In this document: one piece after another, positions 1-64,000 of the stretch
Numbering within the stretch: the stretch's first letter is position 1
Layout of the letters: every line of letters begins with the position of its first letter
Assembly (NCBI RefSeq): GCF_052425735.1
Contig: NC_135759.1
Location: 5,456,001-5,520,000, forward strand
Reading direction: 5' to 3'
From: Oculina patagonica
Taxonomy: Eukaryota
Length of the DNA: 64,000 bases
Program-made: the position numbers and the translations under genes
The notes under the pieces: generated by a model
Database searches by the model: none
Told to the model about the DNA's origin: nothing
Seen by the model: only the letters and a program-made list of their open reading frames with translations

Positions 1-3000
1 TAAAGATGACTTCTGTCTTCTTAAGGTGCTAAATTCGTTCTATGGATAAAAATGAAAACAGATAAAAAGCCAATCTATTTTCTGCTAAAATGCCAGGAAA
101 TATTGGATTTTTATTCACTAATGCATTACGTGGGAACGAAACAAATCCATTTAACTTAAAAAGTGTTTGCTGATTTAATTTATATGTTATTGTTCATCTT
201 AAAGTGAATTTACAGTTATCTTTCCTGAAAAGTGTTAAGATGCCTAAAAGCCAAAACTTTGCGATTAAAGCTAGTCATGTTAGTTTTTTACGATTATGTG
301 CAATTTTGCACGACAATATTGTATTTTTCCGGCCTTTTTGTAAAAATTAATATGGGTTTTTAACAGCTGCATAATACGAAGAAGGTAAATGAAATTTTAC
401 CCGAGTCATGTTCAGACGACGCGTTTAGTTTTAATTGATTTAGTAATCGCTCAATTCACAGTTTGAGGCGATAAACTACGTTAAAGTGCATCAAGTTATG
501 CTAGAAGTACGGAATGTCTACGTACAGAGGAAATCGATTAAGATTTTAGCGATGTTATCCATTTGTTGACAGAAAAGCTAACACTTTTGCGATTCAATAT
601 AACCTTGCAATTTGGTAATTTCTGTTTGTACTATGTGTTTTTTTGCGTCGCATTTAATATATCTGTAGAAACCTTCGTATTTTATTCAGATGAAGCCCAA
701 GTTATGTTTAAATGTGTGTTGTAAAGGTGGAAAAAGAAGAAATGTTCTTTGATTGAAGAATCGAATTTGAGATAATACTGAGCCCGTGGAGAAAATATCG
801 CCGGTTTATATTCTGAAAATGATAAACAAATTGAACTTGGTTTTAATGGCAGATGCAAAAGGCTTTTAGTAACTTAACGGACTTTGCCATTATCTAATTC
901 CAGTCACGATTCACTGCAGTAAACAAAACAAGACGAAATCCACACAGAAAGTGCCATCGCGCCTAATCAATAAAATCTTACCCTAAAGAATCGCCTCTGA
1001 CAATAGAAACACCCCATATAGTTATATCAGTACTCTATTATATCTATTAATTGACTCGTCAAAATTTAATGAATTTAACTCACAAAGAATTAATAAAGCA
1101 GTTGTGAAAATTTAAATGAAAGTTTTAAAGAGCTGTCAGGCAAACTTTAAGAAAATTTCCGATTGGCGGGGCTGTACCTTTGTTAGAATTTTAAGTTAGA
1201 GGGGAGTTAATCAAGAGATGTAATAATGAATCATTATTTTAGAAAGAAAACTACAAACGAGAAGCTCACTATAAAGTGTAGGTGATTATGACTTGAACAT
1301 CACCGTGTTTTGAGAAGCTGTTATTGAACTACAATGACGTATTCAATATCTGAAAGGTAAACAAGGAGCAATATCATTGAGAGTTCAACTTTGCATAAAA
1401 CATATAAAGGAAGCAAAATATACGATAAATGAAATTAAAGGTACCGGAATTCAAAATAACGCAAGCTTAGATGTACTTCTATTGAATAATCGTATTTTCT
1501 TTAAGGGGAACATTTGTGAAAACAAGGATGCGATAATGAAAAGCTTTTTGTGTTATTGACAATGTAATAAGCTTCGTGCCGGTCAACCACTGCACGATAT
1601 GGATTATTAAGTATGTTATCAACTGGTCTATATTAACCATCTCTCGCCGGTGATCTTTTCAAAAAGCATTAAAAACAAAACTAGGAAATAGAAGTCACAT
1701 CCGAGTGGGACAGAGGCTATTTGATTGAAAAGTAACAATACTTATAATAGTATATAATAAGAGACCAACTTAGAGGGAGTCTAACAGCGAAAACGCTAAC
1801 TACCTCATATGCCAAAGCCTGCTCTCCTTTAATAAAACACAGCCCTGTGCAAGTCACGGATTGTTTAGCAATGGACAAATTCGAGCCAAACGAAAGCATG
1901 GAACCACTCAGGTAAATTTTTAAACTTCATCTTTTCACTGTTTTTCGGCGTCTTAGAAAAAGGGACGATTAGAAGTAATTATTTATTGACTCAGGCCTTC
2001 TCGTAATGATTTAAAGGCGATGCTGGCAAATTTAGCTGGAGCTCGCCGATATAAATCTGTTTATGGAAGCTATCTACTATTAAACAAAGTAGTAGCTCTT
2101 TCCAACGTTCGGCAGCTATCAAAAGTATGCATTTTCTCCACGTACTTGTAATCTTTGCGCTTCGTATTTTTTTAGAAGTTACCAGATCACCAAGCAGTAC
2201 AAATTTATCAGTTTATTTCAATAGACAACTATAAAACCGCTCAACGATCAATATTTAATTATTGAGATAAAAGTAATGTTTGTTATGTCAGTGGCACACA
2301 CGCGCCCAGAGATAAGCATTACGTGCCGTTTTAAATTTTTACTACAAGTCTCCCGAATGCTAGCTAAAACTTAAAAAAAAAAAATAAACGAAAAGATAAC
2401 TTCATAAGAAATATAGGAATATGTCTAATTGTCGCAAGCTGCAAGGTGTGGCTGACGGCTTGAGACAGTTTTCATGGCGAAATCCTTGTAAGTGCCAAAA
2501 TCCAAACAGGCTTTTTTACTCACTAAAAATTCCGTCAAAAGTGCGTTAACAAAGTTTTTAACCATCAATTTTCTACTGATTCCAGTTGAAACATCATGAA
2601 AACCATTTATAGTTTTTCCTCGGTATATTCGCAGCAATTTCTTATCAGCTCTTTGAGAAAACCAGGCTGTAAAGAGATCAGTACTGCTGCTTACATGTTT
2701 GAAGTTTGTCTCAGCATATTCGCAAGACATCAAAACTAAAACTCAGGTTTTTCGCTTCCTACAGTAATTTGGTTTATTGGTTTATTCTCCGATTTTACAA
2801 TAAATCGTTTCTTAGGCATTGATCTTTCAAGTTTTATTTTTGCGTGCAATTTGAGGTGTAAGTGATAAGCATTTTAGGACATAATATAAAACGTTTGACC
2901 TCCGTAGACAGACGGATAATCCAATATTTAATCCGGCTATTTATTCTCTATTCATTCCTTACATATCTCTTAATGTTAGTTCTAAGAATTCACTAGCTCA

Positions 3001-6000
3001 TCGTGGCAATATCTCCTAAAATGACTATTCGCTTGCTGATAACTTTTTCGTATTCTCCACATAGTGTGTGTGCCGGACAATTTTGAAGGACATTGTAGGT
3101 CAGTTAATCATTTCGTGGCATTGAATTAAGGCTCCTATCAACCGTGTTGTGATATGGGTAGGTCACCGCTAGATGTTGACCTACAAATTTCTACTTTTAT
3201 TTACAACTTTTCAATCTTTCCTTTTACACTCAATGATACCCTCGATTGACAAAAAACAAATCGATTAACGCCCTTTTTTCTTAAAACAATTTCATCCTTC
3301 CGTTCTTCAAGCTAAACGAGCAGACATTTTTACTTATGCCGCCTTATTCAATTGATTCCCCATTCTATTTGTTTTCGGTATCCAAACAGTAATACAATCG
3401 TGATAATTTTCAATCGGTTTCTGCTCTGAACAAGGTTGGTCGAAACTTCATTGACAATGAAATCCCTTGCTAAGCATGAAAATGATGTGATTCACTATGA
3501 AATTAGCTCACAAGGAGGGTAGGCAACCATCTGAATCCATCTGCTTGTGACAAAGCAAAACATGTGTACCCAAACAATTAGAACTCTTTTTCGAAAACAG
3601 CTTAATTAAAGGTACACTAGTATTATTTTACAACAAATATCCTCTCTGTATAGAAACCTCTCTTGTTAAGTGTATTTGTTTACAATCAAAGAAAAGGATA
3701 ATTAATGTTTTGGGTCTTGTCCATTCTGTTGCTTTCGTTTAAATGTCCAATCAGTAACTCCAGGCTCCAAACATGTTGTGGAAATAAATCACAAAATCCT
3801 GCAACCTCACTTGTGCTTCTTATCCTCGAGTCAATAACATCCGTATTTACGGTATTCACCCTGTGACTGGTGCATTAACTGTTCTGTATATATTCTTTTC
3901 TTATTTCACACGAGTTTGTTTACTTTATTTCAATCTCCAGCTGGCGGTGTTGGAGTTCGTTTTAAATTCATAAAGCCATGACAATATTTGAGCGATGAAT
4001 TGCGAAGGTTTTTGTTCTTATGTCGACTTAAACAAATAGTTCAGAGGACATTTGCATTTTCCCTTAATTTTTTTCAGTTGATACGTTTTTGTTGAAATTC
4101 TCTCAATTCGTTTATTTAACTGTGATTAGAAAAGCCCAAACGTCGGCTCTTGGTTAAGTTTGCGTTAGAAGACTCTGGCCTTTGTTGAATGTGTTTTGCT
4201 TCAGGCTAAGGTAGCGTTTCTGCTTCAAAGCTTTTCTTGTTAATGATTTAATTTCCTGTGCTTGTCTTCGAATAATAACTTCTTTGCAAACGCTTCTTTT
4301 GTGAAAAACAATGAAAATCACTGAACCGGCTTCCAGTCACATGGAAGATTAAAAACGTAGACACGTTTACAAAGAAAATTGTCCATACCTCTTGCATCAA
4401 AAAGTTTCAACTCCTTCCTAGTAATTATCTACAATATGGGCAATTTCCTTAATGAAACATTAAAACCAACACAGCGGTTTTTGCCGCCTTCGTGTCAACC
4501 ACGCTCCCAGATTTCCTAAACGCTTAAAGTTGCCCTCTAGAAACCACAATGGCGGTATTTATACAAGACATTCATAATATTTGAATTGTATAATACTTCA
4601 TTGTTTTAAAGCTATTGAGCTCTTGTGCGGTTTAAATCACAAGTACCGACACAGCCAAGCTCATTAACGTCAAATATCTAAAACTAACACTGCTGTTGTA
4701 GCGAGTGTGACACAAGGAAAGAATTTTCCTTAGATAATATCTCCCTCTGAGGTTTGCAGATTGTTTCTAATTGACCCGGTTATTAGCATTGTTGTTAACT
4801 CGGTAAAACGTTTACCGCCTTATCGCGAGAGAAACCGTTCGGCAAATGGCAAACCTTAACGATTATTTCAAAGAATATTCCACTGATAAGAGGGGATACA
4901 GAGTAATTATGTAAAAAAAACGCACTATATAAACAACGGCGGGTTGCTTTCAACGAAATGAAGATGTTGGGCATTTTAGAATTTTAACCTTCTTAGAACA
5001 TGTCTTTTTTCTTGAATGAACGTTTATGACGATGTCTTACTATTAACATTTCTTTAACGAACTGCCTCGATTTCTCTTTGTTCAGTTTCCCAAAATATAC
5101 TTGTTAACAATAACAAATTGGCGCATAAGATACTTTAGATATAGATATGTTCCATGTTGATTGAATTGCAATTATCAAGCTGGGTGTTTAGGCAATCAGT
5201 GTTCTTTTGAGAAGCAGTGTAAGAGTGCAGTTTATCTTTGGCAACAGAAGGTTATTTATAACACGACTCAGGTGAAAAATATTCATAGACTTATCCGGTC
5301 ATTCTGTCTGTAATGATAAACAAGAGAAAATATTTGGATGTTCGTCTACACAATAGTTTACCTTTAGGGAAAACTGGACGTTTTTTGGAAGTTGACTGTT
5401 TTTTCGAACCGAATCATAGAAAGATTTTAAAGATAAAGAGGTTATAGGCTTAGAAACAATTTACGAACAGGGATTTATGGGTCGTCATTTTGTTGGCACG
5501 GAAATCTAAATGTTTCTCCAGCGAGTCATTTTGTCGGCGAGATCACAGCAATCTTGCTTGGTGCGTCAGTCAAAGAACTGGAACCAATGAGGAGGTTGCC
5601 TTTCTCAAAATGTGTGCCTTTGTTCGTCCGACCCCTCCTTAAGTTAAGCGCTAAGGTGCTTTCCAATTTCTATTCAGGGGTTTTCGGCTCCGTTTATCAC
5701 CAAAACTTATTGCACGCTAAGCGAGGTTTCATGTTTCACCCGAGCAATTATTGTGAAGTGGGTTTTTTACCCTAAGTGAGCATTAGGTGCTAATCGCTAT
5801 CACAACTCATCGCCACTTGAGGTTGTCAAATCATTCAATTAATTTGGATGACAATTATGCGTGCACGCAGCAATCAAAACAAGCTTGTCGACCGACGGTG
5901 ACTTCTATTGTACCGCCGCACATCAGTTTAGTATAGACACCGAATTTAATCCACCCCCAATAGCGTTACCAGAGGTTTCGTAACTCCGTGCGCGCTTACA

Positions 6001-6063
6001 GCGAACGGCGCAGAACAAGTCGCCGCCGTGCATAACAAAAGTACAGCGCGTTAAGCTAGCAGG

Positions 6064-6379
6064 ATGCAAGGCAGTGATCGGTTTTCTATCAATTCTCTCA
6101 TTGATAGCAGAAGTCGAGGAAGCTTGAGCAGTGATGCGGAGGACACTCAAGACATTTCTGGCCCCGAAGACGACTCCGCGCAGGAGACAAGACAGGCAGT
6201 GACATCATTCACTGTCAAAGATATTTTGGACCCACACAAGTTTAACGCTCCAAAAAGGCGCTTAAGCGAAAGCGATTCAGAGACTGAAAGCCCTAGTAAA
6301 GAAGAATCAAGAAATAATTCCTCATGGCATCCATGGATGGCGGCTACAAGATTTAGCCGAACGCAAAAATCAAACGGCG
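6064..6379 (+). CDS. NK1: NK1/slouch (NKX1-family) homeobox gene, coding exon 1
   Basis: ATG at 6064. Carries eh1-like motifs FSINSLI and TSFTVKDILDPHKF (NK1-type) and WHPWM. Donor G|GTAAGT at 6380, phase 1. Confidence 0.9.
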
Positions 6380-6907
6380 GTAAGTCCCACATTGATTGTG
6401 ATAAATCAAATTTCTCTTGAGAAGAAAAGTTTGTCCAGCGCGATGTCGCGATTTATTTAACTTAAATTTTTAGTTATTTGGTGATTGAAGACAAGATTTT
6501 TTTTATTTTACTGCAGCAATATTAATATAAAGTTCTCAGTATGTAACACACCTAAAAACGATTAATGTAAAAACAGCTAAATCACACCCGGCATCATTTT
6601 ATATATTCCCATTTTTGACCACTGAGCTCACATTAACAGCCATTTAGCTTAAAAGCTTTACCACGGCAGCAATTAATTCTCTATAAAATGTATATAAAAA
6701 GTATTTCTAGTTTTACTAACGTTTGTGCCGTTTAAATAATTTAATGTTGATAATTTGTCTTCTCCTCGCACGACGACGCCGACAAACGAGTCTGCACAAA
6801 TATCTCCTCAAACACGATCAGTTAACCACTCCATTGAAATGCTTGTTATCTGAAAGGCAGACGAATTACTCGTCGATCATTAAGTATAAATTTTAATTTC
6901 TCTTTGA

Positions 6908-7426
<519 letters not shown>

Positions 7427-7975
7427 CTGGAGAGACAAAGAAGCAGTGCATCAAAGATGCCTAATTCCGGCCAACAGAGGGAGGCGAGAACTCACCATAG
7501 GAACTTTGTATAAAAAGAAATGAGATGTATTTATGTTTGAAATCAGTATGATGTCTGATCTCCAATGCGACTTTGTTGTGGCACGCTTTCCCTAGGAGTG
7601 AAAGAAATTGATATATTCTGTGTCCTTTACACTCGTAAAGTATCGAACCAAGTTCCGATCAGTTCGTAATCTACAAGGTATTCTCTATCAAAGGCTATTA
7701 GGGTTTCTTTAATTTAACCAAAGTATTTAAATATATCCATTGCAATGAAAGGTTTTTTTTACCTCAGTTTATTTTGTTTCATGAAAGCAAGCCTTCGTAT
7801 GCCTCTTGGAATTAAGCCTGATTCGTCTTTTTCCTTCGAATGAACTCGAGCCAATTGTTTGAATCGAAACATTTAAGTGAGGGAGCTATTAAAATATTGG
7901 TATTTGTCGAACTTCTGAACTGTAAATACTGTATAGAACCAAATTAAGTGTAAAATAATCGGCCTCGTGAAGGAT

Positions 7976-8000
7976 AATAAACAATCGAAATTACAATAAA
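7976..8000 (+). terminator. Probable polyadenylation signals of NK1
   Basis: AATAAA at 7976 and 7995, followed by a GT-rich tract, ~550 bp after the stop codon. Confidence 0.45.
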
Positions 8001-11000
8001 TGTTTCCCAGTTTAGGTTGTGCGCTAAAGAGTTGCAACCCAAAAAATGTGTTAAGCTTAAAATGTACTTTTGCATTTATTGCTATATAAGGGGAAAAGCA
8101 AAATAAATAACTTTTTGACTTAGTCCTGGCTCGTATTTAGGCCGTTTTTTAGCATCTCACCGAAAACGGAAAAAAGATTTCTGCAAACAGCTGTTCCGAA
8201 ATTTTGACTTATTTTATAACCACAGAGTCGGCAGCCATTACTGCAGAGGCAACTTATCGACTGTTTCATGTACGGTAATGAAACTGGCAAAGCAGTCTAT
8301 AAATAAAATATACACTATTTTCACTTCAGAATTATCCTTGGCCCAAACAAAGTGTTTAGTTGTTCTGTGAAAATTTGTTTTGCTAATTGGCAAGAAATTT
8401 TTCTTTGAATGCTCCAATAAACCGCCTCCTTTGTTGATCTATTACGGCCCAATTTAGCCACACTGATGGTAAACCGGCGAACTCATCAACCACACCATGA
8501 GATTTCTTGTTTTCTTCGCACATAAAGGTTGCTAATTCTCAACAAATATTGAATTTACAACCACTTCCTGATGTCGGCTTTGTTTGAAAAAGATTTCGAG
8601 CGGAAAAGCCCACATTATGTACAGCAAAGTCTTTAAGGGCACCTGGTCGTGAGTTACACAAAATATCAATCATTTTCAAAGCAAGACCTTGACATTCAAG
8701 CGTTCCTTCATTTATATATTTTCAAAATAAGTTCGAAAAAGGCTTGTTGATGATCTTTGTTTATAAAAGTTCTGCTCAATTTGTAGGATTTTTTTATAAT
8801 TCATTGGCGTCTCCCACGCCTCGTAAATATCCGAGATAAGCTTCTTTTCAATTTTATTAACTCATTGTCGAATATGTTTTGATTTAAGTGACCAACACTG
8901 GGCTATTTTCCTTAATTTTGCTGTATGATTTCAAAGTCGTAGATAAAGGTAACTGCTGAGATAAAAAAAAGATAGGCTTTCTTATGTATGGAAAGAAGTG
9001 GGTTGAAATAATAAAAATTGTTTCTCCGCTGTCGTTGTGACGTGTGGCAAAAAAATGATCAATGGCCTTTTTACCATTAGGTTCGTTCATTTACGTGTTT
9101 AATGGAAATCAATAAATGAGACATCTCTTGAGTGTTCCTTTGTTACGTGAAGTTTCTCGATTTTGCCACCAAACCTGACTCGATGCGTTGAAGTCAAAAG
9201 CACATGGAATGGTAACGGGGTCTTTGTGCTTAGTATGAGGCTTTGGGTTCATTGTTAGTTCATGAATGAACTATAAAATTGTTTTTTGAATACTGATATG
9301 TTACAAGATACTTTGATTTGATCGTGTATCTGTTGTTGTGTAGACTGCTTATGCTCTGTATCAGTTAGCTTTTAATATCGAAAAACCGGGAGAGTCGTCG
9401 TTTTCTGGTTAACCCAAGAAGTTTGTTCCAACAACAGCGAACCTCTAGTTGCAACTAGAGTTCTGCTGAATGGGCGACTGAGATAGCTCCAAACTTTTCA
9501 TGATAAAATCAAATTCTGTTTAAATGTAGAAATATATCAGTCCTTTTCTTTCGTGAAGCGATAAGGATATCAAGGCAATTTTAATAACCTGGTTCGTTAC
9601 CAAACAATAAAAGCCGCTTTCTAAAGACAAGTTGAACAAAACTATAGCCGAGATGTTATCTTCCAAGCCTGAAGCAATGGTCCTTATTTTGCGGTTAAAC
9701 TTAAGTTAGCTTGCCGCCATCGTGGAGCCAAGACGCTGCTCATTTTCACTGAATTAAACTTTATTCCCTTTGCCTCTGTTATTCTGGAAACGTTACCGAC
9801 AAGGGCTGTGTTCTTGTGGTACATTTTTTCCAACTTTTGACAAGAACAGAACAATGGCGGGTTGGAAAGGTTGGAAATTAAGGTATACCAATCCTTCGAA
9901 CTCAGCTAAAGGAATGGCAAGCTAAAAGGTCATAGCAGTAATACCGCAGTGAGTATCATAATGAATCAAGAAAGGATGTCTGGAGATCATCTACAAGTCA
10001 AATTATTAAATCAAATTGGTTTATAATGTCCTTCTCCAGGGAGAAATGGCCTTGCCCTAATTTCTTGCTGAAATATATAATGCTTTAAAGCATGTGGCCG
10101 GCTCCGTAGTGAGGTCTTAATCTAACCAAGTTTCTTATAAAAAGGAGGAATAAACATATTTCTGTCAGTAGTAGTGAGTTAAACAGTATGTGGAAAAGTA
10201 AACGGTATCCTTTAGTGCAGGATTTTAACAAAGACAGAGATATAACGAAGTTAAATTTGTATTAAAAGACTATGTGACTGAGGAAAGGCCAGAAACTGCA
10301 ATGCAAAGCTAACCTTGAATCACTTTCTACAATTTGTGAAATTATGATTGTGAAAATCTTATTCCAATGACAATAAATGAGGGTGCATTTAGCGCCAATA
10401 ATATAACTTACAATTTGCCCACAGTGAAAAATGCAACATGCGTGATATCTGTGCAAAAAAAATGGAACGTGGCCTTACACCGGCAAACTGTTGTTGTCTC
10501 TTCTTTAGTGTGCCAGATTGAAATTGGAAGCAGTGGACAAAAAATGCGAGATTCCTTCTATTTTGAATTTATCGCCAAGGCAAGGCAAAATCGCCCCCAA
10601 CAAACAGTGAACTAGGATACATGCACTTACAATAAGGACTGATGAAGTCTTTGGATTTCCATGAGCTTTATTTGCCATTTCCTTCTTCATTTATTGAATA
10701 ACACCATTTTAAAAATATGGATTAACAATGACAGTTGACAACTGCTGCAGGAACATCAAACGCAAGTCAGATCAGCTTAAAGGACAAGTAAGCAGAAGAA
10801 GAAATTTGTTATAATTTCGTATCATTCTGTCATGTGCTCTTTGATAATTCCTCAGGAAGAATGCTGTTGTCTCAATTCTTCTGGAAGCCGTAACCAAGAT
10901 ACAAGCACTATCATCACAACTAACTCTCAATTAATATTAAGAAGACAAACGAACGCAAAAAGCTATCTAGATGATATCAGTTGTAACTGTGAACTTCTAT

Positions 11001-14000
11001 GAATTTTATTAAGTATGTTTTGACCGAATACAAGCGCAAGAAAACAAAATGTGAAAGGCATTGAATAGCAATCGGGCAATAGGATCAGGTCTTCAAAATC
11101 TGTTAACTCCATGAGTGTTCCTTAAAAACCTTTTCTCTTAACATAATGTGTATATTGTATTTATAAAGGTATTGAAAATTAAAGAAGTGGCCACTAAAAG
11201 GAAGCTCTTGATAATTTAGCAGATTATCCCAGATAGCGTTATAACAAATTTAAAAACTTGCTAATTTAATGAGAATATGTTCGCTTACGTTAATGGAAAT
11301 CTGGAGCACTTTTGTCATGTTTGATGACATTGAAATCGTCCCTTTCCTTTTTGGGTTAAAGCAAGTGAACGAAACTTAACTGAGATACATATATAGATAT
11401 AAATATCTTTTATCCTTTGTCTTATTGTGACAACGTAATTTATCATTGCTCAAGTAGTTAGCTATAAACAAAATTCCAAGAGAATAAATATTTAATTAAA
11501 AGAAGTGGTGTATTTCCTGAGTACTATCGTTCGTTTTTCTAAACACAAGTTGTCGCACGTTCAATCTGGCACATTGTCAGAACACTCTCGGCTACAAATG
11601 GCAATTCACGCGGGGGTATTACTCAAAATAAAGGCGATAAGGATAAATAAAATATCTCGTAGTAAACGATACTTAAATACTGTGCTTAGGATTACAAGTA
11701 TTCGTCGATAGTGTTCAATTGAAGACTAGATAAAGATAGGAAGCGGCAAATAAATGAATCATCTAGATCTCCGCGTTTATAAACGGCTTCAAGTTATTTT
11801 TTTTTCTTTCACTGATACTCACGTCACTAGCGAATTAAGCTGAATATTCTTCATGTTTCTTCGGTTTAAGGCCGGCAATCTTCGACGCGGCGTGTTAAGT
11901 ACCTCGTGCCGGCTCGGTTTTACCCGACAAAGGTCTAGATTTTCGTGTAATTGAGAATTCATGTGTTTTCCCACGGACTCGTTTTAAGATCACAGCATTT
12001 GTGTCAGTTACAGATCGATTCCTCGTTTTTTTTTACGCCAAGGAATCCTGCGACCATTTGAGGTGAAGAAGTAAAAAGGGGTTGTTGTAGCTTTTTTGTT
12101 AAACATTTGAACAATATTAATTGAATTTACTGACTGGCTTAATAGAAAAAAGCAAACATGTCGAATTATATATGTACTTCTGAGTGACTTACACCACTTC
12201 TATGCCCCATTAGCAAACAAAATCAGACAGATATCTTGAAACAGTAATAAACTGACATCGCAAATAGTTTGAAGACTTCAAACAGTTTTATTTTTTAATG
12301 TTCATGGGAACTTGTAGTGCAGTGTCGGGTAATCTTTTTCATGTGCCATTGACAAAGCCATTACTTTGTCGGCAAACATTAAAGGAAAAATTGGCTATTA
12401 TTCACGGCTCTCAAGCGTTTTGTTTACTCGTTTAGTCTGCTATCATTGCGCCTCACGTAAAGAAGGAATTAGCCGTGGCAAACAGTTTAATTAAATAAGT
12501 CTTTGTGGGCCAAAGTAAATACAGTTAATGAGAAAACACACAAAGGCTTAGAATAATTTAGGGACTTAACTTGTTCACCATTATCAGCACACGTCCTTGA
12601 GTTTGATTGTTTCCGATCAAGTCTTGATACGGCTTTGTATTGACCCGGCTGGGGGCCTCATGAACGCAATTTATGACATTTTTTTACTCATATTTAAAGC
12701 TATTATACCGGTGGTCAATTGAGACATACATCAAATTCCTTAAGCACACAAACTTTTTTATAAATCAAGCTGTTGGATTGTTGTGGCCTGTTTGTTAATG
12801 AATCGCAGGGGCATGTTACAACACTGGTTGTAAATTGTCTATTCACAAGCCATTTTACTGTGAAAAGCCATTGCTACAAAAACATACAATCAAAAACGCC
12901 TTGTGCTTCGTTAAATTCTGTCACCTTCTGATTGTAACATACTGAAAAGTCAGCTGTATTCTAAAAAGGCCGGTTTTGTTTGGGCACCAAACACGTGTTC
13001 CTAAAATACGCTTCGTTTTGACTATGATTAAACAGTTATTTCAGAAGATCCGTAATTTTTCCATTTTGCAATTTCACTTCTTACCAGGGCTGGGGAATAA
13101 AGACCTTTTAATAATAACCAAACTTATTTCCCTTCCCCATGTACTGGCTTGCAGTTGTTTCTGTGAGACAGTGCAGCCTGTACGGTTCAGCGTACACCGG
13201 GGTGCGACAATTCTAACAAGAGCTGTTTCCGCTACTGGCATATGCATGTGTTGATGAGGTTGCTCTCACAAATTCTGAGAATCCTTCTGCAAATTGACTT
13301 ATAATATCCTAAACTGTTTAACAATTTCCCGTTACAACTGTCAGCGATCCAGAATCACGGAAAACTGTGAAAATTCTTTACAAAATTATACATTATTCCC
13401 GGCGGAAGAGCACTTGTTAAGGCTTGTCGCCCCCTGCTCAGCAACCAACATGCTACGAACATGTCGCATTTAGCTATATAGTCTGCTGTTCAGTTTTAAA
13501 AACAAATTCGATAACACAAAGTAAATAGACCCCGGTGATGTATTGGCCAGAATAAGCAGTTAAGAATACTGTTAGCCTTTGTGAATGGCTGTTTGTCTAA
13601 ACGTTTTATTGAATTCGCAGCGAGGTAATTAATTCGACAATGATTATACTTTTACGCAGTGGTACATTGCTCGTGCCCTATTTTTGAATACAGAACTGCA
13701 CAAGCATGAAGAACGAAGCGCACACCAGCTTAGCGAAAAGTAAACATGGCAAAAGTAATCATAATATCAAACGGATTTAAGCGTCGGGGAATCGTGAACT
13801 TTATGACACATAACTCTAAGACCAAATTATGTAAAGCGGCTTTTCAATTATGTCTCTTATCCCTTGAGGGCTAAGTGGCTAACCTAATAAAGACCCGCGG
13901 TTCCTATGAATGCTGCTTAAACCAAACTCAATTGTGTCCCGGTGTAATAAATAGGTATAAATTGGCGTCAATCAATTTGATCTATTAATTGTGGCTCTCA

Positions 14001-14856
14001 ATCGAGACCCGGCGACCTTTTAAAACAATTAAACGAAGCTCATTGTCCAGTGTTTACAATACCCTGGCGTTTTGTAGCCCCAGGTCCTTATGTTTAATTG
14101 CTTATTGTGTTTAATCTCTTTGACTTTGCCGCAAAACTAATAAAGTTTTATGAAAAGCAAAGAAGCAATCGCGCGTGAATTGGTGGTCCATTGTTTTACA
14201 TTTCTTCAGTTCTTCATTTCTTCATTTTCGGCAGAACCCATTCTTTGATGTTCTTAAACACTGCCCTAACAACAAGAGTCACTGCATGAAGTCCACGGTA
14301 TCGGATCTTTATCTGTCGTTCGAAACTTCCAGTAAAATGAAGTGATAGAAAGAGCATAAAAACTCCTTTATATTCACCTGAAAATGCCCGGGTTAAATGC
14401 AGTCTTAAGTTAAGTTTAATTCGTTACAATTAGTGAGGACCCTTAGACTTGGTCAGAATGCATGCACCCAAATGTGACTAGCTCTGCCTACACACTCAAT
14501 GATAAAATAAACCTTTTTTTTTTCACAAGGCCTTTTTGAAAGGGGTTAGACGTCGGTATGTCTACTCAGTAAATGTGGCTGAGACTGACTACAACTAAAA
14601 TCACTCAGGGTGGACTTGTTCTTCAGTTTAGTCCTGGTTGAGACTTACATAAATGAGCACCTCTTCTCCAATTGTGCTTACAGCAATGAAATAGGAATTC
14701 TTAACCTTCACAGCTACCGGTAAAAGTTCTTGTTGAACCTACAGTAGATACAATTTAAGCTATCAGTTTAGTATTTATGTAAAAAGCTTGTAACGTATTG
14801 ATGAAATATACCACAAGTATATTGTATATATCCACGGGGAAAATGTTTGGCCTCGT

Positions 14857-15130
14857 GGACACCGCATGGTCTAGTGGTCAAGGCATTAGGCTTGAAATCG
14901 GGATATCCCTGATTCGAAACTTCGGCTTCAACAGTATATAGGTGAAAGTGCAACTCTGAAATGCCAAATTTCACCTTCTAGGCTATACAAACAGGGTCAG
15001 TCTTTCTGCACTAGCTAGGATATTCTTACTTAAACAGTACTAGCTCCATTAAGAACATCTGTTTGTTTATGTCGGTGTCCACATTTAGCACTACAATGCT
15101 TATTAATAAAAGCGATACCTAAATAAAGTG
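14857..15130 (+). mobile_element. Degenerate tRNA-derived SINE (paralog at ~43360-43570)
   Basis: A-box-like tggtctagtggtcaagg and B-box-like gattcgaaact; ends near aataaa. Confidence 0.5.
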
Positions 15131-15337
15131 GATCAATTGTTATTTTGTATTTGAGCTTACAATATGTAGTCTTGCTGAATATCTCAGCATAAATAATTGA
15201 ATATTACATGCTAGCCATTTTTTGTGATCAATTCAGCTATTTAAAAAAACACAGAGATAGTAGCTTTACACCTTTTTGCACCTGTCCGTAAAACAAAGCC
15301 TTCTATAAAGTGACGAAGCTTAAGCTCTTGGCGAAAC

Positions 15338-15516
15338 TACAGTCAACTCTCGCCTTGCGGACACCTCGCTATTGCGGACGCTCGCTATTACGGACAAAAT
15401 CCAGATCCCCGGCGTAAGAAGTTTTACTGGAAATGACTCCCGCTATTACGGACTCTCGCTATAACGGACACTAAACGACGCCCCGAGCGTGTCCGCTATA
15501 ACGAGAGTTGACTGTA
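15338..15516. mobile_element. TA-flanked MITE (Tc1/mariner-type)
   Basis: TIRs tacagtcaactctcg / cgagagttgactgta. Empty site gcgaaacta|gtaacaaaatc is present in the paralog near 43775. Confidence 0.85.
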
Positions 15517-15735
15517 GTAACAAAATCATATCACACACAATTAAATTTTAATTCCTTTTTCGCTTGGTGGCTTTTACCAAAGTTACAAAACCACTTGGTT
15601 GCTTGAACGGCATCAGAAAACTAACAGATCGTAAAGCAGGCATGCACGAAGGAATGTTTTTTCCAAATTGAAGCTTTGTAGCGATTTTTATAATCGAGTT
15701 ATTGCGAAAACAGAGCACGAAATAAGGCGATTATA

Positions 15736-16135
15736 CATCTACATCTATTTTTTATTAAGTCGGTAAAAGTCCATTCGGATATCACACCAACGTCTTAACA
15801 TAATTACAGTGATTTAAAATAGGTGAAAGACAATATATACATATATAAAAATGAACAATTCTAAAATAGGAAAGCTAAATTGACAACTGGGGGTAAACAA
15901 CTTAATAAATAAAAAAAATGAGCAAAGACGCCGCACGTACTTTCTAATCGCTACCTGGGTAATCGCGTAGTCCAGACTGGGAACACGCAAGAGAGACTCA
16001 ACAATCGCCGCAGGGAGTGCGTTCCAATCTCTTATGGTCCTCGGAAAATACGCGTTTTTCGTCGCTCTATGTTGCGTATGTTTGAAATTATGGCTGCCGC
16101 GAGTTCTGGATCCGTTATGTCTACTAAGATAGGAG
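15736..16135 (-). mobile_element. 5'-truncated LINE 3' end (CR1/L2-group)
   Basis: Translated motif YFPRTIRDWNALP, AATAAA and a short (GATGTA)-like tail. Absent from the paralog at ~43990. Confidence 0.65.
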
Positions 16136-17050
16136 CCATCAATATCATTCGCTTTCACTTTTTAGCTACGTCACGGACTGAACTCATCTTGAAAAAATTG
16201 GCTAGTTTTTTCGAGTTTGTCGTTCGTAATCCGTCTTAATCTCCGTCAGTCGAAACCATCCTTGGTTATTTTTGCCTTTTGGTGTTTTTCTATGTAAGAA
16301 AACAATTATTTCAAGGTTTCCTTCAATTTGGAAGTAATCAGAAAAATGACTTAAAATACCGTTCTTTAAGCCACACTTTTATCCCATACACCAATTATCT
16401 GAGAAACTTGCATTGGGACTAAAACGAGTGCGCCCCAATCATGACAGAAATGATGTTGCCAAAATGGGGACGAGTGGTCCAAATAAACGCCAGCTGCACA
16501 GAGGGCCAGAGTACGGTAGGAATAAACATATATTTGATTAGATACTTTTATCAGATGACACCGCCCCCTCCTCCCCGCAACCTCCCACCCAAAAAATCAG
16601 ATCAGGGCGCTTTGGCAGAAGTTTTCTGGGCTTCACGCTCTTCTGCAGTCAAATAATATTGAGGCTCAAAGCAGCAAAACGATAGAGTCGCTACCTCCAA
16701 AGTTTACAGCGATTTAATTCCAAACTTTAGAAAGCAAGTTCAATCTAAAAAGATCAGATCGATGCGCTCTACAAATGTGTCTTGACAACTTTCTTTGGTA
16801 AATTGTAATGGCAATTTATTATAAACGAGTTTGCTAGTTGTGAATGATGTATATAGTTTTTTGGTTTCTTAAGATTGATTTAAATAGTTTTACGTTATTT
16901 TATTATTTAATTTTCATTGTAAGATACTAGCAGTAAATGCTACTCTATAAATCCGAATGTGGAAATAAAGTTTATGTTATGTAATAAATCAGCCATAGAA
17001 TCACAATCCAAAGAGCAACTGACCAACTGCAAAACATTATAAAATTGAAT

Positions 17051-17498
17051 TACCGTAATGATTCGATTTAGCGCCCGGGGCGCTTATTTACGTTTGGCAC
17101 CTCGAGGGAGGGCGCTTATTCGGGACAGGGCGCTTATTTAATTTCTTGAGAAACAACCAAATGTATCTAACAATAACAGAAGCTGTAACAGTTAGAAATT
17201 GTTTAAAGTTCAGTTACTTTTAAAATAATTGTTCATTTTAGCAGTAAATATATACATGAACTGTACGGCGAACGGTGAGGAGTTTATCTAGTTGACGTCA
17301 ATGACTTCAGTATGGGCAGTTATCCACAATAGGGGCACTTATTAGAATAGGGGTGCTTATAAGAACGGGGGCGCTAATTAGAATGGGGGCGCTTATTGGA
17401 ATAGGGGCGCTTATTTACAAAAACACATTCGAAGGGGGGCGTTTATTGGGAAGGGGGCGCTTATTTGAAGGAGGGCGCTAAATCGAATCATTACGGTA
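17051..17498. mobile_element. TA-flanked MITE with internal ggggcgcttatt subrepeats
   Basis: TIRs taccgtaatgattcgatttagcgccc / gggcgctaaatcgaatcattacggta. Empty site gaatta|gtgatc at ~44715. Confidence 0.9.
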
Positions 17499-18223
17499 GT
17501 GATCATAGGCAATCACAGCCAGACCTTTGGCATAGAAGAGGCAAGATCTGGGAACTAGAACTAGAACATTTTAAAAAAATTGGAAGCACTGAAACGCTTT
17601 TCTCAATATTCTTCATCGCGTATTCCTTGAGAAAAATAAATCTTTTTCAACTTAATATATTTGTTTATAATTTTGGGTCACTATCTAGACGTGTCTCGTC
17701 TTGCCTCTTGCTAGCTACGGCCAGACATAACGCTGCACTAAGACTGCAATACTTGCCATTTCATATCTCAGTATTACATATATAGCAAGAATTTTGGGCA
17801 AAATACAGTCGCGAATAGATGTCTATATTTGCTATATTTCAAATGTGAGAAAAGCGATACGTCCAATCAGCTTCGCGTACAGATTTCTTCACATGTGGAA
17901 AATATGACCAATATAATCAGCATCTAGAGTGGAACGACCCAACCAACCAAAGCAAGAGAATTGAAATGGTGCCCAAATGGTTGAAAAAACAGCGAGCGGC
18001 ACTTTGATCCCGACGACAGTTCATGTTTTGAAAACATGGCTACACGTATGGAAGGCAAGCAAACAGGAACTCGCCAAGCAAAACCAAAAGAATACGGTAA
18101 TAAGATGATAACGATACGAATCATTCTTCAAAGGCGAAGCAAGGACAAAAGTTAGACAAAATTTATATCTACCAAAATTGTTTACATCTCATTGCAAACT
18201 TAATTCTGTGTTACTGTTTCAAA

Positions 18224-18514
18224 TACACCTAATTGCAATAACGTTGTCATAGAAAAAAGTAAAAAAGAAAAAGGTAAATAGGAATTAATTAGCTTAGTTT
18301 CATAACTGGTAGCATTTACAGAAATTTCACGAGTTTTATCTGCACTTTTTAAGTCCACATTTTTATGCTGTAACAAGATTAATTGATTTATTCGTATTTT
18401 AAAGCATTTTGAGGCCATTTGTACAAATAAATTTCATGCATGCGCTTAATTAATTCCTATTTGACTTTTTCCTTTTTACTTTTTTCTATGACAACCTTAT
18501 TGCAATTAGGTGTA
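18224..18514. mobile_element. TA-flanked MITE, ~65 bp TIRs
   Basis: tacacctaattgcaataa... / ...ttattgcaattaggtgta. Empty site tgttactgtttcaaata|t at ~61900. Confidence 0.85.
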
Positions 18515-18586
18515 TGTCATTTAAAAGACATCATTTCCAACAACACCAATCATCGAAAACAAACTGAATTCCGCTGAATCGTTTAA

Positions 18587-20662
18587 AGGGACAGTCTCGC
18601 GGCTCAGTACATGTACAAGCTATATATGACGCAAGCAAAATCACTTCCATTATTTATAGACCAATCGGGAGTGATTTGTCAATATGCAAATCGAGCGCGT
18701 AATTTCCCGTGTTGTAGAACTTTCGCGTCAGCTGGTCAACCGACTTATTCAATCGAATCTTTTCACAATTTCAAAGCTCATGCTGTAGTGTGTACATGTG
18801 CTTAAGGAAAGATTGGAACAAATCGAATGTTCGTCCTTGCAAAAACACACGGCGAATTTTGCACTGCTTTGTTTATATGCCCGGAATGATTGCTAAGAAG
18901 CGTCAAAACGAGATAGGATTTCCATTTTCCTTATTCTTTAAAGCTTGTACATTCAACGCTTCTGTTATAATGGATTTCTCTCAAACGTGATGATAAATCG
19001 ACTAAAACACATCAAAAAGCACGTTCAATTTTGAGATTCGCGAATACAATCGCGAAAACATCGCTGCGGACGTGAGATTTCTCAACTTATGCCGTGATCC
19101 AAAAAAAGTATACCTCCATCAGCTTGTTTCTATATGGTATCGACAAACACTACCGCTTTATCTTGCTTTACAAAAAACTTTAAAGTCTTTGTGTAGTGAG
19201 TAAACAATCTGTTTTATCGGAATGTTTGTATCTCACACATCAAAACACTGTTCATACCCAGACATTCTACAATTATGACTGATTTCCACAAATAATGGAT
19301 TCCTTTTGTACGCCACACAAGACCGCTTTGCACCACACCAGATTGATCTATCTAGCTTTTTGATCTCCAAGGACTCTTACGCGTCCTGTCGCCGGTCGAT
19401 CACGATGTCACTCATGGACTCTGTATATTAAATGGCTTTTTCTTTGCCAAATCACTCACGGCATAGCTACTAACTATGCTCCCGGGTACTTGAGAAATAG
19501 CTGACTTCAGTTTGTCTAAGCGGAACGCCGGATTCACTCTAGTCCAGTCCCTGAACTCTCTCTTCCGCGCGCCTTTTTATAGGGGCTGAACCCAGGCGCG
19601 CGAAGAGAGAGTCCAGGATAACTTGCATGCGCATTCGCCAGTTTTTCCCCCAAAATTGGGGGCATATTTGGCAGCCGTTTGGAAAACGTGCGCGCACAAA
19701 TGACGAGTTCAACTACGCGACCGTGTACTAAAGCAGGATCCCCGGAATAACTTTAAAAAACCTAGCTTTTCAGTCAGTGTCTGCTAAAAGCTAACGGCCA
19801 AAACAAAAATCGCTATCCGTCAACTATTCCTAGTATTTTGTAGCTGTTTATTGAATTAGTTTTGGATGCAATTGAGCAAAGTTATTTTCTTGCATTTATT
19901 CTCGCGCTCGGTCGCGTTATTGAATTCGTCATTTGAGCGAGCCAATTTTAACCTAGTGCGCGTCCCAAGCAAGTGACGCCACACTCCTCGCTTCTGATTG
20001 GTTCGATCTGAGCATGCGCATGCAAGTTATCCTGGACTCTCTCTTCGCGCGCCTGGGTTCAGCCCCTATAAAAGGCGCGCGGAAGAGAGAGTTCAGGGAC
20101 TGCACTAGATTCACTCAGATTTAACAAACGATGGCTACTATGAATTCAGTGTACTTAATTTCGCGAAATGTCGGGCGCCGAATTTCGCGAGTATTAATTT
20201 TCGCCATTGCAAGAAAAATTAGAGCAAAAGTGTATTAAATTTCGCGATTTTGTCAGTGTTTTAATGATCAGTCGTCAAAGACTAAGGAACTACTGGAAAT
20301 ACACAAAGGTCTGGCTCAATGTATTTACAAGGAACCTGCAAACAGAGACATTGGTGACTGCCCTAAAGAGGTTTTGGCCAATTTACAAGCTCAAGAAAAC
20401 AGTAATCAGAGGAAGGCTACAGTCGAAACCAAGACGGAAAGTTATTTTTAAAGGTAGAAAGTTGGAGTTCCAAACATTTCAAATTGTTATTAACTTTTGA
20501 TATAATATGGTATTAATTTTCGCCCTTAAATTTCGCGCAATGTTATTTTCGCAATGTTAAAATCGCGAAAATCGCGAAATTTAGTACTCGCGAAAATAAG
20601 TAAGAATAAGGTATTCTGGTAGCTGTCACGTCACGCATGCGCATAACTGTGAAACCTTCGCT
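18587..20662. mobile_element. Kolobok-like non-autonomous element (TTAA, AG...CT ends) with nested insertions
   Basis: ttaa|agggacagtctcgcgg and ctgtgaaaccttcgct|ttaa form imperfect short TIRs. Confidence 0.5.
19540..20107. mobile_element. Non-autonomous TAG...CTA element with 9-bp TSD (AcademH-like)
   Basis: ~95 bp near-perfect TIRs. TSD gattcactc at 19531-19539 and 20108-20116. Confidence 0.8.
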
Positions 20663-20950
20663 TTAATGGACGATTTTACAAAACAGCTAAACCCGAGGTT
20701 TTACCTACAGTTAACATTTGAACTTTGAATTTCATTTTCGTACGCTCTGATAAGAAATTGATGTTGGTGTTATCACGGATATTTACTTACATATTGAACT
20801 TTTCAATGGGGTAGAAAATGACGCAATAGAATTTAAATTATTCTGATACTAGATATTTGTCCAACTTAAATTAATGTCACGGTTACTCGATTTCCTGATG
20901 GATTCCGTCTTAAATCTGATTGCACGTCAAGAAGAGCTAGAAAATGGGAT

Positions 20951-21120
20951 AATACCCGATTCCCTCTATAGCGCGCGCCTGCAGGGAATCACGGTAGTTG
21001 TATTCATCAAACCAAGCGCAAGACTAAGCAACGATGCACATTGCTGAGTCTCGCGCATGGTTGATGAATACAACTACCGTGATTCCCTGCAGGCGCGCGC
21101 TATAGAGGGAATCGGGTATT
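20951..21120. repeat. 170-bp palindrome (foldback MITE)
   Basis: aatacccgattccctctatagcgcgcgcctgcagggaatcacggtagttgtattcatcaa is exactly mirrored at the right end; the inner stem is imperfect. Confidence 0.85.
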
Positions 21121-21159
21121 CAATGGGCATCTCAGGCGAGGGTAAATTTTGATCAAGGG

Positions 21160-21326
21160 ACACGAAATTTAGTTCGATTTAGCGGGGGATTCGAGTCATC
21201 CGAGTTCGAGTTAACCGAGTAAATATGACTGAAAAGGGAGGTAAAATTCAAGGGAAGTGGGACTTAGCTCGGGTTAGCGGGAGAGTTCGAGTTATCCGAG
21301 TTCGAGTTACCGGGATTCTACTGTAG
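21160..21326. mobile_element. Truncated MITE with cgagtt subrepeats, ending ...attctactgta
   Basis: Repeated ttcgagtta motifs and an actgta terminus; the left terminus was not found. Confidence 0.5.
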
Positions 21327-22134
21327 TTCCCTTGAATAAATTGGCATTACTGGTAAACTTTCAATTTGTGACAACACAAAAATGAAGGGGCTCGAGTAAT
21401 TTGCCATGTCAAAATATCGTTATTATTGTCTTAACTTGTAACTGACCCGTCAAATAAGGTTTTTTCTCAAAATTTCAGATTAATTAAAAAAGTAACAGAA
21501 AATTTTACGTTTCTATCTGGTTTCCTACCGAGGTGCCTTCCAAATAAACGAAATGCAGACAACTTAATTTTCAAAAATTACGGGGGATAATTCTAGACCC
21601 CCTCCCCATCAACAAGCACGCGCCTACGGCGCCCAGACCGCCTGGCAAGATCGCGCACACGTCACTCAAGCGAGCACCCGGACATCGACGTTCCTGCCTA
21701 CGGATCTGACTGGACCTCTTTCATTTATGTCTATAAATATACTGTCATACAAATGTATCCACTTCCCTTCACACTAAAAGGCAATATTAGAGGATACTTT
21801 AATGTGCGGTCAACACTTAGTGGAAAAGCACTTACCTGACACAATGACACGTGGTACAAGTGTTCCCTTCCCAAGTATCCTTGTAGTACAAATGTTCCTT
21901 TTCAATGTATTCCTGTGTCCCTGCAAAGTTTTCTCTGCCCTTACTGCCTTTGGGTACAAAAAGCTCAGAAGGCCGAGGCCGTCGCTAGCCTTAGCTGTTT
22001 TTATTAAGTAGTTTTGAACCAATCACATTACACGTTATATTACTTTGTTTTATTTCATAAAACATATTTTATTTTCTCGGACATTTCATCTTTGATGGGC
22101 CCATTTTTACAAGTGCACTTTGTGCTTTTGCTAG

Positions 22135-22254
22135 CTAGTTATTCTTTTTCTTTTCCAGGCGTTGTAGCTTTGCTAGGTTTTGTTTCAAAGTGGTGTTGTC
22201 TGGATCAAGCTTCGCAGCAATCTCATAATGATGTCTTGCTTCCACATGTTCACC
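22135..22254 (-). CDS. TMTC1: TMTC1-like terminal exon
   Basis: ctttacag|GEHVEARHHYEIAAKLDPDNTTLKQNLAKLQRLEKKKNN*. Minus-strand AATAAA at ~22050 and ~22000. Confidence 0.85.
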   Translation of the reverse strand, partial: GEHVEARHHYEIAAKLDPDNTTLKQNLAKLQRLEKKKNN

Positions 22255-22631
22255 CTGTAAAGAACGGTTAAAAGCATATGACGAACGTCAGTAGGTCGAA
22301 TATTTTGCCTATTTTAAGTTTAAAATGTAAATTTAAATTCAAAAGTTTCATTATTCCACTTCTTATAGCGCAGCGGCTTTTTTTCAGTGCAAACAAACTT
22401 ACTTTGTTCATCAATCGGTTTTTTCTTCTTGCTTACACATTATGTGTCAATAAACAAAAAAGAAACAGACAAACAAACAACAAAACTAAAAAACTGGAAG
22501 GTGTTACCGTATACATATTGAAGTTAAGGCTAAAATGATTTTAAACTGCACTTTGATTTCATTTTGTATTTTCCTTTGATTCAGATTTATAACCATAACC
22601 CTTAAATAAAGAAAAATACAAATCAAACTAG

Positions 22632-24746
22632 TAGTCAGGTCGCTTAGCGCAAATTTTTGGAGAAATCGTTACACGGTTGATAAAAGCACCAAAATTTGCA
22701 GAATGATTCTTTAAAGACTATTAAATAATTTTATCTGTGGCTCCACCTGAAATTTTTCCTGCAATTTGCAAAATTTGCTAAACACTTTGACCACGTACAA
22801 ACTCTCAAGCACCGCTTCCACGCCATTTTGAATCGATTCAATGAAAGTGGGACAGAAGGAAATATTTCTCTTCTCCGTAAGTAATTTGCAGTTTTATGCT
22901 TAAATGTTGCAAAAATATATATAAATTAAAGACATTGCTTAAGTTTTCGCTAACATTTTATTTTTTAGATGCAGTATTCTAAAATGTTTATTATGGTTAA
23001 TTATGCGCTTGTCGTTTGTGGCCGCCGAGGGATGCGGAATATGCTTAAAGAAGCCTTGAAGAAACGAGATTACACAGAGGACTCACAAATTTTGGTCAAG
23101 GCAGCTTCAAAAATAAGAAAATACATTTTCAGCCACGAGGCATATAAATTTAATAGATCGTTTCCAGAAAATAGTCAAGAAGCTTCGTTACCATCTAGCC
23201 TCAAAACCTCAAAGATAAGCACGAGTCCCAAGCATGCCTTACCGTTGGCAGCCTATTGTCTACAATACTAAGAAAAAAATAAAAGGAATCCGATACAGAA
23301 ACAAGGCACTTTTAGGAGCGTGAACCGCCTCTGCCTGTCTACTGATTGACTTGAACACACACAGATTGACGAGATGCAAGCGGAACATCCAGCATTTACA
23401 CCAGCTGGGAATTTCTATTTCCCATGACCGAGTCACACAGCTTGACGAGTGGATTGCAGAAGCCATGTGCGAGCACTTTGACGAAGACGGAGTTGTATCC
23501 CCTGCCTGCCTGCTAAAGGTCTGTTCACTGTTGGTGCCTTAGACCACCTTCAAAAAGCTCTTTTCATGGTACCGGCATCAGTCTCCTCCAGTTTCCAACT
23601 GAAAACCAACCGGGTATGAGTATACCACCAGTTACGATTCCTCCATCGGTACCTAGATACCTCTCCGCCATTGTTCCACGCTATGTCTGGTTGTAACACC
23701 ACATCCACTTTTAGGAGAAAGGACAGGCATTTTTAAAGAGGAAACAGAAACACTTGCCTATTTAGCCTCCCATCCGATTGAGTCCCTTGATGCAGACTGT
23801 GAGCACTTCCGAAAAACTGAACGGCTGGTTATTATCGTTTATGACAAAGAGAGTTCGTCCTTGTCCCTTAACCAAACTAGGATTTAACTTTTCTGTCTTA
23901 AGAACGTTCACTGACAAGATGCCACCGACGGACAATGCTTTTCTTTAACGCACAAGACGGGCGTTCAATCTAGGACACTTGTACTGACGCTGTGCAAAAT
24001 ATCCCTTCACCGGACTTTATTTTAGCAGAACCACGATTTCTACACCTTATCGAGTTTCACTCTCCTTATATTTTTCATGTCTTATGTTCTCTTTTTGGGT
24101 CAAAGAAGTGGCTAGCCGCCCAATCCAACGCCACTAGATCCACCCCTGTCTAGGATATTACAGATAATTTTGCAAGCCTTAAGCCGCCGCATTTTTTTCT
24201 TTTGTCGGTAGAAACGACTGCGTGGGATGCTAGGGTAAGGGAACTTGAAAATCGCGTGGTTTTCTCTTCAATTTGCCTTATGGGTAATAAATATCGGGTA
24301 CTCTAATAAATGCCTGTGCAAAAAAGAGACGGACACCCCCTGAAAAAGTCTAATTGACCGCTTACGAAAGGGAACATTGCAGAACAGCCCTTATGAATTT
24401 ATGCAAATGAGCTAAGAACGCTCTTGTTTAAATTTCAAGAAAAATAAAAAAAAATTTGGATGGAGCTACGGATAAACTTAAAACCAGTATCGAAAATAGG
24501 CTGCATGCAAAAATTGGGGCTTTTATCACAAAATCTAATCGATCACTTACGAAAGGACATTGCGGAACAGCTTTTATAAATATATGCAAATGAGTTAAAA
24601 ACGTTCTTGTTTAAATTTCAAGAAAAAATAAAAAAATTCGGATGGAGCCACGGATAAACTTAAATAAGGTATAGAAAGGAGGCCGCATGCAAAAATTGGT
24701 GCTTTTATCACGCCGGTAACGATTTTTACGCTAACCGACCTGACTA
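22632..24746 (+). mobile_element. Internally deleted Academ (AcademX-type) transposon in the last TMTC1 intron
   Basis: TIRs tagtcaggtcgcttagcg / cgctaaccgacctgacta with 3-bp TSD TAG. Degraded transposase motifs HQLGISISHDRV, LFTVGALD, SSFHGTGISL, and XPG-like FHAMSGCNTTSTF. It sits inside an older palindromic MITE (~22515-24780). Confidence 0.8.
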
Positions 24747-24886
24747 TAGTTTAAAATCATTTCGACTTTAATTTCATTTTAAACTACAACATAAACACCC
24801 CAAACTAATACTGCGTTTTCTGTCACACAACCGTTTCTTCCTTTCAATGGATTTGTTCTGTCACACAACCACATATGTACAGTTAA

Positions 24887-25527
24887 GGGACCGTTCATTT
24901 TTTATGGGGTAGGGGGGGGGGGGCTGGTGGGATTTGATAGATAGTCACTGGTATATATAATGCCCCCCCCTTTTTCATCGAAAATTTTTACCTGGCCCCC
25001 CCTCAAAATCCTTTTTTTTGATGACCCCCCCCCCCCAATAAAAAAAAAAGAAAACAAACAAACAAAACAATAATCAAGTGAAATTAAAATATATCGATAT
25101 CGAGCCTTGTGACTAAAGAATGTATTAGTGTACAAAAATCACATCCCCAAATAACTGGCATTGCCTCAAATGTTTATTGTGGATGCCGTCTGTTAGTATG
25201 GTTTGTCCACATTTGTAACCAATAAGCTGTTGGGTTGAGTTGATGGCGTTTGGTACATAACAAAATAGGGGGGTCCGGGGGCATGCTCCCCCAAGGAAAA
25301 TTTGAATTTTCAGAACCTTTGGAATGTTATTTTGGGCATTCTGGCAATTTTTTTTTTTACTCTTATAGTAGCCTCTTTACAACAAAAGTATAATTATTTT
25401 TAGTGACCCCCTCCCCCTAACAGACCATATTTTTTTGGCTGACCCCCCCTTTGAAGCCAATTTTTTTCGGATGGCCCCCCCTCAAATCCCACCAGCCCCC
25501 CCTACCTCATAAAAAATGAACCGTCCC
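24887..25527. mobile_element. PIF/Harbinger-type MITE
   Basis: TIRs gggaccgttcattttttatg / cataaaaaatgaaccgtccc; TAA on both sides. Confidence 0.75.
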
Positions 25528-25578
25528 TAATGACGTTACTTTAATTCTTTACAATCCCGGCACAGGATCGTTACTAAC

Positions 25579-25656
25579 CTCAAGATGGAATATAACTCCA
25601 AGATTCAAATGAGCACTGGCGTGTTCTGGATCCAGCTGCACCGCCATCTTGTAGCT
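25579..25656 (-). CDS. TMTC1: TMTC1-like exon
   Basis: gatag|SYKMAVQLDPEHASAHLNLGVIFHLE|gttagt, phase 0-0. Confidence 0.85.
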
Positions 25657-26032
25657 CTATCGAGAAAATAAAAAAAAGGAATCTGCTACACCGTCTTTCA
25701 ATATAAGATAGCATTGCATAGATCACCTAAGATGTAAGAAAATAGAAAAGAAAAGAAAACACAAAAATTACGTCATCGTCCCCGCTGTTGAATGTAAACT
25801 AAAACCAAAATGAAACAATAAATGATTGGTTATCAACTTAGTTCAGTTGGGAAGGCCGTATCACACAAAGCTCTCTACTTTCTTTTCGGCCTCCCCGCCA
25901 TTTTTTCTTTGTAACTAATTTACGTTATTTCATTGTATCCTGTTTGGTCTTCCTTTCTCTGGCAAAATTAATTAATAAAAGAAATGCCATAGTCATCAAT
26001 CTCCACTGTAATTTCATTTGCAGCCGTTATTA

Positions 26033-26332
26033 AAGTAAAAGGTAAAGGTAAAGCAACTTTATTTATACACGGTTTGTGTTTTTTAAAGCTAGAAGCTTGT
26101 GGGGCCGTGTATATGAAACAAATACTGAACAAATATAATATATTAAATAAACATAACAGGATTAAAAATCCCAACTGGCAGGAGGCAGACCAGTTGGCTA
26201 TTTACAAGCATGACCGAGGATTTGAACTCGGGGCGACCGAGAACAAATCCAGATAGTGGTCAGAACGGGATTTGAACCCGGGACCTCCAGATTTCATGTC
26301 CGGCGCTCTAACCACTCGGCCACGCTGCCTCC
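26033..26332 (-). mobile_element. tRNA-derived SINE
   Basis: Minus-strand head GGAGGCAGCGTGGCCGAGTGGTTAGAGCG...GGTTCAAATCCC (A and B boxes), conserved body, (TTTACC)n tail. Confidence 0.8.
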
Positions 26333-26639
26333 TGTCGTTTATACCAAAAAGTGTTACGATCAAAATAGCGGCTGCATCTGTTGAGTTACCTCAGTGAATA
26401 TTTCCATAAAGTTAAAGGAGCTCCGTCAAGTACGACACATATCTACGAAAATGGCCATGTTTTTAATTTCTTTCTTAATGATCCGTCTAAATCGTACTTA
26501 GTCGTCGTTGGTATTTTCTTCCTTAAGAAAAAAAATTGTCATCTTAAGGTTTCCTTCGCTTTGAAAGCAATTTGAAAAAAGGACTTGAAACATGGTGTCA
26601 TATTCCTTTAATTAAGTTGGTTGATATAACTTCTCTTAC

Positions 26640-26750
26640 CTTCTTAGCTTGTTGCATGTTGTTCAGGTCTTTATACAAATTTCCCTGTTGGAAGTAAAGG
26701 TCTGCATCGTCCTCATGAAGACTAAGAGCTTGAGCAATAACTTGCAGAGC
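26640..26750 (-). CDS. TMTC1: TMTC1-like exon
   Basis: ttgcag|ALQVIAQALSLHEDDADLYFQQGNLYKDLNNMQQAKK|gtaaga. Confidence 0.85.
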
Positions 26751-26872
26751 CTGCAACAGGAAAATAAGAAAGAAGAACACGTTAGCCGACTTAAGTGCAT
26801 CGATGTAGTTGCTACAAGCACTTATTTAATAAAGAAGGAAAACAAAACGTTTTAAGAGCAACAGCAACTTGC

Positions 26873-27010
26873 CTCGTTGAACTGTCCATACTGAGCATGC
26901 ATTCCAGCCAGTGTTTTGTAATGTCCAAGATTCTGTGGATCATCTAGAACCAGGCTCTTTAGTATGCTCACAGCTTCATTGAGTCGGTTTGTTTGACCAA
27001 GAAGAATGGC
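26873..27010 (-). CDS. TMTC1: TMTC1-like exon (GC donor)
   Basis: ccccag|AILLGQTNRLNEAVSILKSLVLDDPQNLGHYKTLAGMHAQYGQFNE|gcaagt. Confidence 0.8.
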
Positions 27011-27650
27011 CTGGGGATAACGAAAAGTGATGCCATAAACCATCATGGAACAGGACCCTTCAACAAAAGGATCTTCTTTTGAAGCTGCCAAAACTGCATG
27101 CTAGCTGAAGTGCTAAGTGACAGTTATTCACTCACTCTGTCACTGTAAAATTACGGTAATAAGCTCGGAGCTTATGTTTGCTAAAACATTGTTTTCGGTT
27201 GTGTGATTGTTGCTTATACTAGGGGTGGTATCACGAGGAGTCCTCTCAGTTTTTGTGTAAACTATGATAGAATTATAAGGGTGCACTCAGTGATCCACAA
27301 CATAACCTTTGAACAACAAAAAAGCATAACTTTATTCTCCAATTAGTGAATGAATGTAATCAATAGTTTTTAAGTCCAAGTAACACTATCAAACTTAAAA
27401 ACATCGGCCCAACGTTTTTCTAGTTTTAGGCCACTATTGTACTATCCGTCCTTAGCCAAACCACCTTTTAAAAATTTTCATGACTAGTGAAGAACGTTGT
27501 AGCAAGGCCAGGCCACTATTTGTGGACTTCCAATTAATACCAACACCTTCATTGCATTTTCAAGATGCACAAAATTACGGTGACACTATTCCTTTACAGG
27601 TACTTGACTTCGTTTTGTATTGTTTGAATTTCGTTACCAATATGCAGTGT

Positions 27651-27972
27651 GCCGCCCAAGTGAGTCTTTATGTAGAAATATAGCATGATAAATTTTGCAT
27701 AACTGAAAAACTCGGAAAAAAATTCCGAGTACCAGATGGGATTTGAACCCACGACCCTCCGTGTTCTAGGACGGATGCTCTACCACTGAGCTACTGGGAC
27801 TCTGTGGCGAGCAAGGGTGAAATGTGGGTCTTGACTAGAACCGCATCACGCAGTCACATAGTCAAATCAGTACAAGTACACATACATAGGACTCATAACT
27901 GCATCGCGCAGTCACATTAAAGCATACTTGAGATGCAACCATCCCGCCGCCCAAGTGAGTCTTTATGTAGAA
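27651..27972 (-). mobile_element. tRNA-headed repeat bounded by 27-bp direct repeats
   Basis: gccgcccaagtgagtctttatgtagaa at 27651 and 27946. Minus strand has TAGCTCAGTGGTAGAGC...GGTTCAAATCCC. Confidence 0.6.
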
Positions 27973-28827
27973 TTAATATACAATCTTCGTTCACTGTCCA
28001 AAATCCACGCGCGCAATTGGTTAAAATAGATCACGTGATTTTGCTTTACCTGTCGTCAGCAAACTCCGACAGTGCAGTATTGACAATAATGCACACAAAT
28101 CGTGCATTATTGAAATGTCTTCAGCTTCAAGGCTTGTAGAAGTGGAAGAAAAATATATTCTTCAAATTATCAACGATCCAATACCAAACAAAATCGAAGA
28201 GGATAACAACTTGAAGCGCTTTTATGTTCAAAGGTAAACTGCAGCTCAATAAATAGATTTTTGTGTGCGATTGACTTGCTTGTAGTTGCTTGATTGTGAA
28301 AGCCATCGACTTGCTGACTGTTTCACTGCTGTTTTTATGAACGACCACAGCTGATGGACGACTTTACGAACCATTTTAAGCTTTATTTCTGTACGGGTTA
28401 TTTGTGAATTTTATACTATTGATGTTATCCCGTGTAATTATGTACTACTAGACTTCTTTAATACTTTTAAACACAAAGCTTATTGTTTGAAGGTTGTTAA
28501 GTCGATGATCGTTTGCAGTGTACTCAGATTGTATATTAAAAGGGTTAGAGTCTGTCCGTTCGTGTTTTGTTGACAAATACACGCACTTGCTGGCCTCACA
28601 ATGAACTCGAAATTTTCAATACTGCACTCGGCTACGCCTCGTGCAGTATTGAACATTTCTCGTTCATTGTGCGGCCAGCGCGTGCGTGTATTTGTCAACA
28701 AAACACTCACAACAGTCTCTAACCCATAAATATAGCATGATAAATTTTGCATATGCAGTGTGGATATCATGCAATATGCAGTGTGGATGTGATTTCCGTT
28801 TGCGTAGAAATTGTCAAGTGTACTCAC

Positions 28828-28972
28828 ATAATTTGATCGTGTCTCGACACTTGATGGTTCCAGCTCTAAAGCCTGTTTCCAAGCTAGTTCAGCCTCTTTT
28901 AACTGCTTATTGTGGTAATACAATACTCCAAGCAACTGCAAAGTACTTGGTTCCCGTTTTATCGACAAAGCT
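28828..28972 (-). CDS. TMTC1: TMTC1-like exon
   Basis: ttgcag|(R)ALSIKREPSTLQLLGVLYYHNKQLKEAELAWKQALELEPSSVETRSNY|gtgagt. Confidence 0.85.
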
Positions 28973-29507
28973 CTGCAAAAACAAAGAACATAACTTTTGC
29001 TTTAGAGAATCCGTGGATTATCTTAACGAAATGTAGGTTGGATCGTGTTTGACTAAGGGTTTAGGTAGGACTAGTTCGAGCCCGTTCCATCTTTAAGAAG
29101 CGCCTGCAGGGAATCTTGATACGTGTATTCAACACGACACCATTTTGACCTGTTTTTTTTTTTAATGCAACTAAAACTATTCCTTCGGCTGTTAAGTCTA
29201 AAGGAGCGAACTGGCCATTGCACTACTACAACGTGGACGAGTAAAAGATCCCTTGGACTGCGTCAGGACGTCTGATAGCGAGTGCAGCTATTGATCCAGT
29301 TGAATGAAGAAGGTCGAGAAGAGTGAAACTGGAAGATAAAGTAGGAACTCAAAAAAAGTGAGAGTAAATGTATCTGGGCTCTCCATGAAGTACATACTCA
29401 GTCAAGCAACATAACTGATTTGAATAATAGATGAAAACTCTTGTATGCTTTGGTCAGTAGAAGTTAAAGCATAAAAAAAAACGCAAGACCCCACAGTTTC
29501 AAACATT

Positions 29508-29583
29508 CTACAATAGAATCCCGATTTCTTGAAGCAATTTCCCTTCCCCTGCATGAGGTTCAAGAAATCGGGATTCTTCTGTA
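29508..29583. repeat. Tiny palindromic MITE
   Basis: tacaatagaatcccgatttcttgaa / ttcaagaaatcgggattcttctgta. Confidence 0.6.
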
Positions 29584-29724
29584 CTTTTGTGTAAAGATAT
29601 CATGTTTCATTTTTTTATGATTCAAAGGTGGAAACAAAATTCTGAATCAAGACACATCCAGGAATTACATTATACAATCGATATTGTTAACTGTCGGGAT
29701 CTTGTTAACTGGCGGGATCCAAAC

Positions 29725-29860
29725 CTCTTGTAAGCTTGTTCTGCTTCCATAATGTTTCCTGCTGCACGCAGCTGTCGTCCCATGTTCACCAAAGCCACTG
29801 TGTGATTAGGATTGAGCTGCAGGGCAGTGATGTAATTTGCCAAGGCTTCAGCTGTTCGAC
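29725..29860 (-). CDS. TMTC1: TMTC1-like exon
   Basis: ctcaag|(G)RTAEALANYITALQLNPNHTVALVNMGRQLRAAGNIMEAEQAYK(R)|gtttgg. Confidence 0.85.
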
Positions 29861-30423
29861 CTTGAGGTATAAAACCAAAAGACAATCAAGTACATGCAAA
29901 CACTTCATCTAGTCATCGATTTGCCAAGAACGATTTTTTCAATTTCTTATCTGGTTCTTCCTATAACGAAAAAATGTGGGTTTTACACATCAAATGTAAT
30001 CTTGACTGTCATACTGTGAAAGCTCTTCTAAGTAACCCCCACCCATCCCTAGATAGTAACAGTAACAAGGCAAATGCACTTTCAATGGTATTCATCCTCC
30101 ACGACATTTACTTATTATTGTTGCTTTTTTGTGAGAATGTGTTACAAAACAGGACTAAAACATTAAAACATTCACTATATTTCTTCTTTATGAAACCCAA
30201 CTGAAATATGACTTGCAATAAGTCCCCGGTCTCTGTAAGCCCCCATGTCCCCCCCTCTCCCCCTCCCAAAAAAAGCTCTTAAATTAATAAGCACCCGGCC
30301 AGCTTTTACGGTTCTTCAAGTAGTAATCGCTTACACCAAAGCTAAAACCACGACAACTGTTGTCTTTCCCATATGTTAGAACAGTATGTGAACAGCAACT
30401 CTCATGTAATCTTTCTTGCTTAC

Positions 30424-30584
30424 CCCTGTTGCCAAGGAAAACTGCATAATTGTTGTACGCATCACCGTTGTTGGGTTCTAAAGTCAACGCTTTTTTGTAA
30501 AACTCTTCAGCTTCATCGTACTTCTGTTGGTCACTGAGCACACCAGCAGTGTTCATCACAGCATCCAAATAATTTGGTTTTAAC
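30424..30584 (-). CDS. TMTC1: TMTC1-like exon
   Basis: tgtcag|(R)LKPNYLDAVMNTAGVLSDQQKYDEAEEFYKKALTLEPNNGDAYNNYAVFLGNR(G)|gtaagc. Confidence 0.85.
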
Positions 30585-31107
30585 CTGACAAAGAAAGTAT
30601 CTACCCAATCAAAATAAGCCTTTCGTAGTTTGGAAGAATATGGAAGGTATAACTTTGCAACATCAAGTAAAGCCCTCAAATTTTAATAGAGCCAAGTGTC
30701 GACTTTGGTTGGTCCGAACTTGTACGCACTTACGTCGAGATCAAACTGAAATAGCTTTTTTGGCAAATAGCGTGCACTTGTGAGTAAACTAGCGAGCTCG
30801 TTTGGTGACTCAGCGCAACTCTGTTAAGTCAGGGCTTTAAACTGTGTAGGGCAATCTTTATCTACGTCTGCAGCTTTTGACTATTATCATTTAGCGAGCA
30901 CTACTACTATCTATTGAAAATCAAATTGAGTACAGCAAATTCAAAGACGCGCTAAATTGGCTTCTGTGGTATTTAGTGCCTGTGGTAAATTTGACGGTAG
31001 CACGCACAGCTCTAGAAACGTCTGGACATATCGCAACCATTTTCAATCAGTAGAAAGGATAACTTGTAGACGCCATGTTATAAATTGCAGTAGGTTTTCT
31101 GTTTTAC

Positions 31108-31154
31108 CTGATTGCTTCTTTTAACATTGCTTCTGCTTCAGACAAGCGCTTTAA
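31108..31154 (-). CDS. TMTC1: TMTC1-like 51-nt exon, 3' part (5' part at 37937-37940, separated by a transposon)
   Basis: Removing 31155-37936 restores ttttgtttag|G TCT TTA AAG CGC TTG...ATC AG|gtaaaa = SLKRLSEAEAMLKEAI(R). Confidence 0.8.
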
Positions 31155-32757
31155 GAACGACTTTCAGCAGATTTCAATCAAAAAATTGATTTAGCGGCAG
31201 AAATTGGAAAAATCGATTTCCCTCATTTTTTGTCCACAAATAGCCTTTAGCTAGCCTTGAAATTTGATGTAGTTTTTTTCGTCTCAAAGCGCTTTACATC
31301 CGTGAAAAACAAGAAAAGGGAATTTCGCCCACAAGATCGCCAAAAATGGCCGAATACAAAGCTAAAATTTGGCAACCTAAGTTGTAATTTAGTTCGCGTG
31401 CAAAGAAGAACTTGAATTTTTGGATACGTTTTCTTGAAAGGCAAGGTATTCAGCTTCTAAAAATAGGTAATAACTTGACTTGACCTTCATTCGAGAATTA
31501 ATTACAAATTTTGTAAAAATACCTTTATTTACTTATGGGAAAATCCCTAATTTATTGATAAAGTTCAGAATTTTTTTTCGCCATGTGCCATAACTCCAAA
31601 TTTCTTCAAACTTCGGCTGTGGAACCATTTTATGCTGTTATAAATTATGTATAAAATTCAGCATGGGTTTTCTTTCGAGAGATTTTCGAGGCGCCGCTGA
31701 ATTAACCAAATTTTAACGAAATTATCAGCAAATGTAAACAATGGTTGCTGGTTGTTCATTTCAGCGGGCTTGTTGAAACATCCAATATATCTTTTGAAAT
31801 TCCTTTACAAACATATCTCCGTTCTTAAGATATAAATTGGTTCTTGAAATTAAAAAATCATGGCAAAAAATTCATTCTTGGATAAAACACTGTCATTAAT
31901 AGAAGAAATATTTATTTTACCCGTACGTCGGTAATTAATTTGGTGGTCGGCATTTCGTGATTTCTGTAGATTCCTTGTCGCCGTAATGTAAACAGTATGT
32001 GTATAAAACTGCTTCGTGAACGAACGCTGTTAAAAAGGATGGCAAGATTATTTAATGTATTTGGCAGATAAGATGCTAATAAAATGCTTACCTTTAAAAC
32101 ACGATATGTAAAACACATCACTCAGGATACTTTGGCGTACTTTTTACATTTGGTCGTGATAATGATCTTGATTGACGTTTTCAAATTAGAAAACCTTGAT
32201 ACTAGCGCGGGAAACGCTTAGAACGCGAGTTTGAAGGAAACGTGTTTTTTATCATTATTTCTGTATGGAAGCGAAGTGTTCTTTTAGCGCTATTGTCGGA
32301 GATTCCTGCACCTACGAGCGAAGAGATAAGGCGAAGAAGACAGAAGTTATTCCGTTGTTATACTGTACTTGAGAAATAGCGGGACATAAGTCTACATGGG
32401 GGATCTCAGATGTCGAAACAGAGGTTGATTTGATTCTTGCCAGAGCAGCAGTTTTTTCCTTTCCTGAAAACATTGGTCAGTTCACTATTTGTCCCTACCA
32501 CCGATCTTCCTTGGGAACTGGATGGCGCCGTGGATCTCAGCGATGCCAGGTTCCTGAGAAATTATCGGGCCATAGCGAAGATAGAAGAGAGATGGCCTAA
32601 AGCAGAGAGAGGCCTTGGAAAACGGGGAGCAAAGTTGATACATCAGAGAACAGGTGTATTTGTTGCCGTCGGATCAGGTTTGTACAGATTACAATGAACA
32701 TACATAGCTATTAAACAAGTAGTAATTTCCTTTACAAACTAAAGATCATTTTCGTAA

Positions 32758-32992
32758 GGGACGGACCATTATTTTCTTGGAGGGGGGGGGGGGGGGATGA
32801 AAAATATTGAAAAAAATTGTTTGCAGGGCCTGGAAAGACAAAATAAATTGTTTGCAAGAACGATATGTATAACAAAAAATAGTAAGAATTTCGAAAAAAA
32901 AATGTTTGCAGAGGTGCATAAACTAAAAAAAAAAAGTTTGCAGAGGAAAATTTTTCATCCCCCCCCCCTCCAAGAAAATAATGGTCCGTCCC
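32758..32992. mobile_element. PIF/Harbinger-type MITE
   Basis: TIRs gggacggaccattattttcttggagggg / cccctccaagaaaataatggtccgtccc; TAA on both sides. Confidence 0.8.
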
Positions 32993-34107
32993 TAAACAAA
33001 AAAATTCATACTCTGAGGGATATGCCAGCCTGGTCACGTGACTTTGTTGTCAAAAGTAGTTCTTCTCATCACACGGGAAAAAACAAACACTGATGACAAT
33101 GTCCCATTCAATGTTAATATTGATTTGAATTTTTATTTGTTTTAGGTGTTTGTCAGAACTGTCGTATTTTACTTTCAAAACTGGATTGTGAAGCAGAATC
33201 TACAACAGAAAGCAGAGAGGCACTTGCTGAAGAGCTTAGTGACGAAACAGAAGTGCTCGTCCCCATGGAGAATCTAACCATAGTGAGTCTCTAATACTGA
33301 GCCCTTTTCTCCTTTTTTGTACTGAGCGTGGTAAACAGTGTAAAACAATTCTAGACAAGATACTACTAGTGTAAAATCCGAAAGCCCCAACCCCCCCCCC
33401 CCTCGTCCAGGAAAGCCCCTCTCTCCAAGAAATAAGTTCCCTAAAAACCTGACGCAAGAACCTTTCAGATAATAAGCGCTCCCGATTTAAAGCCAAGAAA
33501 GTACAATTTTTCGGATTATAGGCTGCTGCTGTGGAGGTTGTTTTGTTAGTTATAACAAAAAATGCCCCCCCCCCCCCTACCCCACTAAACGACTAAACGA
33601 ACTGTTTGGGGTTTTAAAGTGTTAAATTTAAAAAGCTTTGCCTTCTGGTATTGTATACCCCAAAAAGAGAACGTACGGAATCACGTCCCAATAGAAACGC
33701 AAATGCATTGCAAACATCCGTATAAAAAAAACCTCGCCTCCCCTCTCCCCCCCCCCCCCCCCCCGCATCGTATGTAAGCCCTCCCCGGAAGTAAGCCCAT
33801 TTGAAAAAGAAATACAACTGCTTACAGAATTTCAATAAAAACTCTATCTATTGGTTGTTTACTCACAGGAAAATTAGATTTTGAAATAAAAAAAGGCGTG
33901 GCACCATACTGGGGATTCCACTCTACCCTGAGAATATTTTGCCGGTTTTTTTTTGCGATCTCTGTTGCCTAAAAGAAGTACCTAAACCACGACCGACAGG
34001 AAGCGTGTCTCTTCCTATGGGCTGGGCATTGCGGTCGTCGCAAGCTAAAAGAACTAGATTCAATACTAGTCAGAGAGATTACTTGACAAAGAAATTCGAT
34101 CTTGGAG

Positions 34108-35452
34108 TGTTACGCCGCATATTGTAATAATCGCCGCAAAATGTAATACTAACGCAAAATGTAATAACAATCGCCGCAATATGTAATAATAGCGCAAAAT
34201 GTAATAAAATTAACGCAAAATGTAATAAAGTCGTTAACGCAAAATGTAATAACTTTCGAAGCAAAATGTAATAAATTTTCTAACGCATAATGTAATAACG
34301 CAAAATGTAATAACACTAAAATAACATGTTTGTTTCCTGAATTAAGCGAATTGTACTCAATAATTAACCTCGTGTATTCCATATAGCAACTGCCCCTCCC
34401 AGACCTATTTCTTTCTGGCAGTTACTTTAGATATGAATTTTTTTATCCCCGTCAACCCCGCTGTCCTTTTAGATCGGATTTGGGAGGAGATGGAGCCTTG
34501 ACTCTGAACTGTCAAAAGGTTGGGTCTGTTTTGTACATTAAAATGTAACAAATCAAACGTGTTTCATTGGAGCTGGTAAAACTGGCCTCTTAGCATTCGA
34601 GACAAGTGAAAACAGAAAGTGAGCGGTTTAAAAAATACACCCCCCCCCCCAAATCCGTCATAATAGCAAAACAGATACAAGCAAATAGTCGTCTATGTTG
34701 TCAATCGTACGTCAGTTTTTGTCACCGACAATCCTATGCAATTTACACTTTCTCATCGAAGAAGGTAAACAAGAACGTTAAAGTGAATGGTTAATAAGAT
34801 CCCTGACAACAAGAATACTTTGTCCTCTGCCTTTTCCAGTAAACTTGGGAAATATAAAACACACACTGATTTCATAATATTATCAACTTGAAACTTATTA
34901 CAATCACCGAAAACTTCCTTTTTCCGACGTTATCTCTCTAGTAAATCCATTCTAAAAACAAAACAGTCAGTGTCCACAGAATATTTCAGACCCTGCCAGT
35001 AGGCAGTCTAAATCCCACTTTGCATTGATTGTCAGAATTTATTTTATTTTTATTTTAAACTAAGAACACTCTATTTGTGGTCTGTTTTGTCGAGGAATAT
35101 CCCAAGTATGCAAGTTTAGTTAGACTGGAGCTTTTCTTAAAGCAAAGGAAGGGTACGCCTATAATGCCGAATTCGCATAAAACCAACAAAAGTTAATGTC
35201 ACTGAGCTTGGCTACACGATTTCAAAATATATATAAATTTTAGAGTTATTACATTTTGCGTTATTACATTACGCGTTAGAAAATTTGTTACATTTTGCGT
35301 TAAAAAGTTATTACATTTTGCGTTAACAACTTTATTACATTTTGCGTCAATGTTATTACATTTTGCGTTATTATTACATTTTGCGGCAATCGTTATTACA
35401 TTTTGCGTTAGTATTACATTTTGCGGCGATTATTACATTTTGCGGCGTAACA
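34108..35452. mobile_element. TGT...ACA non-autonomous element with 5-bp TSD (Ginger2-like) and subterminal GCAAAATGTAATAA arrays
   Basis: TSD tggag at 34103-34107 and 35453-35457. Excision restores the host frame FDLGETSGRKADP. Confidence 0.8.
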
Positions 35453-36369
35453 TGGAGAGACATCAGGGCGTAAAGCAGATCCAGACTCTGTTGCAAGAGC
35501 CATGATGACAGCCAGGGACAGTGAAGGGAATCGTTTCTTTACAAGCGCCGAGTTTCTGACTTCCAAGCAGATAGCAAGCTTTTTTAGTCGCCTGGCTGCT
35601 AAGCGACGCCGGCAAGATGTAGCAGATGTTAGTGATGAGGAAGTGGACAACGCAGAGAGGGAGAGTGCCCTTCAAGAGTTGACCAATACAGTCATGCAGG
35701 AAGTGTCGCTGGAGCATCCAATAGTTTATGACTGCTATAACCTATGTGAACTCGTCCGTTCCTCGAAGCTGTCTTCTTTTGCTATTCAAATGCTAAAAGA
35801 AATCTGCAATCACTTTGAAATCGACACCAGTCATATTAAGGTGAAACGAAAGAAGTAATACGTGGATCTCTTGGTTTCTTTTTCGAAGAATTGTTCCTGC
35901 CAGAAGTAACTGTGACCAACATTGTTCAAGGCCAGGAAGAATATATACTCGCTTTCTTTATATAAGAACCTTTAATTTTTTTAAGAACGTCGATGCTGGA
36001 GACAACGAATTTTATTTCAAATCAGGTACGAAATAATTTTTTTTTTCAGGAGCCATCGATAATGGCCCCTGATCATTTCAAATTCGATTATGGCTCTGAT
36101 CTTTTTAAATTTCTGACCTGAAACCACCAACAATTTGCATTACTAAGTAAACTAGCGACGTAAATATGTACATTTCAGTAAGGGATGAATTTACTGCAGT
36201 ACCAATTTCATAGGTGACGGAGCAGGGGACTGTATTCCCCCTCCCCAACAAAAAAGTGGGGCAAGCCCCCCCCCCTACCTCCACCCCCCTCCCATCTTTC
36301 AACAAAACTTCTCTTCCCAAAACGCTACTAGGAAAGGTCCACAACTTGTAAGATCGTATTTGAAATGGT

Positions 36370-36480
36370 GGCATCGGCGACTTCAAAGCAGACATGTTCT
36401 GCTCTCCGACGTCTTAAGAATTACCCCCAAAAAGCGCTATGAAGCAGGATCGTCTAAACCACCTAGTTCTTACCTATCGT
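36370..36480 (+). pseudogene. hAT transposase C-terminal dimerisation-domain remnant
   Basis: SALRRLKNY, a frameshift, then MKQDRLNHLVL. Confidence 0.5.
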
Positions 36481-37974
36481 TTATAGACACACAGTTGTTG
36501 AAATAATTTGGGAAGATTGAGTAGGGGTATGCGCCCACCTCAGTGGCGGGGGGGGGGGGGGGTAGGAATGGGCTTGGCTTGTTTCAAATGGCGCTCTGTT
36601 GCATCTGACTTTGGTTTTAAAATTTTTAAAAAGGGCATATCTTTCGGCCGAAAATTAGACGTTCTAATGTAGAAAAGAGGGTGTATCTTGGAATTAGCGT
36701 TACTTAACCGTGCAGCTTAATCGACTTCATGTCCACAGTGTATCCACTGCTTTATTCCATAGCTAACCATGTTTATACCCTAATTTTAATTCTTTCTGCC
36801 GGTTAACTCTTTCCATTGACCATCAAAAACTCGCGGTCTACTGAACAAAAAACCACGCAAAGATGTAGTTAAGTTTAATTTCGCTTCGTTCCTAAATATG
36901 TGTCGAACAGTTCAGTTTGTAATTTGATCATTTCTTACAGTGTTCTTTAATTTTCGCTATGTCACACAAAACTAAAAATTTTATACCATTTATTACTTGG
37001 AGTGTTTACGGAAGACCTTAGTTTTTACTTAACATTTGATTTGGAAAATCTTTCTTTCGGTATTGTGTTACTTTAAATGCATTAATTGCAGTGGTCCCAC
37101 AATACAAATTAGTTTATATTTTCGTCTTGCGACATGAAATCGACAACTCGTCAAGATATGTCTCACACTAGAGAAATTCATTCAGCTTGTTCCAGTTAAA
37201 TATTGTTACTTTGGCGCTAAAATCGAGTTTATTCTACCTGTATTTAGGAAACAAGATATTGGCTCATGAGTACTAAGAACTCGTAACACAACTGTCGGCT
37301 TAAATCGCCTTTTTTGACAAGACCGCTTGGCGCCAAAACACGGCAACAGTCCGCTGTTTACATTTGCTGATGTTATTTCGTTAAAATTCGGTTATTTCAG
37401 AGGCGCCTCAAAAATCTCTCGAAAGAGAACCCAAGCTGATTTTCCTACATAAGTTACAATAGCATAAAAGGGTTCCACAGCCAAAGTTTGAAGAAATTTG
37501 GAGTTATGGCACATGGCGAAAAAACATTCTTAATTTTATCCCTAAATAAAGGATTTTCACATCAGTAGATATCGGTATTTTTACAAAATTAGTAATTAAT
37601 TCTCGAATGACACTCAAGTCAAGTTATTACCTAATTTTAGAAGCTGAATACCTTGCCGTTCAAGAAAACGTATTCAAAAATTCAGGTTCTTCTTTGCACG
37701 CGAACAAAGTTAAAACTAAGGTTGCCAAATTTTAGCTTTGTATTCGGCCATTTTTGGCGATCTTGTGGGCGAAATTCCTTTTTCTAGTTTTTCACGGATT
37801 TAAAGCGCTTCGAGACGAAAACAACTACATCAAATTTCAAGGCTAGCTAAAGGCTATTTGTGGGCAAAATATGAGGGAAATCGATTTTCCAATTTCTGCC
37901 GGCCGATATTTGAAATTTGCTGGAAGTCTTTCTTAAAGACCTAAACAAAATACAAAGTTAACCAGTAATTAAAC

Positions 37975-38474
37975 NNNNNNNNNNNNNNNNNNNNNNNNNN
38001 NNNNNNNNNNNNNNNNNNNNNNNNNNNNNNNNNNNNNNNNNNNNNNNNNNNNNNNNNNNNNNNNNNNNNNNNNNNNNNNNNNNNNNNNNNNNNNNNNNNN
38101 NNNNNNNNNNNNNNNNNNNNNNNNNNNNNNNNNNNNNNNNNNNNNNNNNNNNNNNNNNNNNNNNNNNNNNNNNNNNNNNNNNNNNNNNNNNNNNNNNNNN
38201 NNNNNNNNNNNNNNNNNNNNNNNNNNNNNNNNNNNNNNNNNNNNNNNNNNNNNNNNNNNNNNNNNNNNNNNNNNNNNNNNNNNNNNNNNNNNNNNNNNNN
38301 NNNNNNNNNNNNNNNNNNNNNNNNNNNNNNNNNNNNNNNNNNNNNNNNNNNNNNNNNNNNNNNNNNNNNNNNNNNNNNNNNNNNNNNNNNNNNNNNNNNN
38401 NNNNNNNNNNNNNNNNNNNNNNNNNNNNNNNNNNNNNNNNNNNNNNNNNNNNNNNNNNNNNNNNNNNNNNNNNN
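37975..38474. other. Assembly gap (500 N)
   Basis: Run of N; the round length suggests a scaffolding spacer. Confidence 0.99.
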
Positions 38475-41400
38475 GTGTCATGGTCAGAAAAAATCAAAGA
38501 AATCAAAGAAATTTTGGCCACAGCCAAAAACTCATACTTTGTCAGTTTGAGGGCCTAGGTATGTAACTGAAAGATATGAAGTTAGTTTTTCGAAATATTC
38601 AAATTTACGGCAGAAAACCACAAATAACGGTAATCGTATCGGAAGCTCAAATTTCACTTCTCGACAATCCGAAATTTCACGCTTTTCAGCTTCTTGCTAC
38701 CCAGACGTTTCAACCGCTGTAAACCTTTCCTTACCTTAGTTGCATAGATTGACTCTTCCTTTATTGAAATATAGTTAGTATTTTTATCTCTGATTATTTC
38801 TGAGCCAGCTGAGCCTCGATTAAGTAGACACATTTTTCTCATTTAGGAAAAAGGCTAAAATAATCCAAATTCAGTGAGGAAAAAAGCTGACCGGTAGTGC
38901 TTCAAATCTTCTGATATTTTAGCCAAAGAGAGTCCAGTCGTTGAATTTTAGGTTTATGGTTTCAAAAGTGTAGGATCTAGTAGCAGTTTTTAAGAAAGGT
39001 CGATCAAAGGTCGACAAAATTACAATTCCGCGGCTTTGAAAAGAACAACTGAAACACGTGACACGAAACACGCAATAGAGTAATTTGTATATTTTTTGGG
39101 CAAAGACAACACGGTAAAATTAGCTTTGAAGTTTTATACGTTTTAGACTTTAGAAAAATAGTATTTATCCTAAAGATTGCCTACAATAGAAGAAATACCA
39201 AAAATAACAGCACTTGAACTCTCCCTGATGTTCGTCACGCACGAGCGACTTGGAGCGGCGAATGACAAAAATATTTTCCATTGATTCAAAGTAAGCTATA
39301 TTCTGAAAAAAGAAAAATCTATTTTCTTTAAACTTTGCCCACAAATCTGTCTTAACTAAAAAACGAAACAGCTTTCATATTTGCAAGTATCGTAAGATAT
39401 ATGTTTTAATATTTTATTCATTTAGACCACAACCGGCCTATTTTTAGCAATGGCGACAAGTGAAAATCGAGTCACCGCTTCAAAAATTTATGCTCTAACT
39501 TTAGAAATTGTCTTAACTCTCCTGGAATAAATTGGGGACCTTTATCTGTATAAAGCACACAATTTTGATTCGTTTAAAAGAAACTATTAATACGAAATAT
39601 TTTTGATTTGAAGTCTACTTGGCCATTGACGCGAACGGTTCGAAAAAATGGCACATTTTCAACGGATCACTGCGCAAAAGTCCAACTACTTCCGCATAAC
39701 ATTTGTTTCCATACCAACTAAGAAGAAGTCAAAGAGTATGGAAATGGAAAAATATGTTGTGGTTTAAGCGAGCTTTTAGTGCAACCAGGCGGCAACTTGG
39801 CTTATGTTGCGAACATGTTTTGTTTACATTGCAACAGCGGGCAGTTGCTCAAGCGAAAAGAATTTAGCATAAACAACACAATATTTCGTAAACATTGTAA
39901 CTTTACAAAACTTTATATCAGCTCACACAATAAAACATTATTTAAAACTCGAAAACCTTAGCAGCTAGCGAGTCAGCAAAAAAAAAAATACTGTCGCCTA
40001 CCTGCAAGCCGGTGAGACAACAAAATTCATTGTCAGGTCCGCCATGGCCATGTTATTGGATTTCACATTTCTTTCTGGTTTTCGTCAACCATAGTATCCG
40101 CAGAAAGTTTCAAACGGTAAACATAACACACATAACATAACATTGAACATACCACATGATTGTGATAACTTAAACAAATGAAAGAAAGTTGCGGGCAACA
40201 CATCCCAAGAAATCAAGCGATCAAAACAGATCGGCTTGAACAGTTGATTGAAAGTTGCGTCACGCAATCTAACCTGAATCCAACTGCCTTATGGGCGAAC
40301 TGAATAATTATTGTCCAAGAATCGGACTGTCCAAAATATGGGCTGTAAATATTTTTGACCGACGTATTTGTTTGATTTCTTGTTTTCGACCACTTCCTGT
40401 ACATCTACATCTGGATGCTTCCAAATTTGAAATTTTAGGCTCGCTTTTCAAATACAAAAAAACCCGCTTTTTCAAAATAATAAATTGTTCTAGTAAACGA
40501 TAAAGGTAAGTAAGAAAGAAATAAAAAGTGGAACACAAATAAGTCTTTACAAACCACGCCGCCACGCACTTGTCATTCATACTTCGTTGTTGTTCTCGCG
40601 AAGCTTTATCAACTTACAAAACAAATGGAGGAGTTGCGCTTTTTGTTTCACACTTCAAAGTATAGAGGAAGTTGCGGCAATCGAGGGGGATAACCGAGCA
40701 CGTTCGTCTTGGAGACTGCAATGATCTTATAGCAAACCATTTAATTTCGTGGAATTTCTGTTAGAGCACGAACTAGTTTTTGCAAGAGCAGGTGTATTTG
40801 GATTGTCTTCATCAAAGAAAGGCGAAATTATATAAGTCCCAAGCATCGCCATTCTAGTTTTTCATAGGAAATATTCAAAACAGCACGGGCCTTTCTAATA
40901 TCCCACTCACCGTGCTGATAAAAAAGCCATTAGAAGCAGAGATGTGCTAAATGTGCACATGGCCGACAAGATCAGGTTTGTAAACGTATCTCACGTTTAT
41001 ACGGTAGTATAAGCTTATAGATTTCCTTTAATGGCTGAGTGGAAAATTTTTCTAGGCAAAAATGTCTTGTTCACTTTTTCGTTGGCTATATTTTTAGTGT
41101 GGCCATAAATGTGCAGGGTTTTTCTATCCTTCTGATAATTTCCACCCTATATCTTTCTCCGTAAGAAGGAATAGATGATGAGGTCAATTGAGCTCTATTA
41201 CACCCCCCCCCCCCCTTAACGAACCCGCCCAACCGGGAAATGAAAAAACCCGTCCGCGAATAGGACTGTTTGAGTTTTCTTTCAGCTAAATACGTTTTCA
41301 GCTTAATACGTAAGCTTCGTTTCTAATAAACATACCAAAATGGTGCACACGAGGACATATACATCTGTTAAAAATATTTAGAGCCGATATTTTGGACAGT

Positions 41401-43255
41401 CCGATTCTTGGACAATAATTATTCAGTTCGCCCATAAGGCAGTTGGATTCAGGTTAGATTGCGTGACGCAACTTTCAATCAACTGTTCAAGCCGATCTGT
41501 TGTGATCGATTGATTTCTTGGGATGTGTTGCCCGCAACTTTCTTTCATTTGTTTCAGTTATCACAATCATGTGGTATGTTCAATGTTATGTTATGTGTGT
41601 TATGTTTACCGTTTGAATCTTTCTGCGGATACTATGGTTGACGAAAACCAGAAAGAAATGTGGAATCCAATAACATGGCCATGGCGGACCTGACAATGAA
41701 TTTTGTTGTCTCACCGGCTTGCAGGTAGGCGACAGTATATTTTTTGCTGACTCGCTAGCTGCTAAGGTTTTCGAGTTTTAAATGATGTTTTATTATGTGA
41801 GCGGATATAAAGTTTTGTAAGGTTACAATGTTTACGAAATATTGTGTTGTTTATGCTAAATTGGTTTCGCGTGAGCAACTGCCCGCTGTTGCAATGTAAA
41901 CAAAACATGTTCGCAACATAAGCCAAGTTGCCGCCTGGTTGCACTAAAAGCTCGCTTAAACCACAACACATTTTTCCATTTCCATACTCTTTGACTTCTT
42001 TTTAGTTGGTATGGAAACAAATGTAATGCGGAAGTAGTTGGACTTTTGCGCAATGACCCGTTGAAAATGTGCAATTTTTTTTAGCCGTTGGCGTCAGATG
42101 GCCAAGTACACTTGAAATCAAAAATATTCCGTATTGTTTGTTTCTTTTTAACGAACCAAAATTGCGTGCTTTATACAGATAAAGGTCCAATTTATTCCAG
42201 GAGAGTTAAGACAATTCCTAAAATTGGAGCATAAATTTTCGAAGCAGTGACTCGACGTTTTTTCCTATTTTCAGTTGTCGCCATTGCTAAAAATAGGCTG
42301 CCGGTCGTGGTCCAATTGAATGTAATTCTTAAAAAAATATTTCTTGCGATATTTGCAAATATGAAAGCTGTTTCGTTTTTTAGTTAAGACAGATTGGTGG
42401 GCAAAGTTTAAAGAAAATAGATTTTTCTTATTTCAGAATATGACTTACTTTGAATCAATGGAAAATATTTTTGTCATTCGCCGCTCCAAGTCGCTCGTGC
42501 GTGACGAACATCAGGGAGAGTTCAAGTGCTGTTAGTTTTGGTATTTCTTCTATTGTAGGCAATCTTTAGGATAAATACTATTTTTCTAAAGTCTAAAACG
42601 TATAAAACTTCAAAGCTAATTTTACCGTGTTGTCTTTGCCCAAAAAATATACAAATTACTCTATTGCGTGTTTCGTGTCACGTGTTTCAGTTGTTCTTTT
42701 CAAAGCCGCGGAATTGTAATTTTGTCGACCTTTGATCGACCTTTCTTAAAAACTGCTACTAGATCCTACACTTTTGAAACCATAAACCTAAAATTCAACG
42801 ACTGGACTCTCTTTGGCTAAAATATCAGAAGATTTGAAGCACTACCGGTCAGCTTTTTTCCTCACTGAATTTGGATTATTTTAGCCTTTTTCCTAAATGA
42901 GAAAAATGTGTCTACTTAATCGAGGCTCAGCTGGCTCAGAAATAATCAGAGATAAAAATACTAACTATATTTCAATAAAGGAAGAGTCAATCTATGCAAC
43001 TAAGGTAAGGAAAGGTTTACAGCGGTTGAAACGTCTGGGTAGTAAGAAGCTGAAATGCGTGAAATTTCGGATTGTCGAGAAGTGAAATTTGAGCTTCCGG
43101 TACGATTACCGTTATTTGTGGTTTTCTGCCGTAAATTTGAATATTTCGAAAAACTAACTTCATATCTTACAGTTACATACCTAGGCCCTCAAACTGACAA
43201 AGTATGAGTTTTTGGCTGTGGCCAAAATTTCTTTGATTTTTTCTGACCATGACAC
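38475..43255. mobile_element. Foldback-type element with ~1.9 kb TIRs, TTAA target
   Basis: 38475-~40370 is the reverse complement of ~41355-43255 (mirror ORFs 38654/42897 and 40085/41459). TTAA at 43256-43259. The empty site caat|ttaa|gc is at ~14755. Confidence 0.9.
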
Positions 43256-44715
43256 TTAAGCAATCAGTTTAGTATTTATGTAACTGAAAGCTTGTAACGT
43301 ATTGATGAAATATACCACAAGTATATTGTATATATCCACGGGGAAAATGTTTGGCCTCGTGGACACGGCATGGTCTAGTGGTCAAGGCATTAAGGCTTGC
43401 AATCTGGATGTCCCTGGTTCGAAACTTCGGCCTCAACAGTAGGTGAATTCGCAACTCTGAAATGCCAAATTTCACCTTCTAGGCTATACAAACAGGGTCA
43501 GTCTTTCTGCACTAGCTAGGATATTTAGCACTACAATGCTTATTAATAAAAGCGATACCTAAATAAAGTGGATCAATTGTTATTTTGTATTTGAGCTTAC
43601 AATATGTAGTCTTGCTGAATATCTCAGCATAAATAATTGAATATGATTTGCTAGCCATTTTTTTGTGATCAATTTAGTTATTTAAAAAACACAGAGATAG
43701 TAGCTTAAAACCTTTTTGCAACTGTCCGTAAAACAAAGCCTGTATAAAGTGACGAAGCTTAAGCTCTTGGCGAAACTAGTAACAAAATCATATCACACAC
43801 AATTAAATTTTAATTCCTTTTTCGCTTGGTGGCTTTACCAAAGTTACAAAACCACTTGGTTGCTTGAACGGCATCAAAAAACTAACAGATAGTTGAACAG
43901 GCTCGCAGGAACATTTTTTTCCAAATTGAAGCTTTGTAGCGATTTTTATAATCGAGTTTTTGCGAAAACAGAGCACGAAATTTGTCGCGATTTTACCATC
44001 AATATCATCCACTTTCACTTTTTAGCTACGTCACGGACAAAGCTTGTTGTCCGTAATCCGTCTTTAGTTAATCTCTGTCAGTCGAAACCATCCTTGGTTA
44101 TTTTCGCGTTTTAATTGTACTCCTTTCGTGTTTTTCTATGTTTGAAAATTATTATTTCAAGGTTTCATTCAATTTGGAAGTAATCAGAAAAATGACTTAA
44201 AATACCGTGACATTGCTTCCTTTTAAGGAAAAGCTATCACTCTTATTACCCCTATACCAATTATCTGAGAATCTTGCATTGGGCCTAAAACGAGTGCGCC
44301 CCAATCATAACAGAAATGATGTTTCCAAAATGGGGACGATTGGTCCAAAAAACGCCAGCTGCACAGAGGGCCAGGGCACGCAGGGATAAAAATATATTTG
44401 ATTAGATACTTTTATCAGGTGACACCGCCTCCTCCTCCCCGCAACCTACCACCCAAAAAATCAGATCAGGGCGCTTTGGCAGAAGTTTTCTGGGCTTCAC
44501 GCTCTTCTGCAGTCAAATAATATTGAGGCTCAAAGCAGCAAAACGATGGGATTGCTGCTTATGGAGATTTAATTCAAAACAACAGAAAGCAAGTTCAAGT
44601 TAAAAAGATCACATACGTTCTACAAATGTGTCCTGTCATCTTTATTTTTGGTAGGTCAGCTCTGGCATCAACAACCAAAGAGCAACCGACCAACTACAGA
44701 ATTTAAATTGAATTA
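43256..44715 (+). repeat. Copy/haplotype B of block 14755-17050
   Basis: Colinear similarity, lacking the A-specific MITE and LINE insertions. Confidence 0.9.
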
Positions 44716-44815
44716 GTGATCCCCGTGAGCTCAGGTGGGTTCGAGAAGCTTCCATGAAGACGTGTTGATGGACAGTTAACCAACAGGCCACATAGCCCAG
44801 TCACCTCTGATGCTA
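44716..44815 (-). pseudogene. Remnant 3' end of a paralog of the TIR-barrel gene
   Basis: Encodes SIRGDWAMWPVG* versus SVRGEWAMWPVG*, followed by a similar 3'UTR. AATAAA at 44641-44646 (minus). Confidence 0.75.
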
Positions 44816-45343
44816 ACAAGGTTTAATTTCAAGAATTTATAAGGAGCGCCCATCTGAAGATTCTTAGTCGTCAGTTCGACCAAGGAATGATGGGACGGGA
44901 AGTCAGCCTGTCACCCGTCGCTTCTCATACTATGTTATTAGACACGGCTGGCCAAGGGCGAGTGAGACCAAGTCATGACAGAAGTATAATGCTGTCAAAA
45001 TGGAGACGAGTGCCCCAAATGAACGCCAGCTGCACAAAAGGCAAGGTTATGTCGGAATAAAAACTAAACAACTTATTTGATAATATACTATAATCACGGT
45101 TTAGAAATAGTTTAAGCGCTTCAGCCCCCAACCCTCCGCCTCCCCCATCTCGCGAAAACGAGTAAGTACAACCAAAAGAATCACATACACTCAACAACTA
45201 TGTCCTAAAAACTTTATTTGGTTGATCAGCTATAGAATCAACAACAAAACAGCAAAATACGTACGACTAAGTACATAGAATCAGTGATCCCGTTGAAGCT
45301 AATTGGGTTCGGCAAACTTCCATGAAGATGCGTTGATGGACAT

Positions 45344-48300
45344 TTAACCAACAGGCCACATAGCCCATTCACCTCTGACGCTACTATGGGAATCGAGCCA
45401 CCATCGCCCCGTCATCTGTACCCCCAGGACTTTACCCTCGTAGCACACCTGATGCGTGCCGTATTCCTTGGTAAACTGCAACTTAGAACCTGAAGAGAAA
45501 ACAGTTAAGCCGCAGGTTATGGTAGCTACTTATATGCCACTATCTGATCCGCCTAGCCCCCAAGGAGAAATGAAGGTGTAACGTGCGTTCGGAACCGTCC
45601 TCATACAAAACTGATTTCTTACACGTCAACATGCGCTTTAGATGTTCGACAAACGTTGGATTGACATGATAAAGCGACTGTTGAGACCTATCATAAAATC
45701 AGCTAACTTTAATTTGGTCAGGGCAGTACCAAATGGGGAGATTTCAATGTGTGTGTAAAATAAAAGATGCTTTTTTTAAAAAAAAAAATGAGAGAGCAAA
45801 AGAAGTGGCGAGACAGTGAACATTGCAGCGGGTTCAAGTTTATGCATGCGCTCCTGGATATGTTATTTTTAAACACTTTTGATAACTTTATTAAATACGT
45901 TTTAGTTTTGAACCCACCTGTGATCTTTCCATTTTTGAAAGTAAAAGGGCCAACTTCGTCGATTCCTGTTCCTGTAAACTGGTTTCTGTTTTGGAAAGTC
46001 ATGTTGACATCGATAAGCCATTTACTTCCTGCACTTTTTCCTTCAAACGCACGATGGTCAATGAAATAACCTATCCAGTGACCTAAAATAAACAAAATAA
46101 ATAAATAAATAAATAAAATGAATAAATGAATGAATCAACCAACCAATCAATCAATCAATCAGTCAATCGAACAATCTGTCAGTCAATCAACCATTTAACC
46201 AGCCGGTCGGTCGGTCGGTCGGTCGGTCGGTCAATCAGTCAGTCTGTCAAATAATCAAGTAATCGATCGGCAGTTTTCCCAGGAGTGGAAATTTCTTTGA
46301 AGGCCGGAGCAAGGGGTAAGGAGACTCCGCCAAGTCCAATAGAGTCTGGTTAAACATATACATTTTGTCTATTGAAACTGAATCTAAGAGAACTACGAAG
46401 GCTAAGTGTGCTTAGAAACTGCGATAGGGAGTACGTACATAACAAATAACAGCAAACAAGAAATTGTTATGGAAAATACCTGATGGCAGAGCTTGAGAAC
46501 TCTTTGAAGAGAGGACAACGGACAATTCCTTAGACTCTGCCGCGGACAACTTGGCTGATTTAGGTTTTGGGGTGGGAGCTGCTGAAGATGCCACAGCCTT
46601 TGCAGCCTTAACGGGAACGACGCCTTTAAGCTTCTCCATAATTTGGTTGATTGCTTCAGTCTCACTGGAGCACTAACATGGAAACAAAAGAGTCAGTCTG
46701 ACACTCTTGTTTGTGCGATATGAGTAAATGTATGATGTCCCACAGTGGTGTATCAAAAAATGTAAATGTTGTTTTATAGAGCCTTTTTTAAGCTCCGAGA
46801 TAGCTAGTTTCTAGGCATGCGACTAAAACAGAAGAAACAAATATTTCAAATGAACATAAAATGATGTGCCAAAATCGGCACATCAGATCATTTTACAATC
46901 CTCGCAAAACCGACTATCTCCCAACCCCAAACTAAGAACAATAGGAAAGTGCGAGTCAGAGATATGAGGGATAGTGCGTGGCGGCCGTTTGGTAGATGGA
47001 TGTTGGATAAGGACTGGTCCCATGTTATCGCTGCTCCTACGTGCAAGCAAAAGTTTGATTTGTTCTCAAGTGACTTACAGGATGCCATTGAACGGTTCCT
47101 GCCGTGGAGAACGATTAAGGTTAACTGCTCTGACAGGCCCTGGACTACTAAGAAATTAAAGATCTTGATCAGGAAACGCCAGGAGGCCTTTCTCAAACAC
47201 GGCAAGAGTTCTGATACCTACAAGTTATGGCGGAACAAGGTTCAGACGGAAATAAGATCTGCTAAGAAACGTTTCTACCAAACCAAGGTTGCCGAGCTGG
47301 AGCTCGACCAATCAAATAGTACGAACTGGTGGAGTCATATCAAACGGCTTACTGGGAAAGACATTAAACAAGACTGGTCCTACCAGTTCTTAGGTGAAAA
47401 TTGCCCAGATACACCCGCTCTCGCTAATAAGGTCAACGATTTTTTTCTTGGTTTAACGGACCTGTTTACCCCCTTAGAGCCTCCATCCTGCGCACCCCAA
47501 GAGGTTCCGCCCGAGTTCTTGGTATCAGAGAGTGAAGTACTGAAAGCCCTCCATGCAGTCAAGACCCGTAAAGCTGTTGGACCGGATTTGATTCCTAACA
47601 GAGTGCTAAAGGAGTTCGCTCCAGAATTAGCCGCAGTAGTACGTGACATTTATAACTCCTCCCTAGTTGAGGGCAACTTCCCTGACTCCCTGAAAGCCAC
47701 CATATTAAACCCGATTCCTAAGATTTCCCCTCCACAACAAATCGAGAAAGACCTGCGCCCAATCGCTCTCACCTGCGCGTTAGCTAAAGTGATGGAGGGT
47801 TTCACCCGTGCCCGTCTGATTTCCCAAGTTACTAATAAGATTGACCCACGGCAATACGCGTGCGCTGGCCGGTCTTCTACCGATGCGCTGGTTTACCTCC
47901 TTCAAGCGGTGTATGAAGCAGTCGACACTGGGAACAGCGGCGCAAGGCTATTTATGGCGGATTTCTCTAAAGGGTTCGACATGATCGATCACGAAGTTCT
48001 CATCAAGGAATTAGAGAAATTGGACGTGCACCCCGTTTTGGTGAATTGGATTAAGGCCTTCTTAAGCAATCGAACCCAGGCTGTGAGAATCGGGAACACT
48101 GTGTCTGATTGGAAGACCCCTAAGGGAGGTATCCCCCAAGGCACCAAGTTAGGAGTAATCCTATTCTCTATTATGACGAACAGCCTCCTACGTGCTTGGA
48201 ACCTTAGAATTAAGTTTGTCGATGACACAACAGCCTTAGAAATCATCCCTAGAAATAGTGTAAGCTTGCTTAACTTTGCTGCCAACGATATTTTTGAATT

Positions 48301-50706
48301 TTCAAACGAGCACAAGATGAAACTTAATCCTTCTAAATGCAACGAAATGTTAATCAATTTTATGAGTAACCATAATTTTGTAATTAATCCTATTATACTT
48401 GGAAATAACGTAATCGAACGAACCTCAACATACAAACTCCTTGGAGTTTACATCAGCAGCGACTTAAAATGGGACTACCACATAGACTATATTGTTAAAA
48501 AAGCGAACAAAAGACTATTTTCTCTAAGGATACTAAAGCAATGCGGTGCCACGCCGGTAGCATTAGCCAAAGTATTTGTTACGGAATAGTGCGTCCTATT
48601 TTAGAATATGCCGCCCCTGTCTGGCAGAACATTCCTGACTTTTTAGATAATAACATTGAGAGAGTCCAGAAGAGAGCCATGTTTATTATTTGTCCTTCCC
48701 TCGACTACAACGAGGCATTACGGCTGCTCGGCCTCACTTCATTGAGAGAACGGCGCCAACATCTTTGCCGGCAGTATGTCTGTAAACTTCAAGATGTAAA
48801 TAGCCCTCTTCATTTTCTTTTGCCTCGACGTGAGGAGATTGTACATAACTACGACTTAAGATCCGGCACAAGTCGAAGCACCATCAAACCTCGCAGAACG
48901 AAGCGTTCGCAGGACTTCGTCACTTTTCGATATTACACCTCGAACTAGCTTGTTTATAATAGAACCTTTTATTGTATATATATTGTAATTTTTATATTTA
49001 TAGTTTATATTTATACCTTAGCTTGTTTTTTACTCTGTAATTCAGTTATTAATACTGCAATGAGTGTCTATTAAACATTACATTACATTATTATATAAAA
49101 ATCCCAACTGGCCGATGGTAGACCAGTTGGCTACATACAAAGCGCGACCGAAGATTTGAACCAGGGACCACCGAAAACAAATCCAACTAGTGGAAGGGTG
49201 TCGGGGTTGAACCCGGGACCTCCGGATTACAACACCAGCAGCCTTAACCACTCGGCCATGCTGCTTTCTGTGTATTAGTTTTACCTACCAAGTTCCGGCG
49301 ATAAGTTACCCGTGATATCTAGAACAGCTCGACTCGAAAGTAACTCCTTCTAACTCCTTCCGCGCGTTAAAGCATTACCGCGCGCGTTAAAGCCTTACCG
49401 AGCTCATGAACACTCCCTGAAAATTTGCGAGAAGAGCATCGACATGAGCATATTCCTCCATGTCAAAGTTTTCGGTGACTACAGGCATGATTATTGGCGT
49501 TTTCTTGGTGAGGTACTTGCGCTGTATAAAGAAAAGCAAGACGTCTTTAAGGACAAAGAAAGTGTATGTACGTCAATATTAGACGATATCAGACGGTAGA
49601 AAAACATCGGTATCAGACCAGAAAACTTTGCCAAACTTAACTTTCTAATGTTGTTGGATAATTGGAACAGGCCTCTTTCCAAATACGACATTTATAATTT
49701 CTTTCAACTTCTTGCCGTTGAACTCGTCAACTCAAATTCTTTTTTTCACATCCATCTTGTACGTGTAACATACAACACCAACTGACATTGGTCGTGACTT
49801 TATCCACAGTGAAGTTTCGAACACTTCGGGGCAAACGGAAAGTTAAAGTAAACTACTAACAGACCTCATTCTCCTCCCCTCCCCTTCACTAAAACAGTAA
49901 GTAAAACTTGATTAGATACAAGATTGACAATTTTGCCTGAAAGTTGTTTTTTAGCAAATAGTAAATCTTCATTGAATTTTTGAATTGAATTGTATCTTAC
50001 CATGGCGTAGTTGTACTCAAAGACACACTCATCTGATTTTGCCCACTTCTCGTTTAGAAAAATCAAGAAAACCTTGGCATCGCGGACATTTGCGACAATA
50101 TCTTCGCGGTAAGTGTTCCCTCCGTGAATATCTGTGCACATCCAAGTACTGATGCCACGGCTATGGCAGAAAGAACAGAAATAAAAAGGAAGCTTTTAAA
50201 CCTATGTTAAATAAGTAAAAACCTGACGATCTTAAAGAAAAACTCTACCAATACCACCACTATCACAACCACCACCACAATTACAACGTACCTTCATCGC
50301 CGCAACCACCACCACCACTACAAGCACTACCACCAGCAGCATCACGATCACCACCACCACCATCATCTTCATCACCATCACTACAACCACCACCACTACC
50401 ACTATTACCACCGTCGCCATCACCATCACTAAAGCCATCATCGTCATCATCACCTCCTTCACCACCACCATCGCCACCACCGCCGCCACCATTACCAGTA
50501 CCGCCACTCTCACAACAGCCACCGTACCACTTACAGTTGAGTATGGTCGAATTACTAAAATATTGTCATGCTTTCAGACCAACTTTCACAGTGGTGTACT
50601 AAAATATATTCCGTACGAACGCTTACCTATGGAATACGCTTCTCGCTTTGTCCGCTAACTTCTTAGATGAAGCAACGTTCAAACTCAAAAAATAATCAGC
50701 ACACAT
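45344..50706 (-). CDS. TIR_2-type domain + Ala/Lys/Pro/Ser linker + predicted beta-barrel protein, 288 aa, six coding exons (50627-50706, 50001-50160, 49399-49521, 46480-46672, 45918-46082, 45344-45489)
   Basis: All introns are GT-AG with matching phases, and the joined 867 nt is open to the final stop. TIR pattern DYFLSL...GISTWMCTDIHGG...IVANVRDAKVFLIFLNEKWAKSDECVFEYNYA...IIMPV. Minus-strand AATAAA at 45213-45218. Confidence 0.85.
46095..46250. repeat. Compound tetranucleotide microsatellite
   Basis: (AAAT)n grading into AATG, AACC, AATC, GGTC and AGTC units. Confidence 0.8.
46862..49090 (+). mobile_element. 5'-truncated LINE (CR1/L2-group) with reverse transcriptase, inside a TIR-gene intron
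   Basis: End of the endonuclease domain (IGTSDH); RT motifs DLRPIALT, DFSKGFDMIDH, GIPQGTKLG, KFVDD. One frameshift near 48585 into YGIVRPILEYAAPVW...IERVQKRA. (CATTA)n tail. Confidence 0.92.
49091..49266 (-). mobile_element. tRNA-derived SINE, 5' half (3' half at ~46765-46860, split by the LINE)
   Basis: Same family as 26033-26332 (aaaatcccaactgg...ttgaacccgggacctcc...aaccactcggcca). Confidence 0.7.
50245..50525. repeat. (CAC/CAT)n degenerate trinucleotide tract, intronic
   Basis: Low-complexity accaccatc repeats between two exons of the TIR gene. Confidence 0.85.
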
Positions 50707-52389
50707 TTCCCTACGAAATAAAAAGTGAAACCGTTTATAAACATATTATACTTTGTTTGTAAAATAACAGCCAAACAGTTAAAAGACTCAATCAAAGAGG
50801 TCTATGACCTACTCGTGAATGCATTAGATATATTTGAATCGTTCCTTTGAACAGCATACTATCGTTGGAAATATTTATTATAGGGATTAATAATAATAAT
50901 CAACTTTATTAAAAGAGGGTAAACACATAACAGGTCGCTTAGGTATAAGAATTACTTTTTTCATATTTTTTATTGCTTAGTAAACCGATGGCTCAGTGGT
51001 ACAGCTCTGCGTTCTAAAGCGTGTGACCCGCGATCAACTCTCATACCCCGTAGCTACAGTTCTTTTTTTCTTCTTATTTTTTTTCCACGGATATTATATA
51101 CATATCTGTCTTGTATAGAGTTTCGTTACTCTTTTACTGATTATCCTTTAATAAATTGTGTCGTGCTCTAACCTTCCCAGTCTTTTAATAACACATAATC
51201 ACTGGTCATCGTTTCCGAATGTTCGCAATTATTAAAGTAAAGGCAATATTTCATCGTTTGGGAAAAGATTATTTCTCATTTACAGGGGTGAAGTATTTTC
51301 TACACGTATTTCTTTGAACTGATACCTTTGTAAAGCTGTATTTTTATTCACAGCCGAGGGAAAAGAAATTTAGAAAGCGCCCGTGAGCATACCTAATTTG
51401 CATAATGTTTACAACACATGGATGGACGGATGGCTCAACCTCCCCACTATACTCGTTCATTATGCATTCACGAGTAAAAAGCATTCTCATATTTTACGTG
51501 TTCTCGTTGCCATATATGGTCAAATGACGTTATAGTCCAATAATGAATCCTGGTCTTGCTTAACCTTGCGTAAGGTACAGACCTTTTGAGAAGGAGTAGC
51601 TATAGTTGAACAATTTCTTCTGAGTAAGAATTTTTTTAACCTTTCAGCTTTTTACCAATATATCCCTCTGCAAGTTTTTTCTTTTTTTTCTTTTTCAACA
51701 TCCATATGTTTACCAGGTGAGGCTTGTTTCAATTTTATTCGTGCTTACTTGTGTACGATTTTTTTTTACACTGTATCGGCTAGTTTTAATCATGCGAGAA
51801 TACTTTGCCGAATACTATACTTTACTCAGTCGCTTCTGTAGTACAAGTACATGAATTGATTTTTTTTCACTTTGAGTTGACTTTATTTGGCCTTGGGTTG
51901 ATTATCTGTTGCCGTGAGTTGATTTTCTTTGGTCGTAATTAAGTTGATTTTTTGATCCCTTGCTATGATCGATGTTCTGTGGTGAGTTTATTTCATATTG
52001 CCACTACATAAACTTATTTAAGTAAACTTTTCCGAAGTGCTCAGCAAAGACAAAACAGAAAAGATTGACCAAAATTAACTTTATTAAACTAAACTTGCTC
52101 TGTTCTTATTCTGCGCGGGCCATGAATACAAACTAGTGTACAGTAAAAGTTGTTCAAACTGTGCACATGACGAGATAAAAGATGACCACTGATTTATCCC
52201 AGAACAAATTTATACTTTATGTGTACGTGAGCAACCCATGAGTGCAGCGATGATGGTCAGAAGAGTGAGACGAGAATACTTAACCACGAAATATCACGAA
52301 ATATAAAGCAAAACAATAAGAGGACCGAGAAGCTATTTTATATTGCTAGAAAGCAGACAATTAATTATTATTTTGCTCTGCCTCAAGAA

Positions 52390-52550
52390 AATAGCCAAAT
52401 TTCGCTATTTTCAAATTCAGCCTAAAATAATAGACATCACAACGAGGCTCCGGGGAATAAACTCCACAAACTCTATAGTTTAGTCCCCGGAGCCTCGTCC
52501 TGAGGTCTATTGTTTTAGGCCGAATTTTAATATATCGAAATTGGGCTTTT
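52390..52550. repeat. Palindromic MITE
   Basis: aaattcagcctaaaataatagacatca...gaggctccgggga is mirrored by tccccggagcctcg...gtctattgttttaggccgaattt. Confidence 0.7.
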
Positions 52551-53139
52551 CGTTTTGCTGTGAGCATGTTTTGTTTTGCGATAAGAAATTCAGTTTAACC
52601 GTCAGCGATTTAATTTTTTTGCACCTATAGGGCGCCTTATACTTTAAGTGCTTTGGCCGCATATTTACCAGAAAGGAAACATTGTAAACTCCTGTTAAAA
52701 TTAAATGCGGGAGCTTCGCTTTTAGGGTTGCTTAAATTTATATATTTAGTTTCGAATTCAAGAAGTTAGAAATCCAAAAACTGTCGACAAAGCATGTAAA
52801 CATTTCTTAGGCCATTTTGAATTCATTTTCTAAGGGCAGGAAACCAATTTGAAGTCAAGCAGAACAAATTACCAATTCATTCTCCCGCCTCACCTGATGT
52901 CATTTCTAAGGTTCGGAGCAAAGTTAGAATATTAATGTTTCGAGCTAACGGCCGAGACGAACTATTAATATTAGTGAACTTTAGAAAGAAAAAATATGGA
53001 TGTCGTACATATTCATGTCATGTCTTTCCAAATCTGCAGAACATAGCCTGCCGCGGCCGCATTCTTTGTTTTCTATAAATAAGCTAGAGGCTGCTAGACG
53101 CAAGAAATTATTTCTAACCGCCTTATGACAAAAAAGTTG

Positions 53140-56100
53140 GTTGGAATTCTACAGTTGACTGACGTCTTCCCTTAATATGTCGTTATTAATACTATTACGG
53201 AGCAATGCTTAACGCACAATGTTTTGAACTAACAACCGTGATATCTTTGTTTGTTGAAGAGTCAACGCCGATTGATATCGATCGTGACTGAATCAGCGTC
53301 TATGCTGCACACCAAATTTTGTTCGAATTGGCCGAGAGAAGGCCAAATATTCTTTTGAGGTCATTCATGATCAACGAGAAAACTGAATAACCGATGATAC
53401 GGCACTGCCTTAATTTGCTGCAAAATTAATTTGGAGCCGGAGACCTTAACTGACCCATATTAACTATTCTAAACTGCAAATATATGTTCGGAATTGTGTT
53501 TTATCTCTTATTTATACGTAATTAAACTGCCTGGTACTTCATAGTACACAACTTTATTTACAAAAACGTGCTGTGCGAACTATTACCAACTCAGACTATC
53601 GAGAACATTCTGCCTCCTTATTTGCTAAACTGGGCATCTTAGATATCTTCCAAGTCAATGCATTGCAAATAGCTAAATTTATGTTTTACTATCATAACCA
53701 ATTATTGCCCCCGATGTTTCTCAATTTGTTTTCTACTTGTAGTCAAATACACAGTTATGACACAAGAATAGCCAAGTGTTATCGACCACATCACTGTCGT
53801 ACAAATCTAAAGCAGTTTACAATACTTTTCCAGGGCCCAAAAATTTGGAATTCTCTACCAGAATCGATCACTGGCCGGTTCGAGTAGCTTCTCTTCTTTT
53901 AAGAAAAAAATGATTAAATTTCTAATAAAATGAGTCTGAAATTGGCCTAGCTGCACATTCACAGCGAAATTACTAACATATTGCTAACCCGAGGTGGCCT
54001 CCCCCATAAGCCTTGTGGTTTCTTTGAGGTCTCATCGCCCTATCTATTTAGTTATTTTGTACGTATTAATTTCTAAAGTGGCAAATAAAATGATGATGAT
54101 GATGATCATGATGATGAACTAAGACACACACGGTCGCCATGACGAGAACGCTCACAATTTAGCTCAACTTATCTGCAGCGAATCAGTTCAAGATTGCACG
54201 AAGAAAGAAGAAAGGTTTCGTCAGTAACTTCAAGAAACTGGAAGCCTTACCTTGAAAGACAAGGAAGCCGCTAGAACCCTTCCTTCAAACTCTTGATCCA
54301 ATGTAAGAAAGCAACTGCAAGTTAATTGCCTGTAGCGAAGTAAACGCGACGTGCCAACAAAGCGGAAAAAGTTCAAGATAAATGGCTCATGGACGCAGGA
54401 AATTTTTCTATCGCCTTATCACAAATTAATTTGGTGGGAATGCGGTTGTTTATAACAAAGGGCCCGACAGACCGCTGAGAATTTTAAAGTTGTTTGTCCT
54501 TGTTTGAGCTCTTAGCTCTGAACTATTGTCCGGTTTCCATCGGTAGTAATATTTGGGTTTGTCTAATGACCATGATTTGGACCTTCGATCCATCAAGGTT
54601 ATAGTTTCATATTTTATTAGTTTTAGTTCTTCCGAATTTTTTCAGTGGCCGTTTACTTTTTATTTTGGTTTTTAATGTAGGTTTGTTTGTATTCGCTCTC
54701 TTAAGTCAGTCTCAGAATTGACTCAAGTTTTCCGGGGTCACCGAGATTCGTACCGAAATATGTGTACAATTTAGCTATATCAACGGTTGATGAACCTTCG
54801 AGGTTGTAGTCAGTAGTCAGTAAAAGTCAGTAGTTAGTCAGTCATAGCTGAAGACAATAAAGAAGCGAGAGAGAAGATTTGCGATGGAGTCCTGGCTACC
54901 TCTTGCACAGCTGATTGCCAAGCATTTCAACACAATCCTGAAATTGAACTTACAACCATGATATCTTTCTATGTCGATGAGCAAACGCCGGTCAATATAT
55001 ATCGATCGCGACTGATTCAGCGTTCTACAGATTAAACTTCCCTGAAACAATATCTCGTCATAACCTCGAGTTCCATACCACCATTTATACCACCATTTGC
55101 CAGATATACTGCACACTAAATTATATTCGCATTGACCGAGAGTAGGCCGAATATTCTTTTGAGGTCATCAATTCATGATCAAACAGTGATCAACGTGAAA
55201 ACGGAATAACCGATGATACGACACTGCCTTTATTTGCTGCAAAATTAATATGGAGCGGAGACCTTTACTGTCCCATATTAACTATTCTAAAATGCAAATA
55301 TATGTTCAAAATTTTGTTTTATCTCTTGTTGATACTGTAACTGCCTGGTACTTCATAGTACACAACTGAGACACACACGGTCGCCATGACGAGAACGCTC
55401 CCAATTTAGCTCAATTTATCTGCAGCGAATTTCAAGATTGCACGAAAAAAATATTCAAGGTTTTGTCAGTAACTCTAAAAAGCTGGAAGCCTTACCTTCA
55501 AAGACAAAAAAAGCCGTAAGAACTCTTCCTTCACTCTTGATCCAGTGCAAGCAAGCTGCTGCAAGATAATCGCCTGTAGCGAAGCAGATGCGACGCGCCA
55601 ACAAAGCAGAAAACGTTCAAGATAAATGGATCATGGACGCGGGAAATTTTCTTACCGCCTTATCACAAGATTAATTTGGTGGGATTGCAGTTGCTCTAAC
55701 TGCTTTTTTTTCAAAAATTGTTATCGTTATTAACATTGTTTCGGAGCAACGCTTTAAGCACAGTTGTTATAAAGCGTATATATTTTTTTACAATTGTGTG
55801 ATTTTACTTCATGATCAGTTGTTTATAATTCTGTAGCTAACGTGAGAATCTTGTGATTTAAAGGACCGACAGCCGGCTGAGAGATTTAAAGTTGTTTGTC
55901 TTAGTTCATTAACAGCTCTTAGCTCTGAACAATAGTTTCCATCGGTAGTCATGTTTGGGTTTATCTACTGACTTTGGTTTGACCTCCATATTTAGGTTCC
56001 TGTTATGGTTTCGTCTTCTATTAGTTTTAGTTCTTTCGAATTGGTCATTGGCCGTTTACTCTTTATGTTGGGTTTTGATAAAGGTCTGTTTGTATTCGCT

Positions 56101-57110
56101 TTCTTAAGTAAGTCCCAGAAGTGTCTCAAGTTTTCCGTGGTCACCCAGATTCGTACCGAAATATGTCTACAATTTCGCTATATAGTTAATGAACCTTCGA
56201 GGTTGTAGTCAGTAGTCAGAAAAAGTCAGTAGTAGGTCAGTCACAGCTGAAGACAATAAAGAAGTGAGAGAGAAGATTTGCGATAGAGTCTGATTACCTC
56301 TTGCACAGCTGATTGCCAAGCATTTCAACACAATCCTGTAATTGAACTAACAACCATGATATCTTTCTATGTCGATGAGCAAACGCCGGTCAATATATAT
56401 CGATCGCGACTGATTCAGCGTTCTACAGATTAAACTTCCCTGAAACAATATCTCGTCATAACCTCGAGTTCCATACCACCATTTATACCACCATTTGCCA
56501 GATATACTGCACACTAAATTATATTCGCATTGACCGAGAGTAGGCCGAATATTCTTTTGAGGTCATCAATTCATGATCAACGTGAAAACGGAATAACCGA
56601 TGACACGGCACTGCCTTTATTTGCTGCAAAATTAATTTGGAGCGGAGACCTTTACTGTCCCATATTAACTATTCTAAATTGCAAATATATGTTCAGAATT
56701 TTGTTATATTTTATCTTTTATTGGTACTGTAACTGCATGGTACCTGGGTACTTCATAGTACACAACTAAGACACACACGGTCGCCATGGCGAGAACGCTC
56801 CCAACTTAAATCCTGCAGCGAATTTCAAAACTGCACGAATTATAATATTCAAGGTTTTGTCAGTAACTTTAAAAAGCTGGAAGCCTTACCTTGAAAGACA
56901 AAAAAGCCGTAAGAACCCTTCCTTCAAACTCTTGTTCCAGTGCAAGCAAGCTACTGCAAGCTATTTATCGCCTGTAGCGAAACAGACGCGACGCGCCAAC
57001 AATGCGGAAAAAGTTCAAGATAAATGGCTCATGGACGCGGGAAATCTTTTTTCCGCCTTTAAGTTATTGCAAGATTAATTTGGTGAGATTGCAGTTGTTC
57101 TGAAAGCTTT
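53140..57110. repeat. Three tandem copies of a ~1.25-1.4 kb unit
   Basis: Shared landmarks, e.g. gaagccttaccttNaaagac at 54241, 55486 and 56880, and gacacacacggtcgccatg in each copy. Copies 2 and 3 are nearly identical over ~54840-55140 / ~56240-56540. Confidence 0.9.
53552..54116 (+). mobile_element. LINE 3' fragment inserted in tandem copy 1
   Basis: LQKRAVRTITNSDYREHS...QGPKIWNSLP, AATAAA and an (ATG)n tail. Flanked by aact; absent from copies 2 and 3. Confidence 0.8.
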
Positions 57111-57821
57111 TCTAAAATTCCCGAGGGATACTCAAAAACGTTTTGCACGGGGAGGCTCCGCCTAACAGAAAAGGGTTCTCCTTTCGTATACCTACATAGG
57201 AATACTGCAACCCCGACATAAAATCGCTCACTAAGAAGAAGGTAAACTCTGGATTTTGCCCGAGACCTTTCGTTGAAGCAGTTTTTTAAAGGACAGTAAA
57301 TGCCACCGTGTGCTTTCTGAAATTATTTAACTCCTTGCGGCTGGCATTAATGGGAACGTTAAACTTTCCCTGTGAATATATAGCTGGTGTAATAGCTGAT
57401 CCGCCGGACTCAGACAGAGAGAAAGAGACGAGAACCTTCGTGGTAACTGCAATAGTCGCGGAAGACAGGATTTCGACGTTATTTTCACGCTGACGCGAAA
57501 AGCAAGAAGGAGCACCACGCACAAGAAACCCTCAAATCTCAAAGGTCACGCTAGCGCTGTGGAGTGTCGAGATGTTGCCCTATCAAAGTCTGGTACCTAG
57601 AGTACTTCACAGTGCTTCACCACGACGGAAGTGGCCAAAAATGACATTTCAAATCTGTTATGTCTGTTTTATCTAGACAGTGTCGACGTTTGCAAAGATC
57701 GAAAACGAAAAAAAAATGAGATTTTCACGAAAAAAACAAAACAAATAATTCACGAGTCACGCAAAAAAAAATGTATAATAGCTTGGTACCGGAATTGTTT
57801 AACGCAAATAGTCATGATTAT

Positions 57822-57900
57822 GGAGGCGCGGTGGCCTAATGGTTAGTGCGCCGGACTCCGGATCAAGCGGTCCGGGTTCGAGCCCTGGCTGGGGTTACTG
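57822..57900 (+). mobile_element. tRNA-derived SINE head
   Basis: ggaggcgcggtggcctaatggttagtgcg...gggttcgagccc (A and B boxes). Confidence 0.6.
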
Positions 57901-58548
57901 TTAGTCACTGGAAAACTCACCTCATCACCATTGGCGAAAATGCCGTTTATTTAAAAATTGGTTCATGCTTAAGCGTACACTATCGAATCATGGTGCACGC
58001 GGGAAGTTTGGAGAGCACTCAAGAAGCTCTTGTGCACAACTAAAAGTATGAACCAATTGTTTTATAACATTGCCGGTAGAAATGTAGATCAAAACCTGCG
58101 CCAAAAACTCGCGCGAGTGAAAAAAAAATCTGGCGAAGTGATTTGCCCACGCGATCAGCGTGCACTATTGGATTTTATGCACGCTCACGTACACTGAATT
58201 TGATTGCGAGGCTCTTCTAGCTATGTTGTAATTTTTAATATAAAAAATGGCATGATGCTGGTGTAATGACCACGTCGGACATTGTAGACAAGGAAGGGAA
58301 GTTATTTAGTCTGAATTCAGGAAGAAGCAGGTGTGGTAACATACCAACTTTGTTGTTCTCTGAAAAGCGGTACCTCTTAGGGACTAACTGATGAACTACG
58401 TAGGGCGTCTGGTACCTCTGGGCTACTGTACATTTTATAGTTTCTTTCTCATGGCTGGATTACATTATCATGAATTGTGCATAAACATCCTCTTTCGCCA
58501 TTTGAGAATAAACCAGTTACAGAAGGAAATGAATCGTTTCGAAAGATA

Positions 58549-58651
58549 TGGATCGATTTCAATCGATCTATTTGGATCGATTTCAATCGATCGATTTTGG
58601 ATCGATCCGGATCGTTGCAGAATCGATCCGGATAGTCGATCTGGATCTTTT
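58549..58651. repeat. Left part of a GATC-rich minisatellite
   Basis: atcgatccggatc-type units; continues at 61487 beyond the inserted element. Confidence 0.7.
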
Positions 58652-58655
58652 TTAA

Positions 58656-61482
58656 CCCTTAGAATCCTAAGGTTCTGGTATTTTTTAAGCAGTTTTCTGG
58701 GCTTAAGCTAATCTGTCGAATTTCGTGATTGCATATAAGAAGCTCAAGTAAAAATGTGTGCTGTTTCAAAACACTGAGGGCTCAAAGTTTCATTGTGACG
58801 TCAGCATTCAACCGTTGCTTTCTTGGTGAGCGAGCATACGGGCTCGAATCTGGCGAATATTTCGTTTATAAGTGTTTTCTTCGAGTCATTTTCCACTGCA
58901 GAAGCCCCCAGGCTGGCATCATTAAGCTAGAATTCTGGGTAGAGGCAAACTTCTGAAAGAAACCAGAGGTGAGAGATGATTTGACGATGATTGGAACGCC
59001 AAAAACATTTGTATCTTTGGTTTTGGTCCGTCAATTATTAAGTGGATTAAAACCTTTTACTGTAAAATTGAAAGCTGTATTCTTAACAATGGCTGGTCAG
59101 GTAACTTCTTCCAGCCTCAAAGAGGTGTTAGGCAGGGCTGTCCTCTTTCACCATATTTATTTAAATTCTGGCAGCGGAGATATTGGCTTAGACAATCCGG
59201 AGTAACAGGAAAATAAAAGGTTTCTATGTAGACAGAAATGAAGTCAAGTTAAGAAAATATGCAGATTCGATGCAGATGATACTACTCTTATCCTAGACGG
59301 GTCAAAGGAGTCCCTAGTCGCAGCCTTACAAACTTTAGATGATTTCAGCAAGATCTCCGGCCTCAGGCTCAATGATAGTAAAACGGAAGCTCTTTGGATC
59401 GGCTCTAAGAGTGGGCAAGAAAAAAATTATGTACCAGGAAAAGACTTAAAATGGCCAAAATGCAAGGTAAAAGCACTTGGTTTATGGCTGTCAACCGATC
59501 CAGACCTGGCGATAATATTAAATTATAAAGAAAAAACTGAAAAAATTAGAAAGTTCTTAAGCTGCTGGCAATACCGTAGGCTCACGCTGCTAGGGAAAAT
59601 CACCGTAGTTAAAACACTGGCCGCATCACAGTTGGTTTATTTATTAGCGCCGCTGCATTCTAACCACCATGCTATAAAAGAAATAAACGACTTTTTCTAC
59701 CATTTCCTATGGAATGGTAAAGGTGACAAAATAAAGAGAAAGATTATGATTAACGATCCTGGAAATGGAGGTCTGAAAATGATTGATCTCTGCTCTTTTA
59801 ACAAATCTCTCAAAACAACTTGGGTAAAAAAGTACCTGGACACGACCAACAAGGGAAAATGGAAACTCCTCTTCGATATGGAACTTAAGAACTATGGCTG
59901 TGAAAATCTCTTCCGGTGTAACCTTAATGTTAATGACACAAAGAAAATGATAAAGGTCACGGATCCCTTCCTCAAGGAAATATTAGAATACTGGGCCGAA
60001 ATCAATTTTGAGCGCCAAGCAACTTCTGAAATCAATTTTCGCGAACAGAGTTTATGGTTCAACTCTTTAATAAGGGTTGATAACAAGCCAATGTTTTTTA
60101 AGGATTGGCTTGAAAAAGGTATAACGAAAGTTAAACACCTTCAAAGGACGGAAAACAACGGATTTCTGTCCCTTAATGATCTTGCTTCAAAGTACGACAT
60201 AAAATTACGTTCTCTCAGTTTCTATGGGTTATTATCAGCTGTAAAATCCCTTCGAAAAACCGTTACCGGAGCTGCTGAGATTAGAGAAGGCAACTCTGAA
60301 ACACTTTGCGACAAGATTATAAAAAGTCAAAGACCAGGCCCGTTAATTTACAAAAAGCTTATCAGTGCAAAAGGTCTAACCCCGAGCAACAGCCAAAACA
60401 AATGGCTTCAGGATTGCAATCTTTTAGATGAAAAAACTACTTTCAACTGGGAACAAGCGTACCTCATGGCACCATGTTATACCAAAAGCACCAAACTGAT
60501 CGAGTTCCAGTTTAAACTTTTGCATAGGCGCATACCAACAAACAAGTTCCTATTTAAAAATAGGAAGAAAAGAAAACGAAAATTGCACTTTTTGTCACAG
60601 TGCCTCAGAATCATTAATTCACCTTTTTTGGTCGTGTAGCGTTACATCCTCCTTTTGGAAAAGGGTGACTGACTGGCTTCAGGAAAACCTCTCGATAACA
60701 GGCGAATTCACTTTATTGAATACAACAGCATTGGGCCTGAGGCCGGATCCTCATTCAAAATATGCGCTTCAATTGAACTATGCTTTGTTGCTAGCGCGGT
60801 ATCACATATGGAAAAACATTTGTATCGAAACATGGTGGTTCATGAGTTAAGTTGTCTCTCTGGCCGTTCTGTGGATGGATTCCGAGACCTGCCAAGGCAA
60901 TTTGGACAACTTTTGACTTCCAAAGAATGCGTTCGGTGCAGTATTTTGCTGGTAGGATTGGGTGGCTCGACACTTATAAAAAATGTATGAAATAGAGGTG
61001 AGTGGACTAGCATTTCGCCGAAACGGCTGTATTACCCAGTCATTCCTTTCGGTCACCAATAAGGAAATTACAGGTTTGCAAGCATTGCTCTAATCGAATG
61101 GTAATTGCTCAGTCTGCTGAAAGATTGATGAGAAGTTTTCTTAGTGAACGGAAAGAAATAGGTTTGAAGTTTGCTGCAAATGTACACTTTTGGATTCGAA
61201 ATTATTTTTTCATTAAAAAAATTGGAGACAAAGATGTGCGTTTTTTGTTGTTGTCCCATGAAGTAGAAAACGGGCATTTTCGGAATTGTTGCAGAACAAA
61301 CAACCATATACAACGGCAATCTGGAGCTGTAGTCAGTTAGTTGGCTTTTAAAGCTTTGAAAATTATCACTTTGCCATAACGAGGGCTCATTACTATCAAT
61401 TGTCCAGATATGTGAAAGCTGCAGATTTTTTAATTACTGCCGGTATTTTCCACGCACATATGCGTTGTTAGGACTTAAAGGG
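58656..61482. mobile_element. piggyBac-type element (TTAA, CCC...GGG), decayed
   Basis: ttaa|cccttagaatccta and taggacttaaaggg|ttaa. The restored empty site gatctttttttaatcgaccc matches an uninterrupted repeat unit at ~61631. Confidence 0.75.
58990..60815 (+). mobile_element. L1/Tx1-group LINE fragment (RT pseudogene) nested in the piggyBac-type element
   Basis: FGFGPSIIKWI, RGVRQGCPLSPYLF, ADDTTL, FLWNGKGDKIKR..GGLKMID, FQFKLLHRRIPTN; several frameshifts. Confidence 0.88.
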
Positions 61483-61486
61483 TTAA

Positions 61487-61730
61487 TCGACCCGGGCCGT
61501 TTCTGAATCGATCCGAATCGTTTCCGAATGGATCCGGATCGTTGCCGAATCGATCCGGATCGTTGCCGAATCGATCCGGATCGTTGCCGAATCGATCCGG
61601 ATTGTTGCCGGATCGATCCGGATCGATCGGGATCTTTTTTAATCGACCCGGATCGTTTCTGAATCGACCCGGATCGTTTCCGAATCGATCCGGATCGTTT
61701 CCGAATTGATCCGGATCAATCCGAATCGAG
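61487..61730. repeat. 21-bp minisatellite (gatccggatcgttgccgaatc)n
   Basis: About 11 degenerate tandem units; produces the DPDRFGN-repeat ORF on the minus strand. Confidence 0.85.
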
Positions 61731-63414
61731 CAGCACAGAAGCAGTAACTGTGACCTCATACCATCGAGAAGACTGTCAAATACGTCATATGTTAGCCAAT
61801 AGTTTTTTTTATTATTTTCCGTGTTACATTACATTACATGTTGGTTGCAATATTTTAAATCAAATTGCTATGGTGTTAGTCTATGTTACTGTTTCAAATA
61901 TTTCATTGAAAGAAATTATTTTCAACAACACCAATCATCGAAAACAAATTGAATTCCACCGAATTTAAGGTGGCTCCGTAGTTATTGAAGGCGCACTCGT
62001 CCTGTCAAACTTTTCTTTATTACTTTTTCGGCTCTGACGCGATGGCTGAAATTTTGGAAACATTTTCGTCTATCATTCAGTAATATTTAATTTGATTGAA
62101 CTGGGGAAAATATTGTTAATATTACTTGTGTTTAACTTTTTTGACAAAATCGCATCCAGTAAAAAAAAAAAATTGCTGATATACTTCTGCTAAGTTTCTT
62201 GAAACAAATAAAAGCGGAGCTCCAGCGCGCTTCGCGCGCCAGTGGAGTACCATGGGGTAAGAAAATTTGGTAAACCCAGGAAGCCAAAAAACTGGTTATC
62301 GAGTGAGCGCACGCGTTTCTCTCTGGTACAGACTCTCGGAGAGGGGAAGGGGTTCACAAGGCAACCCGAGTGGGGGAAGGAGAATGCCATCTTATCATAC
62401 CCCAACGAACGTTAAGGTTAACGTCGGCTTGTTTCTTTAATATTGAACAGCCATGTTATGATCAATTGCCAGCTGTCAAAACAAGGTATCCGCTGACCAG
62501 TATCACTTGTCCATATTGCGGGTTCAGGTGTGCAGCTCATTGACGTCATGTATTTTTAGAAGCTGATCGCTGACCAGGTTATTGTTTTCCGTTGTATCGC
62601 GGGATCAAATCATACTTTTTTGTCTAGGGAAATGATAGGATTTTGAGCGCAATTTCTGCGATTAGAGTGACGATTTCTTTCTGCAATGGATCTTTCTTGA
62701 GTAGTAAACGTTAAATAACTTCAATAACAGTATTTTCAATGAGAGTATTTTAACAAAATTTTTAGAACCATAAAATAAGTGTGGAGCTCCGCTTTTAGGC
62801 TTGGCTAAATCTATATATTATTCACTTGACACATAACATAGCCAAGTTTCAGGAAAATCGTTGGAGCAGAAGTCCGGAAATACTAAGGTGATGTGAATTC
62901 AACTCTAACATTCTATTGAAAGTTTCTATGCTTGACGCTCGTCGACGAAACAAACCACGAACCCCAATTTTCGCAAGAAGCCTACCCAATGTTTGCTTAA
63001 TCAGAGTGCCTAGCCGATTGTTGATCGTGTGAACCGTTAAAAAGTATTCGCTAGTTCTGTAAACATAAAATGCTTGAAAACCTTCTCCAAACTCCAAAGT
63101 TGCGTTTTGCAACATTTTTCAAAAAATTATTCCGCAGTTTTGTGTCAAACTCTTTTCACCTGAATTTCAAGGTACTCCCATATTTTTGCATCGACTTTTG
63201 TTGCTGCCGTGCTGTAAGTTAGATATTGTTGTTGAGATTGTACGCTACTTCGCGACTGATCTCTGGCGAAGCAGGCGAGTAATTTTGATGATATAGTTAT
63301 GAATACGAAATGAGCTTGTACGTCGCTTATTCTCATAATTTGCATCTTCATAATGGGCGTCAGTGATATGCGCGTCAACCACCTCAGAAGGGGAGGATCA
63401 AAGAATTTACCCTA

Positions 63415-63755
63415 TACCGTAGAATTCCGGTTATAAGCCCTGGGCTTATACAACTTCGTAAGGGGTTTTGGGTGGGCTCATAAGCGGAAGGGCTTATATC
63501 CGGGAGGGCTTATAAGCGGAATGAAAAAAACGTTTCGAAAAGTGTCACGGGAGTATTGACTGAAATACGTTTTTAAGTTAAAAACGCATAATAAAGCAAC
63601 ATTTAGCCCTGTTCAGTACTGTCATCCGGTAGAGGGGGCCTTATATCCGGGGGGGCTTATAATCGGATGTATTTTTTTGTTTCCAGGTAGATGGGCCTAT
63701 AACCGGGGGGGCTTATAAGCGGGGGGGGGGGGCTTATAACCGGAATTTTACGGTA
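63415..63755. mobile_element. TA-flanked MITE with gggcttata subrepeats
   Basis: TIRs taccgtagaattccggttataagccc / gggcttataaccggaattttacggta. Confidence 0.85.
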
Positions 63756-63857
63756 TGTGTACCGTTTATAAAAATTGCAAGCACTAATGCAACTTGTTGC
63801 TGCTAGTGGCGGTTTGTGTTTTCGTAATCTTGTTGGCTGGACCTATTCTATCCATGA

Positions 63858-64000
63858 CTATAAGTATTCTGTCATACAAATGTATCCAGTTGCCTTCACA
63901 ATTAGTGAAGAAACACTTATCTGACACATTGTCATGTGATACAAGTGTTCCTTTCCCAAGTATCCTTGTAGTTCAAATTTTCTTTTCAATGCATCTGTAT
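63858..64000 (+). repeat. Paralog/allele of 21730-21905 (3' flank of TMTC1-like gene)
   Basis: ctgtcatacaaatgtatcca...tacaagtgttcc.ttcccaagtatccttgtagt is shared by both places. Confidence 0.85.

Follow-up and report, generated by a model that had tools for sequence, protein, structure and literature searches.

The window (the whole stretch of 64,000 nucleotides that was analysed) contains two divergent versions, A and B, of one interval repeated in tandem, and these very probably represent the two haplotypes of a single diploid coral locus, i.e. a heterotype false duplication, rather than two loci. The earlier note had read this arrangement as a heterozygous bubble scaffolded in tandem, a reading that is borne out by the coincidence of the contig ends with insertions, by half depth in the independent run X1, by single-copy flanks and by constraint on the exons of A. 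The two old haplotype classes are real: some dozen transposon insertions separate them, as does a 17 kb interval with a putative TIR-domain gene (Table 1).

Table 1. Coordinates of the features of the two arms and their flanks, in window positions (numbers above 64000 lie beyond the window)
Feature	Position	Strand	Remarks
Left flank	1-14754		single in assembly; includes homeodomain exon ORF 6992-7426 (+)
Haplotype A arm	14755-37974		23.2 kb; intergenic stretch without TIR gene, then TMTC1 3' exons e1-e8
Haplotype B arm	43256-64000, on to ~73174		29.9 kb in all; blastn anchors
Scaffolding gap	37975-38474		500 N, between A and B arms
Empty TTAA site in A, left branch point	14755-14758		empty site of B-only 4.8 kb foldback
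B-only foldback	38475-43255		arms ~1.9 kb each, 90-98% complementary; termini GTGTCATGGTCAG
Empty TTAA site in A, right branch point	37969-37972		empty site of second B-only foldback
Anchor	A 14755-15024 = B 43256-43525	same	93%
Anchor	A 15083-15339 = B 43523-43778	same	95%
Anchor	A 15515-15723 = B 43777-43981	same	93%
Anchor	A 16136-16178 = B 43996-44038	same	blastn
Anchor	A 16214-16796 = B 44041-44647	same	84%
Anchor	A 16989-17052 = B 44656-44715	same	75%
Anchor	A 18513-18579 = B 61899-61964	same	87%
Anchor	A 21707-21773 = B 63834-63900	same	blastn
Anchor	A 21813-22281 = B 63898-64366	same	B side runs past window end
Anchor	A 25544-26036 = B 64863-65354	same	B side beyond window
Anchor	A 26502-27181 = B 65770-66961	same	B side beyond window
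Anchor	A 28791-29001 = B 67778-67988	same	B side beyond window
Anchor	A 29717-30211 = B 71093-71578	same	B side beyond window
Anchor	A 30286-31154 = B 72284-73137	same	B side beyond window
Anchor	A 37933-37972 = B 73134-73174	same	B side beyond window
A-only high-copy MITE	15340-15514		TA target duplication; terminal inverted repeats CAGTCAACTCTCG...; clean empty site in B
Further A-only insertions	15022-15082 and 15724-16135		
TA-flanked MITE	17051-17496		446 bp; terminal repeats; polymorphic among samples
A-only 6.8 kb element	31155-37932		521 nt inverted termini, arms 31202-31722 / 37375-37895
TMTC1-like 3' exons in A	22135-31150	-	exon alignment with B, splice sites, TPR Pfam matches
A e1	22135-22254	-	stop codon
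A e2	25579-25656	-	
A e3	26640-26750	-	
A e4	26873-27010	-	GC donor
A e5	28828-28972	-	
A e6	29725-29860	-	
A e7	30424-30584	-	
A e8, distal part	31108-31150	-	
Start of B copy of TMTC1 3' end	63834-64000	-	B e1-e8 at 64220-73141, beyond window
B-only 17.2 kb interval	44716-61898		TIR gene and transposon debris; counterpart in A 1.46 kb, unrelated repeats
Six-exon putative TIR-domain gene	45413-50706	-	start codon 50706; TIR exon 49997-50166
Retroelement reverse-transcriptase ORF	46949-48589	+	RVT_1, E 1.9e-23; inside intron 3 of TIR gene

Seventeen collinear same-strand anchors, with E values down to 0 (well past chance) when the two sides of the gap were compared by blastn, link A (14755-37974) to B (43256 to ~73174). 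The claim that the post-gap contig repeats the landmarks of the left contig in order is confirmed by this comparison, and the homology continues past 64000; the second TMTC1 terminal exon that had been anticipated just past the window end lies at 64220-64339. Megablast of a shared anchor against a phage collection, which has no bearing on a coral locus, returned no match. Only 4.9 kb out of 23-30 kb can be aligned (~80% is unalignable), with a substitution divergence of 9.7%. The divergence is graded, rising from 3.5-3.8% at the left end to 11-19% in the middle and falling again to 3-4% over the final 270 nt, and peaks near the indel and the 3' end of TMTC1. These values, together with a dS of ~0.2, agree with the earlier description of the haplotypes as unusually divergent. 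For the interval between the shared anchors, the estimate of ~17 kb in B was correct (17.2 kb, 44715-61899), whereas A holds ~1.46 kb (17052-18513) and not less than 1 kb.

The gap, which is the sole run of N in the window and 80 kb of flanks, sits exactly between the members of the duplicated pair on one scaffold, and homology reaches the last bases of contig 1. Its two sides are not continuous, a TMTC1 intron (minus strand) being found on the left and a transposon terminus on the right; the flanking sequences overlap each other's interiors and do not abut. ORFs listed across 37958-38527 are artefacts of translation across the run of N. It had been noticed that the right contig starts on the first base of a foldback element whose empty TTAA site is on the left side, and indeed contig 2 begins at 38475 and the TTAA is present in A; the letters at this left branch point are ...ACAATTTAAGCTATCAG in A and ...CATGACAC/TTAAGCAATCAG in B. 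Contig 1 ends 2 nt beyond the TTAA that is the empty site of a second B-only foldback of ~2 kb (B 73175-75151, outside the window), where A ends with ...CCAGTAATTAAAC and B reads ...CCAGTAATTAA/GAGGCTG...CAGCCTC/TTAAACGGG. This end had been placed ~40 bp after another insertion, which is the 6.8 kb A-only element, 42 nt away. The repeat ends at both contig ends, at most 2 nt from B-only TTAA insertions with empty sites in A, which favours the bubble. A true tandem segmental duplication, with A and then B on every chromosome, the junction in the gap and A as a truncated extra copy, would agree with the position of the copies head to tail on the same scaffold in the same orientation, but its junction would by coincidence have to lie no more than 2 nt from one heterozygous TTAA insertion site and precisely at the first base of a second such insertion. 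We consider such a duplication very unlikely. Unequal crossing-over between the flanking transposons as the source of a real duplication was rejected, because A holds the empty site of the left boundary and the two B foldbacks differ in their termini. An exact-pattern search of the assembly for the left flank followed by TTAA and the foldback start gave no match anywhere; the absence of this junction is expected if the flank is collapsed, lends no positive support and is uninformative.

Further mobile elements distinguish the arms. Of the three left-side MITEs for which empty sites in B had been described, those at 15022-15082 and 15340-15514 have clean ones and that at 15724-16135 a less clean one. 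In every run the MITE at 15340-15514 had a word depth of ~1e5, with loose ends at 15338 and 15516. The joint 17050>17497, which lacks the 446 bp MITE, occurred in X5 and X15 and also in X2, there in the minor type. The 6.8 kb element lies 8 nt inside exon e8 (51 nt; intact in B at 73091-73141), in a TTAA of which one copy is found at 31151-31154 and the other at 37933-37936. What had been called a left-only LINE fragment is indeed an A-only segment of 3 kb (22518-25543), but its identity as a LINE is not backed by a Pfam reverse-transcriptase signal: the ORFs of this segment, of the 6.8 kb element, of the foldback and of the A repeat filler gave no Pfam match.

The homeodomain exon of the left flank matched Pfam Homeodomain with an E of 9.8e-23. 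No second copy of positions 4000-14754 of this flank was found in the assembly (G000), and both haplotypes have probably been merged into one sequence here. When further copies of the right flank were sought (L013:1-10000, L009:9100-10000), the matches were swamped by a high-copy foldback family. The TMTC DUF1736 exon, from the 5' part of TMTC1, served as copy-number probe in place of right-flank sequence and is single copy in the assembly. The single occurrence of this flank and of the TMTC1 5' part favours the bubble.

Depths were taken as mean word depths of Logan contigs (22 runs), which derive from samples other than the assembled individual. In the independent run X1 the left flank forms a single full-depth contig (41-44; word depth of flank contigs, 41.3-43.7). 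Depths were 21.6-25 for A-identical contigs and 24.1-27.5 for those with other letters, the sum of A and other being 50.6. At 13 of the 15 listed positions the other letter is that of B, and both types coexist 1:1. In X5 and X15, which carry other species labels, a single contig at full depth (13728-15339 and 13000-15339, respectively) runs from the left flank across 14755 with B letters only; no A type was seen in the contigs of these two runs, and the foldback of 38475-43255 is absent from the contigs crossing 14755. A adjoins the same flank inside contig 1, which implies that A and B-like sequence both border one unique flank on the left side. Both the depths in X1, where each type reaches about half the word depth of the shared flank, and the contigs of X5 and X15, where B-like sequence is joined straight to that flank without A, favour the bubble and argue against a fixed tandem duplication. 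A polymorphic duplication, in which some chromosomes carry flank-A-B and others flank-B only, could account for the missing A in X5 and X15 and for the half depth in X1. However, it predicts a B-like depth of ~43 in X1, where 24-27 was seen and where A and B-like together equal the flank, and it faces the same problems of selective constraint and breakpoint coincidence as a fixed duplication; it appears extremely improbable. In X2, labelled a coral metagenome, the ratio of A to B-like was ~2-3:1 and not 1:1, and this run may be a mixture. Overall, the A type was found in two independent samples and B-like sequence in at least three.

The eight TMTC1 3' exons have the same lengths in A and B, without stop or frameshift (313 codons). 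Between the two versions dS was 0.20-0.22 (0.203), dN 0.036 and omega 0.18; set against the distance to another coral genus-level assembly, this dS is ~40%. A dS of 0.2 is very high for alleles and is a counterpoint to the allelic reading. With a non-coding divergence of 9.7% it is more typical of old paralogues, as a tandem duplication would provide, and the splitting of e8 by the 6.8 kb insertion and the GC donor of e4 in A are what a decaying copy might show. Against this stands the constraint on the exons of A. When the changes were polarised with the nearer coral assembly L030, the A lineage had 14 synonymous and 8 nonsynonymous changes (omega ~0.16; neutrality rejected, p 2.5e-5) and the B lineage 19 and 13 (neutrality rejected, p 4e-6), and a mean omega of 0.6, expected with A dead since the split, was rejected as well (p 1.4e-5). 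Because both lineages are constrained, A is not a dead partial copy; purifying selection on its TMTC1 exons is not expected of a truncated dead copy and favours the bubble. Neither the A e7 ORF nor the TIR exon had a near-identical match in a set of 5.8 billion proteins, which may lack records of this genome and its near relatives.

The arms might also be allelic with A coming from another lineage, either by recent introgression or through a second genotype or species mixed into the colony. Such an origin would fit the high share of A-type words in samples S1 and S2 only, among 8 studies, the presence of B-like sequence alone in the runs under two other species labels, and a dS that reaches ~40% of the distance to the other coral assembly. 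Nevertheless, the divergence is graded and not flat, which fits old erosion by recombination better than a recent block, and X1 has A and B-like 1:1 with a homozygous flank, like a normal heterozygote. We regard another lineage as an unlikely source of A. The question touches the origin of the haplotypes only; the tandem repeat would still be an artefact.

If A and B are two haplotypes of one locus, the repeat probably arose as follows. Left of 14755 the haplotypes would be near-identical and the assembler would have collapsed them, and likewise right of ~75156; between these branch points they would be too different, and both arms would have been kept. Contig 1 would then consist of the shared left flank and arm A, and contig 2 of arm B and the shared right flank. 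Joining the two head to tail with 500 N, the scaffolder would have created an apparent tandem repeat of 23-30 kb and with it a false partial second copy of TMTC1. Here we infer the behaviour of the assembler and the identity of the haplotypes past the right branch point, as well as any selective cause.

The earlier claim that the TIR gene is present in one version and absent from the other was upheld: it occurs in B only, and sensitive blastn detected no homology in A to B 44716-61898. In G000 the gene matched only itself. Its lone TIR exon scored 27.0 bits with TIR_2 against a curated cut-off of 28 (E 7e-6), and related database proteins bear precomputed TIR_2 or TIR matches. In L026, L027 and L030 the exons keep open frames and are conserved, and the database protein P0003 reads across the join of exons 2 and 3. 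Synteny with L030 covers the TIR exons and parts of 52.7-57.0 kb. In three other coral assemblies the gene is placed after TMTC1, so that B has the ancestral arrangement and A has lost the gene. We tentatively put forward the possibility that presence and absence of this conserved TIR-domain gene form an ancient balanced polymorphism in the reef coral. The haplotype classes (dS ~0.2) would have split long before the present species, selection on having or lacking the TIR gene, or on the linked 3' half of TMTC1, would keep both, and the lower divergence towards either edge would be due to recombination.

The definition of heterotype false duplications, or retained haplotigs, comes from the Vertebrate Genomes Project (PMC9516828; PMC8081667; Purge Haplotigs, PMC6267036). 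Their published marks are haplotype-specific words, depth at half the diploid level and an assembly gap that separates the copies (PMC9516828). The present case resembles them in its two divergent haplotypes that neighbour each other on one scaffold with a gap between, in its haplotype-specific words, in the haploid-level depth of run X1, and in a false partial gene gain, here of TMTC1 3' exons. It differs in that the half depth comes from contig word depths of another individual, and in that 9.7% divergence with ~80% unalignable is far above the tuning of purging tools. The artefact itself is ordinary and the deep haplotype pair is moderately interesting. Ancient divergent haplogroups are known in corals from the sacsin-like gene of Acropora (PMC8626496). 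In both cases a coral locus has two deep haplotype classes, found under several species labels and with diversity far above the flanks. The locus is different, however; here numerous structural variants and the presence or absence of an entire gene distinguish the classes, and the runs under two other species labels carry the B-like type only. In nematodes, hyper-divergent haplotypes are enriched for environment-response and immune genes (bioRxiv 10.1101/2020.07.23.218420; PMC10682056). As in these, a local block with divergence many times that of the genome background differs in gene content and includes an immune-type gene, but the coral is a cnidarian outcrosser and the present case concerns a single locus. 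Balanced presence/absence polymorphism is also found in plant resistance genes such as RPM1 in Arabidopsis. The likeness lies in an immune-type gene on one class that is deleted on the other, with divergence rising towards the deletion junction, and the difference in the coral gene being not an NLR but a TIR domain with an uncharacterised C-terminal part. We know of no pathogen link and no carriage cost for this TIR gene.

The reference is 30-35 kb too long in this stretch. Its false tandem repeat and its false partial paralogue of TMTC1 would distort counts of gene families, the mapping of reads and SNP calls in this region. By accident the artefact preserves both alleles and thereby offers a phased view of two haplotypes that are ~10% apart where alignable. 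If both classes occur at intermediate frequency, the locus would be a cnidarian case of an old balanced gene-content polymorphism that involves an immune-type gene.

The only run of N in the window (37975-38474) separates a left contig (contig 1) from a right contig (contig 2). All sequence right of this gap, together with 60 kb downstream and 20 kb upstream of the window, was compared with all sequence left of it by blastn. This yielded 17 same-strand collinear anchors, running from 14755 = 43256 through 37933-37972 = 73134-73174 with E-values down to 0, which bears out the earlier note's observation that landmarks of the left contig are repeated in order after the gap. The left arm of the repeat (A) comprises 14755-37974 (23.2 kb) and the right arm (B) 43256 to ~73174 (29.9 kb); the repeat reaches the last bases before the gap and is longer than the window alone could show. 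A second terminal exon of TMTC1, predicted to lie past 64000, is present at 64220-64339 with its stop codon. Empty sites in B for the MITEs of A were likewise found, including that of the TA-flanked MITE at 15340-15514. Between the anchors 17052/44715 and 18513/61899, the ~17 kb claimed for B was correct (17.2 kb), while the span in A, put at under 1 kb, measured 1.46 kb. For the A-only 3 kb at 22518-25543, thought to be a LINE fragment, no confirmation was obtained.

Features of the two contigs and of the sequence just downstream of the window
Feature	Position	Strand	Remarks
Homeodomain exon	6992-7426	plus	E 9.8e-23; left of gap
TPR exons, TMTC-family gene		minus	domain matches; left of gap
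Element inserted in exon e8 of A	31155-37932		6.8 kb; TTAA-flanked; 521 nt inverted termini
First foldback element	38475-43255		4.8 kb; arms 90-98% complementary; both termini read GTGTCATGGTCAG
TIR-domain gene	ATG 50706 to ~45413	minus	six open exons, in B; retroelement in intron 3
Reverse-transcriptase ORF	46949-48589		right of gap
TIR-like exon	49869-50195	minus	Pfam TIR_2 match, E 7e-6; score 27.0 bits, cut-off 28
Val/Met-rich (or Gly/Asp-rich) repeat	50232-50573		low complexity, lists as ORF; lies within TIR gene intron 1
ORF of 335 amino acids	59632-60639	plus	no Pfam match; within B-only filler
DPDRFGN-like tandem repeat	61475-61759		low complexity, lists as ORF
Second foldback element	73175-75151 (downstream stretches L009:9175-10000 and L013:1-1151)		~2 kb; TTAA on both sides; arms match in reverse at 93-95%

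Read by eye, the 335 amino acid ORF is similar to the C-terminal portion of ORF2 proteins from non-LTR retrotransposons. The two low-complexity tracts are probably satellite or transposon sequence and not genes. ORFs across the gap are not real, since they read through the N run.

The sides of the gap do not run into each other. Contig 1 closes with 42 nt of TMTC1 intron (minus strand), located just upstream of the acceptor of the 51 nt exon e8; these 42 nt align with B 73134-73174. As had been proposed, the first base of contig 2 is base 1 of the first foldback element; TTAA (43256-43259) directly follows this element and is found uninterrupted in A at 14755-14758. The second foldback element of B has its empty counterpart in A as well, in the TTAA at 37969-37972. 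Only 2 nt of contig 1 remain beyond this site, and these two bases (AC) are the ones that come after the element in B. The start of contig 2 and the end of contig 1 thus both lie at TTAA sites where the haplotype paths part or rejoin. Contig ends of this kind are expected of an assembly that keeps both arms of a bubble. Contig 1 would then consist of the common left flank and arm A, and contig 2 of arm B and the common right flank, the scaffolder having presumably linked the two by a gap of 500 N, as is conventional. In a true duplication, nothing would bring the junction within 2 nt of two heterozygous insertion sites. At least 40 scored copies, spread over many chromosomes, share 98-99% identity with the second foldback; from these sequences the family looks very young and is probably still mobile.

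In the assembly (529 Mb, 1951 contigs) no second copy of the left flank (4000-14754) was found, only short homeobox-level similarities. The DUF1736 exon of TMTC1 (window ~80101-80319) is single too, its three other matches being other TMTC paralogues, and the doubling within the gene is limited to its eight 3' exons (e1-e8, minus strand).

The window sequence is present in sequencing runs labelled 'coral metagenome' and in runs with several other organism labels. Logan contigs of runs X1, X2, X5 and X15, each from a different study, were placed on 13000-18999 at 80% likeness; the depths are word depths of contigs in these samples.

Contig depths in four sequencing runs from other samples
Run	Left flank	A-identical	Other letters	Remarks
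X1	41.3-43.7 (single contigs)	21.6-25	24.1-27.5	sum with A 50.6
X2	~51	37-59	17-22	labelled coral metagenome
X5	85.6-96.8	none	96.8	another species label; single contig 13728-15339
X15	63.9	none	63.9	another species label; single contig 13000-15339

Within the block, 15 other letters were listed, and 13 of them match B at the aligned position. X1 has homozygous flank sites that disagree with the reference and is therefore not the assembled individual. With A, B-like sequence and flank at 1:1:2, it appears to be heterozygous A/B. A fixed duplication predicts equal depth for A, B and flank, and a duplication that is polymorphic predicts B at flank depth in X1; neither pattern was seen. The contigs of X5 and X15 cross 14755 carrying only B letters, with neither the A type nor the foldback. 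B-like sequence here adjoins the left flank of A, which indicates that A and B are allelic in position. One X5 contig has 16349-17050 followed by 17497-17722, collinear with A, and B letters further left. This mixture implies that more than two structural types exist. The 446 bp TA-flanked MITE at 17051-17496 is polymorphic among the runs. At 13082, 13125 and 13443 all four runs agree, at full depth, on a letter other than that of the reference; the reference has there either a consensus error or a variant unique to the assembled individual.

Exons e1-e8 were delimited in both arms by conserved frames and splice sites. Exon lengths are equal in A and B, and the 313 codons contain no stops or frameshifts. 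The arms differ at 63 of 939 nucleotides and 24 of 313 residues (dS 0.203, dN 0.036, omega 0.18; Nei-Gojobori). Three other coral assemblies were used as outgroups (L026, L027 and L030; ENA ERZ25073751, ERZ25071802 and ERZ25067872), dS being 0.51-0.55 to L030, the nearest, and ~1.0 to L027. Polarised with L030, the changes number 14 synonymous and 8 nonsynonymous in the A lineage and 19 and 13 in the B lineage. Neutrality is rejected in both (p 2.5e-5 for A, p 4e-6 for B), and so is a mean omega of 0.6 (p 1.4e-5), the value that would follow from A being a dead fragment ever since the arms separated. Selection could not have preserved a truncated 3' gene fragment intact. The constraint therefore implies that A belonged to a functional full-length gene through most of the divergence, as expected of an allele. 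A has two blemishes, both probably recent. One is the 6.8 kb element, which lies 8 nt into e8; its insertion is probably recent, because all other A exons are still open, and the allele carrying it may be null or exon-skipping. The other is the e4 donor, which reads GCAAGT in A (26871-26873) and GTAAGT in B (window 66648-66650, L009 ~2648-2650) and may belong to a functional GC-AG intron or represent a splice defect.

Taken together, contig-end anatomy, single-copy flanks, the contigs of other samples and exon constraint support the suggestion of a heterozygous bubble scaffolded in tandem, and the two arms are very probably alleles. Only 4857 nt can be aligned between them, with 9.7% substitutions, the remainder of both arms being mutually unalignable and mostly transposon-derived. 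Divergence is 3.5-3.8% at the left end (14755-15339), 11-19% mid-block (A 18.5-22.5 kb) and 3-4% over the final 270 nt ahead of the e8 insertion; flank differences between samples are ~0.7-2.3%. The haplotype dS of ~0.2 corresponds to some 40% of the distance at which another coral genus-level assembly lies. The graded divergence along the block favours an old polymorphism, but varying constraint could contribute to it. The haplotypes may have been kept by balancing selection, may have arrived by introgression or may simply represent a rare old lineage.

No other copy of the TIR exon (49997-50166) was found in the assembly. For the Trp/Gly-rich C-terminal exon there is a single paralogue, at G000:C2:21336507-21336668 (+) on the contig of the window, with 54% identity over 55 residues. 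A related protein that crosses the exon 2-3 join (P0003, JGI) gave a tblastn match in B only. The TMTC1 3' exons are followed by the TIR gene in the same orientation in all three other coral assemblies, and L030 also has part of the intergenic filler of B (52.7-57.0 kb). B thus retains the ancestral order, and A has lost the gene. Conservation of the six-exon gene in three corals, at dS 0.5 to >1, indicates that it is old and constrained.

The tandem repeat is very probably an artefact of assembly, and its type is well described: heterotype false duplications are recognised by half depth, by words specific to each haplotype and by an intervening gap (PMC9516828). The haplotype pair that it exposes is less ordinary, with its dS, its graded divergence and a conserved, predicted immune-type (TIR-domain) gene that is present in one haplotype and absent from the other. 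Its closest mechanistic analogue is the presence/absence polymorphism of RPM1 in plants. Very old coral haplogroups have a precedent at a sacsin-like locus (PMC8626496), and nematodes have hyper-divergent blocks rich in immune genes (10.1101/2020.07.23.218420; PMC10682056).

Follow-up and report, generated by a model that had tools for sequence, protein, structure and literature searches.

Bacterial one-chain TIR proteins follow a common logic in which ligand binding leads to assembly and assembly to NAD+ cleavage. Among animals, as recent surveys emphasize, many TIR clades of invertebrates, including those of cnidarians, are unstudied (PMC13142454), and the "TIR-only" genes of corals are usually regarded as signaling parts whose function is unknown (10.1101/2023.04.26.538298). 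Here, we describe a concrete and conserved candidate from this set, encoded on the minus strand at positions 45344 to 50706 of a 64,000-nucleotide window of the Oculina patagonica genome (GCF_052425735.1 NC_135759.1:5456001-5520000; "the window" is this whole stretch, and positions are counted from its first letter). The gene is intact, conserved in stony corals, and encodes a cytosolic protein of two domains, an N-terminal TIR and a C-terminal β-barrel, joined by a disordered linker. We found no description of this architecture in the literature, and no source supplies a name for it, in keeping with the original prediction, made from the DNA alone, that it matched no named animal TIR protein.

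Gene structure and orthologs

Six exons with a total length of 867 nt splice into an open reading frame for 288 amino acids, as originally predicted. All five internal junctions have GT..AG borders and agreeing phases, the peptide strings quoted in that prediction are all found in the spliced product, and every residue is identical to the NCBI entry "uncharacterized protein LOC144641739 [Oculina patagonica]" (P0073). The gene had also been called hidden; it is not, because the NCBI annotation already contains exactly the same model, without a functional name. Exon 1 (50627 to 50706, minus strand, as are all features below) starts with the ATG at 50706, encodes residues 1 to 26 plus two bases, including the first TIR strand (DYFLSL), and is followed by the donor GTAAGC. 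Exon 2 (50001 to 50160; residues 27 to 80) carries the TIR core, with the BB-loop Gly-Gly and the S-x-E-C-x-x-E helix, and exon 3 (49399 to 49521; residues 81 to 121) the last part of the TIR domain. A reverse-transcriptase element lies within intron 3. Exon 4 (46480 to 46672; residues 122 to 185) encodes the last TIR helix, the disordered linker and a short conserved helix; exon 5 (45918 to 46082; residues 186 to 240) encodes barrel strands 1 to 4; and exon 6 (45344 to 45489; residues 241 to 288 and the TAA at 45344 to 45346) encodes strands 5 to 8, ending in a conserved G-x-W-A-M-W-P. A partial tandem duplicate at 44603 to 44815 (minus strand; 78% identity to 45174 to 45383) repeats the 3' flank and the final ~40 nt of coding sequence; it is a remnant outside the protein. 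Since tail and flank recur there, a transposon origin of the last 13 residues (SVRGEWAMWPVG) was suspected, and was rejected because the G-x-W-A-M-W-P tail is kept in every homolog of the barrel, bacterial ones included.

The gene model is no product of chance. Orthologous proteins of 284 to 296 amino acids are encoded in Porites and on intronless 1.2-kb contigs. The Porites harrisoni ortholog (288 amino acids, 68% identical) is colinear with the Oculina protein and shares its six exon borders. The same TIR and barrel architecture is encoded by three 1.2-kb contigs without introns, which come from other samples and which we read as transcripts; the contig collection contained no record of the exact P0073 product. 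An in-frame stop lies 12 codons 5' of the ATG in the Oculina genome, and one precedes the ATG, at the same start position, in all three contigs read. For this reason upstream coding exons, which would have made the protein part of a larger one, can be set aside.

The highest 19-residue Kyte-Doolittle mean of the protein is only 0.78, and hence it has no transmembrane helix or signal peptide. A conserved lipidation signal was likewise not found among the orthologs, a membrane anchor is absent, and Pfam, NCBIfam and PADLOC recognize no domain besides the TIR, so that the predicted lack of signal peptide, membrane helix or further domain holds as far as tested. The linker (~45 residues, rich in Ala, Lys, Pro and Ser) differs in length and sequence among orthologs; within the exon 4 region, the short helix KLSxxESKELS is conserved. 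The full-length model has pLDDT values below 50 at residues 142 to 158 and 177 to 180, a helix at 165 to 175, and a pTM of 0.48, which places no confidence in the arrangement of the two domains.

The TIR domain

The TIR domain spans about residues 4 to 137. In a Pfam search with the whole protein, TIR_2 (PF13676) scored 42.5 bits against a cutoff of 28 (residues 7 to 132) and TIR (PF01582) scored 30.9 bits against 21.3, which confirms the predicted N-terminal TIR; the Porites ortholog reached 47.5 bits. Exon 2 by itself matched TIR_2 below threshold in an exon-by-exon scan (E=1.7e-5), and the PADLOC model of the ThsB TIR matched the Oculina protein with E=1e-5. The label "NADase-type", which the original prediction attached to TIR_2, does not follow from such a match: this model matches almost all TIR clades (PMC13142454). 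The Trp four residues before the catalytic Glu (W-x-x-x-E) is absent, its position being taken by Glu71 (S-x-E-C-x-F-E), invariant in the family.

The solved TIRs reached by sequence search were Cat1 (E=6e-5) and RPP1 (E=4e-3), followed by RUN1, RPV1 and a plant NADase, all of which cleave NAD+; the search found no animal receptor or adaptor TIR and not SARM1. The Glu of the predicted CxxE motif (CVFE) is Glu75 (codon GAG, 50016 to 50018, minus strand), which shares an alignment position with the catalytic Glu in NADase TIRs, namely that of WDEL in Cat1 and of CLDEL in RPP1 and RUN1, and is invariant in 10 of 10 orthologs. Gly40-Gly41 align with the BB-loop Gly-Gly of solved NADase TIRs, and the BB-loop glycines are invariant among the coral orthologs, in which the TIR half is the better conserved of the two (mean column identity 81%). 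In the full-length model, strands at residues 4 to 8, 57 to 62 and 90 to 95 and helices at 15 to 26, 41 to 52, 64 to 80, 105 to 113 and 125 to 137 give a flavodoxin-like strand-helix alternation at moderate confidence (pLDDT 50 to 75), with a target-normalized TM-score of ~0.6 against the TIRs of SARM1 and SPARTA. NADase activity is a plausible prediction. The catalytic Glu is needed for this activity, yet insufficient: many non-enzymatic animal TLR TIRs keep the same residue, and Glu75 is therefore no proof that the Oculina protein is active.

The barrel domain and its family

The barrel (residues 184 to 288) was modeled with AlphaFold2 on the Porites ortholog and has eight strands (pLDDT 92.9) in an antiparallel up-and-down meander without a helix. 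This agrees with the predicted eight-stranded barrel with an N-terminal G-x-W, a motif which proved to be invariant, and with the avidin- or calycin-like character suggested for it, as far as its fold neighbors include avidin, FABP and lipocalin-like proteins and Cap15. The best PDB neighbor of the model is the Cap15 receptor (7n35_B; E=4e-4, TM 0.58 to 0.65, identity 8 to 10%), and others are designed fluorogen binders, bradavidin (Bradavidin2), FABPs and a lipocalin-like protein. The fold matches of the barrel (TM-scores of 0.58 to 0.69, identities of 9 to 17%) are generic and would suit any small meander barrel, computationally designed ones included.

Sequence libraries did not recognize the domain. 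Pfam gave nothing significant at E values up to 5 (one member had a marginal match to Lipid_bd, E=0.095), and its exon-by-exon scan found nothing in the barrel exons; the barrel profile, searched against PDB sequences, returned a single, meaningless match (E=0.22); and NCBIfam and PADLOC gave nothing for it. Membership of the avidin, lipocalin or FABP sequence families was not found, and the C-terminal helix of lipocalins is missing from the model. Against a viral fold library, nothing fell below E=1e-3, and the weak match at rank 3 (E above 1e-3) was a protein named as an S-2TM-β effector.

Thirty relatives were retrieved with exon 5 as a phmmer query; the SRCR-repeat protein P0018, also among the matches, was discarded as a spurious repeat match. 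The barrel was found as a stand-alone protein in corals, hemichordates and amphioxus, as well as in many Planctomycetota, and additionally as a tandem pair. Oculina has a stand-alone paralog on the same chromosome as the TIR-barrel gene. Animal and planctomycete profiles align with an hhalign probability of 99.3% (E=1.5e-20; 33% identity over ~100 columns), and a profile built from animal sequences only finds the bacterial protein P0070 (E=1.2e-9). The barrel is an unnamed family common to Planctomycetota and a few marine invertebrates; it is not specific to the TIR protein, but a separate family, older and wider than the fusion.

A single bacterial protein, P0070, served as the query of a genome scan for planctomycete loci, of which 80 were read. 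Their barrel proteins have ~140 amino acids (e.g., in Zavarzinella formosa, Tautonia sociabilis and Aquisphaera insulae) and stand alone, never accompanied by a TIR in the 80. Neighboring genes were alaS (20 of 80 loci), WD40 and otherwise housekeeping or varied genes, and no defense genes were found beside the barrel in the loci read. Unlike typical promiscuous sensor domains, the barrel was not found fused to any other effector.

Fifteen residues are invariant in 100 of 100 barrel sequences, comprising S185, G186, W188, G190, F215, G225 and D227, and Y250, H253, Y257, G259, G268, W270, G280 and P286; F232, K248 and W285 have exceptions in just one or two. Along each strand the conserved residues fall at alternate positions, and, if the barrel is a simple up-and-down meander, those that are polar would cluster at one end of it.

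Proposed function and alternatives

We tentatively favor, at somewhat less than an even chance, a one-chain sensor-effector of the innate-immune type, in which the barrel would sense and assembled TIRs would act via Glu75. At a putative conserved site (Asp227, Lys248, Tyr250, His253 and Tyr257, plus Asp194 and Arg196 in animals), the barrel may bind a partner or a small polar ligand. Occupancy of the site would then alter TIR-TIR association, and the assembled TIRs would act through Glu75, most likely consuming NAD+ or turning it into a signal. That the barrel would gate the TIR, as the original prediction also suggested, is plausible. The proposed logic is the one followed by TIR-STING, TIR-SAVED and Cat1 in bacteria and by SARM1 in animals.

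A non-enzymatic adaptor is a doubtful but serious contender. The TIR would be a scaffold that docks on coral TLR/IL-1R-like receptors or other TIR proteins, and the barrel a module for targeting or cargo, for instance one that binds lipids or membranes; TIRAP employs a lipid-binding region. Such a role is consistent with the missing Trp before Glu75, with TRIF among the fold matches of the modeled TIR half, with FABPs and lipocalin-like barrels among the neighbors of the barrel, and with the usual view of coral "TIR-only" genes as signaling parts (10.1101/2023.04.26.538298). The passing score for PF01582, which mostly follows the clade of animal receptors and adaptors (PMC13142454), points the same way. 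However, the sequence search reaches NADase TIRs and not those of animal receptors or adaptors, the residues invariant in the barrel (Asp, Lys, His, Tyr) are polar, unlike a lipid-type lining, and the protein lacks a membrane anchor or conserved lipidation signal.

It is improbable that the barrel is the working part, a small enzyme or metabolite binder with an old, non-immune role to which the fused TIR contributes only oligomerization or localization. The greater age and breadth of the barrel family, alone in bacteria, corals and hemichordates, would suit such a role, as would the Asp-Lys-His-Tyr-Tyr set kept across bacteria and animals, the non-defense surroundings of the bacterial genes and the stand-alone paralog that Oculina retains. 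Against it, no catalytic family resembles the barrel, and conservation among corals is higher in the TIR half, where Glu75 and the BB-loop glycines are invariant, which argues that the TIR has a constrained function of its own. That the model is an annotation artifact, joins unrelated exons or represents a decaying pseudogene, as the element in intron 3 and the partly duplicated 3' end might suggest, is close to refuted by a frame open over five canonical junctions, exon borders shared with Porites, three contiguous transcripts (as read) from other samples with the same architecture, and strong conservation of both domains.

With the sensor-effector still the preferred reading, we further speculate, as a long shot, that the protein is a STING-independent coral receptor in one chain, in which a minimal barrel of bacterial ancestry senses a nucleotide-derived messenger and thereby drives assembly of an N-terminal TIR NADase. 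The messenger could be made by the expanded cGAS-like enzymes of corals or derive from NAD+, and stand-alone barrels might buffer the same ligand. In that case, the bacterial TIR-STING, TIR-SAVED or Cat1 would have an animal counterpart in this protein.

The protein is short and soluble and should be easy to express, and the conserved polar residues of the barrel offer ready-made mutants. Oculina patagonica is a classic model of Vibrio-induced coral bleaching, which makes immune-challenge tests practical. A further outcome is a new domain family, that of the barrel, which links Planctomycetota with marine invertebrates, and some coral "TIR-only" genes in repertoire counts actually carry a second domain.

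Comparison with known systems

A domain survey would class the Oculina gene with the coral "TIR-only" genes, which it resembles in being cytosolic and in having the TIR as the sole domain recognized by libraries; unlike them, it adds a conserved, well-folded barrel of 105 residues that these libraries lack. With calycin-type barrels it shares the eight-stranded antiparallel meander and the invariant G-x-W on strand 1 (G186, W188), but it has no sequence-family match and no lipocalin C-terminal helix, FABPs are ten-stranded, and TM-scores are 0.46 to 0.58. The minimal barrel of Cap15 (CBASS, S-2TM-β), a cyclic-dinucleotide receptor, is the top PDB fold neighbor, at an identity of only 8 to 10% and at a level that computationally designed barrels also reach; moreover, the two N-terminal transmembrane helices of Cap15 are absent, and the N-terminal half is a TIR instead. 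The planctomycete family of ~140 amino acids is truly homologous to the coral barrel and shares its invariant residues, but is bacterial and stand-alone, often with an acidic tail.

SARM1 is likewise an animal TIR protein, whose TIR overlays on the model with a target-normalized TM-score of ~0.6 (16 to 17% identity) and an equivalent Glu, and which has a regulatory domain in the same chain, a part that the barrel would play in Oculina. In contrast to SARM1, which lies outside the reach of sequence searches, the Oculina protein has no ARM or SAM domain and the Trp before the Glu is replaced. Compared with TIR-STING, TIR-SAVED and Cat1 (CARF-TIR), the partner domain is an eight-stranded barrel rather than STING, SAVED or CARF, the TIR comes first, the gene is an animal one with introns, and activity and ligand binding are predictions. 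Like these systems, however, the Oculina protein unites a TIR bearing the catalytic Glu with a compact candidate ligand-binding domain in one chain, and Cat1 is the solved TIR closest to it by sequence (E=6e-5).

Gene structure and conservation

On the minus strand of the window (G+C ~38%; animal DNA), between 45344 and 50706, lies a six-exon gene encoding a conserved cytosolic protein composed of a TIR domain, a linker and a C-terminal β-barrel; the highest hydropathy mean along the protein is 0.78. Exon 1 (50627-50706) opens with the ATG at 50706 and is followed by exons 2 (50001-50160), 3 (49399-49521), 4 (46480-46672), 5 (45918-46082) and 6 (45344-45489), the last closing with a TAA at 45344-45346. 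All introns are of the GT-AG type, the phases are consistent, and the six exons join into 867 nt that are open throughout, giving 288 residues in which each peptide string quoted in the original prediction was found. The genomic sequence has an in-frame stop 12 codons upstream of the ATG and, five bases before the ATG, an AG acceptor to which a non-coding 5' exon might be spliced. The gene had been described as hidden. Its six-exon structure stands, but a search seeded with P0008, the Porites harrisoni orthologue, retrieved P0073, "uncharacterized protein LOC144641739 [Oculina patagonica]," which is identical to the spliced product at 288/288 residues; this assigns the window to Oculina patagonica (Scleractinia), and the gene is therefore already contained, without a name, in the NCBI annotation.

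Exon 5 alone (54 aa), searched against 1.84 billion representative proteins, matched just 30 at E ≤ 0.001. Among these was P0008, a hypothetical protein of 288 aa that is 68% identical to the spliced Oculina protein, colinear with it and gap-free at the exon junctions. The Porites genomic locus is likewise split into six exons, and its borders fall at matching residues. Three more orthologues (285-292 aa) each sit unbroken on a 1.2-kb contig; two of these contigs come from sequencing-run assemblies and the third from a JGI sample, and we take all three to be spliced transcripts. The original prediction had considered that upstream coding exons might make the gene part of a larger known protein; none were found, and an in-frame stop precedes the ATG in all three contigs. 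The TIR-barrel fusion is present in Porites and Oculina; Desmophyllum probably has it too (P0006, a partial model). These genera span both sides of the deep split between "complex" and "robust" stony corals, and the fusion is thus old. In P0077 and P0078, derived from transcripts of related corals, the TIR exons are followed by read-through into the equivalent of intron 3, giving TIR-only products that lack the linker and barrel; these could represent unspliced RNA or a genuine short isoform.

TIR domain and linker

The claim of an N-terminal TIR domain is borne out by Pfam, as the whole protein exceeds the thresholds of both TIR_2 (42.5 bits against a cut-off of 28, residues 7-132) and TIR (30.9 bits against 21.3). 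It also matches the PADLOC model of the Thoeris TIR protein ThsB (E = 1e-5). A "NADase-type" label had been attached to the TIR_2 match, which does not by itself justify it: in a 2026 atlas of TIR diversity, the TIR_2 model matches almost all TIR clades and is no marker of subtype (PMC13142454). Several eukaryote-only TIR clades with cnidarian members are uncharacterized (PMC13142454).

Among solved structures, a profile built from 10 orthologous TIR domains reached only NAD+-cleaving TIRs, namely Cat1 of type III CRISPR (E = 6e-5), plant RPP1 (E = 4e-3), RUN1, RPV1 and a plant NADase. Glu75 (codon 50016-50018), the predicted glutamate of the CxxE helix, aligns with the catalytic Glu that those enzymes carry in an S-x-W-C-x-x-E helix and is invariant across the orthologous TIR family, and Gly40-Gly41 of the BB loop align with glycines of Cat1. 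The Trp four residues ahead of the catalytic Glu is replaced by an invariant Glu71, which is unusual. In the full-length AlphaFold2 model, the TIR half, which rests on a shallow set of 10 close orthologues, is of only moderate confidence (pLDDT 50-75), shows the expected alternation of strands and helices, and overlays the TIRs of SARM1 and SPARTA with a target-normalized TM-score of ~0.6. The linker (approximately residues 138-183) is rich in Ala, Lys, Pro and Ser, differs in length between orthologues, and is predicted to be disordered except for a short conserved helix at residues 165-175.

A new barrel family in animals and bacteria

Residues 184-288, scanned by exon and on 15 family members, had no significant Pfam match at E ≤ 5 (one member gave a marginal Lipid_bd match, E = 0.095), no match in NCBIfam or PADLOC, and no meaningful match in a sequence search of the PDB. 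AlphaFold2, run on the Porites orthologue sequence with a 15-sequence alignment, predicted eight consecutive strands and no helix (pLDDT 92.9, pTM 0.83); in the full-length Oculina model, the barrel half has a pLDDT of 85-96. Foldseek against the PDB returned small up-and-down barrels, the first being the Cap15 cyclic-dinucleotide receptor (E = 4e-4, TM 0.58-0.65). Further matches included barrels designed computationally to bind fluorogens (TM 0.60-0.68), one domain of quinohemoprotein amine dehydrogenase (TM 0.67-0.69) and barrels of neisserial surface proteins, as well as bradavidin2, FABPs and a lipocalin-like protein. In a viral fold library nothing scored under E = 1e-3; rank 3 was a protein named SMODS-associated 2TM beta-strand effector, that is, of the Cap15 family. 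Given the eight predicted strands and these structural neighbours, the proposed calycin-like barrel holds at the level of fold, but no specific known family takes in the domain.

Stand-alone barrel proteins of 108-128 aa were found in the corals Pocillopora, Stylophora and Oculina as well as in two hemichordates, Ptychodera and Glandiceps. A truncated amphioxus isoform also carries the barrel, and one unidentified transcript has two barrels in tandem. The Oculina paralogue (P0064, 108 aa) is encoded at L087:10001-12807 (CM126636.1, ~21.3 Mb), on the same chromosome as the TIR gene, and its intron within the barrel is placed as that between exons 5 and 6 of the TIR gene. In the Branchiostoma isoform (P0024), the barrel stops right after strand 4, at the site of the coral genes' intron, which hints at an old intron position in common with corals.

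A profile of animal barrels alone reached the bacterial protein P0070 (E = 1.2e-9), and a P0070 search of prokaryotic genomes, one per species, brought up 129 relatives, 80 of which were kept. These are mostly from Planctomycetota (Gemmataceae, Isosphaeraceae, Zavarzinella, Tautonia and Aquisphaera), the exceptions being a few metagenome bins that bear the label Alcaligenaceae. When profiles of 20 animal and 80 planctomycete sequences were compared, the probability was 99.3% (E = 1.5e-20, 100 columns, 33% identity). All 100 sequences share S185, G186, W188, G190, F215, G225, D227, Y250, H253, Y257, G259, G268, W270, G280 and P286; F232, K248 and W285 deviate in just one or two, and the invariance of D194 and R196 is limited to animals. 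Along each strand, the conserved residues fall at alternating positions. If the barrel is a simple meander, the polar residues among them (D194, R196, D227, K248, Y250 and H253) would gather at the end opposite the Trp and Gly residues, as expected for a closed-base barrel with a polar pocket. The bacterial barrels are encoded as stand-alone genes, and their neighbours at the 80 loci gave no functional hint and were not defence genes; alanyl-tRNA synthetase was present at 20 loci, alongside WD40, response-regulator and assorted other genes.

Repeats and other features of the window

The 2.7-kb intron 3 of the TIR gene contains, antisense to the gene (46949-48948, plus strand), an ORF of 546 aa with a reverse-transcriptase domain (RVT_1, E = 1.9e-23) and after it an overlapping ORF of 135 aa; this looks like a non-LTR retrotransposon insertion, accounting for much of the intron. 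In intron 1, a spurious minus-strand ORF of 96 aa, rich in Val and Met, stems from an imperfect repeat of trinucleotide type (50232-50522) whose plus strand is rich in CAC, CAT and CAA. The final ~40 nt of the TIR gene's coding sequence and its 3' flank (45174-45383) are duplicated ~570 bp downstream (44603-44815, 78% identity), and the 3' UTR of a related coral transcript (L003:1024-1156) holds short tandem copies of its own CDS end, so the 3' end of the gene seems prone to duplication. A repeat of ~135 bp, probably an interspersed element, has three copies in the window at 72-76% identity (44959-45096, 44291-44417 and 16425-16553).

Elsewhere, two plus-strand ORFs (6064-6420 and 6992-7426) resemble exons of a homeobox gene, the second encoding a complete homeodomain (E = 9.8e-23), and minus-strand exon-like ORFs with tetratricopeptide repeats (TPR_17, TPR_1, TPR_2; 28480-28968 and 30284-30679) probably belong to one multi-exon gene. 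A tRNA-like sequence (27727-27800, minus strand; 56 bits with the Rfam tRNA model), to which ARAGORN assigned no anticodon, may be a tRNA-derived repeat or pseudogene. A 335-aa plus-strand ORF with no Pfam match (59632-60639) has a composition suggestive of a retroelement ORF's tail. Positions 37975-38474 are a run of 500 N.

Possible function and novelty

The best-supported reading, which we favor tentatively, is that the barrel is regulatory and that the TIR domain provides a Glu75-dependent output, most likely acting on NAD+. The main alternative, that the protein is a non-enzymatic adaptor in receptor signalling, is somewhat less likely. It is improbable that the primary, older function resides in the barrel and that the TIR domain merely organizes it. 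The gene is almost certainly neither an artefact nor a pseudogene.

The original prediction had not recognized the architecture among named animal TIR proteins, and in the literature and databases we found no name or paper for it or for the barrel family. TIR proteins are already a known kind, so the novelty lies in the partner domain; the barrel is new in that role and defines a new domain family. The coral protein may represent a second type of TIR protein in animals that is enzymatic or ligand-gated, and it is a clean candidate on which to test this. With a regulatory barrel and an enzymatic TIR, the barrel would bind a small polar ligand or a partner, whereupon the TIR domains could self-associate and act through Glu75 on a substrate that is most likely NAD+. 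The logic proposed here is the same as that of Cat1, TIR-STING, TIR-SAVED and SARM1.
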